Shown piece by piece: positions 1 through 64,000 of a DNA stretch of 64,000 nucleotides. How positions within the stretch are numbered: the first letter of the stretch is position 1; the number at the start of each line of letters is the position of its first letter. The notes beneath the pieces were generated by a model. It was not told where the DNA came from and searched no databases. It worked only from the letters and a program-made list of their open reading frames with translations. Location: positions 545,715-609,714 of the forward strand of contig CAJINV010000005.1 in the NCBI GenBank assembly GCA_905178155.1, given 5' to 3'. This DNA comes from Amoebophrya sp. A120 (Eukaryota; Protista; Dinoflagellata). The position numbers and the translations under genes are program-made.

Positions 1-2528
1 TGAGGAACTCCGTCGAGGCAGCCGCTTCACTCGATCTTGATTTCATCGACCCCTTCCCACTTCCGCCAGCGCTTTGCGGTCGTTTTTTCTTGGTGGACAG
101 CATCGGGATGCTATCGAGGTCGGCTGCGATCAATTCTTTGCTGTTTCGAAGTCTCGCAGAGGGGGACAGGTCCTTGTCATTGATTTTCTTAAATTTACTC
201 GCGGACAAGCTGCGCTGCCTGCTGGTCGCGTTGGTGGACGCGGGTTTCGCAGACGCCGGGCGAGATTTGCTCCTCGCGTCACCGGGGGAGGAAAGCTTCC
301 CCGTGGAGGCGGTACCGGTACCTGGGTAGATAAAATTCAATGTAGGAGTTGGGAAGTGTTTTAATTTATGTGCGCAAGCGCATCTAGTGCATGCTAGATG
401 AAATTACTTTCGTTTTATTTCGATGTCATACGTGAGCAAGCGTTGCAGCCCCTCGTACCTGTCTTCATCTCCTTCGCCTTTGGCGTGATTACGATTTGCG
501 GTTCTATCAGATTTCCATAATCGTCAAACCACTGCGCAGTGTCGGAAATGAATTCCGCGCGCTCCTCCGCCGCACTTGTCGAGCACATCACCTGCAGCGG
601 TCCATATTTCACCTTTTTCCGCTGTTGGCCTGCCGAATTGGTTCCAGATGGCCCCCCTCGTGGCGACGGTGAAGCGGAAAGCATGGTGGTTTGATCCACG
701 ATCATGTCGGGCGATGCGGGCGCACTTGCGTCTCCGTCCAACAGAACTCGTCGCTCGGAGAAAGTCCACTTTTTCGTACTTGCGTCGTAGCTTAGCATCA
801 CCTTTCGTGTCGCGTGCTGGTACCATCTTTTGTGCTGCGGCTTCTTCTTGGGGTCGGTCGCGGGAATTACCTTCTCCTTGTAGTGATAGGTGCCCTCGAC
901 GCGGGCATTCCCGGTGACAGCGACGTCGTAGGTGACGAGGGACCTGATTCGGTTTATTTGCTGCAAATCAAAAAAAAGCTGAAATGTGGTTCGGAAACAG
1001 CATGACAAAGGAAGAGGAACGAATGCGCATGGCATTTTGCAAGGGATAGAGAACAAACTACCACCAAAGCACGTTATACTTGTTTGAGATCTTCTTTTTC
1101 AGCAAGTATTTGCGGAGATCCTTCTTCACCTCTGCGCTCTGAGGAGGCCAGCTCATCGTGTCCGATAGCGGCGCTTCGATGTATTGCTGTGCAGTGCGTT
1201 TTTGATTTGAAAATTGCGCCAGACTCTTTTCTTGTCATTTTTCAGAGAGAAGCATGAGGTTCGTGGCGCAGCACAAAACTGACATAAAATATCCAGCCCT
1301 GATACCTTGAGTTTCCCGGGCTGCAGGCCCTTTTGTGCCGGTGTCCTGACTTTGAAATCCAGCAGCTTCCCTCGATCCTTCACGTCATCACCAGGCTTGT
1401 CTGGCACAGCTGCCGCTGCTGTGACGACTCCACCAACGCTGACGGACGAAGACACCGGCTGCAGGGTCATGGCTGATGAAGAAGATGCAACTGCGCTCGC
1501 GCCACCGGCGACAACGCCGGACGAAGGGACACTCGCTAATCCACTTCCCGGCGGAGCCACCATTATAGCACTGGTGGATGACGACGCAGGCGCCGAGCCC
1601 ACAACTGGTGTAGCTTTTGCAATACCGACGCTCCCTCCATAGTTGTTCATTTTCCCTGGTGGTAAGTAGCTCGGCGCCGTGACGCTGCTGCTGCTACCTG
1701 CATAGGGGTTTGTGGCGGTAGATCCGGCGTACGTGTAGGAGCTTGTCGTCACACTCGCCGTAGCTCCCGCTGACATGCTCGGTGGCCGGTAAACGGAAGG
1801 TGCGGGCGTGGAGGAGGCCGAAGCAGTGCCTCCTGGTATTATCTCCTCTGGAATTGCATCCAAAGAGGAACTGCCGGCAGCAGCTGGCGGTGCCGGTGCG
1901 GCTGCCGCCGTGTATGCCGACGGTGGCGGCGGTGCCGCGTAGGTGGACGCTGTGATTGCGCCAGGTGTGTACGACGAACCGGTTGCTGGTTTGTAAATCG
2001 ATGAGGACGAAGATGACGATGTTCCTGCGCTCCCATAGCCCCCTGCTGTGAAGGACGTGCTACCTCCAGTCGCTGAGGAAGCATAATTACCAACTGAAGA
2101 AGCTGTTGCCGTAATGCCGCCGGGTCTGTACCCAGTTGTGATCCCACTTACGCTAGGAACAGATGCAGAACTTGAAGCCGCGGGGCGAAGTCCGGTGAGG
2201 CCGCTGGTGTAGGAAGTTGGGCCGGAAGTTGATGAAGACGAGGCGGATCCGCTGGGAGTAGCTGTTGTGGCAAGATTCGTATTTTCTTCAGATTGAAATA
2301 AACATAAACAAAGCCGATTGCAGATTCATATCAATGTGAAAGAAAAATGTAGTGACGTATTTGACTTTGTGAATGATCAACGGACTACTTCGCAAGTGCT
2401 ACAACACAAGATTGTCGAGCAGTACGCTTTGCAAGGCTTCCCGCGAGGCCTCCAGGCATTCCGCTCAAGGAGGATCCACCGGGAGGTCCCAGCCCACTGG
2501 GAATGCTACTTGTGAAGTTTTTCTTCAT
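1..2528 (-). CDS. Multi-exon hypothetical protein with Ser/Thr/Ala/Pro-rich N-terminal half; 3' end runs off the window
   Basis: Putative ATG at 2526-2528 (MKKNFTSSIPSG). Long open exon about 1306-2290, then exons about 1060-1185, 460-945 and <1-322. GT donors and AG acceptors seen at several junctions. No recognised domain. Confidence 0.6.
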
Positions 2529-4049
2529 CGTTTTGTCCTTTTAGACAAGTAGTTTGAAACTCCACTACAGCTCTACGCCGACATTCCGAACGAAAATTAT
2601 CAGGAGGGCCTCTTCATCTGCAAGCCATTTTTTTGTCAGGACTTCATCTGCGACGATTTGGCTCACTTATTCTCGCTTGAAAGCTGCAACATAAACGTCA
2701 CACACGAAGACGATGAGGATGATAAGAAAGGAGAAAAAATAAAAGAACCTTTCTCATCAACGACACCTCACGTCATCGGCTCCCTGCCTTTACCTCCTCT
2801 CGATTTACCAGCCACAATTTTGCACTCCACGACCTCATTTCAATCTCAAAATGCCAAACCTCTCGCCACTCACAACACGTGAGCACCCCAACACCTCATT
2901 GTCTCATTCAAAGTTTGCTCGCATTCGTTGCCTTGAAGTTCAAGCCTGGCCATGTTGCTCAGACTTGCAGCGACATTCCGTTGCTTTTATACAGCAGAGA
3001 GAACAAGAACCTTGTGTACAAGATGCACCAGAGGTGGAGGCCAATGACTGAACAACACCGCTCCGGGCGCTGCGCTGCCACCTGTGTGAGCGCGGCAACC
3101 TCGGTCTACTTACTTCTGAAGCCAAACTGGTGGGGCCGAGCGAGCGAGGGGCAAGAAGCAGGCTGCGCCCGTCCGAACGAAAACTGACGGCGCGCCCCTC
3201 CTCTGATCGGGCAACGCCCAGCCGCAATTGTGCGCGGGCGCCGCACACACACACACGGCCACCAAGCGGGGCCAGCGGGGCCAGGCCGTTGCACGGCCGA
3301 CAAACAATAGCAGAAGAGTTTATAGAATCCCGGGTCCCAGGGTAGGGAGGACCAGGGAGGGGATTTTGCTATATAAAACCGAAAACCGAAAACCGAAAAA
3401 TCATAAAAACCCCAATCGCGGCGGTATGATGCTCTTTAACAATTTGCGCGAGTTTTCCATGCGGAATATACTCAATCTCCATGGTAGTGCGATGTCGGGA
3501 ATGCGGCGACAAAAGACAAAGCTATAAGGCGACGCGATGGCAGAGGCAAAGCTACCCTACAAACGGACCGCGCAAAGCTTTTCAAAAATATTTCAACAAT
3601 AAATTTCCAGCACATACACAAAGTTTGCCCCTGATCCACATCCAACCGCCCCGGGCTTTGGACTGTTTTCTCCCCCGCGGGTTAGGCACCCTGCCCGCAT
3701 TAGTTCCAAGGTCTTTACTCCCGTGCCACGCCGTCATGACTAAATAATGGCTATGCCTATTGAGTAATGTTCTGCAGGACACGGCGGCGCGGCGACCGAT
3801 AAAGGAAAAGCAAGACCAAGACCCACGGCCCCTCTGGACCCGAACTACGCGAGAGGGCCCAGAGAAAGCCGCGCGCGGCAGGCCGGGCACGGCCCGCCCG
3901 GCTGTCACAACGGTGCCCATAGCATGGGCGCGCACATGGGGTGGATGCCCGGGCCGAGGCCCACTGCCGCCCAACTTTTGGCGGGCCCCACCCCTGCTCT
4001 TTTTGCCAGTCTCCTCATTAGGGCGGCGGCATGCAGCTTCTCTGCTCCA

Positions 4050-4800
4050 TCCTTCCTCGGGCCCTCGCCGGCAGTTCGGCCGCCGAGCTGGTTTGCCTGC
4101 GTGGGTGCGTGCCCACCGCCATTGCGACCGACCGGGCGAAGTCAGTCAGTCCAGTGGGCAAAATAAGTGGCGCCACCCTTCCTGCGGGCCCCTTCGCCCA
4201 CGCACGCCTGTCCTGGGGCCGGCCCCTTTTTCGTGCCCGCCCGCGCGGGCGGGGCGCGCCACGCAGGCAGTTTCTGGCTAGGGCGCGGGCGGTACACCCG
4301 CACGCCGAGTGCGTGGGACACACGCACGGGCCGGGCAATACAAGGAGCGAAGGCCCGGGGCCCCCGGCGAAATGGACGGGCGCGCGCCGGGGCGGACGGA
4401 GGCGGGCCAACAGGCCGCCTGGCTGCCCCGAAGCACAAGGCCGGCCAAAAGACTGCCATGGGGCGGCGCGGAGGGCAGGGCAGAAGCGAAAGCCGCCGGG
4501 GCGGGCTCGGACGGCAAAGGGCAGACTGGCCCGCCTCCCTGGCCGCGCTCTGCGGCGCACCCTTTCCCCGGGGCGGGCCAACGCCTCCAATATGCGGGCG
4601 CGCCTCCCGTGCGGCGGGCCCGGGCAGACGCACCAACGCGGAGGCCGCAAGGCGGGCCCCCCCGTTCTTCTTTTTTCTGGAAAAACTGGAAAGAGCACGG
4701 CAGGGGCCTCCCGAATATCTCCCCGAAGCCTTCCCAAAATTTTCCAAAGCCAATAGAATGAAAAGCCAACGCAGAAAACACCCGGCGCCCCCTTGAAATA
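4050..4800 (-). pseudogene. Degenerate tyrosine-recombinase (DIRS/Crypton-like) fragment
   Basis: Frameshifted motifs in YR order: FYWLWKILGRLRGDIRE (box I-like), GARRKGGATYFAHW (HxxRxGGAT-like), then WRWA (GRW-like). Confidence 0.4.
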
Positions 4801-6059
4801 CTTTCTTTCGGAAGCACTCACTGCGCTGGGCCGCGGCGGGCCAAAGCCGCCCGGAGCCATTCCGGACCCCATCCCCAGCGAGCATAGCTACAAAAGAAGC
4901 CCGCGCCTATGCCGGGGCGGGAATGGAACACCACCAGCCCCCCTAGCCCGCCCGAATGAAATAGCCGCCGGGGCCTTGGGGCGACCGCGGGCGGTCGCTC
5001 GGGTTGGGCCGGGCGCTGCGCACAAGGCCGCGGAGGCCAGAGAGACGCTTGCCGCTTGCGGCCGGCCGCAAGAAGCCTCCGGGCTTCGCGCGCAAAAGCC
5101 AGCGGGCGCCGGGCCCCCGGCGCGCGGCTGTTCTTTCACTCTGCAACAAAAAACCGGCGGGGGGGCCTGGCCCGGGCAACTTCTAACGACCCACCCAAAG
5201 GGCGGCGCGGCCCACCCGGGGTGGCGCAGGGGCCAAAGCCCGGGCCCAGTCAAAAGCTAGCGCAGGGGGGGCCTTAGCCCCCGCCCCCGAGTTGCTTCGC
5301 CCGCGATCGCCAAAGAGCCGCAATACCCTACAGCACCAACGGACGCACCCACTGGCGCCGCGGCAAGGTCAGCGGGAGGTATTTGCGTGCGCCCGCTGCC
5401 ATCCTGGCTCCTGGGCCAAGTCGCCTCCCCGCCGGCCTGCCATTTTGCCCGGTCGCGGGCGACCTCACTCGCGGGACGGACCTCCCGAAGGCTGGCCTGC
5501 AAAAACCGCGCGGGGCCCCGCCTTGCCACAACGCCCCCGCCCCGCGCTGCTCTGCCAACATCGCGCGCGCGGGGCGCTGGTGACCCCAAAAGGGCCACCG
5601 ACACAACAAAGGGAGCGGGCGCCCCTGGGCATGGCGAAAAGCGCAAGACCCACGAAGGGCAGCCCTTTCGGTGTTTGTACTTAGTGCCAGGCGGCTCCAA
5701 ATAAAATTGGGCCCGGCGGCGCGCCACGCCGGAGTGTCTTCCCAATGCCAAACGCGACGCGAGCTGGGCAGCCGAGGACACGGCACGCACAAACGGCGCC
5801 CCGGCTGGCGGGCAACAGACACGCCAAGAGCTTGGGGCTTTGGAAACTTTTTGGAAAGTGGGTGGGGAACTTGCGCTACCTAACAGGGGTCGCCACTTGT
5901 GCGCCCCTTGCTCTGCGCCATGCTCTACGAACAGAGAGCGCGTCTGGATTCAGCTCCCGGGAGCGAAGTCCAGCCTTCCTCCCTCGGACCCAACTCCCGG
6001 CGAAAACTGCACGGCGGCGCGACTTTTGGCGCCTGAGTTTTATGGCTATGGCGCTCGCC

Positions 6060-7740
6060 TGCGTGGCAGCTTGCCAAAGTCAACGGCTGGCAAGCTGTAG
6101 CGCACAAATGAGGCTGAGGGGCCAAGGAAGTGCGAAGCTGTTGAAGTGGCTTTCTCAACTCTCAGTAGCTTTATTCTCCTTCGTTTCTGCGTTACAAATG
6201 CAGAAATGAAGGACAAAAGAAACGCGAAGAGCTTTCTCCTGTCCTTCGTTTCTGCGTTACAAATTGCCATCATGATTGGCAAGCTGTAGCGCAGAAATGA
6301 AGGGCAAACTATTGAAGTGGCTACTCCAACTGTCCTCCATCGGAAGAAAGTTGAAAAAGTAGCCACTTCGATAACAACTGCATGACAAATTGCCACAGTA
6401 GTGGCAGTTGTTGAAATTGAACAACAACGCAAACGCGTTCAAATTATAGCCACTGCAGCAAGAATTATCTGTGTTGTTGTTCAGTTTGCAACTTGTCACG
6501 CAGCTTTTGATGAAGTGGCCACTTCAACTCTCCACCAGAGTGTCGTGAGCAGCTGCGCGACACGTTGCAAACTGAAGCTGGACAACGACGCCAATTGTTG
6601 AAGTGGCTATGTCAACAATTTGCGTCGTGTGCGAGCAAAAATTGTGAAAGTGGCCACTTCAGCAGTTCGGGTTCTGCGAATTGTTGAAGTGGCCACTTCA
6701 GCAATTCGGGTTGTGCAAAATGTTGAAATGGCCACTTCAACAAAACCCGAATTGCTGAAGTGGCCACTTCAACACTTTGCACAATTATTTCAACAATTTG
6801 CACAACGCAAATTGTTGAAATAGCCATTTCAACAATTTGCACAACCCAAATTGTTGAAGTGGCCACTTCAACAATTTGGGTTGTGCAAAGTGTTGAAATG
6901 GCCATTTCAACAATTCGGGTTCTGCGAATTGTTGAAATGGCCACTTCAACAATTCGGGTTCTGCGAATTGTTGAAGTGGCCAGTTCAACAATTCGGGTTG
7001 TGCAAAATGTTGAAATGGCCACTTCAACAATTCGGGTTCTGCGAATTGTTGAAGTGGCCACTTCAACAATTCGGGTTGTGCAAAATGTTGAAATGGCCAT
7101 TTCAACAATTCGGGTTCTGCGAATTGTTGAAATGGCCACTTCAACAGTTCGGGTTGTGCAAAGTGTTGAAATGGCCATTTCAACAATTCGGGTTCTGCGA
7201 ATTGTTGAAATAATTCGGGTCGTGCAAAATGTTGAAATGGCCATTTCAACAATTGCAATTTAGGGTTTTGTTGAAATGGCCATTTCAACACTTTGCACAG
7301 CCCGAATTTTTGAAATCATGGCCACTTCAACAATTCGCAGAACCCGAATTGTTGAAGTGGCCACTTTCGCAATTTTTGTTCAATTTCAATAAATTGTCAC
7401 TATTGTGGCAATTTGTCATGCGCTTGCTATTCAAATGGCTACCTCAACTCTCCGCGAAGTTGAAGTAGCCACTTCAACACAAGCTGCGTGACACGTTGCA
7501 AACCCAAGCCGAACAACAACAAGAACGCAAATTGTTGAAGTGACTACTTCAAAAATTTGCACAGCGCAAGTTTTTGAAGTGGCAACTTCAACAGTTTGCC
7601 TGTGCGAATTGAAGTAGCCACCTCCATAACAACTGCGTGACAAGTTGTAAACTGAACAACAACGCAAACTGTTGAAGTGGCTACTTCAGCAATTTACTGC
7701 GTCGCTGTTCAATTTCGTCACGCAGTTGTTATTGGTATGG
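6060..7740. repeat. Complex repeat with a 39-bp tandem array built on the 28-bp palindrome AATTGTTGAAGTGGCCACTTCAACAATT
   Basis: About 10 regular units at 6851-7250 with alternating spacers CGGGTTCTGCG and CGGGTTGTGCA. Inverted arms at about 6635-6755 and 7256-7380, with degenerate copies outside. Confidence 0.92.
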
Positions 7741-8394
7741 CTATCAGAAAGCTGAAGGGGCCTTGGCTTGAAAGTTCGCCATGCCATCGGTGAACACATT
7801 TTTAAAAAATGCCCGATGCTTTTTCTATATAGACGCGAACGCTCCTCCCTGGTCCTCCCTGGTCCTCCAGGGTCCTCCCTACTCCCTGTCTATAAATTTC
7901 TCTGCAATAGACACCAAACGCCTCCCAAGGGCCCCAGGCCGCTGCGCTTTTCTGTGTCGTGGAAGGATGGGGGCAGTCGCTGCGGCCCCCAATGCATGGC
8001 GGCCGCCCGCGGCCCGGCCCCGGGCCCAGCGGCCAAACAGATCTGCCCATGGCGCCCCGCCAAGCTGTCCAAAAAGCCACAACGCGGGCCCCGCTCCCCG
8101 GCCTCTATCTTCGACGTCGCCCAGGCGCTCTCTGCGAGTACACAAACTCGCAGAGCCGCTCCGCCACGTGTCCGGCGCTGCCCCGAATGCCACTGGGTCG
8201 CGTAGATTCCACTGGCGACACCCATGCAGAAGGTGAAGGGTCCGGCTTTCCGCCGTTGATGGCCAAACGAAAACACGGCGCCACCAATGGCCCGGCTGTC
8301 GGTCCTCTTTCGGCTGTTGCTCCGCCGGCCCGCATGTGGTATGATCCATGCAACTGCTTGCGACCCAGGCCCGCGGGGTCGCCAGGCACTGCGC

Positions 8395-8690
8395 TCATGT
8401 GCGCCGCCCGGGCTTCACGTCTGTCGACACACAGCCACCGGCGACGCGGAAAGCTACCAAGAAGTTCACAAGAAGCGCTTCATTTTTTTGGATCTCGCTC
8501 TGTCCTCTGAACATTGCTTGTGGCACTGAGGCTCTCGAGAAACGTCGGACACTCAAGATTGAAACGCATAGCAGGACTTTTCTTTTGCTGCATGTCTCAA
8601 GTCCTCCTCGAAGATGAAACTCGCCGCCAGTTCGGAACAGCGACGCCTTCTCAGCCAAACACAAACTAGAGGGAAGTTCGAACACATGCA
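8395..8690 (-). pseudogene. Degenerate rve-type (DDE) integrase fragment
   Basis: SLFRTGGEFHLRGGLETCSKRKV resembles the xRTDxGGEF second-Asp region. It is followed by SVPQAMFRGQSE, similar to PQxNGxAE. Confidence 0.35.
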
Positions 8691-8785
8691 GGCAGAAACC
8701 ACGCGTAACAATATTCTGTGACTGTTGAAATTAGAGACTAGCTCGAATACGAGCGTCTAAACCTCAAAGAATGGACTTCAGGATG

Positions 8786-11420
8786 TCAAGACAGCAGTTC
8801 TAACGGTCGCAAAAGTTTCCAGGAGTTGTCCTCTGTAGGTTGCTCGTGTCGTCCCACTCTAGTTGCAGTGCTTGTAGAATTTGCGTTCGCCGTAGCTTCT
8901 ACTTCAGAAGCCGGGTCATACTGTTTCGCAAGTTGTCTCAACGCGGCTCCGACAGTGTTGTTCCGCTTGCCGTGCTGAGTTCGCTCGTTCGGATCCGGCA
9001 CTCGCTCGCTTCCATATTGCTCGTGGTGACCTCCACCGCCGAGGTATTGCGCATCGGCATCGTCGTGGGTTTCTCCAGCATGATCATCTCCCAGCAGTTC
9101 TTCGCCATTCGCGTCTCGCTGCGTTGCGGGAACCAGCGGTGAGTCAATTTTCGCCACCAAGTCCCGCGTGATGTCCTTGATGTTCACCCGATCGTGGATG
9201 CCGGTCGAATTATGCAAATGCGCCACACCGTACTTGTTAAAAACCCTGCTCCGCGAGTCCGTCAAATCCAGCCGCACCTCCGTCTGAAACCTCGCGCAGT
9301 CCTGCCGCAAAGCTTGCAAATCGAGGTAGAAACTCTGTTTCGCCTGCGTCCAGAAATTTTTCGCGTCGTGCTGGAGCGTTTGCTTCAACCGCAGAAATTT
9401 TACTTCCAATTCGCGGTACTTCTGATCCAGAATCACCTCTCTCTGTTGCATCTTCTTGTTCTGACTGTCAAATGCAAGCTGGAGGTCCGCGGAAAGGTGA
9501 ATCTGGGCGGTTGGGTCACCGTTGTAAGCCGTTTCGACTGCGGAAAGCGGAGACGGTACCTGTGGGGTTTTGGTGATGATGAAAGAGGTATTTGTTTTTT
9601 GTTTTCTCGTACGATTATTTGACCCATGTCTTAACACCAGAACCATCAAAGTAGACGAGGGTACGCATCCACGCAACAAATGAAAACCTAATCGTTCCAA
9701 AATATACTCTTACCACCGCCCCTCCCGTCGCCTGCAGGTAGTTCGCCGAGGAGCCGGGAAACGGGAACGCCAACTCGAGTTCCAATTGCGCCAGCCGCTC
9801 GCGCATCTTCTTGACTTCCTCCGCGACAAAGCCGGTTATTCTCGTTTCCGCTTCTTCCAGCTGCTTTTGATGGATCGTTCCGCCGTGAAGCTTCGATTGC
9901 GCCAGCGCCGCAGTGCGGAGTTCGCGGACCTGGGTCTGCAGGGAGCGGACCTCTTTCGCGTTATTTGATAGCGCCACTGTATTCTGTCCTGTTGGGTGCA
10001 GCTGCTGATGCTGGAGAGGTGACGAAGGATCTTGTCCAAGAACCACCGTGGGCGAAAGTGCTGCTCTCGTCGCATCCTCTGGATGGTTTACAATCCCTGT
10101 CTTGCTGTTGAACAACCCGAAAGGCGATAGGACTCTCGTTGCAAGCGCAGGCGAGTTTGTTTCCGCCGGGTTATTCACGCTCTCCAAAATCTTGTCAACC
10201 TCCCGGGTCGTTGTACTGGCTGACGCAAGAACTTTGTTTCCTTCCAGCGCCTCGTTGATCTTCTGCGCCATCTGCTGCAAGTCATCTTCGTACCAAACCA
10301 CCACCGGCGCAATGGCCGTTTCGATTTCGCCTAATCTGCCTTCGTAGGTTGCGCACTTCCGCAGCAAATCCTCAATCCGATTGGTGTTCACGTTTTCCTT
10401 CAGTTCCAGCCGGCTCTCCAGGTCGTCAACTCTTTCGAGAAGCTGCGTGTGAGCAGAATCATGGCTAGCACGATCAGGCTGATGAAGTAGGTCCGTGCCA
10501 GTTCCTGCGAAGGCGGAGGAAGATGACGCTCCTTCCAACCCGTGGCTTTCGACCTTCTGGATTCTCGCGAGGAGCTCCGCGACGCGTCCTCCAGTTGTCT
10601 CTCCTTCTTCACGAAATAAAGCGTCCTTCAACAACTGTTGAGAAGATTCGCTGGTCTTCACTTCCAATTGCTTCTGGATTTCCGCTCGCACAAACTCCGT
10701 TGTCGTTAAATCCACGATCTGCGCCACCTTGCTGTCCAACTCCGCCGCGAACTTCGTTTCCATCACAGCAACCCTCTCTTCCACCTCTCGAGCCACAGTA
10801 GCCGCAACGACGTCCGCAAGCTTCTGCTCCACGTTTTCGCGGATGATCTGCTCGATCGTCCCGTCGTAGATCCCATCGAGCTTTTTTCCCACGACCTGCA
10901 GCGTGATTCGGAGCGAATTCTTGATCTCCTTGACGTAGTTCTGGAGAAATTCCAGCAACGGCTCAGGAATCGTTTTGCTCGCAATTTCCAGTGCGCGGAT
11001 CGCAAATTCCTGTTCCCGCTGCCTGTTGTCGAGCGACTGGAGGTTTCTTTTGAGTTCCTTCTGCTGCAAATACAGTCCCCGGACAATCTCACCCTCCTCG
11101 CTGTGCAGAAAGGCATCTTCGAGGTGCTGCTGATGCTTCGATTTTCTGTTCGCGGCGGAAGGGCTTCGGCTATGCTGACTGGCGGTTCTGGAACTGCTAC
11201 CAGCTGCACCTGGTCCTCTTCGGAGGATCGGGACGCGACCGTGACCATCCTCTGTGGGGGTGGTCGTGGGGTGCCCATGCCGGTCATATTTGTAGGGGCT
11301 GTGCTCGTGCTGCGTCGGCGATTCCTTGGTCGATACGGCGGGCGAGTGAGAGTGCCCGCGTGCTCTGGGGCGGTGGAAGCTGCTCGCTGCTGGGGGATGG
11401 GGATGATTTGCCGTGGACAT
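8786..11420 (-). CDS. Coiled-coil hypothetical protein (2 exons)
   Basis: 601-aa and 304-aa ORFs joined by a GT-AG intron (GTAAGA near 9712, CCCCACAG near 9560). Glu/Leu/Gln-rich heptads. Confidence 0.75.
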
Positions 11421-11624
11421 GCAAGAATAAAGTTAAAGATCAGACAGGACAGTTATGTCATTCTGAACTTGGTTCGCGTGTTGAGCTTGTTGAGGAGCAT
11501 AGTTCTGCTTGGATGTATCACTATCTCTTCTCCCTCTATAAAAGACGCCGCCCTGTGCGTCGGTAGTGCTTTTTGAGGTTCTCGTTCCCCATCTATTTCT
11601 CTCGCTCCGCAGGTCATCGCTTCG

Positions 11625-13860
11625 TTAGGTCCGAGCGCTAGAGGGGGGCGTGCTATTTCCAGGAGCCTGGAAAGGCTTTGCCAACGCCATCAATTGCAAT
11701 CGCTCAAGAGAATCGCGCTCGTTGCGACTCCGGCAGAGTGGACAAACAAGTTGTGCGCGAAAAACACATAGGACACGGATGTGAAAAACACACACGAAGC
11801 GGGGCACCTGTCCGGAGAACTCGCATTCTTGAGGCGAATGCGCACATCCTTTCTGCGCCGACTGAATGGGCGGCGTATGTTGATGGGGTCGATCAGAACA
11901 TTGCGTCCGAGGCCTGGCAACCTCAAGCTCCACAGCCTGGATGGTTGTAGACGACGGCGCCGCCACGCACAACAACACGGCCCCGGCTGGGGGTGGGGAT
12001 TCTCGCTGAACGGCCGCGGGCGAGCGGGCATTGATTGGCGCCCGCGCGCCCCACACCGACATAGGCGCACCGAGTGCCGAGGAGGGGTCGCCAAGAAAGA
12101 AGCTCGCGCGCGTGCACCCGGGGCCCGGAGGGAGCGGGCAGCCGGTGGCGCGCGCATACGGGGCACAGACAGGCAACGACTGGGCCGCGGTTGGAAGGGC
12201 CTGCCGCCCCATTGGCCGGATCCCGCGGGCGCGCGGACTTACGCAGCCGCGCGCGCGCGCGCAATTGCCCAAACAAGATAGACGGAAAGGGCGGGCGCCA
12301 GGCCCCCCCGGCCCAGGGAGGGGGGCTCCCACTGGCGCTGTGCTTGGGTCGGTGCTTGGATCGCCGGCGCGCTCTGCCTTCCGTCGGCCGCGCATCATTC
12401 TCATTTGCCGGGTGCGGATGTTTTCTAACTCTTTCGCCCCAGTGGCCCAAGGGACCACGCCGGGGCGTCCCGCCCTCGGTTTGCCAGCCCCCCGCCCCGC
12501 CCCCCCGCCCGGCGTCCGCGGCGGGCGCGCAGGTGATCCCGGCGCCCTGTGCTGTTTCTTCCGCCTGGCGCGTCGCGCCCGATGTGTCTGAAGGCGCCCG
12601 CGAAGCCCAGGCGCGTGAAATCCGCCGAGCAGAAGTATCCGCCAGACCTCCCTCGTTGTCACATGGATCGAGGAGGAGTTGCGCCCCACGCCCTCTTTCT
12701 CGCGTCGACTCTTGCGAGAGGGATGGGGGGCACCGCTCCGCGCCGAGCACTGGGCGACTGCACAGCGAAGACCTTTGCCCGGCTAACTCGGCCCCTAAGC
12801 GGAGGAGTTGCCGAGGGGTTTTTGGCCAAGGCGTGCACGAGGTAGGCGAAAATGCCCGCCGCAATCAGAAATATGCCGCGACACTTGAGCACCAGCCGGG
12901 ATTTGGCCCGAAGGTGCGCGCTACCAACCACACCGCCGGCCAGGAAGTCCCGGCGCGGATCGGGCAACCCCTTCCGGCCTTTCTGCGTCATATACTAACG
13001 CCCCCGGGCATTCTGCGCCCCGGGGTGCGACGAACCGGCCGGCCCGGCAAGGGGGCGCCCAATTTGTGGCGGCGCCAAGCGCCCGGGGCTTCAATCAATC
13101 ACGACCGAAACCGGGGGGGCCGCGCGCCTCCAAGCGAGCCCCATCGGGCCGCACGGCGGCTGCCAGGCAAAAAGGCGCGGATGTCCGCGCGCCTAAAAGG
13201 CTTCCGGGGCCCTGGGTGGTCGGTGGCGCGCAAGGCCCTCAACCGGGTGGGCCGACACCCGCCCGCGATGCGATTTCCCGCGATTCCTGTGCAGATTCCT
13301 GCTTCCACTTCTCGAATTCATTGCGTTCTTCTTCCGTCGCCACAGTCGCAAATTTCCGGCGCTCACTGTGTGAGCAGGGTGCGTGTATCAACCTGCAGGC
13401 CGCGGCACTTTTTACGCGCCATCTTCGAAAACAAGAGCCGAAGATGGATTGATAGACGCCAAAGGAGGCCAACCAAAAAAATGGGCGCCACGAAGAAGAT
13501 AAATAATCCAGCGGCCGCCTGGCCCCGGGTGCGCGTCTAGTTCTCCGCGAGGGACAGCAATGGCGCGGCACGGCCGTGGCACGCAAAAGCAGCCAAATGC
13601 CCTGGCGGCTGCGCGCTTCTTTTGGGCAAGCGATGCCAAAGCCCCTCCCCTCATCCCTCTAATTTTTTTGGGCCGCCGCCGCGGCGATCCACGTGCGCCC
13701 AGGCCTCCAAAGGCGCGCCCGCTCAAACATGCCGCGGAGCACTACAGGCGCGGGAACGTGGTGCGGTGTCCGTGCGCTCCCTCGGAAAAATTCGAAGAGA
13801 TAAAACCATACCTACGCGCGCAGGTGCGCCGCGATGGAGTCGCACTCAGATGGGCATCAT
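11625..13860. mobile_element. GC-rich degenerate transposon relic, possibly tyrosine-recombinase type
   Basis: Abrupt GC-rich island between genes with only GC-noise ORFs. The minus strand has VWRILLLGGFHAPGLRG near 12600-12650, resembling YR box I. Confidence 0.4.
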
Positions 13861-14464
13861 GAACACATGACTCTTTCGGAAACAGGGCACAGGTTGCTCG
13901 TACGGGAGGAAGATTCTGTCAGCCGCAATACCAATAGCGACGTCCCGCCAAATATTATCGGATGTATCTTTCGAAGACATGGTTTCGAGGGAAAGAGGAA
14001 TGAGTTTCACTGGTACTTTGATCGCGGATAGTTGGAAAAGTACTGCATGTTGTCGTGGACACATTCACACTATTATAAAAAAGAAGTAGATGGTGATGGT
14101 GCTTTGTCTTTGCTTATTGTTCTGTCACTTGGATGAGCGAAGGCGAACAGTAGGCGAGTCCGTTTTTCAGAATGAATTCGATGACGATGATGCTCGTTTT
14201 TTCCTGAAGCTTCACCCTTCGAGAGACGGAGGCTCTTCATCCAATGGAAAAACCGTCCGTCGTTGTACATGCTGCAGAGGTCTTCATCTTCTTACCTGAG
14301 AGTGAATAGATTTTTTTTTCCTTTAATTTAAAGTTCCTGCATATTGACTCAAAGTCCCCTTCCTTCACGATACAGTATCACTTCTTTCAGCAGCACTCTA
14401 TTAATTGGATGTGCAAGAGGAAAAGGAATAAAAGTCCGATGAAATTATCTTACGCACCTCATCC

Positions 14465-16060
14465 TCATTTCCAGTCATCCATCTTGTGCCAACTCCCCTC
14501 CGAGCTGTCCTTGTCGTCCTTGACAATACCGGATCCCGCACTGTTCGCACTCCCTCCCCAGTTTTTCGAGCTCCAACTCTCGTCGTTTCCCCAATGTGAC
14601 GAAGAGGAACCCCCCGCGGCGTCGTACCAGGAGGAGCTCGCGCTCGAATTCCAGTCATCACCGTAATTTGACGTGTTGCTCCCCCAGTCGGAATAAGCAG
14701 AGGAAGTCGCACTCGCACCCGCTCCATAGCTGTTCGCACCTTTGTTCGAATCAGCCTCGTTGTCTCCTGTTCCTGTCATAACTCTATCGCCTTGCTTCGG
14801 GGCATACTTTTCTTCCCACCAAGACGTCGCGTTTCCGTTCCAGTCGTCGTACGTCGAGGATGAAGATCCGGCGCCGCCACCACCAGCTGTGGAAGCGGTG
14901 GACCAGTTGTCTCTTTCAAGAGCCCTAGTTTCCGCAGCGCGTCCTCTGTTTCGGTCGTGGGTCACTGAGGAGCAATTTGACCCCGTAGTTGCAACAGTGC
15001 TGCTCGCAACACTCGCACTCGACGCGGCTGGATTATTCCCCGTTGCTGTTTCACCATTGACAGGAGGTCGTGCCTTCGACGAGGACTTCTTATCGGCGAT
15101 AGCAGTCTTGAGCACCGGCAGTGCCTCGTGCTTCAACATGTCGTAAAAATCTTTCAGCTCTGCCTTGCTGGAAGGGCCGTAGTTGTCCTTTTTCAGCAAC
15201 CAATCCAAGATGGTAGACCTGGGGTTTTGGTGGGGGTACAGTGATGCAGTCTGTCATATTGCACGTGAAAGACACTGAATTTGCTCAGTGCTAGTGCTCG
15301 AAAGCAGAAAAAAGTCTTCTATCTACTTACGGCGTGAAATGCTTCTCCGGTGCCGCGCCACGGTCCTGTGCAGCAGCCGCAGCCGCCTGCTCTTTCTGTT
15401 TTTGCTTGTTCAATTCGTTCTGTAAATCCACACACTCCTGCCTGGTCCTCTGGTGGTCTGCCATTTCCTTGCTCAGTGCCCGTTCACATGCATCCTTGTC
15501 ATTCCGTAGTTCTTTCAGTTCCTCTTGTAGCGCATCAATACGCTTCGCCGCATTCACATTCATCGGGGTGTTCTGTTCGGCGGTGGCCCTTGCTTGGAAC
15601 GTGTTTGTTGGAGGAGGAACAGCACTTCCTACCGGTGCCCGATGCAGCTCGGGCTGATGGGCCAAAGGCTGGCGGCCAGTGGCGTGCGTGTTGCTGTACT
15701 GGGTGGCGCTCGCACTGTAGCTGGAAGCGGTACCTGGTCAAACGTTGTCTGGCAACGGTATCTATGTACGTGTTTGCAAGACATATCATTTTCATGAGAA
15801 GTACTTTGGAGTGCTTGCGCTCGTAAGTACATCAACATGTGCATCGACGGCATGCATAGAAAGATAAAAATCCGAGAAGTACCGTAAGAAAATCCCCCTT
15901 GTGCACTCGATCTGTTACATCCGGTCACACTGGATGCGCCCGTTACTGAAGATCCTCCGCTCGGGTTGTGTTGCACTTGTTGCAAGTTTGCAGCGACCAA
16001 GTGTCCAGTAGCGCCGGGTTGCTGTAGTTTTTGGATTTGGTGCGAAGAATTCATGAACAT
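14465..16060 (-). CDS. Multi-exon hypothetical protein (Gln-rich N-terminus, short coiled coil, Ser/Gly/Trp/Asp-rich tail)
   Basis: ORFs 15629-16060, 15327-15665 and 14465-15208 with GTACTT/GTAAGT-type donors between them. Confidence 0.65.
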
Positions 16061-16209
16061 GATCTCAGGTTGTAAAAGTTAAATTGATCTTTCTCTCATT
16101 GCGAGATGAAAATGCGCTTTGGCACAAGCTGGGACGACAAAACAGCGGCTGCGCATGAGCGGTAGAAAGAATGAAAAACCCGACGAGTGGCAGCTTATCT
16201 ATCAACAGC

Positions 16210-18405
16210 TTATACCAGCCCATCCCGAATGCTTCCCCACTTTTTGAACCCTTTCGGCACGTTTACCCCTTCGGCGATCTCCTCGCAGCGCAGCGGCAGC
16301 GGCATGTTTTTGCAGCGGTATTACAATGAAAAACGCCCCCCACCCCAGAATTTGCAAAAGTTTCTGATGCAAAGTTTCGCAATGAAAACTTTTTGTCTTG
16401 CATGAAAGGATTAGGAGTCTTTCTGGTGCAGAGTTTACATCTAGGCTCGCAAGGTATCTCTTGCATTAGAGATTCGGCTGGTGCAAGGCTCTTTGCAATC
16501 CAAATTTGAGCTCTTCAGGATGGAAAATAATTTGTGATGCTGATACATGCAAGACGGGGAATGTTTCTATTGGAAAGGTTTGCAATGCAACTGCTGCCAA
16601 GTTCTGGGGTGCGGGCATTTTTCACTGTAATAAGCGGCGCCGGCTCTTCTCGATCATGTCCGGCGTCATGGTTTCCAAGGTGAACCGTATCAAAAGTAAA
16701 AGTGTCTGGGTCTGGAAACTTGTGATGCTGGGTGGGTGGCGTCTCATGATGAGGCTACAGATGCTGGCTCAGCATGACAAGTTTCTGAGCTCCTAGGTGT
16801 TGCCTATTCTGCATGACAAACTGCGCTTCTGCATCACAGAAAAACGGAGCTCTTGGGTAACGTGCATCACAGATTTAAGGGTCATGCCAGACAAGCATGA
16901 CAAACATGAATTCTTCCTGACCCAGACATTTTTACATTTGATAAACCGGTCCAGGTTGTCATACGCCAGTCCCTTCCGGTGCGTGTTGGAGTTGGGCGTG
17001 TGGGAGCCGTTGATCTTCGTCGGCTTGCTCCACTGCGCATAACAGAGCCTGCAGCGAAGCTCTGGCCACCCATTGTGGTCGATCAGCTCGTAGTACTGTG
17101 GATTTGTAAACAATTCCATCAGATACTCGGGCTCTTCGATCTTCCCGTCGTAATCCCACTGCGTCTTCGGGATTGGCCTTCCGTAGCAATCGATCGGCTT
17201 CAGGGAGAAAAGATCAATCTCCTCTTCCTCCACATCCTCGCAAATGGTTGACATGTTGTTTCCACCATGACCGCGAAACGCCGCGCCCTGAGCAAACTGC
17301 TGCTGGTTCATTGCGGATGCGGAGCTCGGCCAGGCGGACGAATGATACGAAGTTGCGGAGGAGTGGCTGTTATAGCTGACCTCGGACGACATCGTGGTGA
17401 AAAGCATGTCTGAATCAAAGCAATAAATTTGAGATAGTTCTGTATGTTATTTACGCAACTCTATAGCGCGAAGCGCTGAGCAAAGCATCGGGATTGAGAA
17501 GCCACGACAAGCGATCACATGCTTCTACGCAGCAAACGAAACTATGAAGGTACATCCATTGTTTTATTGCGTTTCAACGCAAAGAAAAACTGACCATGTG
17601 TACTAGCTGCGCTAAATCGTATATGTAGGAGACGTTCGGCGGTGTCCGAGCTGAAAGTGAACAAGTTTTGAAGATCTTTTGACCCAGACCTGCACACTAT
17701 CTCCATAAAACGCGTGTCGTCATCGTAACCGGAGTAGCAACTGGCGTTGCTTGACCCACCTCCGCCATTCGACGTCGTGAAACGTTTCTCCTCTTTAACC
17801 GGGCGCGGCACGAAGGACCGGTCGACCTCCTGCGCTGCGATGGCGCCACCGTCCGTGGGTTTGCAGACCGTTCCGAACTTGTCCCGGTAGTTCATGCCGT
17901 CAGTGGGGAAGGGGATCGCCCCCTGCTCGATTTTCTCGAGATATTTGTTTTTCAGTTCGTAGGATTGCGTCTGGACGTTCGACCGGTGCTTCGAAGCGAC
18001 CAGGTGGTCGTTTCCGGCTTGTTTATTACACAATAAACAATACACCTGCGATAGTACGAAGAGAGCAGAAGTTTGACCGTTTCCTGGTGGAGAGGACACA
18101 GCGTCCACTCGGTGTTTCTTTGTTCCAGAACAAACACGTTGATGGTGGATACATTTACCTAGCGTTCAATGTCGACATGGCAAAAATTCCAAGAAAAGTT
18201 CAAGCGCTCATCCAATAGATACGTGCGCCTGCCACGTGCTGCTCCACCGGTTTTCGAAGCAGTACGGCATGGCGATGATCCGCCATTTTTCCGGGACGTG
18301 GGTATCGTCGGGTTTGGAGCAAAACTTCTTTCCCAAATGGTCCACGACGAGAATCTCCTGCTGGTTCAGGTGGTTCAAATCGAAAAATGTTGCGTCGTCC
18401 ACCAT
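16210..18405 (-). CDS. Two-module CxxC..H..H zinc-finger-like protein, tandem paralogue of 19450-22360, with two introners
   Basis: Motifs MVDDATFFDLNHLN, CLLCNK..H..H, IPFPTDGMNYRDKFG, KPIDCYGRPIP and CRLC..H..H. After removing both elements the C-terminus reads LDRFTLETMTPDMIEKSRRRCKNMPLPLRCEEIAEGVNVPKGF, which aligns to the paralogue. Confidence 0.8.
16319..16632. mobile_element. Introner, family D, 314 bp, TSD AGCGG
   Basis: TIR TATTACARTGAAAAAYGCCC...ACCCCAGAA. AGCGG at 16314-18 and 16633-37. Removal gives SRRR-CKNMP in frame. Confidence 0.93.
16688..16943. mobile_element. Introner, family B (subfamily B2), 256 bp, TSD AACCG
   Basis: TIR TATCAAAWGTAAAARTGTCTGGGTC. AACCG at 16683-87 and 16944-48. 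Removal gives LDRF-TLETM in frame. Highly similar to 47475-47726. Confidence 0.95.
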
Positions 18406-19449
18406 GGTAAAGGCGGTACTAGTGGGACCACCTCCGAAGCGGAGGTCGGTTTACCTGCAAGAACGGGACGATGTGATAAAACGGGACGATAGCCACGTCT
18501 TGACGGCTTCTGCAGGAACGTGGCGGAAACCTCGGCGTTCTCCTGCTGCACACGTCCGTCGAAAATCTAAGTACCTCCGTAAGTGAATTTACTTAAAGTG
18601 AACAAAAGCACTTTGGCTTTATTTGTCGTTGGAGAGATTTCAGTTACTTCGTTCAATTTGGAGTAGAACAGCTTTACAACGAAAGAAGTAGTAGCAACTC
18701 GAAAAACATCATAAAAATATTCAAGAAAATCGGCGATTTTCATCAGTGGTGTGTACATGTAGTCGATCTAGATGAAGTACAAGTCTAGCGTGTATCATCT
18801 CTACTTGCTCCAAGCGTGAATATTGCTATTGTGTAGCAATAACAAGAACGGTAGACCTGTATGATCCAGAACCAAGATCCATATCCAGCAATAGCCCCGG
18901 AGAAGAAAAATCCGTTGCAAACGATCATTAAGAACCACAACTAGAAGGATCTAGGAAGAGACCCGTATGCAGATCAGACACGGCTGATCTTGGTCTTACT
19001 TTCCATTCACAGCGGTACCAGTAGCATCAACGGAGTCTACTTTCAGTGGATCAGTAGCATTAGCATGAGCTTCCACATCAAAACGCTGGCCACCACGACG
19101 AACTCCTCCATGTAGCTTAGGTGCAATCTTCCATCTATTCCACAAACTATTTTTCTTCATATACCGTGGGCAAAGAACATAAATGGAACCCGCAAACGAA
19201 AAAGCACTGGAGTGCGCGCTCACAACAAAAGCAGGAAATTTCATAATTGAGTGCTCGCTCTTATTCGAGGAGAGAAGCAGATCATGATGAATATAAACGG
19301 CTTCGATATTTCCATTTTTCCGCATGATGAGGTAATGTCAGTCCGATGCGTGCTGCCAACACGTGAGGAGGAAGAGGACGATGTTCGGTGAGGATATCAT
19401 CGATACCATGTGTGTCGAGCGCTTGCGCGGAGCGACTCTCAGTTAACAT

Positions 19450-22360
19450 TCAGCACTGCTCAACATCACTATCTTCAACATCGGAGAAGTGAACTCGCAA
19501 AGATGTTTCGGGAGAATGCTCCTTGATGGGATGTCGCTTCTGGGTTTTGGCTTTCTCGTACTCGTTCTCCGCATAAAGATCGCTTCGTCCTGCCGTGTCT
19601 TGGTCTTCGCTCTCACCCAACATCCTGCTGCGCTTTTTCTCCTTGTTTTTGTCTTTTTTCCTGGTTCTGGTTGTATTCCTGGAGCTGCTGATCTCTACCT
19701 CTACGGCGTCCCGTCTGGATCTCTGCTTTCCTCGTCTCTCTCCCTCGGAGGGTGGCGAGGACTCGTCTGATGAGGATGTCTCAAGAAGAAAGCTACAGCC
19801 GCAATCGCCGGCCTCTCGTGCCTTGTTGCCGCTCCTGCCATCTCCACCCGCACCCGCGGCATTCGACATCTGGGCTGAGCTGCTGCCTGGTGACTCCAGC
19901 GACTTCTCAAGGAGCATGGAGGCCCCGTCGCTGCCAACGAAACTCGCGTCGCCATTACAAAAGTGGTTCCTCAGCCGTTGCACAGCCTCTGCAAGCTTCT
20001 CGACCTGAGGAAGAGTGATCATTTTCTGCGGTTCCTTTCTACCAACCCTCTTCAGCCACTTCGCAACCCCCTCTGGCGTCCATTTTTCTCGTTCTTTGGC
20101 AAGGTCGTCGCTCGCGTCCTGTAAGTCTTCCCTGGCGCGCGCGAGCTTCTTCTCGAGCTTGAGCGTTTTAAGAACATGCTTGTGATTCTCTGCCACTACC
20201 TGGGATTTCTTTTCCCCCACATCAAAAAGCATCTGCTGCTTCTCTTCAAGCTTCTCATGTGCCTTGTCGAGCTTTTTTTCCGCTATTTCCAGTTTGTCCT
20301 GCGCCGCGTTTCGCTCCTTTCGCAAATCGGCATTCTCAGCTCGAAGCCTCTGCAATTCTTCTTGGCCCACCAACGGTTGTCCTCTTTGTCGGTACTGCGT
20401 ATGATCTTGTTGCTGGGAGAAAGCAGCTGTATTTCTGTTGTGGACTTGTTGAGTACGAGACGGAGGTGCTGGCGTTGTTTGAACTGTGATAGAAGATTTT
20501 GGAAGAGAAAATTGAGCATGAAACTATTATCACGCTCATGCGGATGGCGAAGTGTTAAAGTCTCGCTAGCCGATATGGAGTGAAGAACGACACTACCAGG
20601 GAACCTCATTGTTGATCATGAAGCTGTAGCTGAACTAAAGCCGATTAATCTGAGCGCATGAATCACGGCCGTGAAAGCGCCCTTACCTGTAGTTTCGGAG
20701 TGGGATGAACAGCTCGACGCAGCACTGCTCTCCACATCGTTCGGTACGACTGACGCTGGCGCCGGACGGCACAGCAGCTGTGGGCCACCAACAGACCTAC
20801 TGGTGGCCATGCTCTGTCCGCCGGTAATACTACTGTTGGAAAAGGGCGGAGCGTCGCCTCGGCGCCGTATTGGATAATTCCCGGCTTGCGAATACCCGAC
20901 AGGAACATTAACTCCTTCCACCAGCTCCGGAAGCGGCCTGGGCATCCCTTCGCAATTCCGGACGCTTTCTGCAATCTCCTGTTCCGTCATGACTTGCATC
21001 CGGTACTTTTTTACAGCGTCGCCCGCCCGGTAGACCGCGTCCTTATGCTTTTTACCGTCCGGCGTATGTGCGTGCGTGATTTTCGTCGGCGGCTGGGGCA
21101 TGTATTCCATGCAGAGCACACAGCGTAGCTGCGCATACCCGTGGAAGGCGAAGAGCTCGTAGCGCTCAGGGTGGTTGTAGATTTCGAGAAGGTATTCTGG
21201 GTGCTCAACTTTCGGGTTCGGTAGATATCGCCATGCGATGTCCGGCGGAATGGGTCTGCCGAATCGGTCGAGGGGCCGCAGCTTTTGCAACTCTCGGTCT
21301 GGTGGGATCATATTGGGTCTCTGACCAGCTGCACCTGAAGCGCCGCTTCCGAAATAGGGTCTTACCTGTGTAGTTTCTGTCGCAGCACTACAACTGCTGT
21401 AGGACCTGGCACTACTGCAAGAGCTGCCTCCTCCTGCACCTCCGTAGAAAAGTGAACGCTGACCGGCGTCGCTCCGCCCGTACACACTGTAGGCCGACTT
21501 CGGGACGTTGTTCGCTTCTCCGCCAAGCGCGATCCCCTCGTCGTCCGTTTCCCTCTCGCTTTCACTATCGCCGAGAAGGGTACAGGACGCAGCAGCGGAT
21601 TGGCTTCTAGTTCTAGGGCTGCTGCAGCTGCTGGCACCGCTACTGCTCGCCCCAAGAGGTCCCGCTCTACTGCAAGAGGTATTTTTCATGCGAGCACCGC
21701 CTAAATCAGGCTTTGGCTGCGGCGGGAAAGCGTCCGGGTGCGTGGACCGGTCCACGACCGATCCGTACCGATCACGGTAATTCAGTCCATCTGTGGGGAA
21801 CGGGATCTCGCCGCTTTCGAGCTTCCTGCGGTACTCGTTGCGGAGCTCTGCCCCTGCCCAGGGGCGGCGGCGGCGGTGCTCCTGCGCAACAACGTGCTCG
21901 CTCGTTGCGATCTTGTTACAGATCAGACACCGGATCTGGTCGTAGCTCTGCTCGAAAACGTTCACGTAGGCCCAGGGCTCCGCCGGGATAAGCCACTTGT
22001 TGGGTGCCATCGTCTCATCGGGGATGAGGTCGGTGAAAATCCAAGGATAAAACTGTGCATAGTGTAAACTAATTGTCTTTGGCGGAAAACAGCATAGCAT
22101 GACAAACGAACCTGTCATTCATGACAGCGAAAAGTTTCCAAGCTCACGCACTATGTGAAAACACTCATGCGACTCACTAGCCTATGCCTACGACGCATGT
22201 CCAGCATGACAAGTGTAAATGTCATGCACTTATGCACTGCTTTTTGTTTTTCTTGCATAGTGAAGGGGGTCCCGTTTATATCTGGAATCCAGCAGTTCTC
22301 GCGGTTCAGGTCTGCGAGATTGAACTTCGGCGGTTCATCAGTGCCCAGATCGTCTGCCAT
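19450..22360 (-). CDS. Two-module zinc-finger-like protein with C-terminal coiled coil, paralogue of 16210-18405
   Basis: MADDLG start at 22360. One introner, the 500-aa ORF 20616-22118, then a GT-AG intron probably joining ORF 19450-20373. Confidence 0.78.
22038..22259. mobile_element. Older degenerate introner, family F-like, 222 bp, TSD GTGAA
   Basis: GTGAA at 22033-37 and 22260-64. Ends AATCCAAGGATAAAA and (reverse complement) TATGCAAGAAAAACA. Internal GCATGACAA motifs. Removal gives NGTPFT-DLIPDE in frame. Confidence 0.85.
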
Positions 22361-23128
22361 TTTGTAAATGTACGGATCAATGAAAAAGAATGAAGAACGA
22401 CATAAATCACATAAGAAAGTACGTTGCCGAAATACGAAGACAAACAAGTAAAAGCTGATGACTTTGCGCACCAAATATTTGTAGGGTTTAGTTAACTCTG
22501 GGCAGAGACCTTGTGCTCTTGTCCTTGTGCAGCAATAGAAGTGTTATCGTAGAGGCCGAGTCCTCGTCGTTCTTAATTTTCGAAGAGTTTCAATTCACGT
22601 CGATAATACGTCTTCGCCTCCAGAACCAGATAGGGATTAGACACGCTCCCACGATATACATGCTACTTCACACATGCACATCATCTAGAACTACCAGCAT
22701 AACACGTGGTGGCGATCTTCATGTTGTAAAGAAGTGATCAGTGTTGCAGTGGTAGTCGAAAGAAACAAAGTAATCACAAATGCTTCGTTGATCTTTCTCA
22801 ACATCTGTATGAGGATCACAACGCGTGGTCTTGTTGTGTATTCTTTATCTGCACAGACAAGACGAAGACGAGCCTCATCGACAAAAAAAAAGACGGAGCG
22901 GCGAAAGTGGAACAAATGGAGGTTCTTACCGACAGACAAAGAGGCTGATCCTGATGTGACGGTGGTTGAACCATGCCTCAATAACCCAAGCACCAACCGG
23001 TTTCGCTTTTATTAGTTTGACGTAGCTACAACCAAGTCGCTCGAAGGATGGATAAGTCATTTTTTTCACAATTAATTGTCGCACAATGTATCGCCCTAGA
23101 ACTTCTAGTACGATGACTGTCATCTCTT

Positions 23129-24859
23129 TCATCTCAGAGCACTTCTTGGATCTTTTCCCCCTCGTGCCGCCCCTGCTTTTATCAAAGCTTTTTCCTCTGC
23201 AGTAGGAACCCACTTACGCACACACAGGCAGCTTCCGTCTGACAGCGTCCCCTCAAATGTGTTCTCTTCTTGCCGCTGCGGCAGAAGGTTTTCTTTCTCT
23301 TCATCGGACCTTCCTCTTCTGGCAGTTTTTGAACCTTCGCCTACCCCTACGCCATGCTGCGATTTGGGGCCGTATTTGATTTCGTTCTGATTCACATCGA
23401 ATGTACGACTAAGGAATGGCGCGACGCTGGATTTGGTCACATCGGTGGCGATTTTGTTTTTTCCAGTGACGCTCGAAGACAGCGGCTTCAAATCGGCAGA
23501 GAACTCCTGTGCGGGGAGCTGTTTAGAAGAAGTAGGTCGCTTTGTCACCGCTGGAGTGGTGCGAGCAACCTGATCCGCAGCCGAAAGGTTAAGAGCCGCG
23601 CTTACTTGGTCCGACTGATTTCTCCGCATCATGGCGCTTCTAGTACCGCCGTCGTGATTCGCCGATGAAGTAGCAGTTGCACTCGTCCGACTGTTCGTTC
23701 TCGAGAACTCCGAGCTAGCTGTCGCAGAGATTTCCGCTTCATCTCCCTGCGTTACAGCATTTTTCGTTCCGCTGTAGTACAACCCGGCTGAAGATCCGCG
23801 GTTTTTTCGATCCGCATGCAGGTGCACCTGTCGTGGCCGTTTCTGCTCCAGTAACGTCGGTTCTGTCTGCTGAAACGGCTCGAGCTTTCGACTCGCTCCG
23901 GCAGAGATCTGCTTCTGCTCCATTAAGCTTTTCGCGACGGAGTGCTCGAAATCTGGGTCTGGTGCGTCAACTCTTGTCTTGCGCGCCCCAGATTCGGGTA
24001 AAGCAGCAAACCCGGCTGCACGGTAAATGTCGTTTTCCTCATTTTCAAGTCCGTATTCGTTGTACACATCCTGCACCCATTTCCGCTTCGCTTTCACGAA
24101 GTCCCGCAAGCTCGCGCCGGCCGGGGCCTTGTGGTCGAGCGGATGGCTTTGTTGGGTCTTTTGCGCTTGATGACCGGCTATGAAATGCAAAAGCGTCATC
24201 TGGGTCTGGAAGGTTGGAACTTGTCATGCTAAATCTGAATGATGCAAAAATCTGTGTTGCGTGAGTGCCAAAAGCTGTCCACTTTTGACCAAGTTGAGAG
24301 GGAGTTTCTCATGCAGGAAAGGCATGATAGAGACCTCGAATAATCTGTCATGCTGGGTCTCGCATTCCAGACCTCATGGGTCATGGAAAACCTGCATCAC
24401 AAATCTTGCATTCTTCCTGACCCAGACATTTTTACGGTTGATACCGGCGCTCGAAAGCCTTCCTCGCTTGTGCTGCTGCAAAAAGAATTCGCCCCGGGCG
24501 CCGATTTTCCCCGCCGGGTCCAGTTCGTGGGGAAACTTTTGACCGGTGTCACCAGCACTCGGAGGTTTTTTGTCAGCGCCGGTGATGTGGTTTGTATTGT
24601 TGGGTTCGAATTTCGCAGAAACGTCTTGGAGCGGATTTTCGCTTGTGGGTTTATTGGAGCTGAGGCAGATCTTCTCGACAATGCCCGTCTTGGACAACTC
24701 GTTCCCTTCCCAAATCCGCACGGATTCCAGCCTTCCGCCCGGGGCACGTACACAACCGACCCAGTTGCCTTGCGAGAGATCCACTACTGGGGACGAGGTC
24801 GAGGTTGGGTCGAAGCGCTTGGCGGCTTCGCCCTGATAATTTTCCGAGGGAGCACCCAT
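23129..24859 (-). CDS. Hypothetical low-complexity protein with one introner; 3' end uncertain
   Basis: ORFs 24374-24859 and 23129-24199 fuse in frame (LSSAG-HQAQK) on element removal. Confidence 0.7.
24179..24443. mobile_element. Introner, family B body with family-A-type left end, 265 bp, TSD CCGGC
   Basis: CCGGC at 24174-78 and 24444-48. Body highly similar to 25803-26064. Left end TATGAAATGCAAAAGC. Confidence 0.94.
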
Positions 24860-25401
24860 TGTTGTATACAGCGGTTTTTGTTCTTCTCAATTTGGCTTCA
24901 TCGTGCTTAAGAGAATGAGAATGCAACTCCTACTCCTGTAAGGGTGCCTGCGGCTACTTACAAGAAGTGCAAATCGGAAAAAAGGAAAAGCCAAAAAGTC
25001 TCGCAGCTTTTTCGCTCGTTTCTCTTCGCGGCAAGATCGTTCGGGCACTCGACAAAACGAAAGCACTTTTTTTGTCCGCTCGTTTTCTGCAAACTGCAAC
25101 TACTCCGACTCGTCGAAATCTATTGTCGATGTGGTCGGCGGCCTTCGCCTTCTTGGAGAAAGAGACTAGACAACACCAACATCAACACCTGAAGCTGACT
25201 CGTCTGGACGAACCATATTTATGATTAGCTCCATTTTTTCCGAATCGTCCTCGCAGAAAACAGTTCTTTAGAAAAATCCTACAGGAGAATCTTCAGGTTT
25301 TTGAAACGGAAGAACAAGCAGAAATAAGGAGATATTTTCAAGTACTTAGTACATTTCCAGGGGCGCAGCAATCAATGCTACACAGATAAGTAGCCCTATC
25401 C

Positions 25402-28400
25402 TCAAGCCATCGACGACGCAGTGGCCGCGTTTGTCCCGCCCGCCGATTCGTCGTCAGGCTCCGATATCATCGTATCCAGGTCCATCGGCACCAAAGGCGT
25501 CTCCGTTTTCCCGCGCTCGTCCAACGTCAGCTCCCCATTGCAGGTTTCCAACACCTGCGCGTCCACTTTCTTCACGAACGTCTCAAAAGTATGAAATGCA
25601 AAAGCATCGTACTAGTATAAATCGCATGACAAATTCCCTCAGCATGAAAAATGGAATTTATAATGCGGATTTAGGTTAGGAGGGAGATTTGTGATGCATG
25701 ATTGCGAATACTACGAGTACGATACTTTTGCACAGGATAAAAAGCCCGACACGCCAACTCGTCCGCCGGCTCCTCGCAGTCCTCGTCAACATCCAAAACC
25801 GATATCAACTGTAAAAATGTCTGGGTCTGGAAGAATGCAACTTGTCATGCTAAACCTGAATGATGCAAAAATCTGTGTTGCGTGAGTGCCAAAAGCTGTC
25901 CGCTTTTGACCAAGTTGCGAGGGAGTTTCTCATGCAGGAGAGGCATGATAGAGACCTCAAAGAATCTGCCATGCTGGGTCTCGCATTCCAGACCTCATTG
26001 TTCATGGAAAACCTGCATCACAAATCTTGCATTCTTCCAGACCCAGACATTTTTACATTTGATAACCGACTCGCCGCAACCGTGGATGATGCCGTCTTTC
26101 AAAAGTTGCGGGTCGGTTTTCCGGATAAACGTCGCCTCCAGCGCCCGGCAGCTCCCGGCGAGCTGGTGGATTTCATTCCTCGCCTTGGCGTAGGCCGTGC
26201 AGGCCTGCTTCACGGTCTCGTGGACCGGGACCGCCCGGTCGTACATGTTGATGCTCTTCATTGCGACGTCCACTGTGTGCGGGTCCGGGAAGTCGCCACG
26301 GTCCCGGATCGCGCTGATCTCCGCTGCAGTCAAACGCAGCTCTTCGTACTTCTTCAGCGCGGGGGCGGCGAGGGATTTCGCGGACGGTTTCGGGACTGTG
26401 TGCGAGATTTGCGTTTTGGAGGTCGTCACGTCAACATCACAAGCTTCGCATGTTGTGTGCAACGTGCTATTGATTGGATTTTGGTGTTGATGTACAGTAC
26501 TCGATGTGTCCCTCACCTCTAACGAGTATTAAGTTTAGACATGAAGATCGATAAAGAAAACAAAAGGTGTGTTTTTCTTTTTGCAAGGCAAATAGCCCTT
26601 TTACCTCCGGGCGTCTCGCCTTCCGCTTCCTCCTCTTCCATTTCATCCGCATGCTCCTCTGCATCCTGCTCCGCGGCCTGTTGGTTAACACTTTTCCCAG
26701 GTTCGGGGACCGGTTTGGGGTGATCCAGCTTGTACTCCAACTTTGCCCGCTCTGGATTCATCTTCATTTCTACGGGCGCGAAATCGCGCTTCACATCCTC
26801 GACCGCCTCTTTATCGATCTCATCCGACTTCCGCTGGGCGGCCGCGTGGTGCTTGTGGTGGCCGTGATGCTGATTATGGTTGTACTGCTGGTCTCCGCCT
26901 GGCTGCTGCTTCGCTGTTGACCCAGAAGCTGCCTGCTGTGCCGCGGCATCCTGTGCCGCAGTATCAAATGTAAAAATGTCTGGGTCTGGAAGATTGCCAG
27001 GTTTGTCATGCACATTTTGCATGACTCCTGATGTCTGTGATGCATGCCCTAGCATCACAGATTTTGTGAGGGCTTCCTGATGCCTATACCGCATGACAAA
27101 TGCTCTGTCCGTGTAGCAAAACTTGGACTCTCTTTGCTGCTCATGCAATACAGATTTTTTTAGAATCCAAAATCAGCATGACAAGTTGGATTCTTCCAGA
27201 CCCAGACACTTTTACAGTTGATACGCAGCCTTGTGCGACGAAGAAGACATGATGGACATCAGCCCGACGGGGTTTATATCCTGTGCAAAAGTATCGTACT
27301 CGTATAAATGCATTACAAGTTTCCTCAGCATGAGAAATAAAATTTGTAATGCTGATTTACCTTAAGAAAAAGATTTGTAATGCATGATTGCAATACGAGT
27401 ACGATACTTTTGCACAGGATAGTTTAGCAGCGCCAGAGTATCTTTGAAATGCGCAAAGAAGTTGTGCCAGTTCGCTAGGGGGCCGCTGGCGGTTTTTTCT
27501 TTGGCCTTGTCTGCGTCTGGCGGTGGCTTTGGCTTTGCTGCTGGCGGGGGTTTGGCTTTTGTAGCATCAGCAGGAGTGGGCGGTGTGGGACCAGCAGCCG
27601 CTGGGGCTTCGTTGGCAGCGAAAGAAGTGGTGCGGGATGTAGGCTGCTTCACCTGGAGCCCGATATCCAGGAATTGTGTCACATTCAACTGCATCGGGCC
27701 GTTATCCTGACGTTGTTCCTGCAGCGCAAGAGACGGTGGCTTCCGTTTTCTTGCGCGGCCTTTACTTCCAGTATCCGGATGATGTTGTCCATTCGCACCA
27801 CGATGCTTTGCCTTTTTTCGTTTATTTGCCTTTCGCGCCGAAGCCTTCTCGTTCGCATCTGGTTCATCGCTTCTGGCGTCCTGCTGCTCCTCGTTGCCAA
27901 CTACAGGTTTTTTCGCTTTTGTGCTTGGTCTTGCTGCGGCGATACTACCGTCCGCAGCTTCAGTTGCACTTCGTTTTCCCAAGACCGCATCTTTCGCTGC
28001 CGTTCCCGCGCCCTCCTCCTCCTGCTCTCTTCTGGCTTTGTTCAATACTTTCAGCGCGGAGTCCAGTTCCGTTACGAACGGATCTGTCTCCTCCCTCGTC
28101 TGCGCGTCGTACTCGTCGAATTCGTCCATGACCTCCTGTTTTCCCTCCTCCGTCAGCCCCGGCACGTTTTTCAACACGTTCCAGGCCGCCTCCCGTGCGG
28201 TTTTCCGGAGAATGTCCGGGCCGAGGCGGGCCAGCATGCTGTGATCCAGTTGGCCCATCAGCCGCGCGGAAGACAGCGTTTCCAACGCCTTCGCGCCGCC
28301 GTTCGAAACGAGCGTCTCGACGTCGATCCTTTCTCCCTTCTTCATCATCTTGGTTAGGGGTTTCAGGGTCCCAGCATCTAACCCGAGGACCGGCATCTGC

Positions 28401-28639
28401 AGAGCGGCCTTGTCGGCCATGCGGTTGGGGAACAGGGGATCATGGTCGTCCGGCTGAAAGAAGTTCGGGTTCCCAGGGCCGAGGTTTTTGAATTCGAGAT
28501 GGTTTTCGTTTTGGTGCTCGGGGAGCGAAGGGGAGTTTTCGCCAAGAGCGGTAGGGGTTGGTGGGACGGTACCACCACCGAAAACTTGTTGAGCCGCGAA
28601 ACTCGAAAAATGCCGGGAAGTTCCGGTACCAAATACCAT
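25402..28639 (-). CDS. Hypothetical protein with four introners and one conventional intron (may be two genes split near 26450-26600)
   Basis: In-frame joins LALLN-PVGLM, HKAA-AQDAA, CGESV-LDVDE and CRAF-ETFVK...SSMA*. Confidence 0.65.
25590..25739. mobile_element. Introner, family A, 150 bp, TSD AAAAG
   Basis: Ends TATGAAATGCAAAAGCATCGTAC and GTACGATACTTTTGCACAGGATA. AAAAG at 25585-89 and 25740-44. In-frame join. Confidence 0.94.
25803..26064. mobile_element. Introner, family B, 262 bp, TSD ACCGA
   Basis: About 38-bp TIR TATCAAMTGTAAAAATGTCTGGGTCTGGAAGAATGCAA with 1 mismatch. ACCGA at 25798-802 and 26065-69. In-frame join. Confidence 0.96.
26962..27223. mobile_element. Introner, family B, 262 bp, opposite orientation to 25803, TSD CGCAG
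   Basis: Aligns to the reverse complement of 25803-26064. CGCAG at 26957-61 and 27224-28. In-frame join. Confidence 0.95.
27277..27421. mobile_element. Introner, family A, 145 bp, TSD GTTTA
   Basis: Perfect 29-bp TIR TATCCTGTGCAAAAGTATCGTACTCGTAT. GTTTA at 27272-76 and 27422-26. In-frame join. Confidence 0.96.
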
Positions 28640-28899
28640 GGCTGTGTGATGAGAAGCTACGAGAAGATGACGTCACAACCTGCGAGAACTACGACGCGTC
28701 TTTATGTAACGACATGGACATTCATACAAAAAATTAGAATTGTTCGCTGATCTGTAACGATCGATGGATCAAATTCAGATCAGCTCGATATTCATATTCC
28801 TGAGACAGAATGACACTCAGCTCCAGGAGAAACGAATCGGAGACGAAGCCAAATATTGATCGATTGTCCCAAACATCATTATTCGTCCTTAGACGTGTA

Positions 28900-30000
28900 G
28901 CATGTTCGTAGCGAGCAATGACATCCACTACATTACTTGCGAGAGCCACTCAATAACATCGTCGAACGGGAACGACGGCTCCGACACATCGACTTGCTTC
29001 TTCAATCACACTCACGCTTGTTCTTTCTCACAACATTTACATGAGTAACTGCTCGTCACACGACAACTTCAACCACATCCAAATTCGTTCGACGCTATAA
29101 TTTCGAGGTGGAATAAAACCAAAAGCAAACCTCAGAGTGAGATCTCCGGTGGCGAGAAAAACTAGAGCAGCAACAATGCCATTCATGATCATTGGGCTGA
29201 GCCAATATATCTCAACTGAAACGCGTTCCCTCGAATTGGGGCCATCCGCATAACGAGCGAGCAACGCAACGACGGCCGCCGGACGGTGGCGCAGGCACAC
29301 ATAATGAATCTCTCTACGCCCACGCGCGCCGGGCCGCTCGCGCCCACGGACGCACGCTTCCCTCGGGAATGCCGCACGGCAACGGGGCCTTACCGAGAAC
29401 CATGCGCGGCCGCTGGCACCGGTGCCGGACATGCCGGACGACGGACACACTGGCCCGAACAACACGCGCCTGCCGAGCCTTCAAAATGATACAAAAGGCG
29501 GCGAGTGCAGGGTAATGAAGGGCCGCCGCCAGCGCAAGAAGGCGGCCGAGCGACCACCGACCGGCCCGGCGGGGCCGGCGTCCTTCTATCGGCCTCCCTG
29601 TCTGCAAAAAGGGCCCGGCGGCGCCTGGTTCTTTTGCCGGAAATTCGACCTCGCAGGCTTCCTGGCTCGTTTGCCGCGGCGTCGGGCGCGCCCTTTCGCT
29701 TTAGCATCGGCGTCGCCGTCGGCCATGTTCTTGCTCGTGCTAGGCACAGCACGGGGGAGAGAGGTGGCGAGCCGTTTCACCAATTTCGCGGCATTTGCCT
29801 CGCGTTATTCGCTCGCCGCCTGCGTGCTGACACGCAAAACACTGACACACCACGAACACCCCCAAACTGGCGCCGAAGGGCCACACCGAACGGGCCACAC
29901 CGAAGGGGGCAAAGAAAATGAGATCGCGGGCGCAGGTCTTCATCTTGGAACTGGAAGCCACGCAAGCTGGTTACACGAGCCAGTTACAAACACCAAAAAA
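28900..30000 (-). pseudogene. GC-rich relic with degenerate DDE integrase/transposase core
   Basis: SPMIMNGIVAALVFLATGDLTLRFAFGFIPPRNYSVERIWMWLK (about 29060-29200) resembles rve DNG...FL..GI...P..NG.VER...LK. It also resembles the IS630/Tc1 E-motif. Confidence 0.45.
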
Positions 30001-30306
30001 ACTTAGACTTAAGTACTCTCAAGCAACCTCTCTCGTAGTGTCTCATCTGAACCTGAAGAGGCCTGGCGCGCAAACTGACCAACTCGCGCTCCTGCTCTCT
30101 CGTGGTGTGCACTTCTTTCCACAAAAGAGCACCCCTCGCTCCTGTTCAGTTTCCTCCACGACATTAAGCGAACATGTTGACATTCATTCAATTTCAGCTG
30201 CACGACCCCATGCAAGAACAATTACATCCAATGTCTTTAGCTAAGCCGAGGACGTTGACTAGTCAGAATCCTGTTCCAGCTGCGCGACTTGATTACACGC
30301 TCGGTA

Positions 30307-33300
30307 TCAAGATGTTTGAAGCGAATACAGCTCTCCTGTCTGGTCACCAATACAAATGCGATTGCGACAAACTGTTCCTTGACCACCGATACCGTCCGCG
30401 GACCCGAACGGCCCGCTGCCGGGGAAATACCCGACTATTCTGAACTCATTTTTTTGATCGCCTCCTTCAGCATCAGAAACTGATAAACTACAAACGTAAA
30501 CGAATTTCGACGAGAGCGCAACGGCGAATAGATACTCTTCGTGGCCTTCGTTTGGTTGTACAGCAGGTCCGCAGAAGCTGTCAAAATCGCACGCCTCACA
30601 CCAGGCGATCGTCGGTTTGTTCGCGCTGCCCGGAAACAGCGCTGAAGTTTGCGCAATCGTCGCGATTTTTGCCTTGTCTGCTCCACCAGCCTCACCCGAA
30701 GAAGTGTCGACTCTGAACGCCACTAGCTCCCCTTCTTGGGAGCCGCAGATCAAGTACGAATGATGCTGCGGTTTGTCTCGGTCAGCGACAAGAGCGTCTT
30801 CGGTCTGCTTCGGGTTCTGTTGCGGTCCTGACAAAAAACAAGCACTCACCACCCAGGACGCGTCTGCGGTCGAAACGGTGAACAGCAAATCCGCCGTTGA
30901 GCCGAGCCACACGCGGCACTGGTTGTCGTTCGAGCCGGCAGCGACGAGGAAATCAGGTTGATTTGTTCCAGAGCCCCCTCTTTCAATTGCCGCCCCCGCA
31001 ACACACAACACCGCGGTCCTTTGCGACACTTTCGGCGGTAACTGTGCCTTTTTCCAGGGCAACACGCTATCCGCCGGTAACCGCTTTTTCTTTTCCAGAA
31101 GAATGTCGGTTAGTAGTTCCTTGCTCGGACAAGCCCACGCCACCGCGTAGCTGTCGCCGCCAGCTAGAATCGCTTGGGACGAAGTTGTAGGTGGCACCTC
31201 CATTCTGGAACCATTGTTTACCGACGTGGAAAGGGCGTTGATCCAATCAGGAAAACTGCAAGATAGCACACAGACCCCGTCACTCGCACGCAACACGTGT
31301 ACGATGCGAAACATGGCACAGAAAAGAGCCGTGTTGGCGAGTGATTTCAGCCCACCACCGCTGCTTGATGATGTGGGATGTGCATCCGAATTGGATGCAG
31401 TTGGCGACGGCAGCACCGCTAGTGAGCTCACCGCTGTCATGTTCAGTTCGTTCGCTGATTTCAAAACCTTCGTCCAAACCACCGTCTGACAATACGGGTT
31501 GTCCCACAAACGCACTCTGCCCATGATGTCCGCTGAAGCGACGTGCGATTCGCTGAGAAATGCGCAGCTCGAGACTGCGTGCGGCTTGTGGTAGGATTCG
31601 GCTGGAAGCTTGCTTTGCGGTGGTGCTGCGTCAGGTGGACTTGTCGACGAAGATGAAGCTTTCGTAGTTCCAACTCTCGGTCCAGCAGCCGCACCGGGTC
31701 CCGCGAGTGCGGGGAGATTACCGAGCTTGGCTCGCTTGTCTTTGTCTGCCGATGCGGTGTTGGAGTTGGTGTCTTCTGCACCTCCGGAACTAGTACCAAC
31801 AGCCGCCCTCTTCACAGCAGGCTGCTGATGATTTTCCCTCGCTGTGTCTAACCGGTAAACGCGCACGACACCGTCGTCGGAGCAGGAAAAACATCTGTTG
31901 CGCATCACCTGGGCTGTCTTAACCGTGCTCGCGTTCCCTTCTAAAGTGGCGCAGTGCTTCACTTTCGCGGTTCCAGAAGAAGAGCCTGGTGCTTCGGCAT
32001 TTGTGGTGGCCGCAGTAGATGCTTGCTTGCTGCCAGTAGATTTCTTTCCTTTGCCCGAACCCTTGCCAGCGCTTGTTGTACCGGTAGTTTGTCCAGATTT
32101 AGTGCTCTTTCCCTCATCGATTGAAATGTCGTAGAGACGGAGGGTTTTGTCATCTGCACAAGTGATGACGGAGTAAGTGGAGGTGGACGTCGACAATCCT
32201 TCGCCGTGCTGAAAAACGGTGAGCGACATCATATCGATGCCAGAGCCGTGCAGATTCGGAACCGTTGCAAGGACACTGAAGGAAAATCCAGTACTGGAGC
32301 TCGAGCCTTGTATGTCTCCTGCTTTACTGTCAATCTTGAACAACGCCCACACTTTCAAACTGTAGTCGCTGCTGATGCTCACACAGTACGTTTTTCCGAG
32401 GAAGCGAAAATCTACCACATTGTCCGTGTGCGACTTGAGGATCAAGCACGGGTCAGAAATTGCTTGCTCCACAACTTCCGCATCTTCTCCAGCGTAGTTT
32501 CTAGTTGCCGGTATGCACCACATTCTGATCTCTGCCTTAACCCCAGTCGCAACGAAAAGTCGGCTTCTATCCTCGCTAAAAAAGCCGTCGCAGCCAAGCC
32601 CTCCACGGCCGAGCTGCCAATGTGCAAGTTCGCGGGTAAAGCGAGCGGGTTTCTCTCCACCTTCTTCATTCACTTTTTGGTTCGCCAAATCGTTAACTTC
32701 GTACGCTGCAAAAAACTCGCCCGTCCGCATCAAAACAGTGAACATACCACTTTCCTGTGTCTGCACCGGCACTTTCTGCAGAGAAAAGCAACCCCCTCGC
32801 GCTTCCCAGGAGAAAAGCTTGTTCCCCCGCCTTATATCCCACAAAATCACGTCGTTGTCCGGCTTGTACGGTTTGCAAGTTGCGACGGAGAGGAGCAAGT
32901 TCTCTGTCAAAAACAGACAGTGCGACAACTCCCCGGTGTGCCCGTTTGTAATTCCGAGGGTGATCACCTCCTCCCAGGATTCCGTGGACAAAACGTGCAC
33001 AAAAGCGTCGCTGCACCCGAGGGCGATGTGCTTGTAGTCCGGGGAAACCGCCGCGGTCCATATCCAACTGTTGTTGCCGGAGAGCTGGACCGTCGTTTCC
33101 AAAGCAGTTTTCCGCTGGTCCTTGTTCGTCCAGGATAAGGGGATTTGGGTGGGAGGTGAATCTGTGTTGGTTTTTTTGCCTCGTGAGTCCTTATCCTGCG
33201 ACGCTACGTCGGAAGAATCTCGAACGTTCAGGGCTTGTTGGCGCAATACGTGTTCCAGCATGGATTTCGAATCTCCGTCGTCGGCAGATGCGGCAGCACT

Positions 33301-34944
33301 CGAAGCAAACAACCGAAAAACATGTGCATTCCCAGAATAGAACTCCTGCCAGTCCTCGAGAACAGAGGGAGAGCACGCTCCTGGTAGAGATCCAGCCGCC
33401 CCAAGCAGCACTTTCTGCAAAAACCTGAATTCCAGCAAAAAGTCGCCTAGCATCCCTGCTGCGCACTTGTGCCCGAGAAAAGCCAAATTGTCCCCACCGA
33501 GGAAGAGCTGCTGCAAAATTGCCGTGTCGGCTGCGCGGAGTGCGTGGTAAGGGAGACGGGTGAGAATTTGTTTCCAAGAAGCTCCTTGTGATGTTGCCGG
33601 CTGGGTGGTTATCTTCACCGCATTGTATTTCTGCAGGAAAAACGTAGCCAATTTCGCGTGTATGGCTTTCAACGCAGTACCGCCCTCAAAAAGTTTGTAG
33701 AACCGCTGCACCGCATCGCGAGCTTGCATGTGTAGGAAACCGACGACAGAATCACCACTGCTCGTTTCTACGACGCGGAGGACGCAAGCCAGTAAAGCTG
33801 TTGTGTCTGTAATCGTTTTTTCCGCAACTTCGCTGAAATTCGCCTGCTGCTGAGTCGTCAGACCACCCTCTGTGGCGAAAACCGCACCTAGAGCGAGTGA
33901 TAGGGGCAGTGTCTCCTTCTCAGACTTTCCCTTCGCTTCTGCATCCAGTTGGACGAGAATCTTATGAAATAATGCGGATATGGTCCCCGGTAAAGAGTCC
34001 TCAGTTCTTCCAAAGTCGCTGTCGAAACTTGATAGTCTCCACACCTGCGCGACGATCCGTAAATACAGAGCCACCCCAGCGTCCTGCTTCTGCACAATCC
34101 GATCAAGCACTTCCGGGCTTGCTGGGGCGTCAGCGGGGAGAAAACTGGAGAAAAGCTTTCGCTTGTCACTGTCGTCGAGACCATCCAACGCAACGTGCTG
34201 TGCTTGCGGCCACCGCTGCGTGATCGTAGCGAGGGTTTGGCGTAATGGGTCATCTTCGTGTAATTCTGCAGTAGGTGAAGTGTTTCCCTCTGGTGCGATA
34301 TCGCTATCGGCTTTATTCGCTGGGACGATAGTGGAAAGTATGTACTTCGCATTTTTGATTTGCAGTGGCAACCAGGTGAGATTCCGCGTCGAATCCTCCA
34401 GTTCGTTCACGGCATCGAAGACAAAAACCACACGGGCCGAACTCGGCTTACCAACGGCAACTGGCGCTGTCAGCAGTGCAACTGCTCGGGTCAGCAGGGT
34501 GGATAACCCACTCAAGTCAGCCTCTTCGGCTTCTTTCTGGATTTCGACACGTTTCTCTTCGATATTTGCAGTGTTTTTACCCGGGCTGCTCGAGTTCGCG
34601 GTGTCCAATACCTTCATAACCAACGCTTTCAAAAAGCGAAACGCCGAGGTCGAGGCGTCGCTGCTTCCGATGAAAACGGAGAAAACGAATGTTGTTGGCG
34701 TTCCAGAATTTTCATCCGTCGGTCCGCGGAGTTTCTTGCACATCTGCGCGAGCATAGTGCTTTTCCCCGCCCCGGACTTAGCCAATAAAAGGGTAGCGGA
34801 AAACTCATCGCGGTGTTTGGCGGTCGAAGCCTCGAGCTGCGTCGCGGCACGGGCTTGCGCGTTGGAGAGGCCAAGACTGAGTGTGGACCCGCTGGCGGCG
34901 GCGGCACGATCGAGGATCGTGCTCTCGTTATTGATTGCTTGCAT
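30307..34944 (-). CDS. NACHT-type P-loop NTPase plus WD40 repeats (TEP1/NWD1-like architecture)
   Basis: 1545-aa ORF with Walker A LLLAKSGAGKST and Walker B VVFVFDAVNEL. WD repeats include GHTGELSHCLF..VILWD and SHTDNVVDFRF..LKVW. C-terminal CIGDQTGELYSL. Confidence 0.9.
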   Translation of the reverse strand: MQAINNESTILDRAAAASGSTLSLGLSNAQARAATQLEASTAKHRDEFSATLLLAKSGAGKSTMLAQMCKKLRGPTDENSGTPTTFVFSVFIGSSDASTSAFRFLKALVMKVLDTANSSSPGKNTANIEEKRVEIQKEAEEADLSGLSTLLTRAVALLTAPVAVGKPSSARVVFVFDAVNELEDSTRNLTWLPLQIKNAKYILSTIVPANKADSDIAPEGNTSPTAELHEDDPLRQTLATITQRWPQAQHVALDGLDDSDKRKLFSSFLPADAPASPEVLDRIVQKQDAGVALYLRIVAQVWRLSSFDSDFGRTEDSLPGTISALFHKILVQLDAEAKGKSEKETLPLSLALGAVFATEGGLTTQQQANFSEVAEKTITDTTALLACVLRVVETSSGDSVVGFLHMQARDAVQRFYKLFEGGTALKAIHAKLATFFLQKYNAVKITTQPATSQGASWKQILTRLPYHALRAADTAILQQLFLGGDNLAFLGHKCAAGMLGDFLLEFRFLQKVLLGAAGSLPGACSPSVLEDWQEFYSGNAHVFRLFASSAAASADDGDSKSMLEHVLRQQALNVRDSSDVASQDKDSRGKKTNTDSPPTQIPLSWTNKDQRKTALETTVQLSGNNSWIWTAAVSPDYKHIALGCSDAFVHVLSTESWEEVITLGITNGHTGELSHCLFLTENLLLSVATCKPYKPDNDVILWDIRRGNKLFSWEARGGCFSLQKVPVQTQESGMFTVLMRTGEFFAAYEVNDLANQKVNEEGGEKPARFTRELAHWQLGRGGLGCDGFFSEDRSRLFVATGVKAEIRMWCIPATRNYAGEDAEVVEQAISDPCLILKSHTDNVVDFRFLGKTYCVSISSDYSLKVWALFKIDSKAGDIQGSSSSTGFSFSVLATVPNLHGSGIDMMSLTVFQHGEGLSTSTSTYSVITCADDKTLRLYDISIDEGKSTKSGQTTGTTSAGKGSGKGKKSTGSKQASTAATTNAEAPGSSSGTAKVKHCATLEGNASTVKTAQVMRNRCFSCSDDGVVRVYRLDTARENHQQPAVKRAAVGTSSGGAEDTNSNTASADKDKRAKLGNLPALAGPGAAAGPRVGTTKASSSSTSPPDAAPPQSKLPAESYHKPHAVSSCAFLSESHVASADIMGRVRLWDNPYCQTVVWTKVLKSANELNMTAVSSLAVLPSPTASNSDAHPTSSSSGGGLKSLANTALFCAMFRIVHVLRASDGVCVLSCSFPDWINALSTSVNNGSRMEVPPTTSSQAILAGGDSYAVAWACPSKELLTDILLEKKKRLPADSVLPWKKAQLPPKVSQRTAVLCVAGAAIERGGSGTNQPDFLVAAGSNDNQCRVWLGSTADLLFTVSTADASWVVSACFLSGPQQNPKQTEDALVADRDKPQHHSYLICGSQEGELVAFRVDTSSGEAGGADKAKIATIAQTSALFPGSANKPTIAWCEACDFDSFCGPAVQPNEGHEEYLFAVALSSKFVYVCSLSVSDAEGGDQKNEFRIVGYFPGSGPFGSADGIGGQGTVCRNRICIGDQTGELYSLQTS

Positions 34945-35557
34945 GAGATGGTTTTAAAAGTGCATCTATATTGATACTGATTTTGAAGATAGGCAAGTGA
35001 AAAAACTAGAGGTGCAAGATCAAGGAGCGTATACGCAAATGGAAAGTAGTAGTACCCAACTGTAAAGGAAAGAAAAAATAATGATCACTAGACTGCTCAC
35101 GACTGGGGTGCACGGCCACGAGTCACAAAAAAGAAGCGGCTCCCTGCGCTGAGGTGAGCTCAAACGACAAGCGACCGCTTTGTCATTCAAACTTATCAGA
35201 GAGTCAACATTTCCATTTGTGAATCGCAATCGAGACGAAAGAAAATAACCCAGGTTGGTTGCAACCGAACAGACAGCGGCAGTGTGCCTTGTCGATCAAA
35301 CTCAAAGTCACAACTCGCTTACACGAAGCAAAAGCAGAGGCAAGCAAATCAACTGCGCTTGTTGAACCGCTCTGCATGTGCGGTTGGCGGTGGAGAATGA
35401 ACTTCACTCCCTCTAGCCGCGAAAGGAATTGCAATCTGGTGTACGCTGGTGTACATCAACTCCAAGTTAGTAGCATCTCGGTAAATAATTGTTGTGCTAT
35501 TCATCTGTAAAAATTGCTGATCGACAATGGAGTCATGTGTTTCGTGCGACCTCTCTC

Positions 35558-37721
35558 TCACATCGGCTTGGAATTGGGATTCGTATTCTGCGAAAGGAAA
35601 AGCTTCTGGAGTTCCTCGACGATCGTCTTGCTTTTGCGGAGCTGCGAGCCCTCGTCCCGTAAAGCCGCGATGGTCTGCTGATCCAGATGCATCCAAGGGT
35701 GATAGAAAATCCAGTCGCTTCTAATGTTTTGGGAAGGAACAGGCAGCTCGTTCCAACGAAAACCGAACTTAACCCACGTGCCCGCCGACAATTTGACGTG
35801 CGGCGGCACTAGTATTCTTTCTGCAAAAGAGCGCGTCGACGATATCCCTTTCCCTCCTCTCCAGTTCCTCGATGAGATCGCTGTACCGGATTGCAGGCGG
35901 AAACTCGTTCAGTGCTCCAATCTCGAGACAGAGGGCGAACCAATCTCTTTCTTGCTGCTGGTCTTCGGTCGGATAGCTGCTGATCGTAGCATGGGTGTCT
36001 ACAAACACTTTGCACAAATCAAATAGTCCGCCTTGGCGTTTCAGTTTTTCCTTCTCCTTGTCGGTGCGGTTCTTCATCGCATGCTCTAGTTGATTCGTCA
36101 TGATTGTACAGGCTTGCCGCAGGGTAGCCATGGTTGGCAACGGCCGGAGCGGTAGCTTCTCGTCTTTTTCTCCTTGTGTCGATGGGGGTGCGGAAACGTG
36201 TGAGGCCGCAGGTTTTTTTTCCTCCGCACTCTCAGCAAGGCGAGCCTTCTTTCTCATCGTCACACTTTTCGTAGTTAGCCCCTCGCCCTGCTTCGCACCG
36301 ACCACCTCTTCACGAGTCGAGGAGGTGGCATTTAGCTGCCTTTTGTTCGTCGTCGGAAGAATACATGCGGGCTTGTTCGAGGGTATTTCTCCACTTGCGC
36401 CAGCTTCGTCTGCCGTTTTTCTGGTTTCCCGTCGGACGGCAGCTGACGCGGCCACATCTGCGCCTTCCTGCATATCAGTGTCATCTATCTCGCAAAATTC
36501 GTCGTTTATCTTCTGCAAGAGTATGAATGTGCGTGTGTCGCCGCTTTTTCCGGCTGCGCGGTAATCGCCGACATCTCCGGAATCGCACTGGGTCGCGACC
36601 GAGGTTTTCGGCTTCTCCTCTGGCACGGCGCACGACTGGGAGGCTTTGCTGACTGCTGCCGGAGCACGCTGGGTGCTGGAATTGGTCAAGGGCGGATCGA
36701 TCTGCACGCCGCGGCTAGCCGTGCTCGGGCCGCACTGCACCGCTTTCGTGCACCCACTGCGGTGTGGGAGGATGAAGCCTTGCGTAGTCAAGTACTCCCG
36801 GTCTTGCTTCGTCAAGTCCGCCTCATGCTTACATACGTAGAAGCCGAGAAACCACCTACTCCTGCTCGGGGCCGCTCCGTTTCTTGCTTGGGCAGAGAGT
36901 GGCGCGGTCGTTGCCTGTTGCCTTGGGCCCGCTGCGGCTTTTAGTGCGCTGCTGTCTAGCCGCCAAACGTCTCTCGCGTCGCGGATAGTGCAATGCGGGT
37001 TCCTTCCGTCAAACCGCTGAAAGACGTTCTTTACATGCAGCGCGACACCCTCGAACCAGTGGCCTTTGCTACAGCGAAGCTCAGTATTATTGACCTTCCT
37101 TGGCGATGCCGTCACTGCTTCCGCTCCTCCGGTCTCAGGCCCGAAATACCGCACAGGCTCAGCGCGCCGCTTTCCGTCGGGATTAAATTGCGGCTCGGTG
37201 GCGCTTTTGTCGACATTTTGTAGGAATATGTTGCCATGCGGACTGCTCGCGCTGGTTTCCCACACCTCGTCGATCGTCAGCGCAATGCAATGTATCCAAC
37301 CGTTCTGGTTTCTTCCGTCTTTATGAATTTTAGCGGTCGCATCTCGCTGCAATTGGATCGACGAGAACTCGTAATGCTTTCCGGTCAGTGGGTTCCGAGG
37401 ACGAAATGCGCGCGCCCATTCCGTAATCAGCCGAGTCAGAAACGGGCGCTGTCTGGTTGCGACGGAGACTGCTGCTTTGTCTGGTCTGGCCCGCGGGTTA
37501 ACGCAGCCGAGCGTCCACCCGCCGCCATCCGGATCCAAATCCAGTACGTCTCTCGGAATCGGCGGCAGCTTCTTTTCAAAAGCACCTTCCAGGGTCTCGA
37601 AAAGCCACCTTGCGTCGAGCTTTTCGGGAGATGATATGGCCTCCAGCAAGGCCTTGCCGAGTCGCAGGTCTTCGCTCAGTTGCTGATACTGCCGAGACTC
37701 GGAGGCACCCCTTTCCGACAT
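35558..37721 (-). CDS. Protein with 2OG-Fe(II) dioxygenase-like domain and low-complexity C-terminal half
   Basis: FSSIQLQRDATAKIHKDGRN (HxD), FDGRNPHCT (distal His) and RWFLGFY (Arg). 650-aa ORF plus a short last exon. Confidence 0.65.
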
Positions 37722-38658
37722 ATTTTTGCTTCAGCCGCGACGCGGACGCCGGCGTCGCACCACTTGTGAAAAAAAGGCGTCGACGAGGTGCTCGGCTTCT
37801 AGATCGATGTAGCTACTTTCATCTTCAACAGGAGTGTATCTCTATCTTTTTCATTTTCATCCCGATTGGGTTTGTGGACCGGCCGAGATAGAAAGATAAA
37901 CGCACCAGCATCAGTGGTAAACGGAAAACGTCATGATGTACAGAAGAATACTATCAGGATCACAATCAATTCAAGATGAAGCTGGGGCACGAGCACGACT
38001 GCAATGATCGCTAAGAGAACGAAAGGCAAAAAAACTGATCTGTTCTTTGTCGTTAGTACCATGATACCTGACTCATTTTTGTTGAATGAGAATGATCAAC
38101 TTCGATCATACGATGGGACATCGTCAAAATGCGGCTGCGTGTTAAAAAACAACGACAGTTAAAACATTGGAAATGGAATTCAATTGCGTATAAATGAGGT
38201 CCTCAACGCGTCACACTCACATCAGACTCAGACTAACACAGGAACGCAACAGCGCTTAGAGCTTTTACTTCCTCCTTCTTGTAATTCTTGTTGAAAATAT
38301 ATGTAGGTAGCCGTGATGACTGCATAATGAAAAGTTTCTTTCTCGTTTTAGTTCTTTCACTTCGGGAAGAACGTCTTCATCATCATCTCCTCCACTTGTC
38401 AACATTTTAATGCGACGACTGAGATCCGTTGTTCGATCCGAACATTTTGGCCCAGGCAATCTGCGGCTCCCACGTGATCTTGTTTTCCGGCAAGAAACGA
38501 TGGGACCCAACCTCGACGATGGAACGCTGGAAGCCCCAGATCGGGTAACCTGATAATTTGTATTGCAGCGGTCAACCACGACAACCATAATGGTAATCTA
38601 ATCGCGCTTCAGCTTCTAATCTACTTACTTACTTTGTCATGCACAATGAACATCAGCT

Positions 38659-39479
38659 TCAGCATACATAGTTGATGGCATCAATTTCAAACGTACCCAT
38701 GTCCCGCAACCGATCGAAGCAAATCCTCTTGCACTGCCAGTCCATGTTCCTGCAGTCCTTGCACTGGGAGTAGAAAACGTCATCTGCCGCACTGATCCAG
38801 TTATCCCGCGGCTCCATTTCCGCCCCGTAGGCGTAGGGGAGCGGGAACGGCGCAGACATCACGCGATGGTTCTCTTGGACGTTGTTTTGCAGGTACCTGG
38901 CGGAGGTTTTCATGGATTCATACAAGTACGTGAAACTGAAAAGATGCTACAGCGAGGATTCGCATGAAAGTCAAAGTTTGGCCTTCAGATAGACTCGCAT
39001 GATAAACTGGTAGAAAATGAAAAGATAAATTCGAGAAGTACAGCCACGCCACGCTCATGTTGAATGTCCACATTCCGAACATGAAGAATCCAACTTTTCG
39101 GTCGTACTCCGTCCACATGTGTGCCCAAACTCGATCTGTAGTGTCATGTGGTTATTTTGAAGTGCGACTCAACACCAGAATCAAGAATCGGAACAAATGC
39201 CTTCATCATTCAAGAGAAGACCTGCTCGCTGCTGTTACACTTGCAGGTTCAGGAAATAAACAAAAGAACTCACTCAGCACCATTTGGATGCAGGTCCATC
39301 ACCCACGCTCTCCTATTCCAGTATCGTGTATGCGTGCCGAAAATGTCCAGCCATCGCATCGCCTTCTGCTTTAAAGTCTCACTTGGCTCCACAACCGCTT
39401 TTGCGCTGTCGGCGAACCGACGCGTTTGCTGCCGCATTGCCGCATTTGCGACGGTTATTTTCTGGGTAGCGCGGAGCAT
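38659..39479 (-). CDS. Small mitochondrial-targeted membrane protein with CxxCxxxDxxCxxxC motif (possibly an alveolate complex IV accessory subunit)
   Basis: Presequence-like MLRATQKITVANAAMRQQTRRFAD, one transmembrane segment (GFFMFGMWTFNMSVAWLYF) and CKDCRNMDWQCKRICF. Three exons. Confidence 0.6.
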
Positions 39480-40352
39480 GGCTCTTTGGTCTGTTGTAGT
39501 TGTCCAACGGAGGTCAGCAGCTACTCCTCGAAACCACCCTTCTCGTTTACAGCAGCTGCCTTATCCGGGGTCTAGAACTACTGGTTCTGCTGACAGCACG
39601 CTCGGGCAGCTGCTGTGCCAGACATCCACCTCCCCTGCAAGCCGGCTGTCTTTCAGCACGGCATAGTTTTGGTCAAACAACTGGAGTGAAAGATAAACGA
39701 CAGATGGTAAAAATACACATCGATCACGAATGTTAGAGAGAAACGAAGTGAAGAAAAGACACTCTCCGGACGGCACTTAATCTCGACCACACTCGACACT
39801 GCAAAAGCATCACGACAAAAACAAAACAAGCACGTAAATCGCTCTGCTGACAATAGAAGGTATTAGGTTTGACGGTATACTACTTAACTCACAAACAGCA
39901 CGAGGCTTCCAACTTCAAGTGCAGCGAGAGTGGGCAAGCCTACAACCACCTTCGGCAAAGGGGCCAATCGTCGGCCGCTCCTGCAGTTCAGTTTGTTCTG
40001 CAGAGGGTGCACTTGTTTTCCATATGATGATACATTGATTTACATAGGGCGGCACATAAAGTCATCTGAAAGTGAAATCTTTGCAATCTTGTATAGCGTC
40101 TGGTACAGGTACTGCGTCAATCTTTTGCTTGTGGGTGCAGTGAAAATGTTGAGCTTTTGAGAGATGTTGAGAGTAGTCGTGGTGACACGGTCATCGTCCT
40201 ATAATGTGCGGTCAAGTGATGTACACTTTTTTGTCGTGCGTACGCTTCTCGGGTTTCTTTGGCGCAAGAGCACACGAGAGCAAAGCTCATCCAGGTCCAA
40301 CCGTGAAACCCAGAGTTGTACGCACGTCTTCCATGTGAAGCTGAATTCGAAC

Positions 40353-41423
40353 TTAACCCTGGACCTGCGTGTTTCCGCCGGTACGCTGCCTTCTACGTTC
40401 ACCCTTGGCCACGGCGTGGAAACCGGACTTGATGGATTGACAGGTCCTGTTTTGTGTTTTTTTGTTGAAATGTAAGGACGAGACAAATGCGTCACTGATG
40501 TGCAGTCGCGCGCATAACAGATGCAGCTACTGATGCGGAATACACAACACAAAACGCAAAATACGAATACCTCGACGCCCCGCAGTTTGAGCAGGTGATG
40601 ATGTTCAATCGCGTAGCCTGGTCCTTGCTCAGCTGCGTGTTCGAGCTTCTGCACATGGCGCACATGACGTACTCCCGAATGTACCTGTATTTGCGAGTCG
40701 AATGGATTCACATTTGATGCATCACAAACTTCTTCATCACACCCACCGGCAGGGCTGCCACGAAAGCCATGCATCCACCGTTCCTAGATATGCTTCCAAG
40801 CTGCGAACCACAATGCACTAAATTTTCTGTACTTTCTGAGCAGCGACTCGATATTTCTGGGATAGAATCGTCCCTTCAGGATAAACTGTCCCTCGCCTGC
40901 CATGGTTCCGTCGCAACCCAACTCTGCAAAGACGTAAGAACTCAAGTGTTCGGTACTTCTGTTCATGTTGTCGCAGATCTTTTGGAAGTTCACCCAGCCC
41001 GTCTTTTTTGCGCCGACACGGGTGATCTGTTTTTTTTTGTGAAGTTGGATTGCACGAATACACCTTTCTTACCTGGGCAGCTTCATCTTTCCATGCATAT
41101 TCAAGTCAAAACAAGAGGAAGTGGCGACACTTTCACTTACAGAGCAAGAAGAAGAAACTACCCGATGTATAAATTATTACCTCTGGTGGAGTGAGTGTGT
41201 ATTTCTCTTTGATGCCCATCCCGCTGTGCTTGGCGTCGATGGTATCGCGGACCCGCTGGAGCATTTCTTCGTAGTCCATCAATTCTCCCTTCTCAAACTC
41301 GGTTTCAACAAGCTCCACGGCCTCCTCGGCAGCGCCATCCTTCTTTTCCTTTTTTTCCTTCTTCTCCTTCTTTTTCTTCTTACCGAAGTCCATCACCGGC
41401 TCCTCTTCGTGTTCCTCCGGCAT
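40353..41423 (-). CDS. EIF2S2: Translation initiation factor eIF2 subunit beta
   Basis: Lys-box DFGKKKKK, YEEMLQR, KKTGWVNFQKIC, ELGCDG, LKGRF, zinc ribbon EYVMCAMC...CSNCGAS and IKSGFHA. Canonical introns. Confidence 0.95.
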
Positions 41424-42075
41424 GGTGGGCGAGGGTTTTTGCTTGGTTTAAAACAGAATATGGTGTTGACACTTTCACTTACGTACTAGATGAGTAAAGG
41501 TGACGTGATACGGAAATCTAGCTAAGAATGGTCGCTGCGAGGTATCATCGATTCGAACAAGCGGAGCAGAGCATAGAAAAATGTTTGGGTCTTGCTCGTT
41601 GAACCAAAGAAAAACAACAATTTGAGAACCATTTCGGAGCTTTCTTTCGGGAACTCGCGTCTCAAATAAAGAAAAAAGAGATCTCTTGTGTCGTGGGACT
41701 ATTAGCAAAAAACTATTTCTGTCGTCTGTTGATGGAACGTGGTTCGACGCGTTGCGTACTATGAATGTGAAGTGATCTTTTATTGTGCCATGATAAGGGA
41801 TCTATCTTTTTCTTTCTTCATCAACATGTGTTTCCTAAGACACGGCATATGGAACAATGCTGCTGGTGCTGACACAACCGCGATAGGAATACAGCAGTGC
41901 AGCGCCGGCGTGACTTCAGGAAGCAAAGGTCTTGTGAAAAAGAATGTCGAGAATTACAAAGTCCTTTTAAGCTTGTTACCGCAGGTTTTTTACAAACCAG
42001 TAAAACTTTCACATGCTAGCACTTCCCTCACGTATCATATCCAAACCAACGTCAAGTGATACGAACGTGCAGTCT

Positions 42076-45000
42076 CTACGTCTCGTCAAGATCGTCATCC
42101 AAATGACTAAATGCTCCCCGCGCTCCTGCTATAGATGTAGAATTTACTTCTTGTGTTTTTGCAACACCACCCGTAGCCGCGTCACCCGAGGATCCCGCTG
42201 CAACTTTCGACGCTGGACCCAGCACGTGCAAGATTTTGGGTCGCGGAATCACGGTTGTAAAGGCCCGCAACGGTTTAATTTGGTTTTGCTTCATCATTTC
42301 TCTCGTTTTGCTTTCGTAAGTGTCTTCGACAAGTAAGACCGGTGGTGCAGCTGCAGCAGCCGATAGGGCCGACGCATGATCAGCAGTAGCAGAAGGGACG
42401 CTTTTTGCCTCACCATTTTGCTTCTCGGTACCCCCGACACGCGGTCTCTCTCCTGAGGTTTTGTTGATTTTCGCCCGAGAAAACTTCGATCCTTGCGATG
42501 TACTCGGCCGCGACGCCGCAGTGCTTGTGCTCGGTCGTTTTTGTTCTTTCTTCTCCTGCGGATTGTTTATGCATTGCAAAAGTATCGCACTCGTATAAAT
42601 GGCAAATTTCCTCAGCATGAGAAATAAAATTTGTATATGCGGATTTAGCTTAGGAACTAGATTTGTAATGCATGTTTGCAATTACTACGAGTACGATACT
42701 TTTGCACAGGATATTGTTGAGTTTCAACCAATTGCCGGTGCAGGCGATCCTGGTGGCGGTTGTTGTACTCGCTGCAGACGAATGCGGTAGCGGAAACTCG
42801 TCCGGCTCACCATTGTGCTGACCACCACTGCATCGCTCAACCAAACCGGGATGAGTCGTCAGGCTGGTCCCACCTCCGACTCCTATCGCTGGCACAGAGG
42901 GCGCTGTCTGTGCTCGCGATGTAGTCATCTCTGCTGCAATGTAGTCTTGGCGCTCTCGGTTTGTCGGGGCGAAAAAGCTGTGCATTGGTGTTCTCGAGGA
43001 CGGCGGCGGAGAGTTTAACCCACCGGTTGAGGTTGTACCAGGATGCGGGGGAGGTGGAAAGTGTTGTAGATTTGAGGAAGAACTCCGGCTTTGAACTTGC
43101 GCTGCGTGCAATTGCTCCAGCAAACTCTTCACTTTCTCCCTGGTTTTGCGGTTTTCATGCGTCAAGCGGTTGCTCCACCCGTGTGTCAAGGTGTTGGTCC
43201 GGCTGTTCGAAGATGCGCCTCTAGGGCTCGTCCTTGGCCTTCGGTCGTGCTGTGTGTGCTTCTTTTTGCAAGTCCTACCCTGCTCAGAGGACGCCGCAAC
43301 AAGGATAAGCTCGCTGGAAGACGAAGCTGCAACTTGATTTATTTTACCTCGATTCGCACGCGACGCAGAGCTTGACTCATTTTCGCTGCAGGAGCTGTGG
43401 AGGTCGTAGCTTTGTTCTAAAGAACGCTGCTTCTTGTAGTAGTCCCGCGCACTTGTCTCCTCCACGTACGTATCGTACGTCCGGCCCGCTTTCGTGCGCT
43501 TGTTCTTCCGTCCAGCTAATTGCTCGAGCGGGGAACTTTCTGCTGCTGCGGATGCTTTCAACCATCGCCGGAGCTTTTCGAATAGCAATTGTCGTTCGTC
43601 CACACTCCGCCAGGGTTCGCAGATGAGCTTTACGACGGGGAGAAGAACGTCTTGGACGCTAGGTTGGTCTAGTTGCTGGTGAATCTGCCCATAAGCAAGT
43701 CGTGGTCCGTTTGCGCATTGCGCCGATTCTTCTTCAATCGTCGGACTTAAATCCTGTCCTGCTTGTGGGCTGTTGTTACTCGGCGAGGCTGTGCTATGGT
43801 GATCCGAAACGACCTGTGCGCTGCTCCTCTCCACAGTTGGGGAGCCTAGGCCTGCGTCTACCGGCACAGTAGAACTTGCTGAGTCAGCCGCTGGATTTCC
43901 GGAGGTAGTTGTAGCACTCGTCTGCACGACCTGTCCCTGTCCCCGCTCTCCTGAGCTGCTGGTGTTTTTTGCAATCATAATCTTCGCGATATTTTTCTCA
44001 ATCTGTGCTTCCTCCTGCTTCGCCATTGTTTCCACTGCCGACACCCGCCGCTTCAACGACTTCACTGCTAATTCCTCCTCCCGCCTAAGGTGGCTCATGG
44101 TGTCGCGCAAATCCCCCGCGATGGTCAGCACGTCCGCACGGGTGATAAGTTTCGCCTCTAATCTACTTTCCGCGGAGCTGATACTTTGCCCCATCACCCG
44201 TCGCAAATCCTCAATTTGCTTGCTCACCTCCTCCCGCACCGCGTACTTGGATTTCGACTGAGTTTCCGCTTTCTTATCCCGTTCCGCAAGAAAGGTGTCC
44301 AGTGACTGATTTTCCTTCAAACCGAGCGCGTTCGCGACTCTTTGCTTCACGAAGTCCTGCAGGGAAAAACTCTGTTGTTGCAGCTGTGCAGTGCTGCCCA
44401 GGGAGGCAGAAGCAGTGGGGGAAAAGGGCTGAAGTTGTTGGCTTCGTTCCACATGCTCGGCGCCTCCACCGCTCCGGTCTGCTTCTGGTTCCTCCTCGCC
44501 AGTGGCATCGTCGTCAGCCTCGTTCATTCCCAGAGAAAACACACCGTCACCTAAATTCAGCATTGCCTGCACTCCTGTGCGGACGCGTGCTCGGAAGTCT
44601 TTCTCATTTGCGAATACCAAGTTCCCGCCTTGGCGATGTGAAGTTCCTGTGGTTTGGGTGTCATGGTCGTGGTCCGCATCGTCATTTTCTCCGCCAGCAT
44701 TTCCGTTTCCGTCGGAAGCATTGCCAGATCCGAGTTTTTTCTCTTCAGTAGAATCTTCATCTCCAATGGTGCCGGTTTCGGAACTAGACTTGTCTTCGCG
44801 TGGCCCACTATGGCTATGTTCCTCACTTCCTTCTCCAAATTCGAACTCTTTTTCCTCCTCCGCCGCTAGTAGAGCCGCATCTTTTTTCCGCTCCGACACG
44901 GTCTCCAGCTGGGCCCATAATTTCTCCTCCTGCTCCCTCACCCGGTCCTCTAGCTGCGACAACCTTTGCAACTGCTCGCTTTGCGCGGTCACCAGCCCGC

Positions 45001-45469
45001 TCACCCGACTCACGACGACGTGCTGCTGCGCCAGTTCGGCAACCTGTTTTTCGATGGCGGTGCAGCGGTGGTTGAGCTCTTCCTCCAAAGTTTTCTTGTT
45101 TTCCCGCATCTCCACGGCCAGCACCTCGTCCATCTGACACTTGAAGGCGATCGCGTTGCGGTGTACCGTCTTCTGTAGGTCGGGGAGTTGGTCTTGGACC
45201 AGATTCCGCAGCTGCGCGTGCTCGTCGCGGACCTGGCAGAACTGCTCGTGGATCGTGTTGACCTTTTCCAAGCTGGGCTTCATGAGCTGGAGCACGAAGG
45301 TCTGGAGCCGGGTCTCCATCTTGGCGACCAACAGCTCCATGCTGTAGTGGTCCGTCTCGATGCTGCTGGAGGAGGAGAGGAGGGTCGGCGCGTTGGGAGG
45401 GTCGTGTTCTGGCAACATCGTGGCGGTTTGCAAACAAATCCGACTTTTCGGGATGCGTGAGATGTTCAA
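42076..45469 (-). CDS. Large coiled-coil/low-complexity hypothetical protein with one introner
   Basis: The 939-aa ORF joins ORF 42076-42681 in frame (LKLNN-PQEKK) after element removal. Confidence 0.8.
42568..42713. mobile_element. Introner, family A, 146 bp, TSD TTGTT
   Basis: Ends TATGCATTGCAAAAGTATCG and CGATACTTTTGCACAGGATA. TTGTT at 42563-67 and 42714-18. Confidence 0.95.
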
Positions 45470-45918
45470 AAAAGAAACGCTGATGGTGCGAATATTCCTG
45501 CGTCTACCTGGGCCTAACTGCGTCGCGAAGATTATTCTTGTTGTACTTGTATTCTTCCCTCATTCACCACATATTGATGATCTCTCTTCCGTATTTACCC
45601 CCGTCGATGCAGGAGCTTCAGGTATGGCGTTTCTATATTTTATCACGTGGGCCTGGGAACGCTCTTCTTTTTGGGAAGCCCGTTGGCGCCTGGCATGAAA
45701 GCGCCCGGCAGCATATTTTATTTATCATCGGTCGTAGAAGTCTATCATGACGCTGGATTAGGATTCGGTGGACTGCAACCTTTTGCAGATTGGCAATCAC
45801 TTAAAATTTTCGAAGTAGGACTGTTTCGTATGATACATTAGCGCTGCTTTGTTTCATTATCGCAGCCACCGGCAGTGGGCTTTGATGTTTTCCACATCCC
45901 ACACCAAACACCCTCCAT

Positions 45919-48884
45919 TCAAGTCTTCGTAAAAATCACCGGGTCGAGCGCTATTTTCGACCGTTCCAATTGCCGTCTCCTCGTTGCTTCTTGCCGCCGA
46001 TACTCCTTCGGCAGCAGGTCAAACGGCAGATTTTGCCACCAGTGCCGGTGGTCGTACAGGTGATTCCGCGTTGGCCGACGGAACCATCCGGGCTTTCCTC
46101 CACCTCCCGAGGATTGACCACCCGCCCTGTTCAGCGACAACAAGGCGCCCTCGGTGAACACACTCGCACGCGTCCGATGGCTCCCACGAAAAGCCGCGCC
46201 CGCATTTGCGTCGGAGTAGTTGTAGCTGCAGCTTGCGGTTGTTCCGTGGGTATTGTATCCACAAGCCCCCGGCGGATAGCTTGATTTCCCACTGAGAATC
46301 GCGTCAATTCGCATTTGCAGCTCCGTCTTCCTGGTGGCCGCTTTGTTCAGGGTATTCGCAGATGAGCCGGAGGTTGTGCACCCCTGTTTGAAAGATGTTC
46401 CGCTGTTCTCGTCCGCAGCTTCTGCCTCTTCCTCCAAACTCGGAAGGGGGTCGAGATATGGATGCCGCCGAATCTCGTCTTATCCAAGAAAAAAACATTG
46501 TAGGTGTATACAATACTTTTTTGGAAGAACAACATTACAAATTTGTCTGGCATGACAGCAAAAACCTGTCATGCGCAGATAGTACGCGAAAACGCCCCTT
46601 AATGGACGCTGCGACGCATGCCAAGCATGACAGACGCAATCATCTTGCATGTGGAGCATCACAAATTTACACTAACAGCGTTTTTTTCTTGGATACGTCT
46701 TCGTCGTCATTCAGAGCATCGGCGGAAGCTGTACCGGGGTCCGTTGTAGCGTTTGTCCCTGGAGGACCCGAAGTTCCTTTCGGACTCGTTCCGGAGGCTG
46801 GCTGCACGGACTGCCGGAAGGATGACCCTCCAGGGCCAACGGAAATGCGTTCGCCCGTCCGCTTCGCTTGCTCGGCCGTGCGCTTGCGGAGAAGGAGTTC
46901 GCGCCTAGAAAATGAAAAAGCATGATGACGCCCTTTTTGCGCTTCAACAATTAGAAGTGTATGAGCATGTTGCGGAAAAACTGTTACACCGGCCGGGAAA
47001 TGGAAAAGATCATTAGTTACAATTCAAATTCTACCTCTCCAACTTCTGCTTCTGTTTCCACTGCTTCTCGAGTTTCGCCAGGATTTTTTGTCGCAGCCGC
47101 CGGTCCGTTTTCGGGGAGTGGTGCAAGTGTCGCAAGCGCACGACTATGGTGCTCTCAACTGTTACATTCTCAGCTGTTACATAAATTTGTGATGCTAAAC
47201 CGACCGAAACCACGCATAAATTTGTGATGCAAGAATGGCAAAACTGAAAGGGGGAAGATTGCGCCTTTTGCATGACAGATTTGGCACAGATTCTCAGCCT
47301 GTTTGGGCCTTCCAGAATTTGTCATGCGCAGCAGCTTGATCGCGTCGAATCTGATTGCAGTTTTGCATGACAAATCGTGTAACAGTTGAGAATGTAACGC
47401 TTGAGAACGCCATAACGACTGAATTCACCGGATCGTACGTGTTCACCAAGTTCAAGTTGCCCGTGGGCAGCAGTTATCAAATGCAAATATGTCTGGGTCT
47501 GGTAACTTGTGATGCTGGGCGGCGTCTCATGATGAGGCCACAAGTGCTGGCTCAGCATGACAAGTTTCTGAGCTTCTATGTGTTGCCTATTCTGCATGAC
47601 AAACTGCGTTTCTGCATCACAGAAAAATGGAGCTTTTGGGTAACGTGCATGACAGATTTAAGAGTCATGCCAGACAAGCATGACAAACATGCATTCTTCC
47701 CGACACAGACATTTTTGCAATTGATAGCAGTCGTGACAGCTTCTCGCGCGGGTCGAACTGGTCCCGCTCGAACTCCAAGTCGCCCAGGATTTCCGCAAGG
47801 GTCTCCCGCCTGGATTCTTGCGTGGTAGTATGCTACTTACTCGTGTGGCTCAAAATCAAACAGCCGTTTTTCAAGAGCATGAAACGTAAGGAGCAATTGT
47901 GCTGTCAACATTGTACTCAGAACTGCCATCACAAGTTGCACTTACTTCTCATCAGAATCTGTGTCCGAGTTGTCGTAGGGGTCCCAAACCTCGTCCTCCA
48001 TGGAGGCGTGTTTTTTCAGTGCGTTCTGACCCAGCGTCGCGCTCACGCCGTCATCCCTCGTTCGCAAGCGTTCCAGGTCCGTCGCGTGGAATGTCGTGCT
48101 GCGACGGTAGTTGGCTACTGTGCAGAGCAATGGAGCATTGAAACAAATCACGCACAGCGACAGATTGGTTCATACCTTCGCAACAGGGAGAGAACATAGA
48201 CATACAAAGGATTATATGTACCAAACAGGATCATGTACCACGCGAGACGTTCGCGGGCGGCGCAGGTGTAGAAGCAGCGGCTCCCTCTCCCTTACCCGAT
48301 GCTGCAGATGCCTCCCCGGATTTCGTTTTTCCAACGCCGATCTGTTTGTTCGTCACCCCCGTGCGCATTTTGAGCTTATCCGCGAAAGCTCGCGCCATGA
48401 CCTGGGCCCGCGGTGACATGGATAATAATGTTGGCTGCTTGGTACAGGCGCTGCTTGGAAGGGAAAACTGCTTTGCAACGCCGACGAGAGCGCGTTCCTC
48501 ATCCTGGTCATGATTCCCACCCTGCAGTGATGCAGAGGCGGTAATTGCGAACTGAGGTTTGCCCACTGGTTGCAGCTGCGACGAAGTTGCAGCCGCGCTG
48601 TACGACCCAGTGAACAGGGTCGGGGAGGTCTGCAAGTGCCCGGTGCTTGTGCAGTTTTTGCCGATGGCGCTGTTGGTGATGGTAGAGCTCGTCAAGCAGG
48701 ATGAGTTGTCCAACCGCCAGGAGGAGGTAAGCCTCCTTGGCCCCGCGGCATCACCAAGCGGCACACTGCTCGTACCCCCGGCTGTCGAGTTCGAGGTCCG
48801 GCGCTGCGACGGCGCCGAGGGCTGGTACCCGGAGATACTGGGGGTGGCATTTGTGAAGCTGAAGGTCGGTAGTTGAGACGACAT
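45919..48884 (-). CDS. Multi-exon hypothetical protein with three TIR elements and conventional introns
   Basis: Joins KLSRL-LPTGN, VVMA-TIVVRL, KLER-RELLLRK (GT-AG) and DDED-EIRRHPY..LEEEAE all stay in frame. Confidence 0.75.
46481..46695. mobile_element. Introner, family F, 215 bp, TSD CGTCT
   Basis: TIR TATCCAAGAAAAAAA. CGTCT at 46476-80 and 46696-700. In-frame join. Confidence 0.93.
47152..47408 (-). mobile_element. TIR element forming a canonical GT-AG intron, family C, 257 bp
   Basis: About 40-bp imperfect TIR (TCTCAA..GTTACATTCTCARCTGTTACA...TTTGTSATGC). Minus-strand ends GTTCTCAAG...TTGAGAG. The frame is supported by the next GT-AG junction. Confidence 0.82.
47475..47726. mobile_element. 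Introner, family B2, 252 bp, TSD GCAGT
   Basis: GCAGT at 47470-74 and 47727-31. Highly similar to 16688-16943. In-frame join. Confidence 0.95.
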
Positions 48885-49039
48885 GCGCGCGCGAGTAGCT
48901 GTTACAGCTTCTGTAGGGGAAACGCGAAGGGTAACGCAAACAACGGCGACCGTTTCAGTGAATAACCACACACCAATGTGGGCACTAAGGAGTACAACTA
49001 AATGTATGCAAAACCAAAAGCAGAGCTGCTAAGCATTTA

Positions 49040-50900
49040 TCTATCAGTGGTCATCCTCATAAAGCGCATGTAGCCGTGTCAGCCAAGCAGGGTGGGGCTG
49101 GAGACGTTTAGGCGCCGCAAATCCCATCTGTCCGGAACACAAATTAATGAGCCAGTCCCCTCCCCTAGCACTGACTTTCCCAACATCGGGCGAAGCGGCT
49201 GACCACCCAAAAGTGACCCAAGTAAGCCGGGGTCTGGTAGGTTGGTTGGTTGCGATCGCAACAGGGCAGGGCAAATGGAGTGATGATGAATACAATAAAC
49301 ACCGGCCACCCACGACTTCGGAGGAGACGGGGGACACCAATCGAAGCGAACGACCCCCCCAATTCGGAAGCCGCAATGAATCTGCACGCAAGGGGTCTTC
49401 GCGCGTGCGTGCCCCCCTGGCAGTGGCAGCGGGATGCCGTCCGCGCCCCAATTGTTAGGGGCATGCATCGGTCGCAAACACCGGAGCGAGTAGCCGCGCG
49501 CCTGTCCTGGCTCGCGCCGGCCCGCCGGGCGCGCCGGAAAGCACGGGTGGCAACCTAGGCCGGTTGCGGATCCATCCGACGGCGCTGCTGGCTGTCTGCC
49601 CTGGCTTCGGCGGTTGGTAGGCTGCAGGGCAGGCCGACCGGGCGAAGGTAGGGCGCCCGCCGGCCGGCCGCGGCGCCCGGCTGGGGCAGCGACAGGTAGG
49701 CGCGCGGCGAAACACGACGCGCGGCCGCCAAGGGGGGGGCCGGCGGGCAAGGCCGCCCGGGCGGGGCGGGGGGCGCGCCATGGCGCACAGAAACAAAGAG
49801 ACGACGCCTCCAATAGGTCCACGCTGCCCACGCCCTCCTCGCCCCCACCTGTGAAAAACTCCCGGGCGGCGGACTTTTCAGATTTGCCGGGCCTCCTCCT
49901 TCCGCTTCTGCCCCGGGGCCGGGGCCGCGCGAAATCCAGGGCGCCCCCTGCCTGCCTTGCGCCCAACACGCTTCGCCAGAGATGGCCGTCGCTTCGGCGC
50001 GGCCCATGCCGAAGCTGTTGGGTACCAAACCGGCCCGCCGCGCGCTCCCCTTCATCCAGCACCCCGCTGCGGCGCGCGCGCGGCAGGGCACAGCCTGCAG
50101 AGCTACCGCCCCCCGCGCGGGCCCCCCTGCGGGCACGCAGGCGGCTTGGGCCAATAGCTGCACGGGAAACAGCGCGGGCGCCCACCGAAAACAAGAGGGC
50201 GGCCAAGGGCCCCGATGGGGCGACTGCGGCAAAACCCGCGGGGCGGCGGCGCCGGCCCTCTAGCAGTTTGTTCGGGCGGCCCCCGCGGGGGGGGCCGGCG
50301 CGGCCCTGCTAGGCCGGCGCAGATTTCCCGCAGTTTTCAATAAAGCCGCAGCGCCGTCTCTTTTGTTTCCATTCGCCTGCCGCGCCTGGCCCTGGCCCGG
50401 GTATTTTCCACACCGTTCCGCCGCGGCGCGCTTGAAACAGCCACCCGGGTCGCAATGTAGGCGAAATGTATGAAGGGGCTCTCGATCCGCTGGGCATACG
50501 ATCCGCGGCAAGGCCGCCGCCGGCCAGGCGGAGGCCCTGCTGTGCTTCACATGCGAGCGCCAGCGCCATCGCCCGCGCTGGCTAGCGCGTGCCCTTGCGC
50601 CCGCGCTCGCGCTATTTTCGGGAACCGCGGGGCCGCCCTGCCACGCTATCCGGAAAACGCAGCTTGAAGTTGACAGCCAGCAACCAAACGCAAACGCCGC
50701 AAAACATTGTGGCGACAACAAATAAAGCATAGAAACTCCGCGAACACTCATGACGGCTAGACGACAAGTTGTGCCCGAAAAGGACTTCTTCCCGGGCGTC
50801 AGAAAACCTCTTCCTCGGGTACTTAATTTTTCGTCTCCTCATTGTCATTTCATTCCTTGCCCATATATTCCGAAACTTGGTAATAAACCCCAATGCATTT
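49040..50900 (-). pseudogene. GC-rich TE relic with degenerate HHCC plus rve integrase motifs
   Basis: GHNLSSSRH...CGVC (about 50690-50780), FRLHCDPGGCFK (about 50430-50465) and QANGN....LLK, in integrase order. No reverse transcriptase motifs seen. Confidence 0.45.
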
Positions 50901-51764
50901 TAGTGCACGATAGGAAATTCATATGCAATGGCGAAAGACTGTCACTGTAACATTCCTCAGCACGACAGAGCTAAATACAGTTCACTAGAAGGCTTCATAA
51001 AACTGTTCTTCGAAACGGAAACTCATCGCAAACTCTACTCATTCGGTGAAGAAGCAGCAGATTGCGCGAGCCTCTTGTGCTTATTCTGTATTCTCAGAGT
51101 CATCCATGTGGAAGGGCGGTTGCGCAGAGCCAGAGGCCGCATACTCCAACCGAAGCCGAACCGAGAATCGGTTCAAGATCTATGGAAAAAGTTCTTCGAA
51201 ACAAGATGAAAGGAGTTCATCAGTGCTGTTCGTGCAAAAGAAACGAATGGCGGCCATCAGTGACCCCCGTGGAGAGGTGGCAGCTGCCAGTTCCTCGTAG
51301 CAGGAGGTGCCCGGAAGTTCTTGTGAAAAGGAGGAAATGATAAACAGAGAGTGACTGTGACGTCGAGTAAGTAGCTCCGTAGTTGACATTAGTCTTTTGG
51401 AAAGGTGAAGGAAATTGGCAGCATCTCCTCATCAATCTGCAAACTTTTGCATTCGAGCACGTAGCACCGGAAGCAGCAGTGACACACATCAACAAAATTT
51501 CAATAATTTTACAAATCACTAATTTACAACAAACATCTTACAAACAAGCTCAGCAACGTAGTTATAGAATTTTCTTTCCAGTCGGTAACTAGAACTACTA
51601 GTTCGAATTTCATCCCGACAACTAGGTGAAAGTAGAGAAGTGAAAGTAGTTCATCTCGGTGCTAGTACTAACTTTGGTGATGGCTATGCTTATTTTCTTC
51701 CCTCATTTCACTTTTGATTTTGCGTCGAGGTAGTTTCAGTACTAGCATGAAGATCCCCACTTCT

Positions 51765-53902
51765 TTATTCGTCCACCATTTTCTGCTCCACCTTCTTCAT
51801 CAAATCGAAGTAGACATTGGACCACTTGTCCAGCGTGGCGTCGAAGTCGGATTTGATCCAGGGATTGAACTGGTGGAAGCACTCCATCTCGTGCTTCCCC
51901 TGCATCTCCTCCTCCTCCTTTTTCAACAGTTGGAATTGCGCCAGCATCTGGTGCTCCGCACTGGTCTTCATCAGATTCGACAAACCATGCTTGTTTTTAC
52001 CGTTGTTCAGCTTGTTGTTCGTGGCTGCGGAAGCTGTAGAAGTGGCAGCCGCAAGCGTAGAAACTGTGCTTTCCTTCATGGTTTGCGCCATCCCTCCCAC
52101 CGCGGAGGTCTGCATCAGCAGCAGCAGATTCTTCTCATCGCGCACACTGTCAAGATTGTTGCTGTTGCTCTCGACATTCTTGAAATTCAAATTCGATGCT
52201 GCAGTTCCGTTGTTAACCTTTTTCAAATTCTTCAGTTGCATCCTTGTTCGTAAAAAGCTTGTGATGTCGCCCTGCTGCACGTACTCGTTGCGCAAGTTTT
52301 CGTAGGCCGCGGAAAACCCCGCCTGGGTTTCCTCCGGACGCCCGCCCCAGATCTCGAAGGCAAACGAGTACGGAACGTCCACCTCGTCGTAAGCGTAGTC
52401 CATACCTTAAGTTGGGGATTCGTCATGTTGTGTGAGGAAGATTGGAGGTCATGCTGCAACAATAGCCTACTTCAGGCAGACTCACTCGTCTCATAAATCT
52501 GACGAAAAATGATCTAAATATTTTTCTTGGCGGAAAAGGAAAACAAAAACAATTCTGTACTGTTGCCCGTCGCCTGATAGTGAATTGTTTCCATCGCGGA
52601 TCCGTAGGGGATTTTCACTTGCTTGTTGATGGAGTCCAGCACCGACAGCATGTTTTTGTAGTTCTCCGGCTTCTGCGTGCTCCACCCGTACGGCAGAAAC
52701 ATGCTCATCGTGCCACTGTGCACCGTCACAAACAAATCGGGTTGGAAGTCCTTCAGCAGCTTCACGACGAGCCTGGTGGGAAATTTTATATATTTTGCAT
52801 AGAGTTGAAAAATGCATTTCGATTCCGTGCTCTTGCACACTCATGATGGTTTTCGTTGTGTGGAGAAGGAGATCCAGGTCGACATGTTGCTCATACCATA
52901 TGCATATTCTCGTTATGGATTTGCATGCTCGAGAACGTCACACAAAAAATCAGCATGATCAACAATCTACTTCGGCTCCTTTTCCGACAATGCCTTCGGC
53001 CCCGACCAGGTTTCCGTTCCGTTTGCCCCAGTGGCCTGCCAGTGGTCCGGGTAATTCCGGTTCAAGTCGACCCCTGAGGTGGCCGTCCGCAAACAGTACT
53101 CGTGGTTGTTCAGAACTCGGTCGCGGGCCTGCGGGTTCGCGTTCACGACCGCCATCACCTCCCAGATCTTGTTGATGTCCTTTTGCAGAAACTGGGTCAG
53201 GAAGTGCAGTCCGCTTTCCGGCGAAATCAGCTCCCGCGCGTGCTCGCCAAAGATGAAGAACGCTTTCAGCGGGGCCGTGTCGTCTTTCGTGTTTTTTCCG
53301 TGGTCCAGGTTTTTATGCTTGTGGTTCTCCGCAGCGGCATGGATCTTGGTTTCGGCTTTGGTTTTCGTTTTTTCCTCCTTCCGCATCATCACCGTCGGGT
53401 GCTGCTGTTGTTCCTTTCCGCTTTCACCCACTTCCGCCTCGGAAACGGATGCCGTTGGCGACGTTGCTGAGGACGAATGATCCTTCTTGTACACGTGCAC
53501 CACATCGATGCCCGTGCCCTGGTTCCGGTCCACGTCGACCGTCAGGTCTGCGTTCTGCGCCGCGGTCTTCAGGTTCTCCAACTCCTTGCTCAACGCCGCC
53601 GAGTTGTGGTAGAACACCAATGCGTCCTCAACGTCATCTTGTTCCTCGCCAAATTCGTCATTTTTGTCCTCGACGACCTGCGTGCTGCCGTCGTTTCTGG
53701 TAGTAATAGTCTTCCCCGAGGCGGTGCTTGTCCTCGCGGTACTGAATTCATCTTGGCCAACATCTGCTGTTCCAGATGCTGCAGATGTCACACCGTGAGC
53801 AACATCCTTTTCCTTTCGCAAGCGAAAGCCGCTCGTCCCGGAGAGCGCGTTCGCGATGACGACGATGCCTGCTGCCAAATAGCAGGCTTGGAATCTCTTC
53901 AT
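51765..53902 (-). CDS. Secreted M14 zinc carboxypeptidase
   Basis: Signal peptide, GEHARE zinc motif, NANP, GVDLNRNY, GPKALSE, VTVHSG and catalytic AFEIWG. Three exons. Confidence 0.92.
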
Positions 53903-54867
53903 CCGGCCGGACGCTGTGAACAAGAGATGACGGGGCCGGAGTTTAGCTTTATAAAATGTTCGAAGTATTGTCGTACGTGTTAAAAATTGATCTGTATTCT
54001 CGAGAAAGGCACTCAGTACCTAGTCCTAGGAATGTTGACTGAGTGTGGGTTGACAAAAATTCACCACGGTTGTACGAAGCTCACCGAAGCAGTAGGAAAA
54101 ATAACAGGCCGCGACGTGCTTACTTTTTTCTCTCGACGTTGCGAGAAACTAACCCTCACGGTTTGGCTCTTTGCAAATGTGAATGTCGTGGTCTCTCATC
54201 GACGCCTGCAGCTTTTTGCTCGAAGACAAAGATAGTCGAAATCTACTGTGCTGTCATGAGGAACGGACTTCTGTTTTTTTGCAGCCGAGATTACGCTCGT
54301 TTTGGAAAGCCAAACAAAACTCTTGACGCAACGTGATTGGCTGCGCGGAAATGGTCAGAATTGATACCACGTGGCATCACGACGCGATATTGATGCTGTT
54401 ACTTCCGCTTGAGATTCTTGCACTTACTAAATGGCGCCAACACAATGTTCACGCTTGCCTACGAGTCGACATCGAAGCAGCCTTTCGCGTTTATGAAACG
54501 CGATGAATATGTTTGTTGAGCACCGCAATTGCTCATGAAAGTCCTGTAGCGTGCTCGTTTTACGTGCTGCGCGGGAAAAATCTACATTTCACGACAAATC
54601 AGTGCATGAGGCCCGAAACGGCCTAAGCATCTCGTGATGCTCATAGACATTGACTGAGAACTCGCCGCGAGCGTACCAGAGTGACACGGTTGCAAGCGGC
54701 TCGTCGTCTGCGTGGCCCTGTAGACAACGAACTGGTGCTGCCGCCACAAAGAACTGGACTAATCTACTGCTTTGGTTACACATGATGACCTACAACTTCA
54801 CGGCCACACTATACAAAGTCGGTCGCATTTTTCTTTCTTCTGTGCTACATACTGAGAATTCGATCGA

Positions 54868-56547
54868 TTACAATTTACTTTCCAACACGATCTTTGCCCC
54901 GCCATACTCTCCCCGCCTCTTCAGCCCGTCCATTTCCCTCTGTCCTTGCCGCAATTCGTTCAGCATTGCCGGGGATTGCGCTTCTTTCAGCGTCAATATC
55001 TCCAGCTCCTGATCTTCCGCCGTACCCAGGTGTTTCCAGCTCTTGTGCAGCTCTTCCAATCTCTCGACGTACAACGCATGTAACCTTTTCACCTCTGCGC
55101 GGAACACTTCGCTATCTGTTTCTCCCTTCACCATCTTCACCGGAATCTCGATCGGCGCGCCGAAGACCGTGTGCAAGGGCGTTTTTGCCGGAATCGTCGG
55201 AAAAAGCAAACTACCGACCGTGTTGTTGAAATTGTGAAAAACGGGGAGAGAAAACTGCATGTTTTTCTGCATCAGGAGTTGAAATTTCCGCAAAAGCGGG
55301 TTGAAAACCTGCCGATACAAAGCCGTTTCCCCGAAAACTAAAACCGGAACCAGCGGCGTCCCGGTGCGTAAAGCCACCTCGACGAAGCCCATCCTGTCTT
55401 TCAAAACGATCCGCATCTTCCCGCCGCCCGAGAGCAGCGCCTCGTCTGCCCCACCCACATACAGCCCAACGGATTTTTTCGCTTCTAGGTTCCTCACCAC
55501 CTTCTCCTTTTGCGCCGTAGTCAATCCGGCCAGCATGCTCCATTCGGCGGCCCCGGGCAGGTGGAAAGCCGCGTCGACCGTGCAACAATAAACCTTACCC
55601 AAATTCGGGTTTTTCTTGTGCAGCAGCTTTGTTTCCAGCCCCGTCCCCTCCGCAAACGTCGGCGCCATGGAAAGCGCGAGGACCCCATGCGGATGGACCG
55701 CGAAGAGGAAGTTTTCGTGGTTCGCTTTTTCCAACGGGTAGGTAAACACGTTTCGGTGCGGGTAGTAGGCGGAAATGAGCTTGAAAATGTAGCTGTCCCG
55801 CAAACCAGGGTCGCCCCGGATTCTCCCCGAGTGCTTCCAGGGGTTAAAATAGGCGAGGACTTCGTACAGTAGGAACCCGAAGGCGAACTTCTTTCGGTTG
55901 TACCCGATGGTGCGCTGGAAGAGCTGCTTCAAAAAGTAGAGTAAAACGGCGGAGTTGATGCCTGTCTGCGTGCAGACCCAGAAGAGCACCGCGGCCTGGG
56001 GAAGCGGGAGAATTTTTTGCAAAATGAGACCGAGTTTGGTTGAAAACTCCGGTTTCGAAACGGCGTGCGGTTCAGGTGGGTGTACAAGGGTGATATGTTT
56101 ATTTTCCAGTGCGGCTGAGGAGGAGGTCTTCTGGTTCCACAACACTTTCGCTTCTTGTTCGTCGTCTTTCTCCTTCTCACTGCTTTCTTGCGCTGGAGTT
56201 ATTTTCGCTGGTAACAGCCCCGGCGTCGTCCGCGGCGTTCTGGTTCTTCGCGTTGGATAATACTGGTGCCCATTAAGTCGAGATGGAGACTCGTGCTGGT
56301 CCTGAAATTGAAGTTTCGCGGAATCATTACATTCACTCTGGTCGAAGTATTTCATGTTTGAGTTTGACGTCAACTCGAGTTTGGCCAAACTCATAAAATC
56401 GTTCGTAACATTGGGCCGAGCGAGGCTAAGAAAAAATGCCGAAGTGACTTTGAATTTAGAAAACGTACGACGATGTCGCAACGGCACGACAGTACAAAAA
56501 TCGACAAAGATATCCGTACCAGGTACAGACGGAACCACACGAGGCAC
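54868..56547 (-). CDS. DGAT2: Diacylglycerol/monoacylglycerol acyltransferase (DGAT2/MOGAT family); start uncertain
   Basis: YYP, HPHG, YVGGADEA and RMGFVEVALRTGTPLVPVLVFGE motifs. Confidence 0.9.
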   Translation of the reverse strand: MPRVVPSVPGTDIFVDFCTVVPLRHRRTFSKFKVTSAFFLSLARPNVTNDFMSLAKLELTSNSNMKYFDQSECNDSAKLQFQDQHESPSRLNGHQYYPTRRTRTPRTTPGLLPAKITPAQESSEKEKDDEQEAKVLWNQKTSSSAALENKHITLVHPPEPHAVSKPEFSTKLGLILQKILPLPQAAVLFWVCTQTGINSAVLLYFLKQLFQRTIGYNRKKFAFGFLLYEVLAYFNPWKHSGRIRGDPGLRDSYIFKLISAYYPHRNVFTYPLEKANHENFLFAVHPHGVLALSMAPTFAEGTGLETKLLHKKNPNLGKVYCCTVDAAFHLPGAAEWSMLAGLTTAQKEKVVRNLEAKKSVGLYVGGADEALLSGGGKMRIVLKDRMGFVEVALRTGTPLVPVLVFGETALYRQVFNPLLRKFQLLMQKNMQFSLPVFHNFNNTVGSLLFPTIPAKTPLHTVFGAPIEIPVKMVKGETDSEVFRAEVKRLHALYVERLEELHKSWKHLGTAEDQELEILTLKEAQSPAMLNELRQGQREMDGLKRRGEYGGAKIVLESKL

Positions 56548-56657
56548 TTTGAAAACGAATCAACGACGACCAAAAACTGACGAACGGGAACGCGGCTAAC
56601 AGATAAAGAAGGAAATGATCAACGCCAACAAGAAAGAAAAATCTAAATCGTTCACAT

Positions 56658-57600
56658 TCATTTTAGTAGCAAACTGTTCGGATCATTCAAGAGCGCTGGG
56701 GCTAGCAGTACCTCCGGCAGTGCACCTGAACTTCCAGTTACACGTCCCACGGACGCGCTCCTGTTGACGAGGGCCTTTGCCTTTTCTCTTCGCAACAAAA
56801 TCTCCGGTTTTCGTTTCGGTTTGACCAAACTCAATTTGTGAAAAGTTTCCTCGAGTGCTGCCAGCTCGGGAAGCTCCGGCCCGTCGCTCTCATCCTCTGT
56901 CAGCGAGATTCCCTTTGCTGCTACGTGCGGAATCAGGCAGCAAGATGTGAAGATCGCAAGATGAAATAGAGCTGCGCTGCGCGAGCCACTGAGGAAACTA
57001 GTCGAGATGTCTTTTCTGCGCCTTGCAACCTCGCGGCCGGAAAAATGCGCCCGTGCGCCGTCTTTTCGCTTCCATTGCGTCATTCTGCTAAAACGCCCGC
57101 GTGTCTGAGACCGCGTGGGGACGCAATGATAATCTTCAATGTTCTTATGCAGTTGCTGCAGCAACCTGGTTGTCTCAACAGAAAGGAACGGCAAAAATGC
57201 AAACAAATCTTCAATCTGCAAAAGCAAGAAAAGGATCTTCTACTTGCTTTCCTGTACTCTACGCAAGAATCTACCAATGATCTAATCCTAAGGCAAGAGA
57301 AAACGAAGTAGCGATGACCTGGGGCGGATTGCGTAACGTAGAAGGAAAGAAAAACATATGAACCACTCGACTTTTTGAACTGCTCTGCCCGTCACTCCTA
57401 AGTAAAGATCGTTCTTTCGCTGGCATGCTGCGGCTCGCACTGATCCTGATGATCTTCCAAGAACGATCCGACCTTCGCTGGCAATGATCACAATCGAGTG
57501 CGACATCATATAGTCCAACGAAGATTCCAGATTGCTGAGTGCTTCGGACAGCCCTCCTGGGTCATCGAAGATAAACGTTCGCTGCGCATGAGGAAGATCC
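56658..57600 (-). CDS. Hypothetical protein, exon structure uncertain
   Basis: 189-aa ORF with a TTTTGCAG acceptor near 57218 and an upstream open stretch. Confidence 0.4.
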
Positions 57601-58403
57601 GGAGCAATTCAGGAAAAACGACAGCAACTAACATCGATACTCATGTCGACATGACGACCCGGAAGATTATCTTCCGGGCCAACAAATGAAAGTGAAACAG
57701 CTCCAGCTGGTCCCGCGGCTGTGTTGTCGGTTCTTGTAATGATTATAAAAAATCAGCTTTTATTAGCGATGTCTCCGAATTGTACAGAAAATGTGCTTGC
57801 AACATTCGTCGAATGCCAAAAAACGCTTGTTCAGCCAGAACTTTTTTCCCATTTTTGAAACTACAAAATGATAAGGCGTTTTCACGAAAATCTCAGATCT
57901 TTGCTTTGTCTTCTGACCTCTCAAGGTGCTTCGATAGTCGGCCCTGCAGCTGATCACAACCGTAGAGACTTCTATCATGAGATGAAGATGCTAGAAAATA
58001 ATGCGGCCAATGGTGCCTCATTTTGTTTTCCACTGTTGCTCCCCGAAAAAGTCAAAAATTGAAACTACTCCGTATGGATAGTTTTTCTTCCTTATTCTCG
58101 CTCCGCGGGCGGAATCGGCGAAACTGGAAAAATCCACGATACCAAATTCTGTGTTTGTAAAAAATCGTAAAACACCCTAACGTTCTACTCACTGATTCGA
58201 AACAAGTAGTGTAGGCAGCCGCGACTAGGACTGCTGTCGTGCCGAATAATTCTACATTTGAAAAAGAAGCAGGTCGCTGGAACTCTTACATTCAACAAAA
58301 TCTTACATTTACTTCGCTTCTTGCACCCCTAAAAAAGTAGTATATTTTTGTCCACGTCGTGGTCTAACACTGGTACTTATCATCTGTTTCTACCACAGCA
58401 CCA

Positions 58404-60613
58404 CTAGTCCGTCGTAGTCTGTTCGACCCTCTCCTCCGTTTGCGCCGCTTGTCGTTCCTGCAGCAGCGCGACGATGAAGGCCGTATCTGCTGTCCGGATG
58501 CGCACGGATTGGTCTTGCAGCGTTGCGACAAAGTGCGGCGACAGGTCAAAGCCGATGTAGCAGTCACGGTCGGGATGCGTGAAGTTCGCTGCAGTGCCGG
58601 CCTCCCGCAGAATGGTCGTAAAAACGCAGACCTTCGTCGCCAGCGGGGTGACTTTTTCCGCAATTTTGCAAAACCGCTCCTGGTCGCCGCGAAACAGAAA
58701 CTGCGCGTCGAGCCGGTCCAACCGCGCGCTCAGGCTTGCCCGCTGCCGCTCCACGGCTGCGAGGACACGGCTTTCGAACCGCCGGACAATCAGCGGGAGA
58801 AGGCAGTTTTTGACCAAGAGTTCCGCCAACTCGCACGGACAGGTCGTGCTGGCTGCGTTGTACTTGGAAGAAGTACTAGTAGAGGTATTTTCATCTCGAC
58901 GCTGGTGGAGTGATGCGAGAAGCGCTTGGTACAGATCGTTCCCCGTGATGGAAAGGCTTTCATCATTGGAGTTGTTACGGAGGTCGTGGCTCTGTCCTGG
59001 ACTCGAGTATGCGTCGCCGCGCAGCAAGACCACTAAACCAACTGTAAAATTCTCTATGAAAACGAAATCTCTTGTCACAGTCACATCCGAGACGTTTTGT
59101 AAGGCGTTTTGCCTTACAAAACGTCTCTGATGTGACTGTGACAAGAGATTTCGTTTTCATATTCTCCACCAAGTCGAGGATGTGAAGCAGAAAACGCCGC
59201 CACAACACCTCGGCTTCCACCTGGCACCGCTCACCGGAGAGAACGTGCCGCGGCTCCTCGTGGCCGAGGGCGTCGCCGTCCGTTCGGGGGAGCGGGAGGG
59301 GGGCGATGTCGACCAAGAAACGGAAACCAGCCATCTCTGCAGTTATTTCCTGCTCCGCGTCGTCTCTATAGTTTGCCTGCTTCAGATACGTGCCGACAGA
59401 AACCGGCGCCTTTTCGCGCTGCTCGTCGTCCAACTTTCGTGGGAACGCATGCATCAGCCGGTGCGCCATCAAATCGCCGGCGGCGTTGCAAAAACCTGGG
59501 ATACCAAGCACAGTTTGTTAACCGTACAAGAGTTCGTAGGATCATTCATAGTAGACCAAAAAGATACACTGTCACAGAAAATGGCCACACAATAACCGTA
59601 AACGAATCCATAGGAAACAGATAAAATAAGTAATAGATACTGTGCACTGCTTCAACAGTCGGAGCTGCCAGGCGTTGATTGGAAGTGGACATGTTCATCG
59701 GAAGCAGGTCTTGCTTCGTGCAAAAGTCTCGTAAGGCGCCCGCGAGACGCAAACCGTTGTGAAAGCTGAAGTTGTGCCTCCAAAAGTGCACTTCTGCAAG
59801 CTTGTCGCCGTACACAGGTCGCTTCGCCCTGTCCGAAAGGTTTACGACAAGCCTGCCGACGACGTCGTCCTCGTTGGCAACAACGACCAGGGCCGGACGT
59901 GCCCGAAAGCGGGGATCGCCCGGTTGTTGAAACAGCCCGAAAGGGAAGCCCTGTGCCGATACCATGCTATGCTCGGACTCGTTCAGCAGCAGGGAGGCCT
60001 TGACCAGAAACCCGGCGACCGCGCGGGACGTCGTCGTACCGGGTGTTTTCCTCTCCCGGTCGTGCATCGCCTGCTGGGGAATCCGGATGGCAGTCACCGG
60101 CTGCGTATGTTGTACTGTGTTCATATGGTTTCGGTTTTGATGTTGCACACCAGGCTGCTGCGTAACTTCGTCCTGGAAGAAGTCGTTTCTCCCACAGTCC
60201 AATTTCCCCTGCAACTCCCACGCGCGCCAGCTCGTCAAGTCCGAGACCCGCGTGCCCACGCCGAGGCAAAACGCCGCATCGTTGCTCAGCTGGGGTGCGG
60301 TACAGCACAGGAGACAAAATTCGCTGACGTGTTGCGCGAGCTGCGCCCGCCCGCGGAGACTCGCAATTTTCAGACTGCGATCCCTCCAGAGAAACAGCGC
60401 GGTCATGCAAAGGTCGCGGAGGAAGCACGCCGGAAGCCGGGTGCGCCGCGCCTGCCGCGCTGGTTTTTGGAGGGGACCCGAGTGAGTCGTGAAGTGGACG
60501 ACACCTGGAGGTGCTGCTTCCGCTAGAGGAGCCCCGGACGTCGAGATTCCACTGCTTTCCTCCGTGCCCTCGAAGCTGCTCTTCGCCGTGGATTCCGTGC
60601 TGGTGCTATTCAT
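58404..60613 (-). CDS. Hypothetical protein with a hairpin introner
   Basis: ORFs 59546-60613, 58975-59511 and 58404-59144. The last two fuse as DLVEN-FTVGL. Confidence 0.72.
59055..59161. mobile_element. Hairpin introner, 107 bp, TSD TTCTC
   Basis: 51-bp arms with one mismatch and a 5-nt loop GTTTT. TTCTC at 59050-54 and 59162-66. Confidence 0.97.
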
Positions 60614-60841
60614 CGAGGGATAGCTGCAGTGTGTTTGTATAGAATCAGTATGTGAAGAAACTGAATCATCTCATCTACGCGCTTTTACAGCGTCTTCAAA
60701 TCTCTTCATGCATTCACATGATGCATGACGTTCATACGGTGGTAGAAGCAACTCAAATGTCGTGGCGGGTACTTTATCAGCAAGAGAAAAACAACATGTG
60801 TGTTCGCCTCTAGGTGGGCGAGCAAGAGAAAAACAAAAATT

Positions 60842-63495
60842 CTACGGATCCTCCACCGCAGCCAAGTTGTCCACCGCACCCAAGTCGTCGGTTATCGCGA
60901 CACCGGTGTGCAACACGAGTGCGAGGCCTTCCATTACGGACCTGGCTTCTGGCGCGTCGAGCATCACGTTGACGCAGTGACGCAAAAGACGCGCGCTCTG
61001 CCCTCGTTGTGCTTCAGGAAAAAATGATGTTGGCAGAGGATTATTTCGGTTTTGCCCTTCGCCTGCACTAGATCCGTTTTCTTCTGGTCGTGAATTTATC
61101 TGCTGCAACCCTGTTTCCCAGTTCCTTTCTGCAATTGGCCACCGGAAATCTGCCGCGTCACCCACCTTCTCCTGCTTTTGGTTTATTGTGTTGTTGCGCG
61201 TGTTAGTTGTTTGCGTTCTTGCGGTGACCGTAGTAATTGCAGGTCCTTTCTTGTCTCCACGAGGCTGTCGTTCCTTGGATATCTTCTGCTTTTCACCTCT
61301 TCCTCTGCTTTGGTAACGATCGGTCATTTCGCTTCCCGCCCGCACTGCCATTTTCGCCGTTTGCAGGGTGCGCGGATCGTGGTAGTTTTCGAAAAAGCCG
61401 AGGTCGTCTTCGATACTTTCCTCGCTGTGGAGAACGTCCTCTTTGTTCTCGTTGTCGTCTTTCGAAATCGGGCGTCGGTGCGATAGATGTGGATGAACAG
61501 AAGCTCTATCTCCAGCATTAATATGTTGATCTTTGCCAAAGCAGTACCCCATCTTCCGGCACAGCAGCTCCCACAAACTACTGGGAACCTCTAACGCGGG
61601 AAGCAAGCCGGGAAACGCGCAGAAGGAGACACTCATGTCTAGTTCGATCGCGGCCAGAATGTAGATCGCTACCGCGTGGGTCTGCAGGCGCTCCATGTTC
61701 TGCCTTTGGCGTTTTTTTATGGCGAGGAGAGACGCGGGGGACCGGTTTGAAAAGTGCGCCTTGGAGCTGCTCCTGCGTCGTTCGCGCTGCTTTCCTTCGC
61801 CGCCCACCGCACCGGCCTCAGCGGGACGAAGATGATCTTCAGCATCAGGACCTTCTTGAGAAGAAGAAGATGAGCAGGAAAAGTCGTGCAATTCATGATC
61901 TAAATCCAGCTCCGTCGCACCCAGCCGGTAGAGAAAGGAGCGAAATTTCAACTTGCCCAGCGGGTCCTCGATGTCGCCCTTGGTATCCTGTGCAAAAGTA
62001 TCGTAGTCGTACTAATTGCAATCGTGCATGACAAACCTGGTTTCTCAGCAAAGTCAGCATTACAAATTCCATTTTTCCTTCTGGAAAAATTTGTAATGCG
62101 ATTTATACTAGTACGATACTTTTGCAGTTCATACTTGGCGACGTTCACCAAATGCGGGTGCAAGGGGAGTTTGATCAGCCGGTAGGTGGTCGTCAGAAAC
62201 TTCTTGCAGTGGTTGAAACCCAAGATCGCCTTGGTCAGCGCGTCTTCGAAATCCGTTTCGACCGCAGCTCGCTGCTCGTACGCGGTCTCCAGACGCGCAG
62301 TGAATATCAGAAGGAAAAATCCCCCCACCCCATACTCAAACGCAGACTTGTGGCCACAAATCAGCTTTGTCATGCTAGAAGGGAAAAGATGCGGACTGTA
62401 GTGCTGGTTGGCGTGGGAAAGCCTTGCACCTTCAGCATGACAGGGGGCAGCTGGAAGTGGGAAACAGCATGACAAATTGCCTGCAAACGAGGCCACAGCT
62501 GCGTCTCTTGGCCTTCTAGCATTACAAGTCGATTTGTGTACTCAAATACAGCATCACAAACTTCTTCGTTTTCGATATGGGGAGGGGGGATTTTTCCTTT
62601 TGATAGTGAAGTCCTGCTCTTCATCCGCTACTTCCGGCGGAAGAAAATCACGGGGCGCGGGGGGAACCTCCCCTGTGGTCGTGTCGCCAGCTTGTTTGTC
62701 GTTGTTCCGTTGAACTTCTACGACTCCAGCGTCCGCAGCAACACCTGACGCCGCATCCTCGCCATCGGTCTCCTCGTCGAGCAGGAGATTTTCATTTTCC
62801 TCTACGAGCGCCCCTGATCGCACAGTTTTCGTAGTCTTCGTCGCGGCCACGTTAAGAAATGAACCCTGCTCCTGTCTTGTCGGCGTCGGCACATGCTGCA
62901 GACTCGCGGACAGACTGCCACTGTGCGACGACGAGGCGCTGTTGGTCGCGGAGGTCAAAATCCCCAAGTGGCTCGAATCGGCAAACGAAGAAAGATCATC
63001 GACAGCGGCTGCTTGCTGCCTGCTCGCGGTCAGGCTGTGCGATGCGGAGGACGAAGAGGAGCTACTTGAGGATGAGGAGCTGCAGCTCGCACTATAAGAG
63101 CAATCGTTCTTGGTCTCCTTGGTTGCGCTCTCTGTTATTTCTGCTGTAGCTGTGGTCTTTCCATTACGAATAAATGTTCCACCACATTGCTTTCGGTTTG
63201 TTTTCGCCCTTTGCTGATTCTGCACAATCTGCTCTAATTCATCTCCGACGGCGCGCAGGAACGTCGCCGTCTGACTCTCCGCGAGAGAAGAGGACACAGA
63301 GCGCAGCTCGGAAGAAGAAAACGTTGCGGCTGCGGGGGTCGAAGACCGCGATCCCGACGAACCTTGGAGGTCGTCCCGGTCGGAGGTTATGGAGTTCTTC
63401 AACACGTTGATCTTCTGACGGTTGCGCTGCGGTGCGGCCGGTGGTTCGCGGTCCAAAGCAGTAGCAGGAACACCAACAGCACCATTGATAGTCAT
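60842..63495 (-). CDS. Hypothetical protein with two introners
   Basis: In-frame joins EQDFT-ARLET and NVAK-GDIEDPLGKLKFR. Confidence 0.8.
61984..62133. mobile_element. Introner, family A, 150 bp, opposite orientation to 25590, TSD CTTGG
   Basis: Ends TATCCTGTGCAAAAGTATCGTA and TACGATACTTTTGCAGTTCATA. CTTGG at 61979-83 and 62134-38. Confidence 0.95.
62305..62605. mobile_element. Introner, family E (D-related), 301 bp, TSD GTGAA
   Basis: TIR TATCARAAGGAAAAATCCCCCC.CCCCATA. GTGAA at 62300-04 and 62606-10. In-frame join. Confidence 0.95.
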
Positions 63496-63521
63496 ATCTA
63501 CAATTTTATCGCAAGACTCAC

Positions 63522-63680
63522 GAATAGTTCAATTTCGTGAATAGTTCAAATTGAATAGTTCAATTTCGTGAATAGTTCAAATTGAATAGTTCAATTTGGT
63601 GAATAGTTCAAATTGAATAGTTCAATTTCGCGAATAGTTCAAATTGAATAGTTCAATTTCATGAATAATTCAAATTTAAT
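63522..63680. repeat. 31-bp tandem repeat (GAATAGTTCAATTTCGT + GAATAGTTCAAATT), about 5 copies
   Basis: Directly visible 17+14 dimeric unit that decays rightwards. Confidence 0.92.
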
Positions 63681-63985
63681 AACTCAACTTCAACTCAATC
63701 TCCAGTCTCAATCTGAGTCACAATCTGAATCTTAAATCTTCCTACCTCGATCTCAAATCTTAAGAAATCTTAAATCGATCGAAGATGATCTATCAAATCT
63801 TATTCCAATCTCAAATCTTATTTCAATCTCATATCTTAAAAAATCTTAACTATCAAATCTTATCTCAATCTCAAATCTTAAAAAAATCTTAAATCTTAAA
63901 GTCATCGCAGGCCATCTATGAAATCTTATTCCAGTCTCATAATCTCAAATCTTAAGTATCGGATCTCAATCTCAAATCTTAAAAT
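63681..63985. repeat. Degenerate AT-rich simple repeat (AATCTC/AAATCTT)
   Basis: Repeated AATCTCAAATCTTA-like words up to the window end. Confidence 0.8.
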
Positions 63986-64000
63986 ACGGGTGGGGGGGGG

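What the first reader, a model, noticed from the sequence alone, without database searches (positions are those of the whole stretch)
16319..62605. 14 TAT...ATA transposon-like inserts with exact 5-bp TSDs whose precise removal restores coding genes without GT-AG signals
Seen: elements at 16319, 16688, 22038, 24179, 25590, 25803, 26962, 27277, 42568, 46481, 47475, 59055, 61984 and 62305 all interrupt ORFs and have TIRs and an exact 5-bp direct repeat. Deleting element plus one repeat restores the frame in 14 of 14 cases. Sense-strand TSDs are CCGCT, CGGTT, TTCAC, GCCGG, CTTTT, TCGGT, CTGCG, TAAAC, AACAA, AGACG, ACTGC, GAGAA, CCAAG and TTCAC. I checked all six sliding registers of each and none gives GT-AG, GC-AG or AT-AC, although ordinary GT-AG introns occur in the same genes. 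Established: Amoebophrya genomes carry non-canonical introns and introner elements with inverted and direct repeats, and to my knowledge their removal mechanism is unresolved. Inference: a second removal pathway guided by the TIR stem and direct repeats. It could be non-canonical RNA splicing or IES-like precise DNA excision.
Basis: partly seen in the sequence, partly recalled or inferred. Interest (0 to 1): 0.93.

Follow-up and report, generated by a model that had tools for sequence, protein, structure and literature searches.

The report
Amoebophrya transposon introns without GT-AG
Small transposon-like inserts in the genes of the marine parasite Amoebophrya A120 lack normal splice signals yet are missing exactly from its RNA-derived sequences; this intron class is already described, and the likely hairpin-guided removal machinery is still unknown.

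Summary
All 14 elements are real, with exact 5-bp direct repeats and paired ends; one starts AAT, not TAT, and there is a 15th at 47145. The window encodes proteins identical to Amoebophrya sp. A120 proteins. The ends match the TAT-N7-AAA motif published for A120 introner elements (PMC7789003), so the class is known. cDNA-type contigs skip exactly element plus one repeat at 6 of 6 elements in the second stretch laid (4 of 4 runs, one sample), in the same contigs as GT-AG introns; contig edges fit four more. A DNA-type run keeps the elements where seen, so IES-like DNA excision is unlikely. Points I did not see in print: one family is removed exactly in both orientations, in-frame GT-AG pairs 1-14 nt away are passed over, the repeats show no base preference, and unrelated families share an internal GCAT[CGT]AC motif. 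Most likely mechanism: end-guided cut-and-join on RNA, as in Euglena; an adapted spliceosome is the main rival. A reverse-transcriptase artefact is not excluded without direct RNA. This scan noted a similar insert in another dinoflagellate.

The parts
16319..16632 (.). Element, 314 nt, sense repeat CCGCT; host gene on minus strand
   Evidence: contig length compatible with exact removal; element-free paralog aligns across the site
16688..16943 (.). Element, family A, 256 nt, repeat CGGTT
   Evidence: X1 contig piece starts at 16944 as exact removal predicts; paralog
22038..22259 (.). Element, 222 nt, repeat TTCAC; one end is AAT, weakest end pairing
   Evidence: spanned by DNA-type contig 16920-24228 with no difference; no RNA join seen
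24179..24443 (.). Element, family A, 265 nt, repeat GCCGG
   Evidence: X1 contig piece ends at 24172 (exact) and not 24177 (GT-AG alternative)
25590..25739 (.). Element, family B, 150 nt, repeat CTTTT
   Evidence: no RNA join seen (tables cut)
25803..26064 (.). Element, family A, 262 nt, repeat TCGGT; 91-94% identical to 24179
   Evidence: no RNA join seen (tables cut)
26962..27223 (.). Element, family A, 262 nt, repeat CTGCG
   Evidence: X1 contig edge 26956 and 48-nt middle exon fit exact removal
27277..27421 (.). Element, family B, 145 nt, repeat TAAAC
   Evidence: X1 contig edge 27422 and 48-nt middle exon
42568..42713 (.). Element, family B, 146 nt, repeat AACAA
   Evidence: not in either stretch laid with reads
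46481..46695 (.). Element, 215 nt, repeat AGACG
   Evidence: joint 46475>46696, skip 220, 4 of 4 runs
47145..47414 (.).
   Evidence: joint 47139>47415, skip 275, 4 of 4 runs
47475..47726 (.). Element, family A, 252 nt, repeat ACTGC; 90% identical to 16688
   Evidence: joint 47468>47726, skip 257, 4 of 4 runs
59055..59161 (.). Element, 107 nt, near-perfect palindrome, repeat GAGAA
   Evidence: joint 59048>59161, skip 112, 4 of 4 runs
61984..62133 (.). Element, family B in the opposite orientation, 150 nt, repeat CCAAG; outer stem mismatched
   Evidence: joint 61978>62134, skip 155, 4 of 4 runs; orientation; fold
62305..62605 (.). Element, 301 nt, repeat TTCAC
   Evidence: joint 62298>62605, skip 306, 4 of 4 runs
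57739..63528 (-). Host gene with 3 elements and 2 GT-AG introns; the RNA joints give a 1394-codon open frame, no Pfam family
45900..49028 (-). Host gene with 3 elements and 3 GT-AG introns; the RNA joints give a 655-codon open frame

Best explanation
These are non-autonomous, transposon-like introner elements of Amoebophrya A120 that sit in coding DNA and are missing exactly (element plus one repeat copy) from RNA-derived contigs, likely because an end-guided cut-and-join pathway that does not read GT or AG removes them from the transcript. Step 1 (inferred): a DDE-type transposase acting in trans inserts the element with a 5-bp target duplication, in either orientation, at sites of any sequence; the shared end motif TAT-N7-AAA and the internal GCAT[CGT]AC repeats would be its binding sites. 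Step 2 (predicted by folding): in the transcript the two ends pair, closing the element into a long hairpin with one repeat copy on each side. Step 3 (product shown, chemistry inferred): the RNA is cut at the same offset in both repeat copies, five bases outside the element in all, and the exons are ligated. An endonuclease measuring from the paired ends plus an RNA ligase, as proposed for Euglena and diplonemid non-conventional introns, fits best. Ordinary GT-AG introns in the same transcripts go through the spliceosome. That removal happens on RNA in the cell I put at about 0.87; that it is spliceosome-independent at about 0.5.
For: Exact joints at 6 of 6 elements in window 45900-63000, each in 4 of 4 runs, beside 8 GT-AG introns in the same contigs. 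Contig edges fit exact removal at 4 more. The mean depth of bin 59033-59603 equals the spliced contig's depth times its exon share in 4 of 4 runs, so no contig holding that element was laid. Family B is removed exactly in both orientations (27277 and 61984; 79-83% identity to the family only when 61984 is reversed), so the signal is symmetric. In-frame GT/GC-AG pairs close to the exact register exist at 24179, 46481, 59055, 61984, 26962 and 27277 and are not the joins seen. The 15 repeats are 14 different sequences with no positional bias. 27 of 30 ends match TAT-N7-AAA and 29 of 30 start TAT. All 15 fold with 11-20 of the first 20 bases paired to the far end. Euglena introns use a paired motif at fixed spacing from the cuts, shown by knock-in (PMC12501133 abstract), and leave as circles (PMC11282704).
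Against: Nothing here shows the enzyme. A120 keeps all but six of 89 spliceosome proteins and U2, U4, U5, U6 (PMC7789003), and Fritillaria shows a spliceosome can adapt. In 61984, 25590, 24179 and 22038 the outermost 7-10 bases are predicted unpaired or weakly paired, yet 61984 and 24179 join exactly, so a ruler from the stem base alone is not enough; end-motif recognition or repeat matching must help. All RNA evidence is assembled cDNA from one sample, whose kind the tool only guesses to be RNA, and hairpin plus direct repeat is the known trigger for reverse-transcriptase skipping (PMC8240250). Four of the 14 (22038, 25590, 25803, 42568) have no RNA join seen. No cognate transposase could be sought, and PMC7789003 found none in A120.
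Confidence: 0.5

Rival explanations
1. An adapted U2-type spliceosome removes them. With U1 missing or diverged, a factor binding the paired ends would place both splice sites at fixed distances, giving a lariat and the same exact product.
For: Nearly complete spliceosome and no U1 found in A120 (PMC7789003). Tunicate precedent with changed U2AF and snRNA m6A (PMC13326754 abstract). Each sense 3' arm carries a U run 11-14 nt from its end, the complement of the AAA run.
Against: At least one end dinucleotide is free in every register; both orientations work; close in-frame GT-AG pairs are passed over; Fritillaria introns keep preferred ends (AG-AC, AG-AT), these do not.
Confidence: 0.35
2. The cDNA joins are reverse-transcriptase jumps across a hairpin between direct repeats. 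The mRNA would keep the element, and the genes would be dead or rescued by ribosome hopping (a 5-nt repeat always holds one whole in-frame codon).
For: This geometry makes false introns in cDNA, up to 70% of reads and over 90% in some samples (PMC8240250 passages). All data here and, as far as I read, in PMC7789003 are cDNA. Library type of X1-X4 is not on record.
Against: Retention would break 15 of 15 frames, and more than 60% of A120 introns are of non-canonical type. Exact joins also occur where the outer stem is mismatched (61984). The first in-frame stop lies 5-51 codons into the element or is absent, not right after the repeat codon as in known hopping sites (hopping features recalled).
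Confidence: 0.06
3. The polymerase skips the element during transcription, jumping from one repeat copy to the other across an extruded DNA hairpin, so no element RNA is ever made.
For: Would explain indifference to orientation and junction bases and the exact loss of one repeat; not contradicted by contigs.
Against: No precedent for Pol II that I know of (recalled); five bases are short for re-annealing; element sequence is present in RNA-type runs at other copies.
Confidence: 0.04
4. IES-like precise excision from DNA before transcription, in some life stage.
For: Paired ends plus direct repeat and exact loss of one repeat resemble ciliate IES and transposon excision (recalled). Only one DNA-type run was laid, of unknown stage, and its joints table was cut (545 rows not shown).
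Against: The DNA-type run X5 (depth 25-31 in unique bins) has one contig through the whole 22038 element and contigs running 50-56 nt into 16319 and both ends of 24179. A parasite without a separate germline nucleus would pass the deletion on and lose the elements (inference from recalled biology). X5 may be the window's own source, so it is not independent.
Confidence: 0.03

Closest known systems
Introner elements (IEs) among the non-canonical introns of Amoebophrya sp. A120 (Farhat et al. 2021, PMC7789003)
   Same: Same organism; ends TAT + 7 nt + AAA; terminal inverted repeats; 5-bp direct repeat (legend of Fig. S19); RNA-supported removal; repeated families; mechanism left open.
   Different: Nothing in kind. 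Not seen in the sections and legends I read: exact removal in both orientations, skipping of adjacent in-frame GT-AG pairs, the shared internal motif. Figures S19-S25 are not held and may show some of this.
A120 introner families of Gozashti et al. 2025 (PMC12130899)
   Same: 58 families; among the 22 rows seen are TIR DNA families of 252-260, 149, 106 (palindromic), 305 and 214-227 bp, lengths like those here; superfamily unknown.
   Different: Match is by length only; no sequences compared. Their table scores many ends as GT or AG 'co-opted'; sliding within the 5-bp repeat could produce such calls (my inference).
Non-conventional introns of Euglena and hemistasiid diplonemids (PMC12501133, PMC12621601, PMC11282704)
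   Same: No GT-AG, paired ends, direct repeats, coexistence with spliceosomal introns, proposed MITE origin, unknown enzyme.
   Different: Signature is N3-CDG ... CH'G-N5-6 with a purine starting the next exon; here TAT-N7-AAA with no junction preference. Circular products are shown there, untested here. Unrelated lineage.
Classical introners (Micromonas, Aureococcus, Polarella)
   Same: MITE-like TIR elements with target duplication that become introns on insertion.
   Different: They carry or co-opt GT/GC and AG for the spliceosome; these do not.
Non-canonical introns of Fritillaria borealis
   Same: Transposon-derived, TIR and TSD, mostly non GT-AG.
   Different: Preferred ends AG-AC/AG-AT and an adapted U2 spliceosome; here no preferred end pair.

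Membership tests
Amoebophrya A120 introner elements (PMC7789003) | In the A120 genome | tested here: met
   Two window exons are 100% identical to a protein named Amoebophrya sp. A120 and to one with a GSA120 identifier; next named relatives are A25 at 43-47%
Amoebophrya A120 introner elements (PMC7789003) | Non GT-AG boundaries | tested here: met
   15 of 15, all registers
Amoebophrya A120 introner elements (PMC7789003) | Removed in RNA-seq | tested here: met
Amoebophrya A120 introner elements (PMC7789003) | Terminal inverted repeat and 3-5 nt direct repeat | tested here: met
Amoebophrya A120 introner elements (PMC7789003) | End motif TAT, 7 variable bases, AAA | tested here: met
   27 of 30 ends; motif text
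Amoebophrya A120 introner elements (PMC7789003) | Repeated in the genome | tested here: met
   Families of 5 and 4 within the window; thousands of other contigs of the DNA-type run lie on the family A and B elements
Amoebophrya A120 introner elements (PMC7789003) | Recent gain, absent at the orthologous site | tested here: inconclusive
   A neighbouring paralog lacks both inserts and aligns across 16688 and 16319; no ortholog from another strain was obtained
MITE / non-autonomous TIR DNA transposon | Short, TIR, fixed-length target duplication, either orientation, no transposase gene | tested here: met
   107-314 nt, too short for a transposase
MITE / non-autonomous TIR DNA transposon | Autonomous partner with the same ends | not testable with these tools
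   No whole genome is held
Classical spliceosomal introners | GT/GC donor and AG acceptor from element or duplication | tested here: not met
Euglena non-conventional introns | N3-CDG ... CH'G-N5-6 signature, purine at exon start | tested here: not met
   End composition and repeat composition, read by eye against the signature
Euglena non-conventional introns | Excised as full-length circles | not testable with these tools
   No raw reads covering these loci
Ciliate-type IES | Absent from the transcribed (somatic) DNA | tested here: inconclusive
   One DNA-type run holds the elements where visible; stage unknown, joints table cut

The most novel reading that the evidence does not exclude
Amoebophrya A120 has a second, spliceosome-independent mRNA repair pathway that reads only the symmetric transposon ends and rejoins the RNA exactly, so a transposon can land anywhere in a gene, either way round, at no cost. 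It would have arisen independently of the Euglena pathway. A still bolder form, at about 0.05-0.1 in all, is that the element is never cut from RNA but skipped by the polymerase or the ribosome.
Probability: 0.45. Interest if true: 0.78.

Novelty: already known. Interest (0 to 1): 0.33.

Why it matters
The elements are published, so finding them is not new. How tens of thousands of such introns are removed is still open in the papers I could search. The window sharpens the rules a mechanism must meet: exact loss of element plus one repeat, both orientations, any junction bases, nearby GT-AG ignored, imperfect outer stem tolerated. It also gives named loci for direct-RNA, circle and lariat tests. 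A non-spliceosomal route would be a new way to process mRNA and would explain mass intron gain from transposons.

Tried and rejected
Whole genome: none held, so no genome-wide count, no transposase or ligase search. No listed holder is on record as RNA; X1-X4 are read as cDNA because they skip GT-AG introns. In one search the DNA-type run swamped the joints table (15 of 560 rows shown), so joins there come from contig edges only. Homolog searches for host genes: none for the 59639-60622 exon among longer proteins; only the A120 protein itself for 20619-22037; the full HMMER search of one exon never left the queue. Pfam: 24 of 29 exon frames had no hit, and no element-bearing gene had one. Rfam: 0 matches. 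The internal motif as a branch point or removal signal: rejected as necessary, since 59055 lacks it and joins exactly. Cryptic GT-AG use: rejected at the 6 loci tested. Paralog test of junction precision: the exact model scored best (271 against 246-262 for eight shifted models), a small margin. Literature searches listed no paper that resolves the Amoebophrya mechanism; the library lacks most subscription papers.
Full report
Observation. They are 107-314 nt and AT-richer than the window. Thirteen run TAT...ATA; 22038 starts AAT. A looser scan found a 15th at 47145-47414. A motif-plus-repeat scan gives 13 hits in the window and none in 30 of 30 shuffles. All host frames are on the minus strand. 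Removal of element plus one repeat opens the frame in 15 of 15; retention gives an in-frame stop in 13 and a frameshift in 2. No register gives GT-AG, GC-AG or AT-AC.

Organism. One exon is 100% identical to a protein with a GSA120 identifier, with Amoebophrya sp. A25 proteins as the next named hits at 43-47%. Another is 100% identical to a protein named Amoebophrya sp. A120. The window is A120 or an identical strain.

RNA. Nine runs were listed, none of the holders on record as RNA. X1-X4 (contigs, one sample, one study) were laid at 100% identity on 45900-63000. Fifteen joints were listed. Six skip 220, 275, 257, 112, 155 and 306 bases, exactly element plus five, at all 6 elements in the stretch, each in 4 of 4 runs. 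The other nine rows are eight GT-AG introns, one with two acceptors, partly in the same contigs (positions checked). These joints give open frames of 1394 and 655 codons. On 15300-28800 the joints table was swamped, but X1 contig edges fall where exact removal predicts for 16688, 24179, 26962 and 27277, and one contig's length is compatible with exact removal of 16319. Contigs show presence, not absence, and these runs may not be independent of the published data. Raw-read runs X7 and X8 did not cover the exons.

DNA. X5 has depth 25-31 in every unique bin, introns included, so I read it as DNA. One contig spans 16920-24228 through the 22038 element with no difference; others run 50-56 nt into 16319 and both ends of 24179, and 22-26 nt into five other ends, below the tool's 31-letter bar. 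The cut table means a joined DNA form is not formally excluded.

Anatomy. Five elements form family A (252-265 nt) and four family B (145-150 nt); six stand apart. Family B occurs in both orientations in minus-strand genes (61984 against 25590, 27277, 42568), and one of each orientation is removed exactly. Family A orientation calls are weaker (66-75% either way). 27 of 30 ends read TAT-N7-AAA. Positions 4-10 often differ between the two ends of one element, so the outer stem is predicted loose in 61984, 25590, 24179 and 22038. The repeats show no base preference. In-frame GT/GC-AG pairs near the exact register exist for 13 of 15 elements within the range scanned; at the six I compared with RNA the exact join is the one seen, even at 24179 where GT and AG lie one base from the element ends. 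The motif GCAT[CGT]AC occurs 52 times in 3317 nt of element (14 of 15 elements, both strands), against 21 in the other 60683 nt and a shuffle mean of 2.2, maximum 7 of 200. I picked this motif by eye from the same sequences, so the test is descriptive. Element 59055 lacks it and is still removed, so it more likely serves transposition (inference). A neighbouring paralog without elements aligns across the 16688 and 16319 sites.

Mechanism. Shown: the product (element plus one repeat gone from cDNA-type contigs) and its indifference to orientation, junction bases and nearby GT-AG. Inferred: insertion by a transposase in trans with a 5-bp duplication; recognition of the symmetric ends in the transcript; two cuts at the same offset in the repeats; ligation. 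I favour an endonuclease-plus-ligase route like that proposed for Euglena and diplonemids (0.5) over an adapted spliceosome (0.35). Reverse-transcriptase skipping (0.06), polymerase skipping (0.04) and DNA excision (0.03) remain. The skipping artefact deserves respect because hairpin plus direct repeat is its known trigger, but it cannot explain how the genes work.

What is known. PMC7789003 (passages, sections 11 and 16, supplement legends; figures not held) reports 66,565 RNA-supported introns in A120, over 60% non-canonical, introner elements with inverted repeats and 3-5 nt direct repeats, A120 ends of TAT, seven variable bases and at least three As, a 5-bp repeat in Fig. S19, no U1 found, and an open mechanism. 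PMC12130899 (passages; supplement search without files 13 and 14; 22 of 58 A120 rows) lists A120 TIR families of like lengths. PMC11282704 (parts 1-3 of 5) and PMC11453091 (passages) review this. PMC12501133 (abstract, passages) and PMC12621601 (passages, Discussion) give the euglenozoan parallels, PMC13326754 (abstract) the tunicate one, PMC8240250 (passages) the artefact. PMC12005148 (passages) reports mostly GT-AG introns and U1 in another Amoebophrya. PMC13149111 (passages) does not mention the genus. Six searches listed no paper resolving the mechanism. Unseen supplementary figures may already show the features I call unreported.

Verdict. Real, correctly observed, already known as a class and in this genome. 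The value is a tighter set of constraints on an open mechanism. Interest 0.33.

Noticed in passing
window 25799-25887 and 24199-24266 (run X7): About 200 raw RNA reads match a diverged family A end and then continue into unrelated sequence on both sides: part of an element kept in an RNA from another locus, perhaps a truncated copy that cannot be removed, or a small RNA.
   Followed up: no
window 6130-7700: Array of 39-bp repeats in both orientations, forming large inverted repeats, with two copies of the internal element motif facing each other near 6380 and 7421.
   Followed up: partly
window 15300-22300: Tandem paralogous genes with Cys/His zinc-finger-like motifs and no Pfam hit; the copy at 19453-21311 lacks the elements found in the copy at 15329-17291.
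   Followed up: partly
window 24179-24200: The left end of this family A element begins with 16 bases like the family B end at 25590, which suggests end swapping between families.
   Followed up: no
window 48114-48239: GT-AG intron with two acceptors three bases apart, used in different runs.
   Followed up: no
window 55974 and 59987: Loose contig ends of 255 or more bases with the same sequence in 4 of 4 RNA-type runs: other transcripts sharing a short exact stretch, or assembly joins.
   Followed up: no
window 40495-41447, 50827-54037, 54871-57083: Conserved genes (IF2B/IF5 domain, zinc carboxypeptidase, DAGAT) carry no element of this kind, while all 15 elements lie in genes without Pfam hits, in line with the bias reported in PMC7789003.
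   Followed up: partly
window 63490-64000: AT-rich tandem repeats of period 31 and 18-42 at the window end.
   Followed up: no
window 4000-6000, 12000-14000, 49000-50500: GC-rich stretches (62-69%); the last has no cover in the RNA-type runs.
   Followed up: no

Follow-up and report, generated by a model that had tools for sequence, protein, structure and literature searches.

We analyzed a 64,000-nt stretch of DNA from the marine parasite Amoebophrya sp. A120 (the window) and conclude, with a probability of roughly 0.85, that its dispersed inverted-repeat elements are introners of this strain: short non-coding insertions in exons, likely placed by a single DDE transposase and likely spliced out together with one copy of the flanking repeat, which restores the reading frame. 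A minus-strand DGAT (PF03982) ORF (54871..56559) matches gene model GSA120T00018779001 with 100% identity in an alignment covering 83% of the query, and the GSA120T prefix is that of the A120 gene ids in the supplement of Farhat et al. 2021 (PMC7789003). The elements fall into repeated families, as A120 introners do. Farhat et al. counted 29,850 introners in 1,954 families and described their inverted repeats as TAT, seven less-conserved bases and at least three As (PMC7789003). The terminal pattern noticed in the sequence-only reading is genuine, yet it had been published for this organism (PMC7789003), and the finding therefore adds little by itself. The increments are that the repeat is exactly 5 bp, that the element is lost with one repeat, that either orientation is removed, that AAA is dispensable in some families and that an internal motif is common. 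They narrow the searches for the enzyme and for the splicing route, and thereby bear on two questions left by the papers: which enzyme spread approximately 30,000 elements in a genome without a recognized transposase, and how non-GT-AG introns are removed in a cell whose U1 snRNA is undetected (published descriptions report no detection in either Amoebophrya strain). Within the literature searched, which covered few subscription papers, no later paper names the transposase or the splicing mechanism.

A scan of the whole window for TAT…ATA elements of 60–1500 bp with an exact 5-bp flanking repeat gave 15 pairs, 14 of which are true inverted repeats, matching at 13 or more of 20 bases; 100 block-wise dinucleotide shuffles of the window gave a mean of 0.03 pairs and a maximum of 1, against the 14 real ones. 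A second scan assumed no terminal letters, demanded an inverted repeat of at least 15 of 20 bases and excluded rows starting in a satellite that occupies 6000–7800. It returned 13 matches with a 5-bp repeat, all 13 beginning with TAT, one non-TAT match with a 6-bp repeat and none with repeats of 7–10 bp. The direct repeat is exact in all 14 introners and reaches 6 bp in none. A degenerate 15th copy (22038..22259, 222 bp) also has an exact 5-bp repeat, although its left end reads AAT instead of TAT and its inverted match is 11 of 20. All eight ends quoted in the sequence-only reading were found, at 15 places in the window, and the eighth (22259) is the right end of this degenerate copy. The elements are short and multi-copy, with terminal inverted repeats, a target site duplication (TSD) of fixed length and no coding capacity, which is the anatomy of MITEs.

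By body, four copies belong to family A (approximately 150 bp): 25590..25739, 27277..27421, 42568..42713 and 61984..62133, the last in the orientation opposite to the other three. Family B (approximately 260 bp) includes 16688..16943, 25803..26064, 26962..27223 (opposite in orientation to 25803) and 47475..47726, together with 24179..24443, which joins a family-B body to a family-A-like left end. The remaining copies are 16319..16632 (314 bp, a body found once in the window), 46481..46695 (from a 209–225 bp family), 47145..47414 (from a family without AAA at positions 11–13), the near-palindromic 59055..59161 (107 bp) and 62305..62605 (from a 292–321 bp family). The bodies had been taken as unrelated, a description that does not hold, since the motif TG[TC][CG]ATGC is common to the families, occurring in 233 of 255 elements of a larger locus set; the families are therefore not wholly unrelated. 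In the window this motif has 40 matches in 3,095 bp of elements and 11 in the remaining 60,905 bp.

That set comprises 135 loci (638 kb) retrieved with a family-B pattern, so that family B is over-represented (126 of 255 elements). At least 78 of the loci lie on contigs JACKZZ01…, and the loci come from A120 or a relative: they have element families in common with the window and no unique sequence in common, and their RPB1 is 86% identical to P0018, the best among the matches listed, which included no A120 or A25 RPB1. Among the locus elements with a 5-bp repeat, 244 of 262 begin with TAT; in none of these 244 does the repeat lengthen to 6 bp, and each of its positions shows A, C, G and T, so the repeat has no sequence preference.

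The A-rich part of the ends is less regular. AAA occupies positions 11–13 in 26 of 28 window ends, missing from both ends of 47145..47414, and in 435 of 488 locus ends (160 of 199 distinct 16-mers); it is present in 13 of 20 body-defined families and wholly missing in seven. TAT is the near-invariant part of the signature and the A-tract a majority feature, and of the positions proposed as fixed (1–3 and 11–13) only the first three behave nearly so. The intervening positions 4–10 had been described as free, with the signal otherwise confined to 11–13; of the 199 distinct ends, 184 have C or G at position 4 and 146 have G at position 9, and A stands at position 14 in 164 and at position 15 in 153. 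Because the A-tract spans 11–15 and entire families do without it, the suggested spacing of one helical turn was an over-reading. Could several unrelated superfamilies have converged by chance on A-rich ends, the code being an artefact of picked examples? The seven families without AAA and the family-B bias of the locus set would suit this explanation. It is contradicted by TAT with a 5-bp repeat in 13 of 13 assumption-free window matches and in 244 of 262 locus elements, and the AAA of 13 families, the common internal motif and the genome-wide pattern already in print (PMC7789003) also speak against it; we consider it very improbable.

The sequence-only reading treated the elements solely as MITEs; their anatomy agrees, but their nature as introns was overlooked. 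They are likely introns in coding exons, taken out with one repeat copy so that the frame is restored. In contigs of sequencing run X2, all five elements spanned are absent, each together with one copy of its 5-bp repeat. That X2 is RNA is a guess, backed by an internal control: a canonical minus-strand GT-AG intron (26396..26604, ends inspected) in the gene of the neighboring introners is skipped in record 4. Record 3 skips 24179..24443 as 270 nt (265 + 5). Record 4 skips 25590..25739 with 25803..26064 (422 = 155 + 267) and 26962..27223 with 27277..27421 (417 = 267 + 150); four of the five skips thus rest on length arithmetic. Contigs from a DNA run (X5), unlike those of X2, continue into the elements. 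This RNA-contig support covers 5 of the 15 window copies and extends neither to 42568..42713 nor to the six introners past position 44,000. Among the sequencing runs listed as containing the sequence, none was on record as RNA. Of two runs that are recorded as RNA, X8 yielded 91 reads that fit in part and X9 yielded 2, and neither showed a junction.

Reading frames point the same way. Removal of the element plus 5 bases was best in 10 of 14 window copies, and two further copies back the same removal through paralog alignment (score 290 vs 203–255); 47145..47414 and 47475..47726 are the two without such support. Removing 16319..16632, which shares a minus-strand gene with 16688..16943, together with one repeat aligns that gene best with its tandem paralog (20616–22118). 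The same operation on 42568..42713 joins 947 and 163 open codons, and on the degenerate 22038..22259 it yields an open frame of 566 aa, compared with 497 and 477 when 3 or 4 extra bases are removed. In an RPB1 gene of the locus set, element plus 5 was gap-free and the best among 0–8 extra bases at all six sites tested. Across 203 locus elements the frame test is weak, with +5 the sole best in 90, +3 in 49, +4 in 21 and ties in 43.

The introners lack the GT/GC-AG ends of canonical U2 spliceosomal introns: no GT/GC-AG placement is possible in the 14 window copies or the six RPB1 copies, and 3 of the 67 copies assigned to a strand would allow one. Both orientations are removed, opposite orientations occur within single genes, and the locus counts are 16 and 8. 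The terminal repeats are predicted to fold into an RNA stem (z −9.4), a long one in 25803..26064; any inverted repeat folds, and the stem is therefore no demonstration of function. A strand test for selection on RNA pairing found no bias between G-U (53) and A-C (50) mismatches (p = 0.84), and Rfam gave no matches in the window.

These observations bear on whether the conserved ends serve chiefly as a splicing signal, in which case elements of mixed origin would be retained when their ends suit intron removal and the common factor would read RNA. All tested copies are exonic with obligatory removal, even in RPB1, and the undetected U1 snRNA in both strains and the unreported transposase of A120 (in the account of PMC7789003) would fit as well. 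However, an invariant 5-bp repeat of random sequence marks one staggered-cut integrase and not splicing, the sense strand carries no G-U bias, and the copy with a mutated terminal base (22038..22259) remains in frame. We regard a primarily RNA-level signal as rather unlikely, perhaps one chance in four in our judgment. A factor reading the RNA and an enzyme reading the DNA are compatible with each other.

The search for the mobilizer returned to the proposal that one enzyme or factor recognizes all families. The common signature and the invariant 5-bp repeat support this, and one trans-acting factor would be the simplest reading of the sequences across families; the search pinpointed no such factor. 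The predicted long copies with an intact transposase ORF did not appear in the window or in the 638 kb of loci, with no transposase or integrase Pfam families among 167 window ORFs of at least 120 aa or among 119 locus ORFs of at least 250 aa. Several candidates were rejected. L046:6001-10208 and L035:6001-7031 arise where separate copies flanking host exons happen to pair, L038:6787-7758 is a real 972-bp copy inside RPB1 whose interior ORFs do not exceed 83 aa, and window 18821–22259 and 21103–22096 have a 5-mer in common and no inverted repeat. Seven orphan ends that have a long stretch of sequence inward of them proved to be degenerate short copies or interrupted ones. Two end patterns sought in viral contigs gave no matches each.

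Farhat et al. likewise found no transposase in A120 and argued against general mobilization by transposases, favoring copy-paste spread (PMC7789003). Spread through an RNA intermediate, whether the excised intron is reverse-spliced or retroposed, would need no DNA transposase and could take its 5-bp repeat from a borrowed LTR-type integrase; 5-bp repeats are typical of most LTR elements, and A120 family 38 (see below) is similar to Copia/Gypsy sequence. Insertion in both orientations relative to the host gene is not expected from reverse splicing into mRNA, and the elements end in TAT…ATA inverted repeats and not in TG…CA long direct repeats. This route is improbable, though less so than chance convergence.

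Compared with the published A120 introners, from the same organism, our elements show no difference in kind: both are non-canonical introns with inverted repeats (8–20 nt in PMC7789003), no internal transposase and many families. The direct repeat was given there as 3–5 nt at a variable position relative to annotated splice sites, with a 5-bp example in the legend of Fig. S19 (PMC7789003), whereas here it is exactly 5 bp and abuts TAT/ATA. The portions of that paper used for comparison, figures aside, do not mention AAA-less families, the common internal motif or two-way removal. Gozashti et al. 2025 (PMC12130899) list A120 families as short TIR DNA elements of 106–340 bp, in agreement with the window lengths; by our own count, their classification table assigns 43 of 58 A120 families to "TIR DNA, unknown". 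Their family 38 has a 5-bp TSD, TA/TA termini and integrase-like homology; the table says Ginger, and the main text denies Ginger homology, termini and TSD (PMC12130899).

TSD length had been used to rule out other superfamilies, from an incomplete list: hAT5 makes 5-bp repeats (PMC12730594), as here, and Ginger2 repeats of 4 or 5 bp (PMC10045372). No description of hAT5 termini was found in the literature searched, and Ginger1 and Ginger2 end in TG..CA, unlike TAT..ATA. The suggested resemblance to IS3EU is half right. IS3EU and GingerRoot have TA..TA ends and no strong target preference (PMC10045372, PMC12730594, PMC6839031), both found here, and an integrase-related enzyme of this kind would suit the short stagger. 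The families could then be non-autonomous IS3EU/GingerRoot members with an unusual 5-bp repeat: some begin with TATGG, recalling the TAYGG..CCRTA ends in rust fungi (PMC12730594), and in family 38 TA/TA ends and a 5-bp repeat accompany integrase-like homology (PMC12130899). However, repeats are usually 6 bp in IS3EU (PMC10045372) and 6–8 bp in GingerRoot, compared with 0 of 244 reaching 6 bp here; the window and the 638 kb of loci gave no transposase for tree placement; and the passages cited do not portray IS3EU/GingerRoot as introns, which the window elements likely are. Membership is doubtful, although slightly easier to credit than a primarily RNA-level signal.

We propose the following mechanism for the introners as transposase-inserted elements. 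An integrase/IS3EU/Ginger-type cut-and-paste transposase probably makes a 5-base staggered cut, reads TAT and binds the A-tract and internal motif; by analogy with MITEs, the introners would depend on an enzyme encoded by an autonomous partner. The ends are inverted copies, so the two 5-base repeats would be brought together in every transcript. We lean slightly toward a route in which the folded stem lets a modified splicing machinery join the exons inside the 5-base repeat, in any orientation. Tentatively, at less than even odds, a single DDE lineage (TAT, 5-bp stagger, recurring binding sites of the TGTCATGC type) may have made all families, with an orientation-blind, non-GT-AG removal process in Amoebophrya-type hosts reading the paired TAT…ATA stem. 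If so, transposon insertions anywhere in an exon, RPB1 included, would be removed without trace by a splicing route that joins exons within the duplicated 5 bases, and the transposase lineage would be one undescribed so far. Similar solutions exist elsewhere: the non-conventional introns of euglenids and the non-canonical introns of Fritillaria have a MITE-like origin, terminal inverted repeats that base-pair in the transcript, TSD-like junction repeats and non-GT-AG ends, as here, and differ from those of Amoebophrya in terminal motifs and lineage (PMC11282704). In Fritillaria the introns are removed by U2 splicing and prefer AG-AC/AG-AT ends, and euglenid introns leave as circles (PMC11282704).

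The short inverted-repeat insertions in the window are real, share their ends and are introner elements already published for Amoebophrya sp. A120. On every feature tested, they are members of the A120 introner class described in the available text of the genome paper by Farhat et al. (PMC7789003), which already gives the TAT-N7-AAA pattern. The window DGAT ORF is 100% identical to GSA120T00018779001 over 83% of the query, and its next named relatives are from Amoebophrya A25 (47% and 43%). All eight ends quoted in the sequence-only reading are present in the window sequence. Scanning for TAT…ATA pairs with an exact 5-bp flanking repeat found 15 pairs, 14 of them with inverted repeats (at least 13 of 20 bases), against a mean of 0.03 and a maximum of 1 in 100 block shuffles. 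When no terminal letters were preset and the satellite rows at 6000-7800 were left out, all 13 matches having a 5-bp repeat started with TAT; one non-TAT match was found at 6 bp and none at 7-10 bp. A 15th, degenerate copy (22038-22259) retains an exact flanking repeat and has a mutated first base.

A larger sample of 135 usable loci (638 kb) was obtained from a collection scan with the end pattern of family B (~260 bp), which is therefore over-represented. Of the distinct elements that combine a 5-bp repeat with inverted ends matching at 16 or more of 20 bases, 244 of 262 start with TAT; in these 244 the repeat never extends to 6 bp and shows no base preference. AAA at positions 11-13, by contrast, is not fixed as had been proposed: it occurs at 26 of 28 window ends (47145-47414 is the copy without it), 435 of 488 locus ends and 160 of 199 distinct locus 16-mers. 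In the same 16-mers, A follows at positions 14 (164/199) and 15 (153/199); 146 of them have G at position 9, and 184 have C or G at position 4. The near-invariant code is thus TAT plus the 5-bp repeat, and AAA is a majority feature inside a longer A-tract. For three elements flanked by 5-bp repeats, the scan placed boundaries that are not TAT (L008:3083-3344, L075:8955-9219 and L026:2010-2333); they may be other families or have wrongly placed ends.

Clustering of 255 element bodies, trimmed by 30 bases at either end, gave 20 families, seven of which occur in the window; AAA is present in 13 of the 20 and lacking in the other seven. The families had been called unrelated, which is not wholly so, since 233 of the 255 elements contain the internal motif TG[TC][CG]ATGC. 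This motif is ~70-fold denser in window elements (40 in 3,095 bp) than in the other 60,905 bp (11), and three of those 11 matches lie within the 15th copy. In one family-B copy, the left end (24179-24200) equals over its first 15 bases the end of family A (~150 bp) at 25590, which suggests end exchange between the two families. A 972-bp family-B copy inside an RPB1 gene (L038:6787-7758) has perfect 30-bp ends around ~700 bp of other sequence and may be what is left of a longer parent, or a segment that was captured.

The window elements are introns, and they are probably removed together with one copy of the flanking repeat (+5). Such removal gave the longest frame across the junction in 10 of 14 window copies, and frame or paralog evidence supports it in all except 47145 and 47475. 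For 16319 and 16688, removing both with +5 scored 290 against a tandem paralog without those insertions, compared with 203-255 for eight other combinations. The tandem paralogs are 15900-18165 and 20616-22543, one with two introners and the other without them at those positions; their unannotated protein has a CxxC…H…H pattern and is possibly a zinc finger. In X2, a run only guessed to be RNA, five elements are missing from two records: a stretch of exactly 270 bases (265+5) is missing from record 3, a contig; record 4 is shorter by 422 (155+267) and 417 (267+150) bases, and a canonical GT-AG intron (26396-26604) is also absent from it. Elements 25803 and 26962, in opposite orientations in one gene, are both absent from one X2 contig. 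Contigs of the DNA run X5 continue from flank into element. From X8 and X9, the runs on record as RNA, came only partly fitting reads (91 and 2). Outside the window, RPB1 at L038 is interrupted by six tested elements, all within the aligned region (a seventh element lies past it); against the related protein P0018, with 0-8 extra bases tried, +5 removal was the sole gap-free top alignment at all six sites. The frame-only test across loci was weaker, with +5 the sole best in 90 of 203. No cut placement gives GT-AG or GC-AG in any of the 14 window or six RPB1 copies, and among 67 locus copies with an assigned strand, such a placement is feasible in only three.

A repeat that has a constant length of 5 bp, is random in sequence and directly borders inverted ends is the trace of a DDE transposase or integrase with a 5-base staggered cut, and it is usual for MITEs that a single enzyme mobilises many short families; the window elements behave like MITEs. 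Insertion would proceed by such a cut, with TAT as the cleavage end and the A-tract and internal motif as putative binding sites. For removal, paired ends in any transcript would bring the two copies of the 5-base repeat next to each other, and joining inside them would restore the original exon. Predicted pairing of the ends is strong (z -9.4), as expected from any inverted repeat, and G-U shows no strand bias over A-C mismatches (53 vs 50), so these data do not demonstrate selection for pairing at the RNA level. The non-conventional introns of euglenids and the non-canonical ones of Fritillaria are functional analogues. In the available text of Farhat et al., U1 snRNA went undetected and no transposase was found in A120; the literature searched contained no later paper naming an introner transposase or splicing route.

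The TA..TA ends are shared with IS3EU/GingerRoot, but the usual 6-bp repeat of that group is absent; judged by ends and repeat length, the elements were assigned neither to it nor to Ginger, whose TG..CA ends they lack. hAT5, which shares the 5-bp repeat, is a possible assignment. In the parts available of Gozashti et al. 2025 (PMC12130899), 43 of 58 A120 families, by our count, are TIR DNA elements of unknown superfamily and one is classed as Mutator; family 38 appears in the table under Ginger, annotated '5-bp TSD, TA/TA termini', whereas the main text denies Ginger homology. Among 167 ORFs of the window and 119 of the loci, none matched a transposase or integrase family; this search covers well under 1 Mb and is no evidence of absence. 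Long candidate elements were rejected as autonomous parents, being chance pairings or non-coding, and introner end patterns had no matches in viral contigs.

Elsewhere in the window, an array of 39-bp units with a palindromic core, arranged in two inverted blocks (6130-7700), resembles a large foldback element or a satellite with no relation to the TAT introners. AT-rich tandem repeats with units of 31 bp and 18/42 bp occupy 63490-63990. Very GC-rich sequence, reaching 69% in 2-kb bins, lies at 3500-6200, 11600-13600 and 49000-50800; its open frames overlap, and it has no Pfam or Rfam matches. Outside the window, in locus L011, an uninterrupted 500-aa C-5 cytosine DNA methylase ORF lies at 591-2090. 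In the 1,548-aa window ORF on the minus strand (30310-34953), WD40 repeats follow an NPHP3_N/NACHT-like NTPase region. Nearly all long window ORFs are on the minus strand, which agrees with descriptions of unidirectional gene clusters in Amoebophrya.

Follow-up and report, generated by a model that had tools for sequence, protein, structure and literature searches.

Introduction

The introner elements of Amoebophrya sp. A120 are described as ending in TAT, seven further bases and at least three A residues, with direct repeats of 3-5 nt and inverted repeats of 8-20 nt (Farhat et al. 2021, PMC7789003). How this organism removes tens of thousands of introns that lack a splice-site signature is, according to the same paper, an open question. 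Introners that lie in genes in either direction have been reported elsewhere, as with the MITE-like introners, biased to one direction, of Polarella glacialis (bioRxiv 10.1101/2020.10.14.339549) and Aureococcus anophagefferens (Huff et al. 2016, as cited in PMC10228655). In SOS splicing, described in C. elegans and human cells, paired inverted repeats are the trigger for the removal of transposons from mRNA (PMC12779559), and the nonconventional introns of euglenids are reported to yield circular excision products (PMC11282704; PMC12501133).

How, then, does the present locus compare with these systems? The window, a stretch of 64,000 nucleotides from Amoebophrya sp. A120, a marine parasite related to the dinoflagellates, holds elements that share with the published A120 introner elements the organism, the end motif, 5-bp direct repeats, a hairpin, an organisation in families, RNA removal outside the GT-AG rule and co-oriented host genes. 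The sections of PMC7789003 covered reveal no structural difference; the inverted repeats of 8-20 nt given there compare with stems that extend to about 30-50 nt here. The element class is already published, as the introner elements of A120. What is new is a count of directions, together with a G.U bias in one family that hints at RNA pairing; the finding does not establish a new mechanism. The text sections of PMC7789003 covered and the open-access literature searched hold no statement on element direction in Amoebophrya, and those sections contain neither a count of direction relative to the host gene nor a G.U/A.C test.

The Polarella and Aureococcus introners share MITE-like terminal inverted repeats (TIRs) and target site duplications (TSDs), as well as intron creation in both directions, but their GT/GC/GA-AG sites are either carried by the element or recruited from the TSD and so restrict the TSD, whereas here the TSD is free and there is no GT/GC-AG register (sources as above). 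SOS splicing shares the removal of transposons from mRNA at non-GU-AG sites; it is reported to be imprecise, leaves indels and tolerates scrambled repeats (PMC12779559), in contrast to the apparently exact removal and the end motif common across families seen here. Euglenid nonconventional introns resemble the present elements in their non-GT-AG sites, paired ends, TSD-like repeats, proposed MITE origin and coexistence with canonical introns, yet they belong to an unrelated lineage and carry CAG/CTG at +4-6 / -8-6 in place of TAT-N7-AAAA (PMC11282704; PMC12501133); CAG/CTG pairing is absent from the end profiles compiled here. The introns of Fritillaria borealis share an origin from transposons with TIRs and TSDs and have non-canonical ends, but with a preference for AG-AC/AG-AT, of which there is no equivalent dinucleotide here, and with removal reported to involve an adapted U2 spliceosome (PMC11282704; bioRxiv 10.1101/2025.08.15.670264). 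Finally, internal eliminated sequences of the ciliate type are removed from DNA, while here DNA-like contigs keep the elements, with rare excision possible.

The elements of the window and their host genes

Elements were defined by TAT...ATA ends, terminal complementarity of at least 10/16 and an exact 5-bp TSD. Fourteen in the window satisfy this definition, all with an exact TSD (Table 1), whereas the 40 block shuffles yielded 0-2 each, with a mean of 0.33. The TIR is essential to the definition, in that TSD and TAT/ATA without it are not above chance (16 real, 14-33 shuffled). TAT followed by seven freer bases and at least three A residues is found at the ends of 13 of the 14, the exception being 47145. 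Repeated families are present in comparisons both within the window and with a related assembly; the window has no match in Rfam, and no transposase family was found among the 37 window frames scanned.

Table 1. Features of the window, in window positions
Feature	Positions	Strand	Remarks
Family B-related element, 256 nt	16688..16943		TSD AACCG; opposite to 25803
Other-family element, 314 nt	16319..16632		TSD AGCGG; junction under coding threshold on one side
Host gene of 24179, 495-aa frame	23132..24886	-	Contains 24179
Family B element	24179..24443		TSD CCGGC; one family-A-type end; 91% to 25803, identical direction
Host gene, 740-aa stop-to-stop frame	25405..28672	-	After taking out four elements and one canonical intron
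Family A element, 150 nt	25590..25739		TSD AAAAG (25585-25589 / 25740-25744)
Family B element, 262 nt, class I	25803..26064		TSD ACCGA
Canonical GT-AG intron, 209 nt	26396..26604	-	In transcript with 25590, 25803, 26962 and 27277
Family B element, 262 nt	26962..27223		TSD CGCAG; direction opposite to 25803
Family A element, 145 nt	27277..27421		TSD GTTTA; both ends TATCC; interior in direction of 25590
Family A element, 146 nt, class I	42568..42713		TSD TTGTT
Other-family element, 215 nt	46481..46695		TSD CGTCT; 107 + 187 open codons, one side under score threshold
Other-family element, 270 nt	47145..47414		TSD ACGAC; sole one of 14 without A run at positions 11-13
Family B-related element, 252 nt	47475..47726		TSD GCAGT; 90% to 16688, identical direction
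Diacylglycerol acyltransferase (DGAT) gene	54871..57083	-	No element inside
Near-perfect palindromic element, 107 nt	59055..59161		TSD TTCTC
Host gene of 61984 and 62305, 741-aa frame	60845..63528	-	Frame after removal
Family A element, 150 nt, class II	61984..62133		TSD CTTGG; direction opposite to 25590
Other-family element, 301 nt	62305..62605		TSD GTGAA; host gene shared with 61984

The original prediction named four elements, at 25590, 61984, 25803 and 26962, and all four lie exactly where it placed them. It had paired them as opposite copies, and this is borne out: 25590, a class I copy with its TATCC-type end at the transcript 5' end, is 83% identical to 61984 when one of them is reversed and 68% when both are read the same way (interiors 75 and 55%), and the corresponding values for 25803 and 26962 are 75 and 68% (interiors 67 and 59%). 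At only 75% alike, the two family B copies count as related elements and not, as they had been called, as one and the same. That every host gene lies on the minus strand also holds, since minus is the best strand at 14/14 window junctions. Protein matches identify the host as an Amoebophrya of the A120 type, with identities of 100% and 99.5% to a GSA120T protein, a prefix that denotes A120 gene ids; the DGAT frame is 100% identical over 74% to such a protein, and its next named matches are from Amoebophrya sp. A25.

Taking out an element with one TSD opens minus-strand frames of 234 aa (25405-26528), 578 aa (26522-28672) and 741 aa (60845-63528), the last by joining 361 and 380 open codons across 61984. 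The coding test is passed by exact removal at 12/14 window junctions, with failures at 16319 and 46481, and by only 2/70 alternative removal lengths; for the four named elements the lengths -5, -2, -1, +1 and +2 all fail. Both family B copies with their TSD measure 267 nt, a multiple of three, and hold stops in all three minus frames, so that the gene is broken here by stop codons and not by a frameshift. The earlier statement that all four elements restore the frame is therefore correct, but it does not amount to proof of removal, because an insertion taken out with one TSD always returns the pre-insertion sequence. No Pfam family matches the one exon scanned (27428-28672) of the gene that hosts four elements, and searches with the host gene of 61984 gave no spliced protein or ortholog, only two weak matches of 25-29% identity.

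Removal takes place in RNA

Read contigs were mapped across 23932-27801, a stretch that covers five elements, with 61984 and eight others outside it. The RNA evidence consists of contigs from one cDNA-derived run, provisionally labelled as RNA, from which rare forms drop out. A single contig of this run (record 11; 2487 nt, depth 23.3) lacks 25590, 25803, 26962 and 27277, each together with exactly one TSD, as well as the GT-AG intron. It matches 27422-27801, 26605-26956, 26064-26395 and 25250-25584, and its gaps of 48 and 57 nt are, as inferred from the coordinates, exactly the two short exons expected. The loss of the canonical intron fixes the strand and identifies the run as RNA. From record 9 the element 24179 and one TSD, 270 nt in all, are missing, so that 5/5 elements in the mapped stretch are removed at non-canonical sites. 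Excision is exact in the contigs and no forms that leave indels are seen, though contigs would hide rare imprecise ones. Two raw RNA runs gave no coverage of the exons; their matches were confined to fragments of elements at other loci.

Could the elements instead be lost from DNA, by a transposase or in the manner of ciliate internal eliminated sequences, with the RNA mirroring edited DNA? The TIR and TSD anatomy would suit such a process, and direction-blind removal would come naturally to a DNA machine. Against this, the DNA-like contigs (records 1, 4, 6 and 8) pass from exon to element without a break at the TSD and also span the canonical intron, all with 0 differences and at a single-copy depth of 25-29, and a second assembly keeps the elements in place, which makes DNA-level excision highly improbable. 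One RNA run and one DNA run together show, for the five copies, that removal acts on RNA and not on DNA. The DNA-like run may itself be the source of the window, and contigs would hide rare empty sites.

A hairpin with short direct repeats at its base is also the geometry that yields template-switch artefacts, and all of the RNA evidence comes from cDNA-derived contigs. The skipped forms might in that case be switches of reverse transcriptase between the 5-6 nt direct repeats. Retained elements would bring stops or frameshifts, yet they are flanked on either side by open frames of hundreds of codons; elements also reside in genes for FtsH, topoisomerase II, a gamma-tubulin complex protein, calpain and ABC proteins, and five junctions are crossed by one unbroken contig. 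An artefact of this kind thus has little probability.

Both directions are removed

The two opposite family B copies are both gone from record 11, and so both directions of this family leave one transcript; the outcome in which only one orientation is removed is contradicted for family B. For family A the evidence comes from counts and conserved genes in a related assembly, sampled as 140 of about 200 contig stretches found by one exact family-A pattern, which biases the sample to that pattern, with long flanks in only 80 loci. Exact removal there leaves coding sequence on both sides at 159/273 junctions, compared with 4-11 for five other lengths, the remaining 114/273 not being called coding. 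The TSD is exact in 104/135 copies and has one mismatch in 27, and the far end starts with TAT in 132/135, in an alignment that did not require it.

The sense and antisense count proposed in the original prediction gives both directions in this sample, at 39:29 for family A and 12:11 for family B. Clusters of at least two members contain both directions in 16/18 cases (15/17 others and the main family B cluster, at 8:9), and reversed pairs reach 92% identity. An artefact of strand calling was considered and rejected: the codon model chose the right frame in 79/83 held-out minus-strand chunks, strand calls were consistent at 59/60 loci, and genes of either strand carry copies of both classes.

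In the related assembly a family-A copy of class II, the direction of 61984, interrupts a conserved motif of an FtsH gene, between FVDILQH and PDKY, residues that are contiguous in P0035 (802/803), P0054 (1816/1817) and P0032 (462/463). The gene model that this assembly itself gives, P0033, shows no exact join of the FtsH exons, and the upstream FtsH piece has no PDB match. A Pfam scan of 92 flanking pieces on one strand, with 46/91 A/B junctions having at least 25 codons on each side, gave matches for 15 pieces, nine at E<1e-5, and a single junction at which both flanks matched, weakly, the same family (Galactosyl_T, 32-79 followed by 85-112). Strong domains of the AAA, DUF179, calpain and ABC families contain or adjoin class II copies.

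A residual concern is that one direction only is removed and that copies in the opposite one belong to dead genes, their frames restored in appearance. Frame restoration on paper is automatic, 61984 lies outside the read coverage, and the exact-anchor subset of family A is skewed 2:1 (51:23, p 0.0015). This explanation is nevertheless very hard to reconcile with the loss of both family B directions from one transcript contig, with the class II copies at strong Pfam domains and with overall ratios near 1:1. The observation of two-direction elements in genes is thus confirmed, and the claim that both directions are removed stands on the RNA contig for family B and, for family A, on the counts and on copies in conserved genes.

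The signal for removal

The original prediction argued that, given a polar spliceosome, removal in either direction calls for a symmetric mechanism. This argument fails, because an inverted repeat shows a polar machine identical ends either way: the transcript of an element always starts UAU-N7-AAAA and ends UUUU-N7-AUA. Two-direction introners with ordinary splice sites are reported from Polarella and Aureococcus. The 5' and 3' end profiles are alike, with A at positions 11-14 in 484-534 of 572 ends, and the letters of the TSD are unconstrained. A GT/GC-AG register was found in 0/6 window elements checked, as was GA-AG, and would be possible in 9/141 elements overall compared with five on the antisense strand. 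The 30 copies with a mismatched TSD do not locate the position of the cut. The motif GCAT(G/C/T)ACAA, considered as a branch point, was rejected, as its direction depends on the family: inward in B, outward in A.

Folding predicts stems for either direction (z -6.5 to -10.5), and the terminal repeat is the only feature common to both directions, so the earlier placing of the signal in the TIR or its structure is upheld to this extent. The conservation of the ends can be explained by the needs of a transposase alone. The further claim, that the signal is symmetric, does not hold as it stood: five flanking bases are removed and, five being odd, the cut presumably cannot mirror the hairpin. In the chimeric element 24179 the tip is poorly paired (z -3.6) and yet removal is exact, so that a reading of the motif fits as well as pairing does.

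In family A the stem mismatches favour G.U over A.C in the transcribed strand (39 and 15 copies, or 24 and 9 under strict counting), most clearly at position 21 (29 and 4), with an interior control free of such bias. The comparison is post hoc. Outside family A the counts are 76 and 76, with 127 and 105 for all elements (p 0.17); conserved columns give 30 and 39, bystander copies 14 and 15, and folding energy has no preference for the transcribed strand (112/239). The family-A sequences hint that RNA pairing matters, and the G.U bias and the 2:1 direction skew of one subset that symmetry may be imperfect; subfamily history could mimic the G.U bias.

What machine would read such ends? A remodelled U2 spliceosome, taking the TIR ends as polar donor-side and acceptor-side signals with the hairpin as a transposon by-product, is a serious if lesser possibility. 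Mirror ends would look alike to such a polar machine in both directions, there are reports of spliceosomal introners that work in two directions elsewhere, the Fritillaria report describes an adapted spliceosome acting on TIR-derived non-canonical introns, and the removal of 24179 despite its weak tip fits. Amoebophrya is described as retaining nearly all spliceosome proteins, with U1 undetected. Set against these points are the missing GT/GC-AG register and free TSD letters, the family-dependent direction of GCAT(G/C/T)ACAA, which leaves no fixed branch point, and the G.U bias of family A.

Proposed mechanism and meaning

The reading judged probable is that these are Amoebophrya introner elements which enter genes both ways and, at the five copies with RNA contigs, leave the transcript exactly, each with one TSD, and that a non-GT-AG pathway which reads the paired ends likely carries this out. 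Insertion by DNA transposition would be blind to direction, as the TIRs, the varied 5-bp TSDs and the near 1:1 directions suggest, and removal follows at the RNA level rather than in DNA, as shown for the five copies. Either direction would serve, given that the transcript always presents identical ends, which a long stem is predicted to close. The machine would likely read the stem and the shared end motif and cut at fixed but unequal offsets that sum to five flanking bases, an asymmetry that may be set by the polarity of RNA and not by the direction of the element. A dedicated hairpin-guided pathway of cutting and joining would be slightly favoured here over the remodelled spliceosome.

A bolder version, offered tentatively, is an exact, spliceosome-independent RNA repair that recognises a paired transposon end common to hundreds of MITE families. 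Such a system would measure off one 5-nt duplication whatever its sequence and re-ligate the exons; it would be a precise counterpart of SOS splicing and would render any insertion of these elements harmless either way, direction mattering only through G.U versus A.C mismatches in the stem.

For the biology of Amoebophrya, independence of direction confines the signal to the mirrored ends and excludes any one-way internal branch point. The reversed copies at 25803 and 26962, in one transcript with a GT-AG intron between them, provide a ready natural control, and the comparison of G.U with A.C offers a cheap genome-wide way of separating RNA pairing from the reading of sequence.

Elements in the window and their published class

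The window holds 14 elements whose TAT...ATA ends are complementary at 10 or more of 16 bases and are flanked by an exact 5-bp duplication; 40 shuffles gave 0-2. Both directions are present in family A and in family B. The four elements of the original prediction, here named by their start coordinates, were correctly placed. That the same element occurs in either orientation holds for direction, with the family-A copies 25590 and 61984 being 83% identical when reversed and 68% the same way; the family-B copies 25803 and 26962 are also opposed, but their identities of 75% reversed and 68% same-way make them relatives and not one element. The chimeric 24179 suggests that ends have been exchanged between families.

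Positions of elements and other features in the window
Position	Feature	Description
16688	family B	
24179-24443	family B	chimera: family-B body, family-A-type end (TATGAAATGCAAAAGC)
25590-25739	family A	
25803-26064	family B	
26962-27223	family B	
27277	family A	
42568	family A	
47475	family B	
59055-59161	inverted repeat	107 nt, nearly all inverted repeat (51-bp arms); minimal natural substrate
61984-62133	family A	
1000, 6380, 7413, 22097, 22204, 38634, 40719	GCAT(G/C/T)ACAA	outside called elements
22090-22260	TAT-type right end	matching left end and duplication not found
6300-7700	array of 39-bp units	two blocks of opposite orientation that form a large imperfect inverted repeat; GCATGACAA in opposite directions on both sides
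4000-6000, 12000-14000, 48000-50300	GC-rich islands	62-69% GC; overlapping frames, both strands
12065-13537	open frame	491 aa; sole long plus-strand frame, within a GC-rich island
54871-56559	DGAT frame	
63491-63982	AT-rich 31-bp and 18-bp tandem arrays	directly upstream of 61984 host gene

The class of element is already known. Over 74% of its length the DGAT frame matches, at 100% identity, a protein bearing the A120 gene identifier GSA120T; the next named matches are from Amoebophrya sp. A25. The A120 genome paper (Farhat et al. 2021, PMC7789003) describes 29,850 repeated introns in which a clear splice signature is absent, U1 not being detected, and introner elements with hairpins, 3-5 nt direct repeats and inverted repeats that start with TAT, followed by seven less constrained bases and three or more As, an end pattern matched by 13 of the 14 window elements. 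At 55060 the public DGAT model P0001 shifts frame and ends differently, and the window frame continues, resembling the C-terminus of model P0002; this is possibly an annotation or assembly difference.

Among the remaining features, the 6300-7700 array is possibly a large fold-back element, the GC-rich islands gave no Pfam family and a poor codon-model fit, and 59055-59161 had no relatives in the related loci fetched.

Frame restoration and removal from RNA

All four named elements had been said to restore the frame. Long minus-strand frames do open once an element and one duplication are taken out, and when five other removal lengths were tried on these four, each failed a test for coding sequence on both sides of the junction; this is necessary for removal but does not prove it, because any insertion removed with one duplication returns the old sequence.

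Assembled contigs of sequencing run X3, classed as RNA by a tool's guess and liable to hide rare forms, bear on removal directly. One record of 2487 nt maps to 27422-27801, 26605-26956, 26064-26395 and 25250-25584, with gaps of 48 and 57 nt between pieces, which are the lengths of two short exons, deduced from coordinates, if 27277, 26962, 25803 and 25590 each leave with one duplication. A minus-strand GT-AG intron of 209 nt is likewise missing from the record, and X3 has zero depth at 24964-25221, so X3 behaves as RNA. Contigs of run X1 keep the canonical intron, and their exons continue into the elements with 0 differences. Since the X3 record skips what the X1 contigs keep, both family-B directions are absent from one transcript at the RNA level, which for family B contradicts removal of only one orientation. 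A second X3 record omits 24179 with one duplication. The observation is real and RNA-supported for five copies; for the 61984 host gene, a search for a spliced protein or ortholog found neither.

Raw RNA runs X9 and X10 do not cover the exons. X9 contains at 25799-25887 and 24199-24266 one abundant transcript with a family-B-like end piece of ~90 nt and fixed flanks on both sides, a stretch of element retained in the RNA of a different locus or strain.

Direction in related loci

A single exact family-A pattern retrieved 140 loci, 406 kb in total, from a related assembly. Their elements are 79-96% identical to those of the window, and their FtsH piece matches an A120 protein without difference across 150 aa. 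A codon model trained on window sequence, which classed 79 of 83 held-out chunks correctly, was applied to the 273 elements with adequate flanks. Exact removal left coding sequence on both sides for 159 of them, other lengths did so for 4-11, and 114 were not called. The directions relative to the host gene are 39:29 for family A (64:47 with looser and 27:20 with stricter calls) and 12:11 for family B; both occur in 16 of 18 non-A clusters, and reversed pairs reach 92% identity. For instance, one family-A copy oriented like 61984 (L002:2924-3072) interrupts FtsH between FVDILQH and PDKY, which are contiguous in three homologs. Where the exact search pattern is present, however, it sits 5' in 51 copies and 3' in 23 (p 0.0015), which counts against perfect symmetry.

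Two family-A copies (L053:1951 and L053:2860) lie within a type II topoisomerase gene; further copies occur inside or next to gamma-tubulin complex, calpain, ABC and EF-hand domains. In loci L103 and L108 the terminal triplet is altered, and neither was called coding. One duplication mismatch occurs in 27 of 135 family-A copies (about 1 in 5), and such copies could map the cut site given mRNA reads.

Signal and mechanism

The symmetric signal proposed for the terminal repeats or their structure stands as regards the ends, and its derivation from the polarity of spliceosomal introns falls, because introners that create introns in both directions, using ordinary splice sites and favouring one direction, are reported in Polarella classes and in Aureococcus (bioRxiv 10.1101/2020.10.14.339549; PMC10228655). 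Introner surveys allow for opposite-direction copies. SOS splicing is pairing-triggered but imprecise (PMC12779559), and in form the nearest parallel is found in euglenid nonconventional introns (PMC11282704, PMC12501133); symmetric fungal stwintrons function on one strand only. For Amoebophrya, no statement on element direction was found in the searched passages of the A120 paper's text and supplement or by searches of openly available literature.

Read along the transcript, the 5' and 3' ends have mirror-image profiles, the duplication letters are unconstrained, and a GT/GC-AG reading fits 0 of 6 window elements and 9 of 141 overall. What the elements have in common is the terminal motif, the stem (predicted to be long in the transcribed direction of the four named elements) and GCAT(G/C/T)ACAA, which lies ~40 nt inside each end, differs in orientation between families and has 34 of its 41 window matches within 3095 nt of elements. 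This last motif, common to unrelated families and also repeated internally, is a candidate transposase or removal-factor site, and its seven outside sites may mark decayed elements. The removal signal would be the paired end with its motif, and the cut would be offset relative to the hairpin, because five flanking bases cannot split evenly. Element 24179, whose tip pairs poorly, is still removed exactly in RNA, which is compatible with recognition of the motif as well as of the paired ends.

For an RNA stem, element direction could make a difference only by the exchange of G.U for A.C. In a post hoc comparison, the transcribed strand of family A has more G.U than A.C mismatches (39 versus 15 copies; 24 versus 9 strict; 32 versus 14 with one per locus), with 29 G.U against 4 A.C at position 21, a bias that may also underlie the 51:23 skew. 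The same pattern might arise from subfamily history; a corresponding A>G bias was not found in family-A interior columns, and the G.U bias was not seen in other families (76 versus 76), at conserved columns or in bystander copies. The odds are nearly equal for a dedicated hairpin-guided pathway and a remodelled spliceosome. The direction count and the G.U hint each add a little, easing tests of this mechanism question.

Follow-up and report, generated by a model that had tools for sequence, protein, structure and literature searches.

The palindromic TAT...ATA introner located at 59055-59161 of the window (the whole 64-kb stretch of DNA analysed) is best interpreted, with a probability of about 0.8, as a non-autonomous inverted-repeat DNA transposon, i.e. 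a fold-back MITE, of the TAT...ATA class of Amoebophrya A120, which would have landed in a coding exon, duplicating 5 bp there, and would be cut from the pre-mRNA together with one copy of that duplication.

The element, to which no strand was assigned, is 107 bp long. Its left arm (51 nt, 59055-59105, plus strand) consists of a TAT-N7-AAA terminus, a spacer and, at the inner end, a 9-nt box; it is followed by a 5-nt loop (59106-59110, no strand) and by a right arm of 51 nt (59111-59161, minus strand), which is an inverted copy of the left one with a single mismatch (59088 against 59128). On each side stands a 5-bp direct repeat TTCTC (59050-59054 and 59162-59166, plus strand), a putative target-site duplication (TSD). 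This anatomy, TAT/ATA ends included, was exactly that given in the preliminary description. Folded with its flanks, the element reaches a predicted -89.5 kcal/mol (z = -19.7), a value equalled by none of 200 shuffles, with -85.6 kcal/mol for the predicted 51-bp stem; pairing stops at the ends of the element and does not draw the flanks into the stem. None of the other TAT...ATA elements of the window folds as strongly for its length (-0.80 vs. -0.31 to -0.46 kcal/mol per nt). With 107 nt against 145-314 nt, it is also the smallest of the 14, and 93% of it is paired vs. 58-77% of the others. As for the features of MITEs and non-autonomous TIR elements, terminal inverted repeats, a TSD of constant length, the absence of coding capacity and the existence of several copies were all found.

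The host gene lies on the minus strand. Its coding span (58404-63495, compared with contigs up to 63000) starts at a first Met at 63495 and corresponds to about 1383 aa after splicing. The exon upstream of the element covers 59161-59495 and the last exon 57726-59048, the latter with 216 codons down to the stop at 58404-58406, followed by the 3' UTR. The gene also contains two canonical GT-AG introns, at 59496-59640, used as a control for spliced RNA, and at 60624-60845, as well as two other TAT...ATA introners without assigned strand: one of 150 bp at 61984-62133 (repeat CTTGG; skip of 155 nt, one repeat included) and one of 301 bp at 62305-62605 (repeat GTGAA; skip of 306 nt, one repeat included). 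Close to the second canonical intron, a segment at 60758-60931 has a depth of 348 vs. 42 in the DNA-type run, and a short repeat occurs there twice.

Removal of the element plus one repeat (112 nt) joins minus-strand frames of 117 and 216 codons. The spliced host frame then amounts to 1394 codons vs. 1241 if the element is retained, retention bringing a stop at 58975-58977 and the loss of about 216 codons. Taken alone, this frame argument is weak, since removal of the 107 bp without a repeat also opens a frame, of 318 codons, on the plus strand; the question was settled by the RNA-type contigs, which skip exactly 112 nt, and the in-frame repair claimed previously thus holds for the minus strand when 112 nt are removed. 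The frame of the last exon (214 codons in the test) stayed open in 10 of 20,000 shuffles; such an open last exon implies an insertion into coding sequence, from which removal in vivo does not follow. Concerning the host protein, Pfam gave nothing above cut-off, no homologues of two exon-sized pieces were found among longer proteins, and the last exon had 0 matches against 1.84 billion representatives. As these searches gave the host protein no homologue, the need for its last exon finds no backing there, which counts against the main explanation.

The RNA evidence consists of assembled cDNA contigs from one study, in two samples (X1 and X4), the RNA type of the runs being a guess. In these contigs the stretch skipped (minus strand, 112 nt, i.e. 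the element and one repeat) is 59049-59160, which can slide by up to 6 nt, to 59055-59166; the joint 59048-59161 has a depth of 92.3 in X1 and 23.5 in X4, and is absent from the DNA-type run X6. The preliminary description had named retention in mRNA as the observation that would speak against it: no X1 or X4 contig carries the window's own letters inside the element, bearing in mind that assembled contigs lose rare forms and that a strong hairpin itself biases against the retained form. One X4 contig omits the two GT-AG introns and also the two further introners, each of the latter with exactly one repeat; given the two missing GT-AG introns, this contig represents spliced RNA. As for the other RNA runs, X5 provided one 151-nt contig inside the last exon and nothing at the junction, and no reads of the raw-read runs X9 and X10 were placed on the window. 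With X1, X4 and X6, the comparison thus covered six of 11 runs.

A skip in cDNA across a hairpin with direct repeats may also arise from the reverse transcriptase itself, as in the CD19 'falsitron' (PMC8240250), seen in cDNA and not in direct RNA. The likeness is real: hairpin, short direct repeats and a skip in cDNA are common to both, and the 107-bp element has the strongest hairpin per base of the window. This origin is nevertheless improbable here, for the two other introners of the host gene, whose ends are much weaker (the outer 7 nt of the one at 61984 are predicted unpaired), are skipped with equal precision in the X4 contig, a sister copy of the element was read through in cDNA, and no retained contig with the window's own letters appeared at depths of 92 and 23.5. 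The shares described for falsitrons are moreover mostly partial (about 25-30% for a stabilised CD19 reporter, up to 70% of the reads in cell lines and above 90% in some tumour samples; PMC8240250). They are also artefacts within genuine exons, whereas here the class is genome-wide and retention truncates the frame at 58975-58977; because of this truncation, and because nearly all frames of the other TAT...ATA elements of the window contain stops, the introner class must be removed in vivo.

A skip during transcription would require no RNA cutting at all: the palindrome would extrude as a DNA hairpin and the RNA polymerase would realign over the 5-bp repeat. On paper, this would account for the loss of exactly one repeat, the missing splice dinucleotides and the independence from orientation, but imperfect ends do not make the skip any less exact, and introner-holding contigs in the RNA-type runs suggest that such elements are transcribed. 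We know of no precedent for a polymerase skipping an extruded palindrome, and consider this route very improbable.

At the DNA level, run X6 was typed as DNA since canonical introns are present in its contigs, and it may be the window's own source sample. Its contigs run from the unique flanks into both arms (up to 59084 on one side and from 59132 on the other), and a 66-nt contig (59093-59158), whose depth of 40 is like that of the flanks (42.5-42.7), is free of differences across the loop and the mismatched right arm. The preliminary description had raised the possibility of an assembly fold-back artefact. In the runs compared, no single contig reaches from flank through element to flank, and this, together with the possible identity of X6 with the source sample, is what can be said in favour of an artefact; the presence of the hairpin in X6 at flank-like depth, the one base by which the arms differ, the 5-bp flanking repeat and the existence of sister copies leave it a practically negligible probability.

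Sister copies, whose number the earlier description had left to a count, indeed exist in the DNA-type run. Nine of the 15 X6 contigs compared are less than 95% alike, and the five of them that were listed show 5-13 differences over 70-104 nt, at least three having long unique flanks; they represent sister copies from some four or five loci elsewhere. No listed difference in the stem is accompanied by a listed change of its partner, so that, judged from the differences listed, which are only part of them, the sister copies look less perfectly paired than the copy at 59055-59161. Within the 64-kb window, no further copy was found, and blastn detected no match between the element and the other 13 TAT...ATA elements. 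The sister copy read through in cDNA is diverged in its right arm and seems to have TGCAG as its repeat; it appears unremoved in a 428-nt X1 contig of depth 15.1 (X1 record 2, X6 record 7), a point against the main explanation. Its A>G and T>C differences were considered as possible RNA editing, a reading that was rejected since the same differences occur in the DNA-type run and thus denote a different copy. A metagenome scan with one 17-nt terminus (35 of 64 parts) provided 118 loci, none of which aligned over at least 35 nt (longest, 28); these are chance matches.

Elements of the same type are frequent in the window. Between 16319 and 62605 there are 14 TAT...ATA elements of 107-314 nt, all flanked by perfect 5-bp repeats; 13 of them, including 59055-59161, have TAT-N7-AAA at both ends. 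A strict scan (10 or more of the 12 end bases matching, plus a 5-bp repeat) recovered 10 elements vs. 0 in each of 10 shuffles, while a loose scan (7 of 12 end bases) gave a count that does not discriminate (14 observed vs. 3-9 in shuffles). Removal of the element plus 5 nt produces minus-strand frames of at least 150 codons at 12 of the 14 elements. At 47145-47414 and 47475-47726, removal yields no long minus-strand frame, and the tips of the former are atypical (no AAA). Related longer elements occur in both orientations, and the inverted one at 61984 is skipped too. In four elements (24179, 25590, 42568 and 61984), the two tips differ in their 7-nt spacer, as if the ends of different families had been mixed. 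The summed depth of 61984-62133 and 62305-62605 exceeds 200,000 vs. 42 for the flanks in the DNA-type run, pointing to large genome-wide families.

The splice dinucleotides are not the rule for the removal of TAT...ATA introners. In the seven possible registers of the 112-nt skip there is neither GT-AG nor GC-AG; none starts with GT or GC and two end with AG, so that the skip lacks the donor (GT/GC) and acceptor (AG) pair of a U2 intron in all seven. The introner at 62305 has no register starting with GT or ending with AG, and GT-AG is absent from the registers of all three introners confirmed by RNA. As the joint slides by 6 nt, the sequence does not tell where the cuts really fall; elements with mismatched repeats would fix them, and no convincing case was found in the window.

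These ends bear on the catalyst of the removal step. A U1-less spliceosome, as proposed for Amoebophrya in PMC7789003, would rank first, before a separate cut-and-ligate enzyme, and its chances may be put at about even. In the second scheme, an endonuclease would cut at the foot of the stem, the exons would be joined by a ligase, and the hairpin would come free, linear or circular, independently of the spliceosome. The 100 paired positions predicted out of 107, the lack of GT-AG registers, the failure to find U1 in either A25 or A120 (PMC7789003) and the euglenid introns with paired ends, which leave as circles and not as lariats (PMC11282704), are consistent with it, and a modelled stem of 51 bp would be hard to reconcile with a spliceosome needing a branch site. 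On the other hand, nearly all spliceosomal proteins and U2, U4, U5 and U6 are present in A120 (PMC7789003), and the 3' arm contains a branch-like CUUAC about 45 nt from its end, though buried in the stem. The earlier claim that the hairpin leaves no single-stranded space agrees with the 7 unpaired positions predicted out of 107, but a special pathway is not forced by it: Symbiodinium has palindromic introners of 100-110 bp with GT/GC/GA-AG ends (PMC12130899), so a palindrome need not exclude the spliceosome. By analogy with the euglenid case, the cut-and-ligate scheme is possible, if rather unlikely. Among the titles and abstract beginnings of the Amoebophrya literature, no mechanistic study of removal was present.

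The likeness to the nonconventional introns of euglenids goes further (PMC11282704, PMC12501133), as these have paired ends that join the exons, no polypyrimidine tract, repeat-like borders and cuts at fixed distances from a paired motif, and artificial introns of 50 bp are spliced in Euglena. They differ in their CAG/CTG motifs, in a code that was tested genetically and in belonging to an unrelated lineage, whereas the TAT-N7-AAA case is built from sequence and contigs.

The box at the inner end of each arm belongs to a motif, TTGTVATGC, shared by most elements of the window. It has 34 exact matches in the 3095 bases of the elements (13 of 14 elements) vs. 7 in the 60,905 bases outside, an enrichment of about 95-fold, which has to be read with the fact that the box was first spotted by eye in the same elements where it was later counted and that nine of the 14 belong to two related groups. 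An inward-pointing box lies at +30 to +50 in 17 of the 28 ends (shuffle mean 0.2, maximum 2, in 1000 shuffles), and an outward-pointing one in 9 of 28, the outward orientation being that of the 145-150 bp family. The element at 59055-59161 carries the box only with one mismatch, as TTGTAAGGC (59097-59105, plus strand; mirrored at 59111-59119, minus strand), against a background of one-mismatch boxes of 0.9 per kb outside elements. Here the box occupies +43 to +51 of each end and the arm ends exactly where the box ends, which gives the element the appearance of two ends with nothing but a loop between them. Three sister contigs vary at the degenerate position of the box (59101).

Judging from its sequence and arrangement, we infer that the box is a putative DNA-binding site of a transposase, a reading that would fit better than a branch site because the box is multiple and occurs in both orientations. 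A branch point was considered as well: the distance to the 3' end would be 41-52 nt in eight of the 14 elements and 71-116 nt in the other six, and this candidate was ranked below DNA binding, given the several copies per element, their two orientations and the outward direction in the 145-150 bp family. The passages, sections and supplement parts of the introner papers, as well as the titles and abstract beginnings in the Amoebophrya literature, contain no mention of the box. If genome-wide, it would indicate where the missing mobilising protein binds.

Elsewhere in the window, a 94-nt TAT...ATA stretch at 955-1048 has TAT-N7-AAA at both ends and one box, with no direct repeat and weak pairing, and could be a decayed element or a chance occurrence. 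Between two minus-strand frames, the segment 22050-22260 has two exact boxes and one TAT-N7-AAA end (22259) with no partner end; an introner end may have combined here with a canonical acceptor.

The element is of an already published kind, its class and its size both being catalogued. According to Farhat et al. 2021 (PMC7789003), the introners of A120 are non-canonical introns bordered by direct repeats of 3-5 nt, their inverted repeats starting with TAT + 7 nt + at least 3 A. Like them, the element is a repeated, non-canonical hairpin with TAT + 7 nt + AAA termini and a direct repeat in the 3-5 nt range, removed in RNA-seq; all the features defining A120 introners, namely the termini, the TTCTC repeat, the RNA junction (in cDNA contigs), the sister copies and the A120 genome, were found at 59055-59161. 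It departs from that description by its inverted repeat, which at 51 nt makes up the whole element, vs. 8-20 nt in PMC7789003, where non-canonical introns average 240 nt.

Supplementary dataset sd07 of PMC12130899 (Gozashti et al. 2025) lists 58 introner families for A120, three of them labelled palindromic: fam14 (palindromic TIR-DNA, 301 copies, 106 bp, terminal repeat of 103), fam56 (palindromic TIR-DNA, 38 copies, 105-108 bp, terminal repeat of 102-106, TSD of 5) and fam15 (96 copies, 160 bp), the number after the family name being taken as the copy count. The annotated ends of fam14 and fam56 are mostly non-canonical. By table description alone, the element resembles fam56 and fam14 in length (105-108 bp) and near-full palindromy, whereas only 9 non-self contigs were obtained at 80% likeness or more, fewer than either copy count suggests. 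In A25, palindromic families measure 96-100 bp (24 of the 30 palindromic rows). The main text of PMC12130899 contains none of the terms 'palindrom', 'subterminal', 'branch' and 'hairpin'. The earlier label of a minimal introner is therefore apt as regards an introner that is the shortest and most paired of the 14 TAT...ATA elements of the window, but finds no support as regards novelty or a minimal substrate, families of 105-108 bp (A120) and 96-100 bp (A25) being already published. A length of 107 bp may be near the lower limit for A120, where none of the 58 rows of sd07, several of them without a length, is below 105 bp.

Another A120 family, the Ginger-like introner fam38 (PMC12130899), is similar by description alone in its 5-bp TSD and TA/TA termini; it differs in being about 810 bp long, with open frames similar to Copia/Gypsy. 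It is a lead for the mobilising enzyme of the TAT...ATA class; no transposase is reported for A120 in PMC7789003, a point against the main explanation. The small-RNA precursor suggested in the preliminary description finds no support here: against Rfam, the element gave 11 microRNA-type hairpin matches, all below the gathering score (the best, MIR4387, with 67.8 vs. 84 bits), and the titles and abstract beginnings returned for Amoebophrya with Dicer and Argonaute held nothing on the question.

The origin and removal that we favour, i.e. a fold-back MITE cut from the pre-mRNA, would proceed as follows. The insertion would have hit a coding exon and duplicated the 5-bp TTCTC. Spread would depend on a transposase acting in trans and binding the two ends, each made of a TAT-N7-AAA tip and a TTGTVATGC-like box. 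In the transcript, the two ends would pair and bring the exons together, replacing the GT/AG signals, and the cuts would be made at set distances from the stem base, together 5 nt, so that the outcome would be independent of the sequence of the repeat and of the orientation.

A more far-reaching version holds that the palindromes of 105-108 bp are the smallest possible A120 elements, i.e. two ends of tip and box with a 5-nt loop between them, the box lying about 45 nt from the tip, and that, nothing in them being single-stranded, they would be excised by a spliceosome-independent enzyme reading only the terminal stem and measuring a 5-nt offset. We regard this version as speculative and unlikely in its entirety. 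If true, it would mean that an alveolate has a second mRNA splicing system, guided by structure, which deals with tens of thousands of introns and possibly feeds 50-bp duplexes into small-RNA pathways. The wider question, to which the element gives no answer, is how A120 removes tens of thousands of introns without splice dinucleotides and apparently without U1. For work on that question it is a convenient substrate: its skip is confirmed in cDNA, its interior has nothing single-stranded, and the same gene offers both canonical introns and weaker introners as controls.

As for the rest of the window, 23 of the 26 frames analysed had no Pfam match. The three minus-strand frames with matches are located at 30307-34953 (NACHT/NPHP3_N and WD40), 52967-54019 (zinc carboxypeptidase M14) and 54868-56559 (diacylglycerol acyltransferase). 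Over 74% of its length, the last one shares 100% identity with P0001, whose source identifier has the prefix GSA120T, used for Amoebophrya A120 genes in the supplement of PMC7789003; the next named matches of this frame are Amoebophrya A25 proteins (47% and 41%). Finally, short and partly palindromic repeat arrays are found at 6630-7600, with a period of about 39 nt, and at 63528-63648, with a period of about 31 nt.
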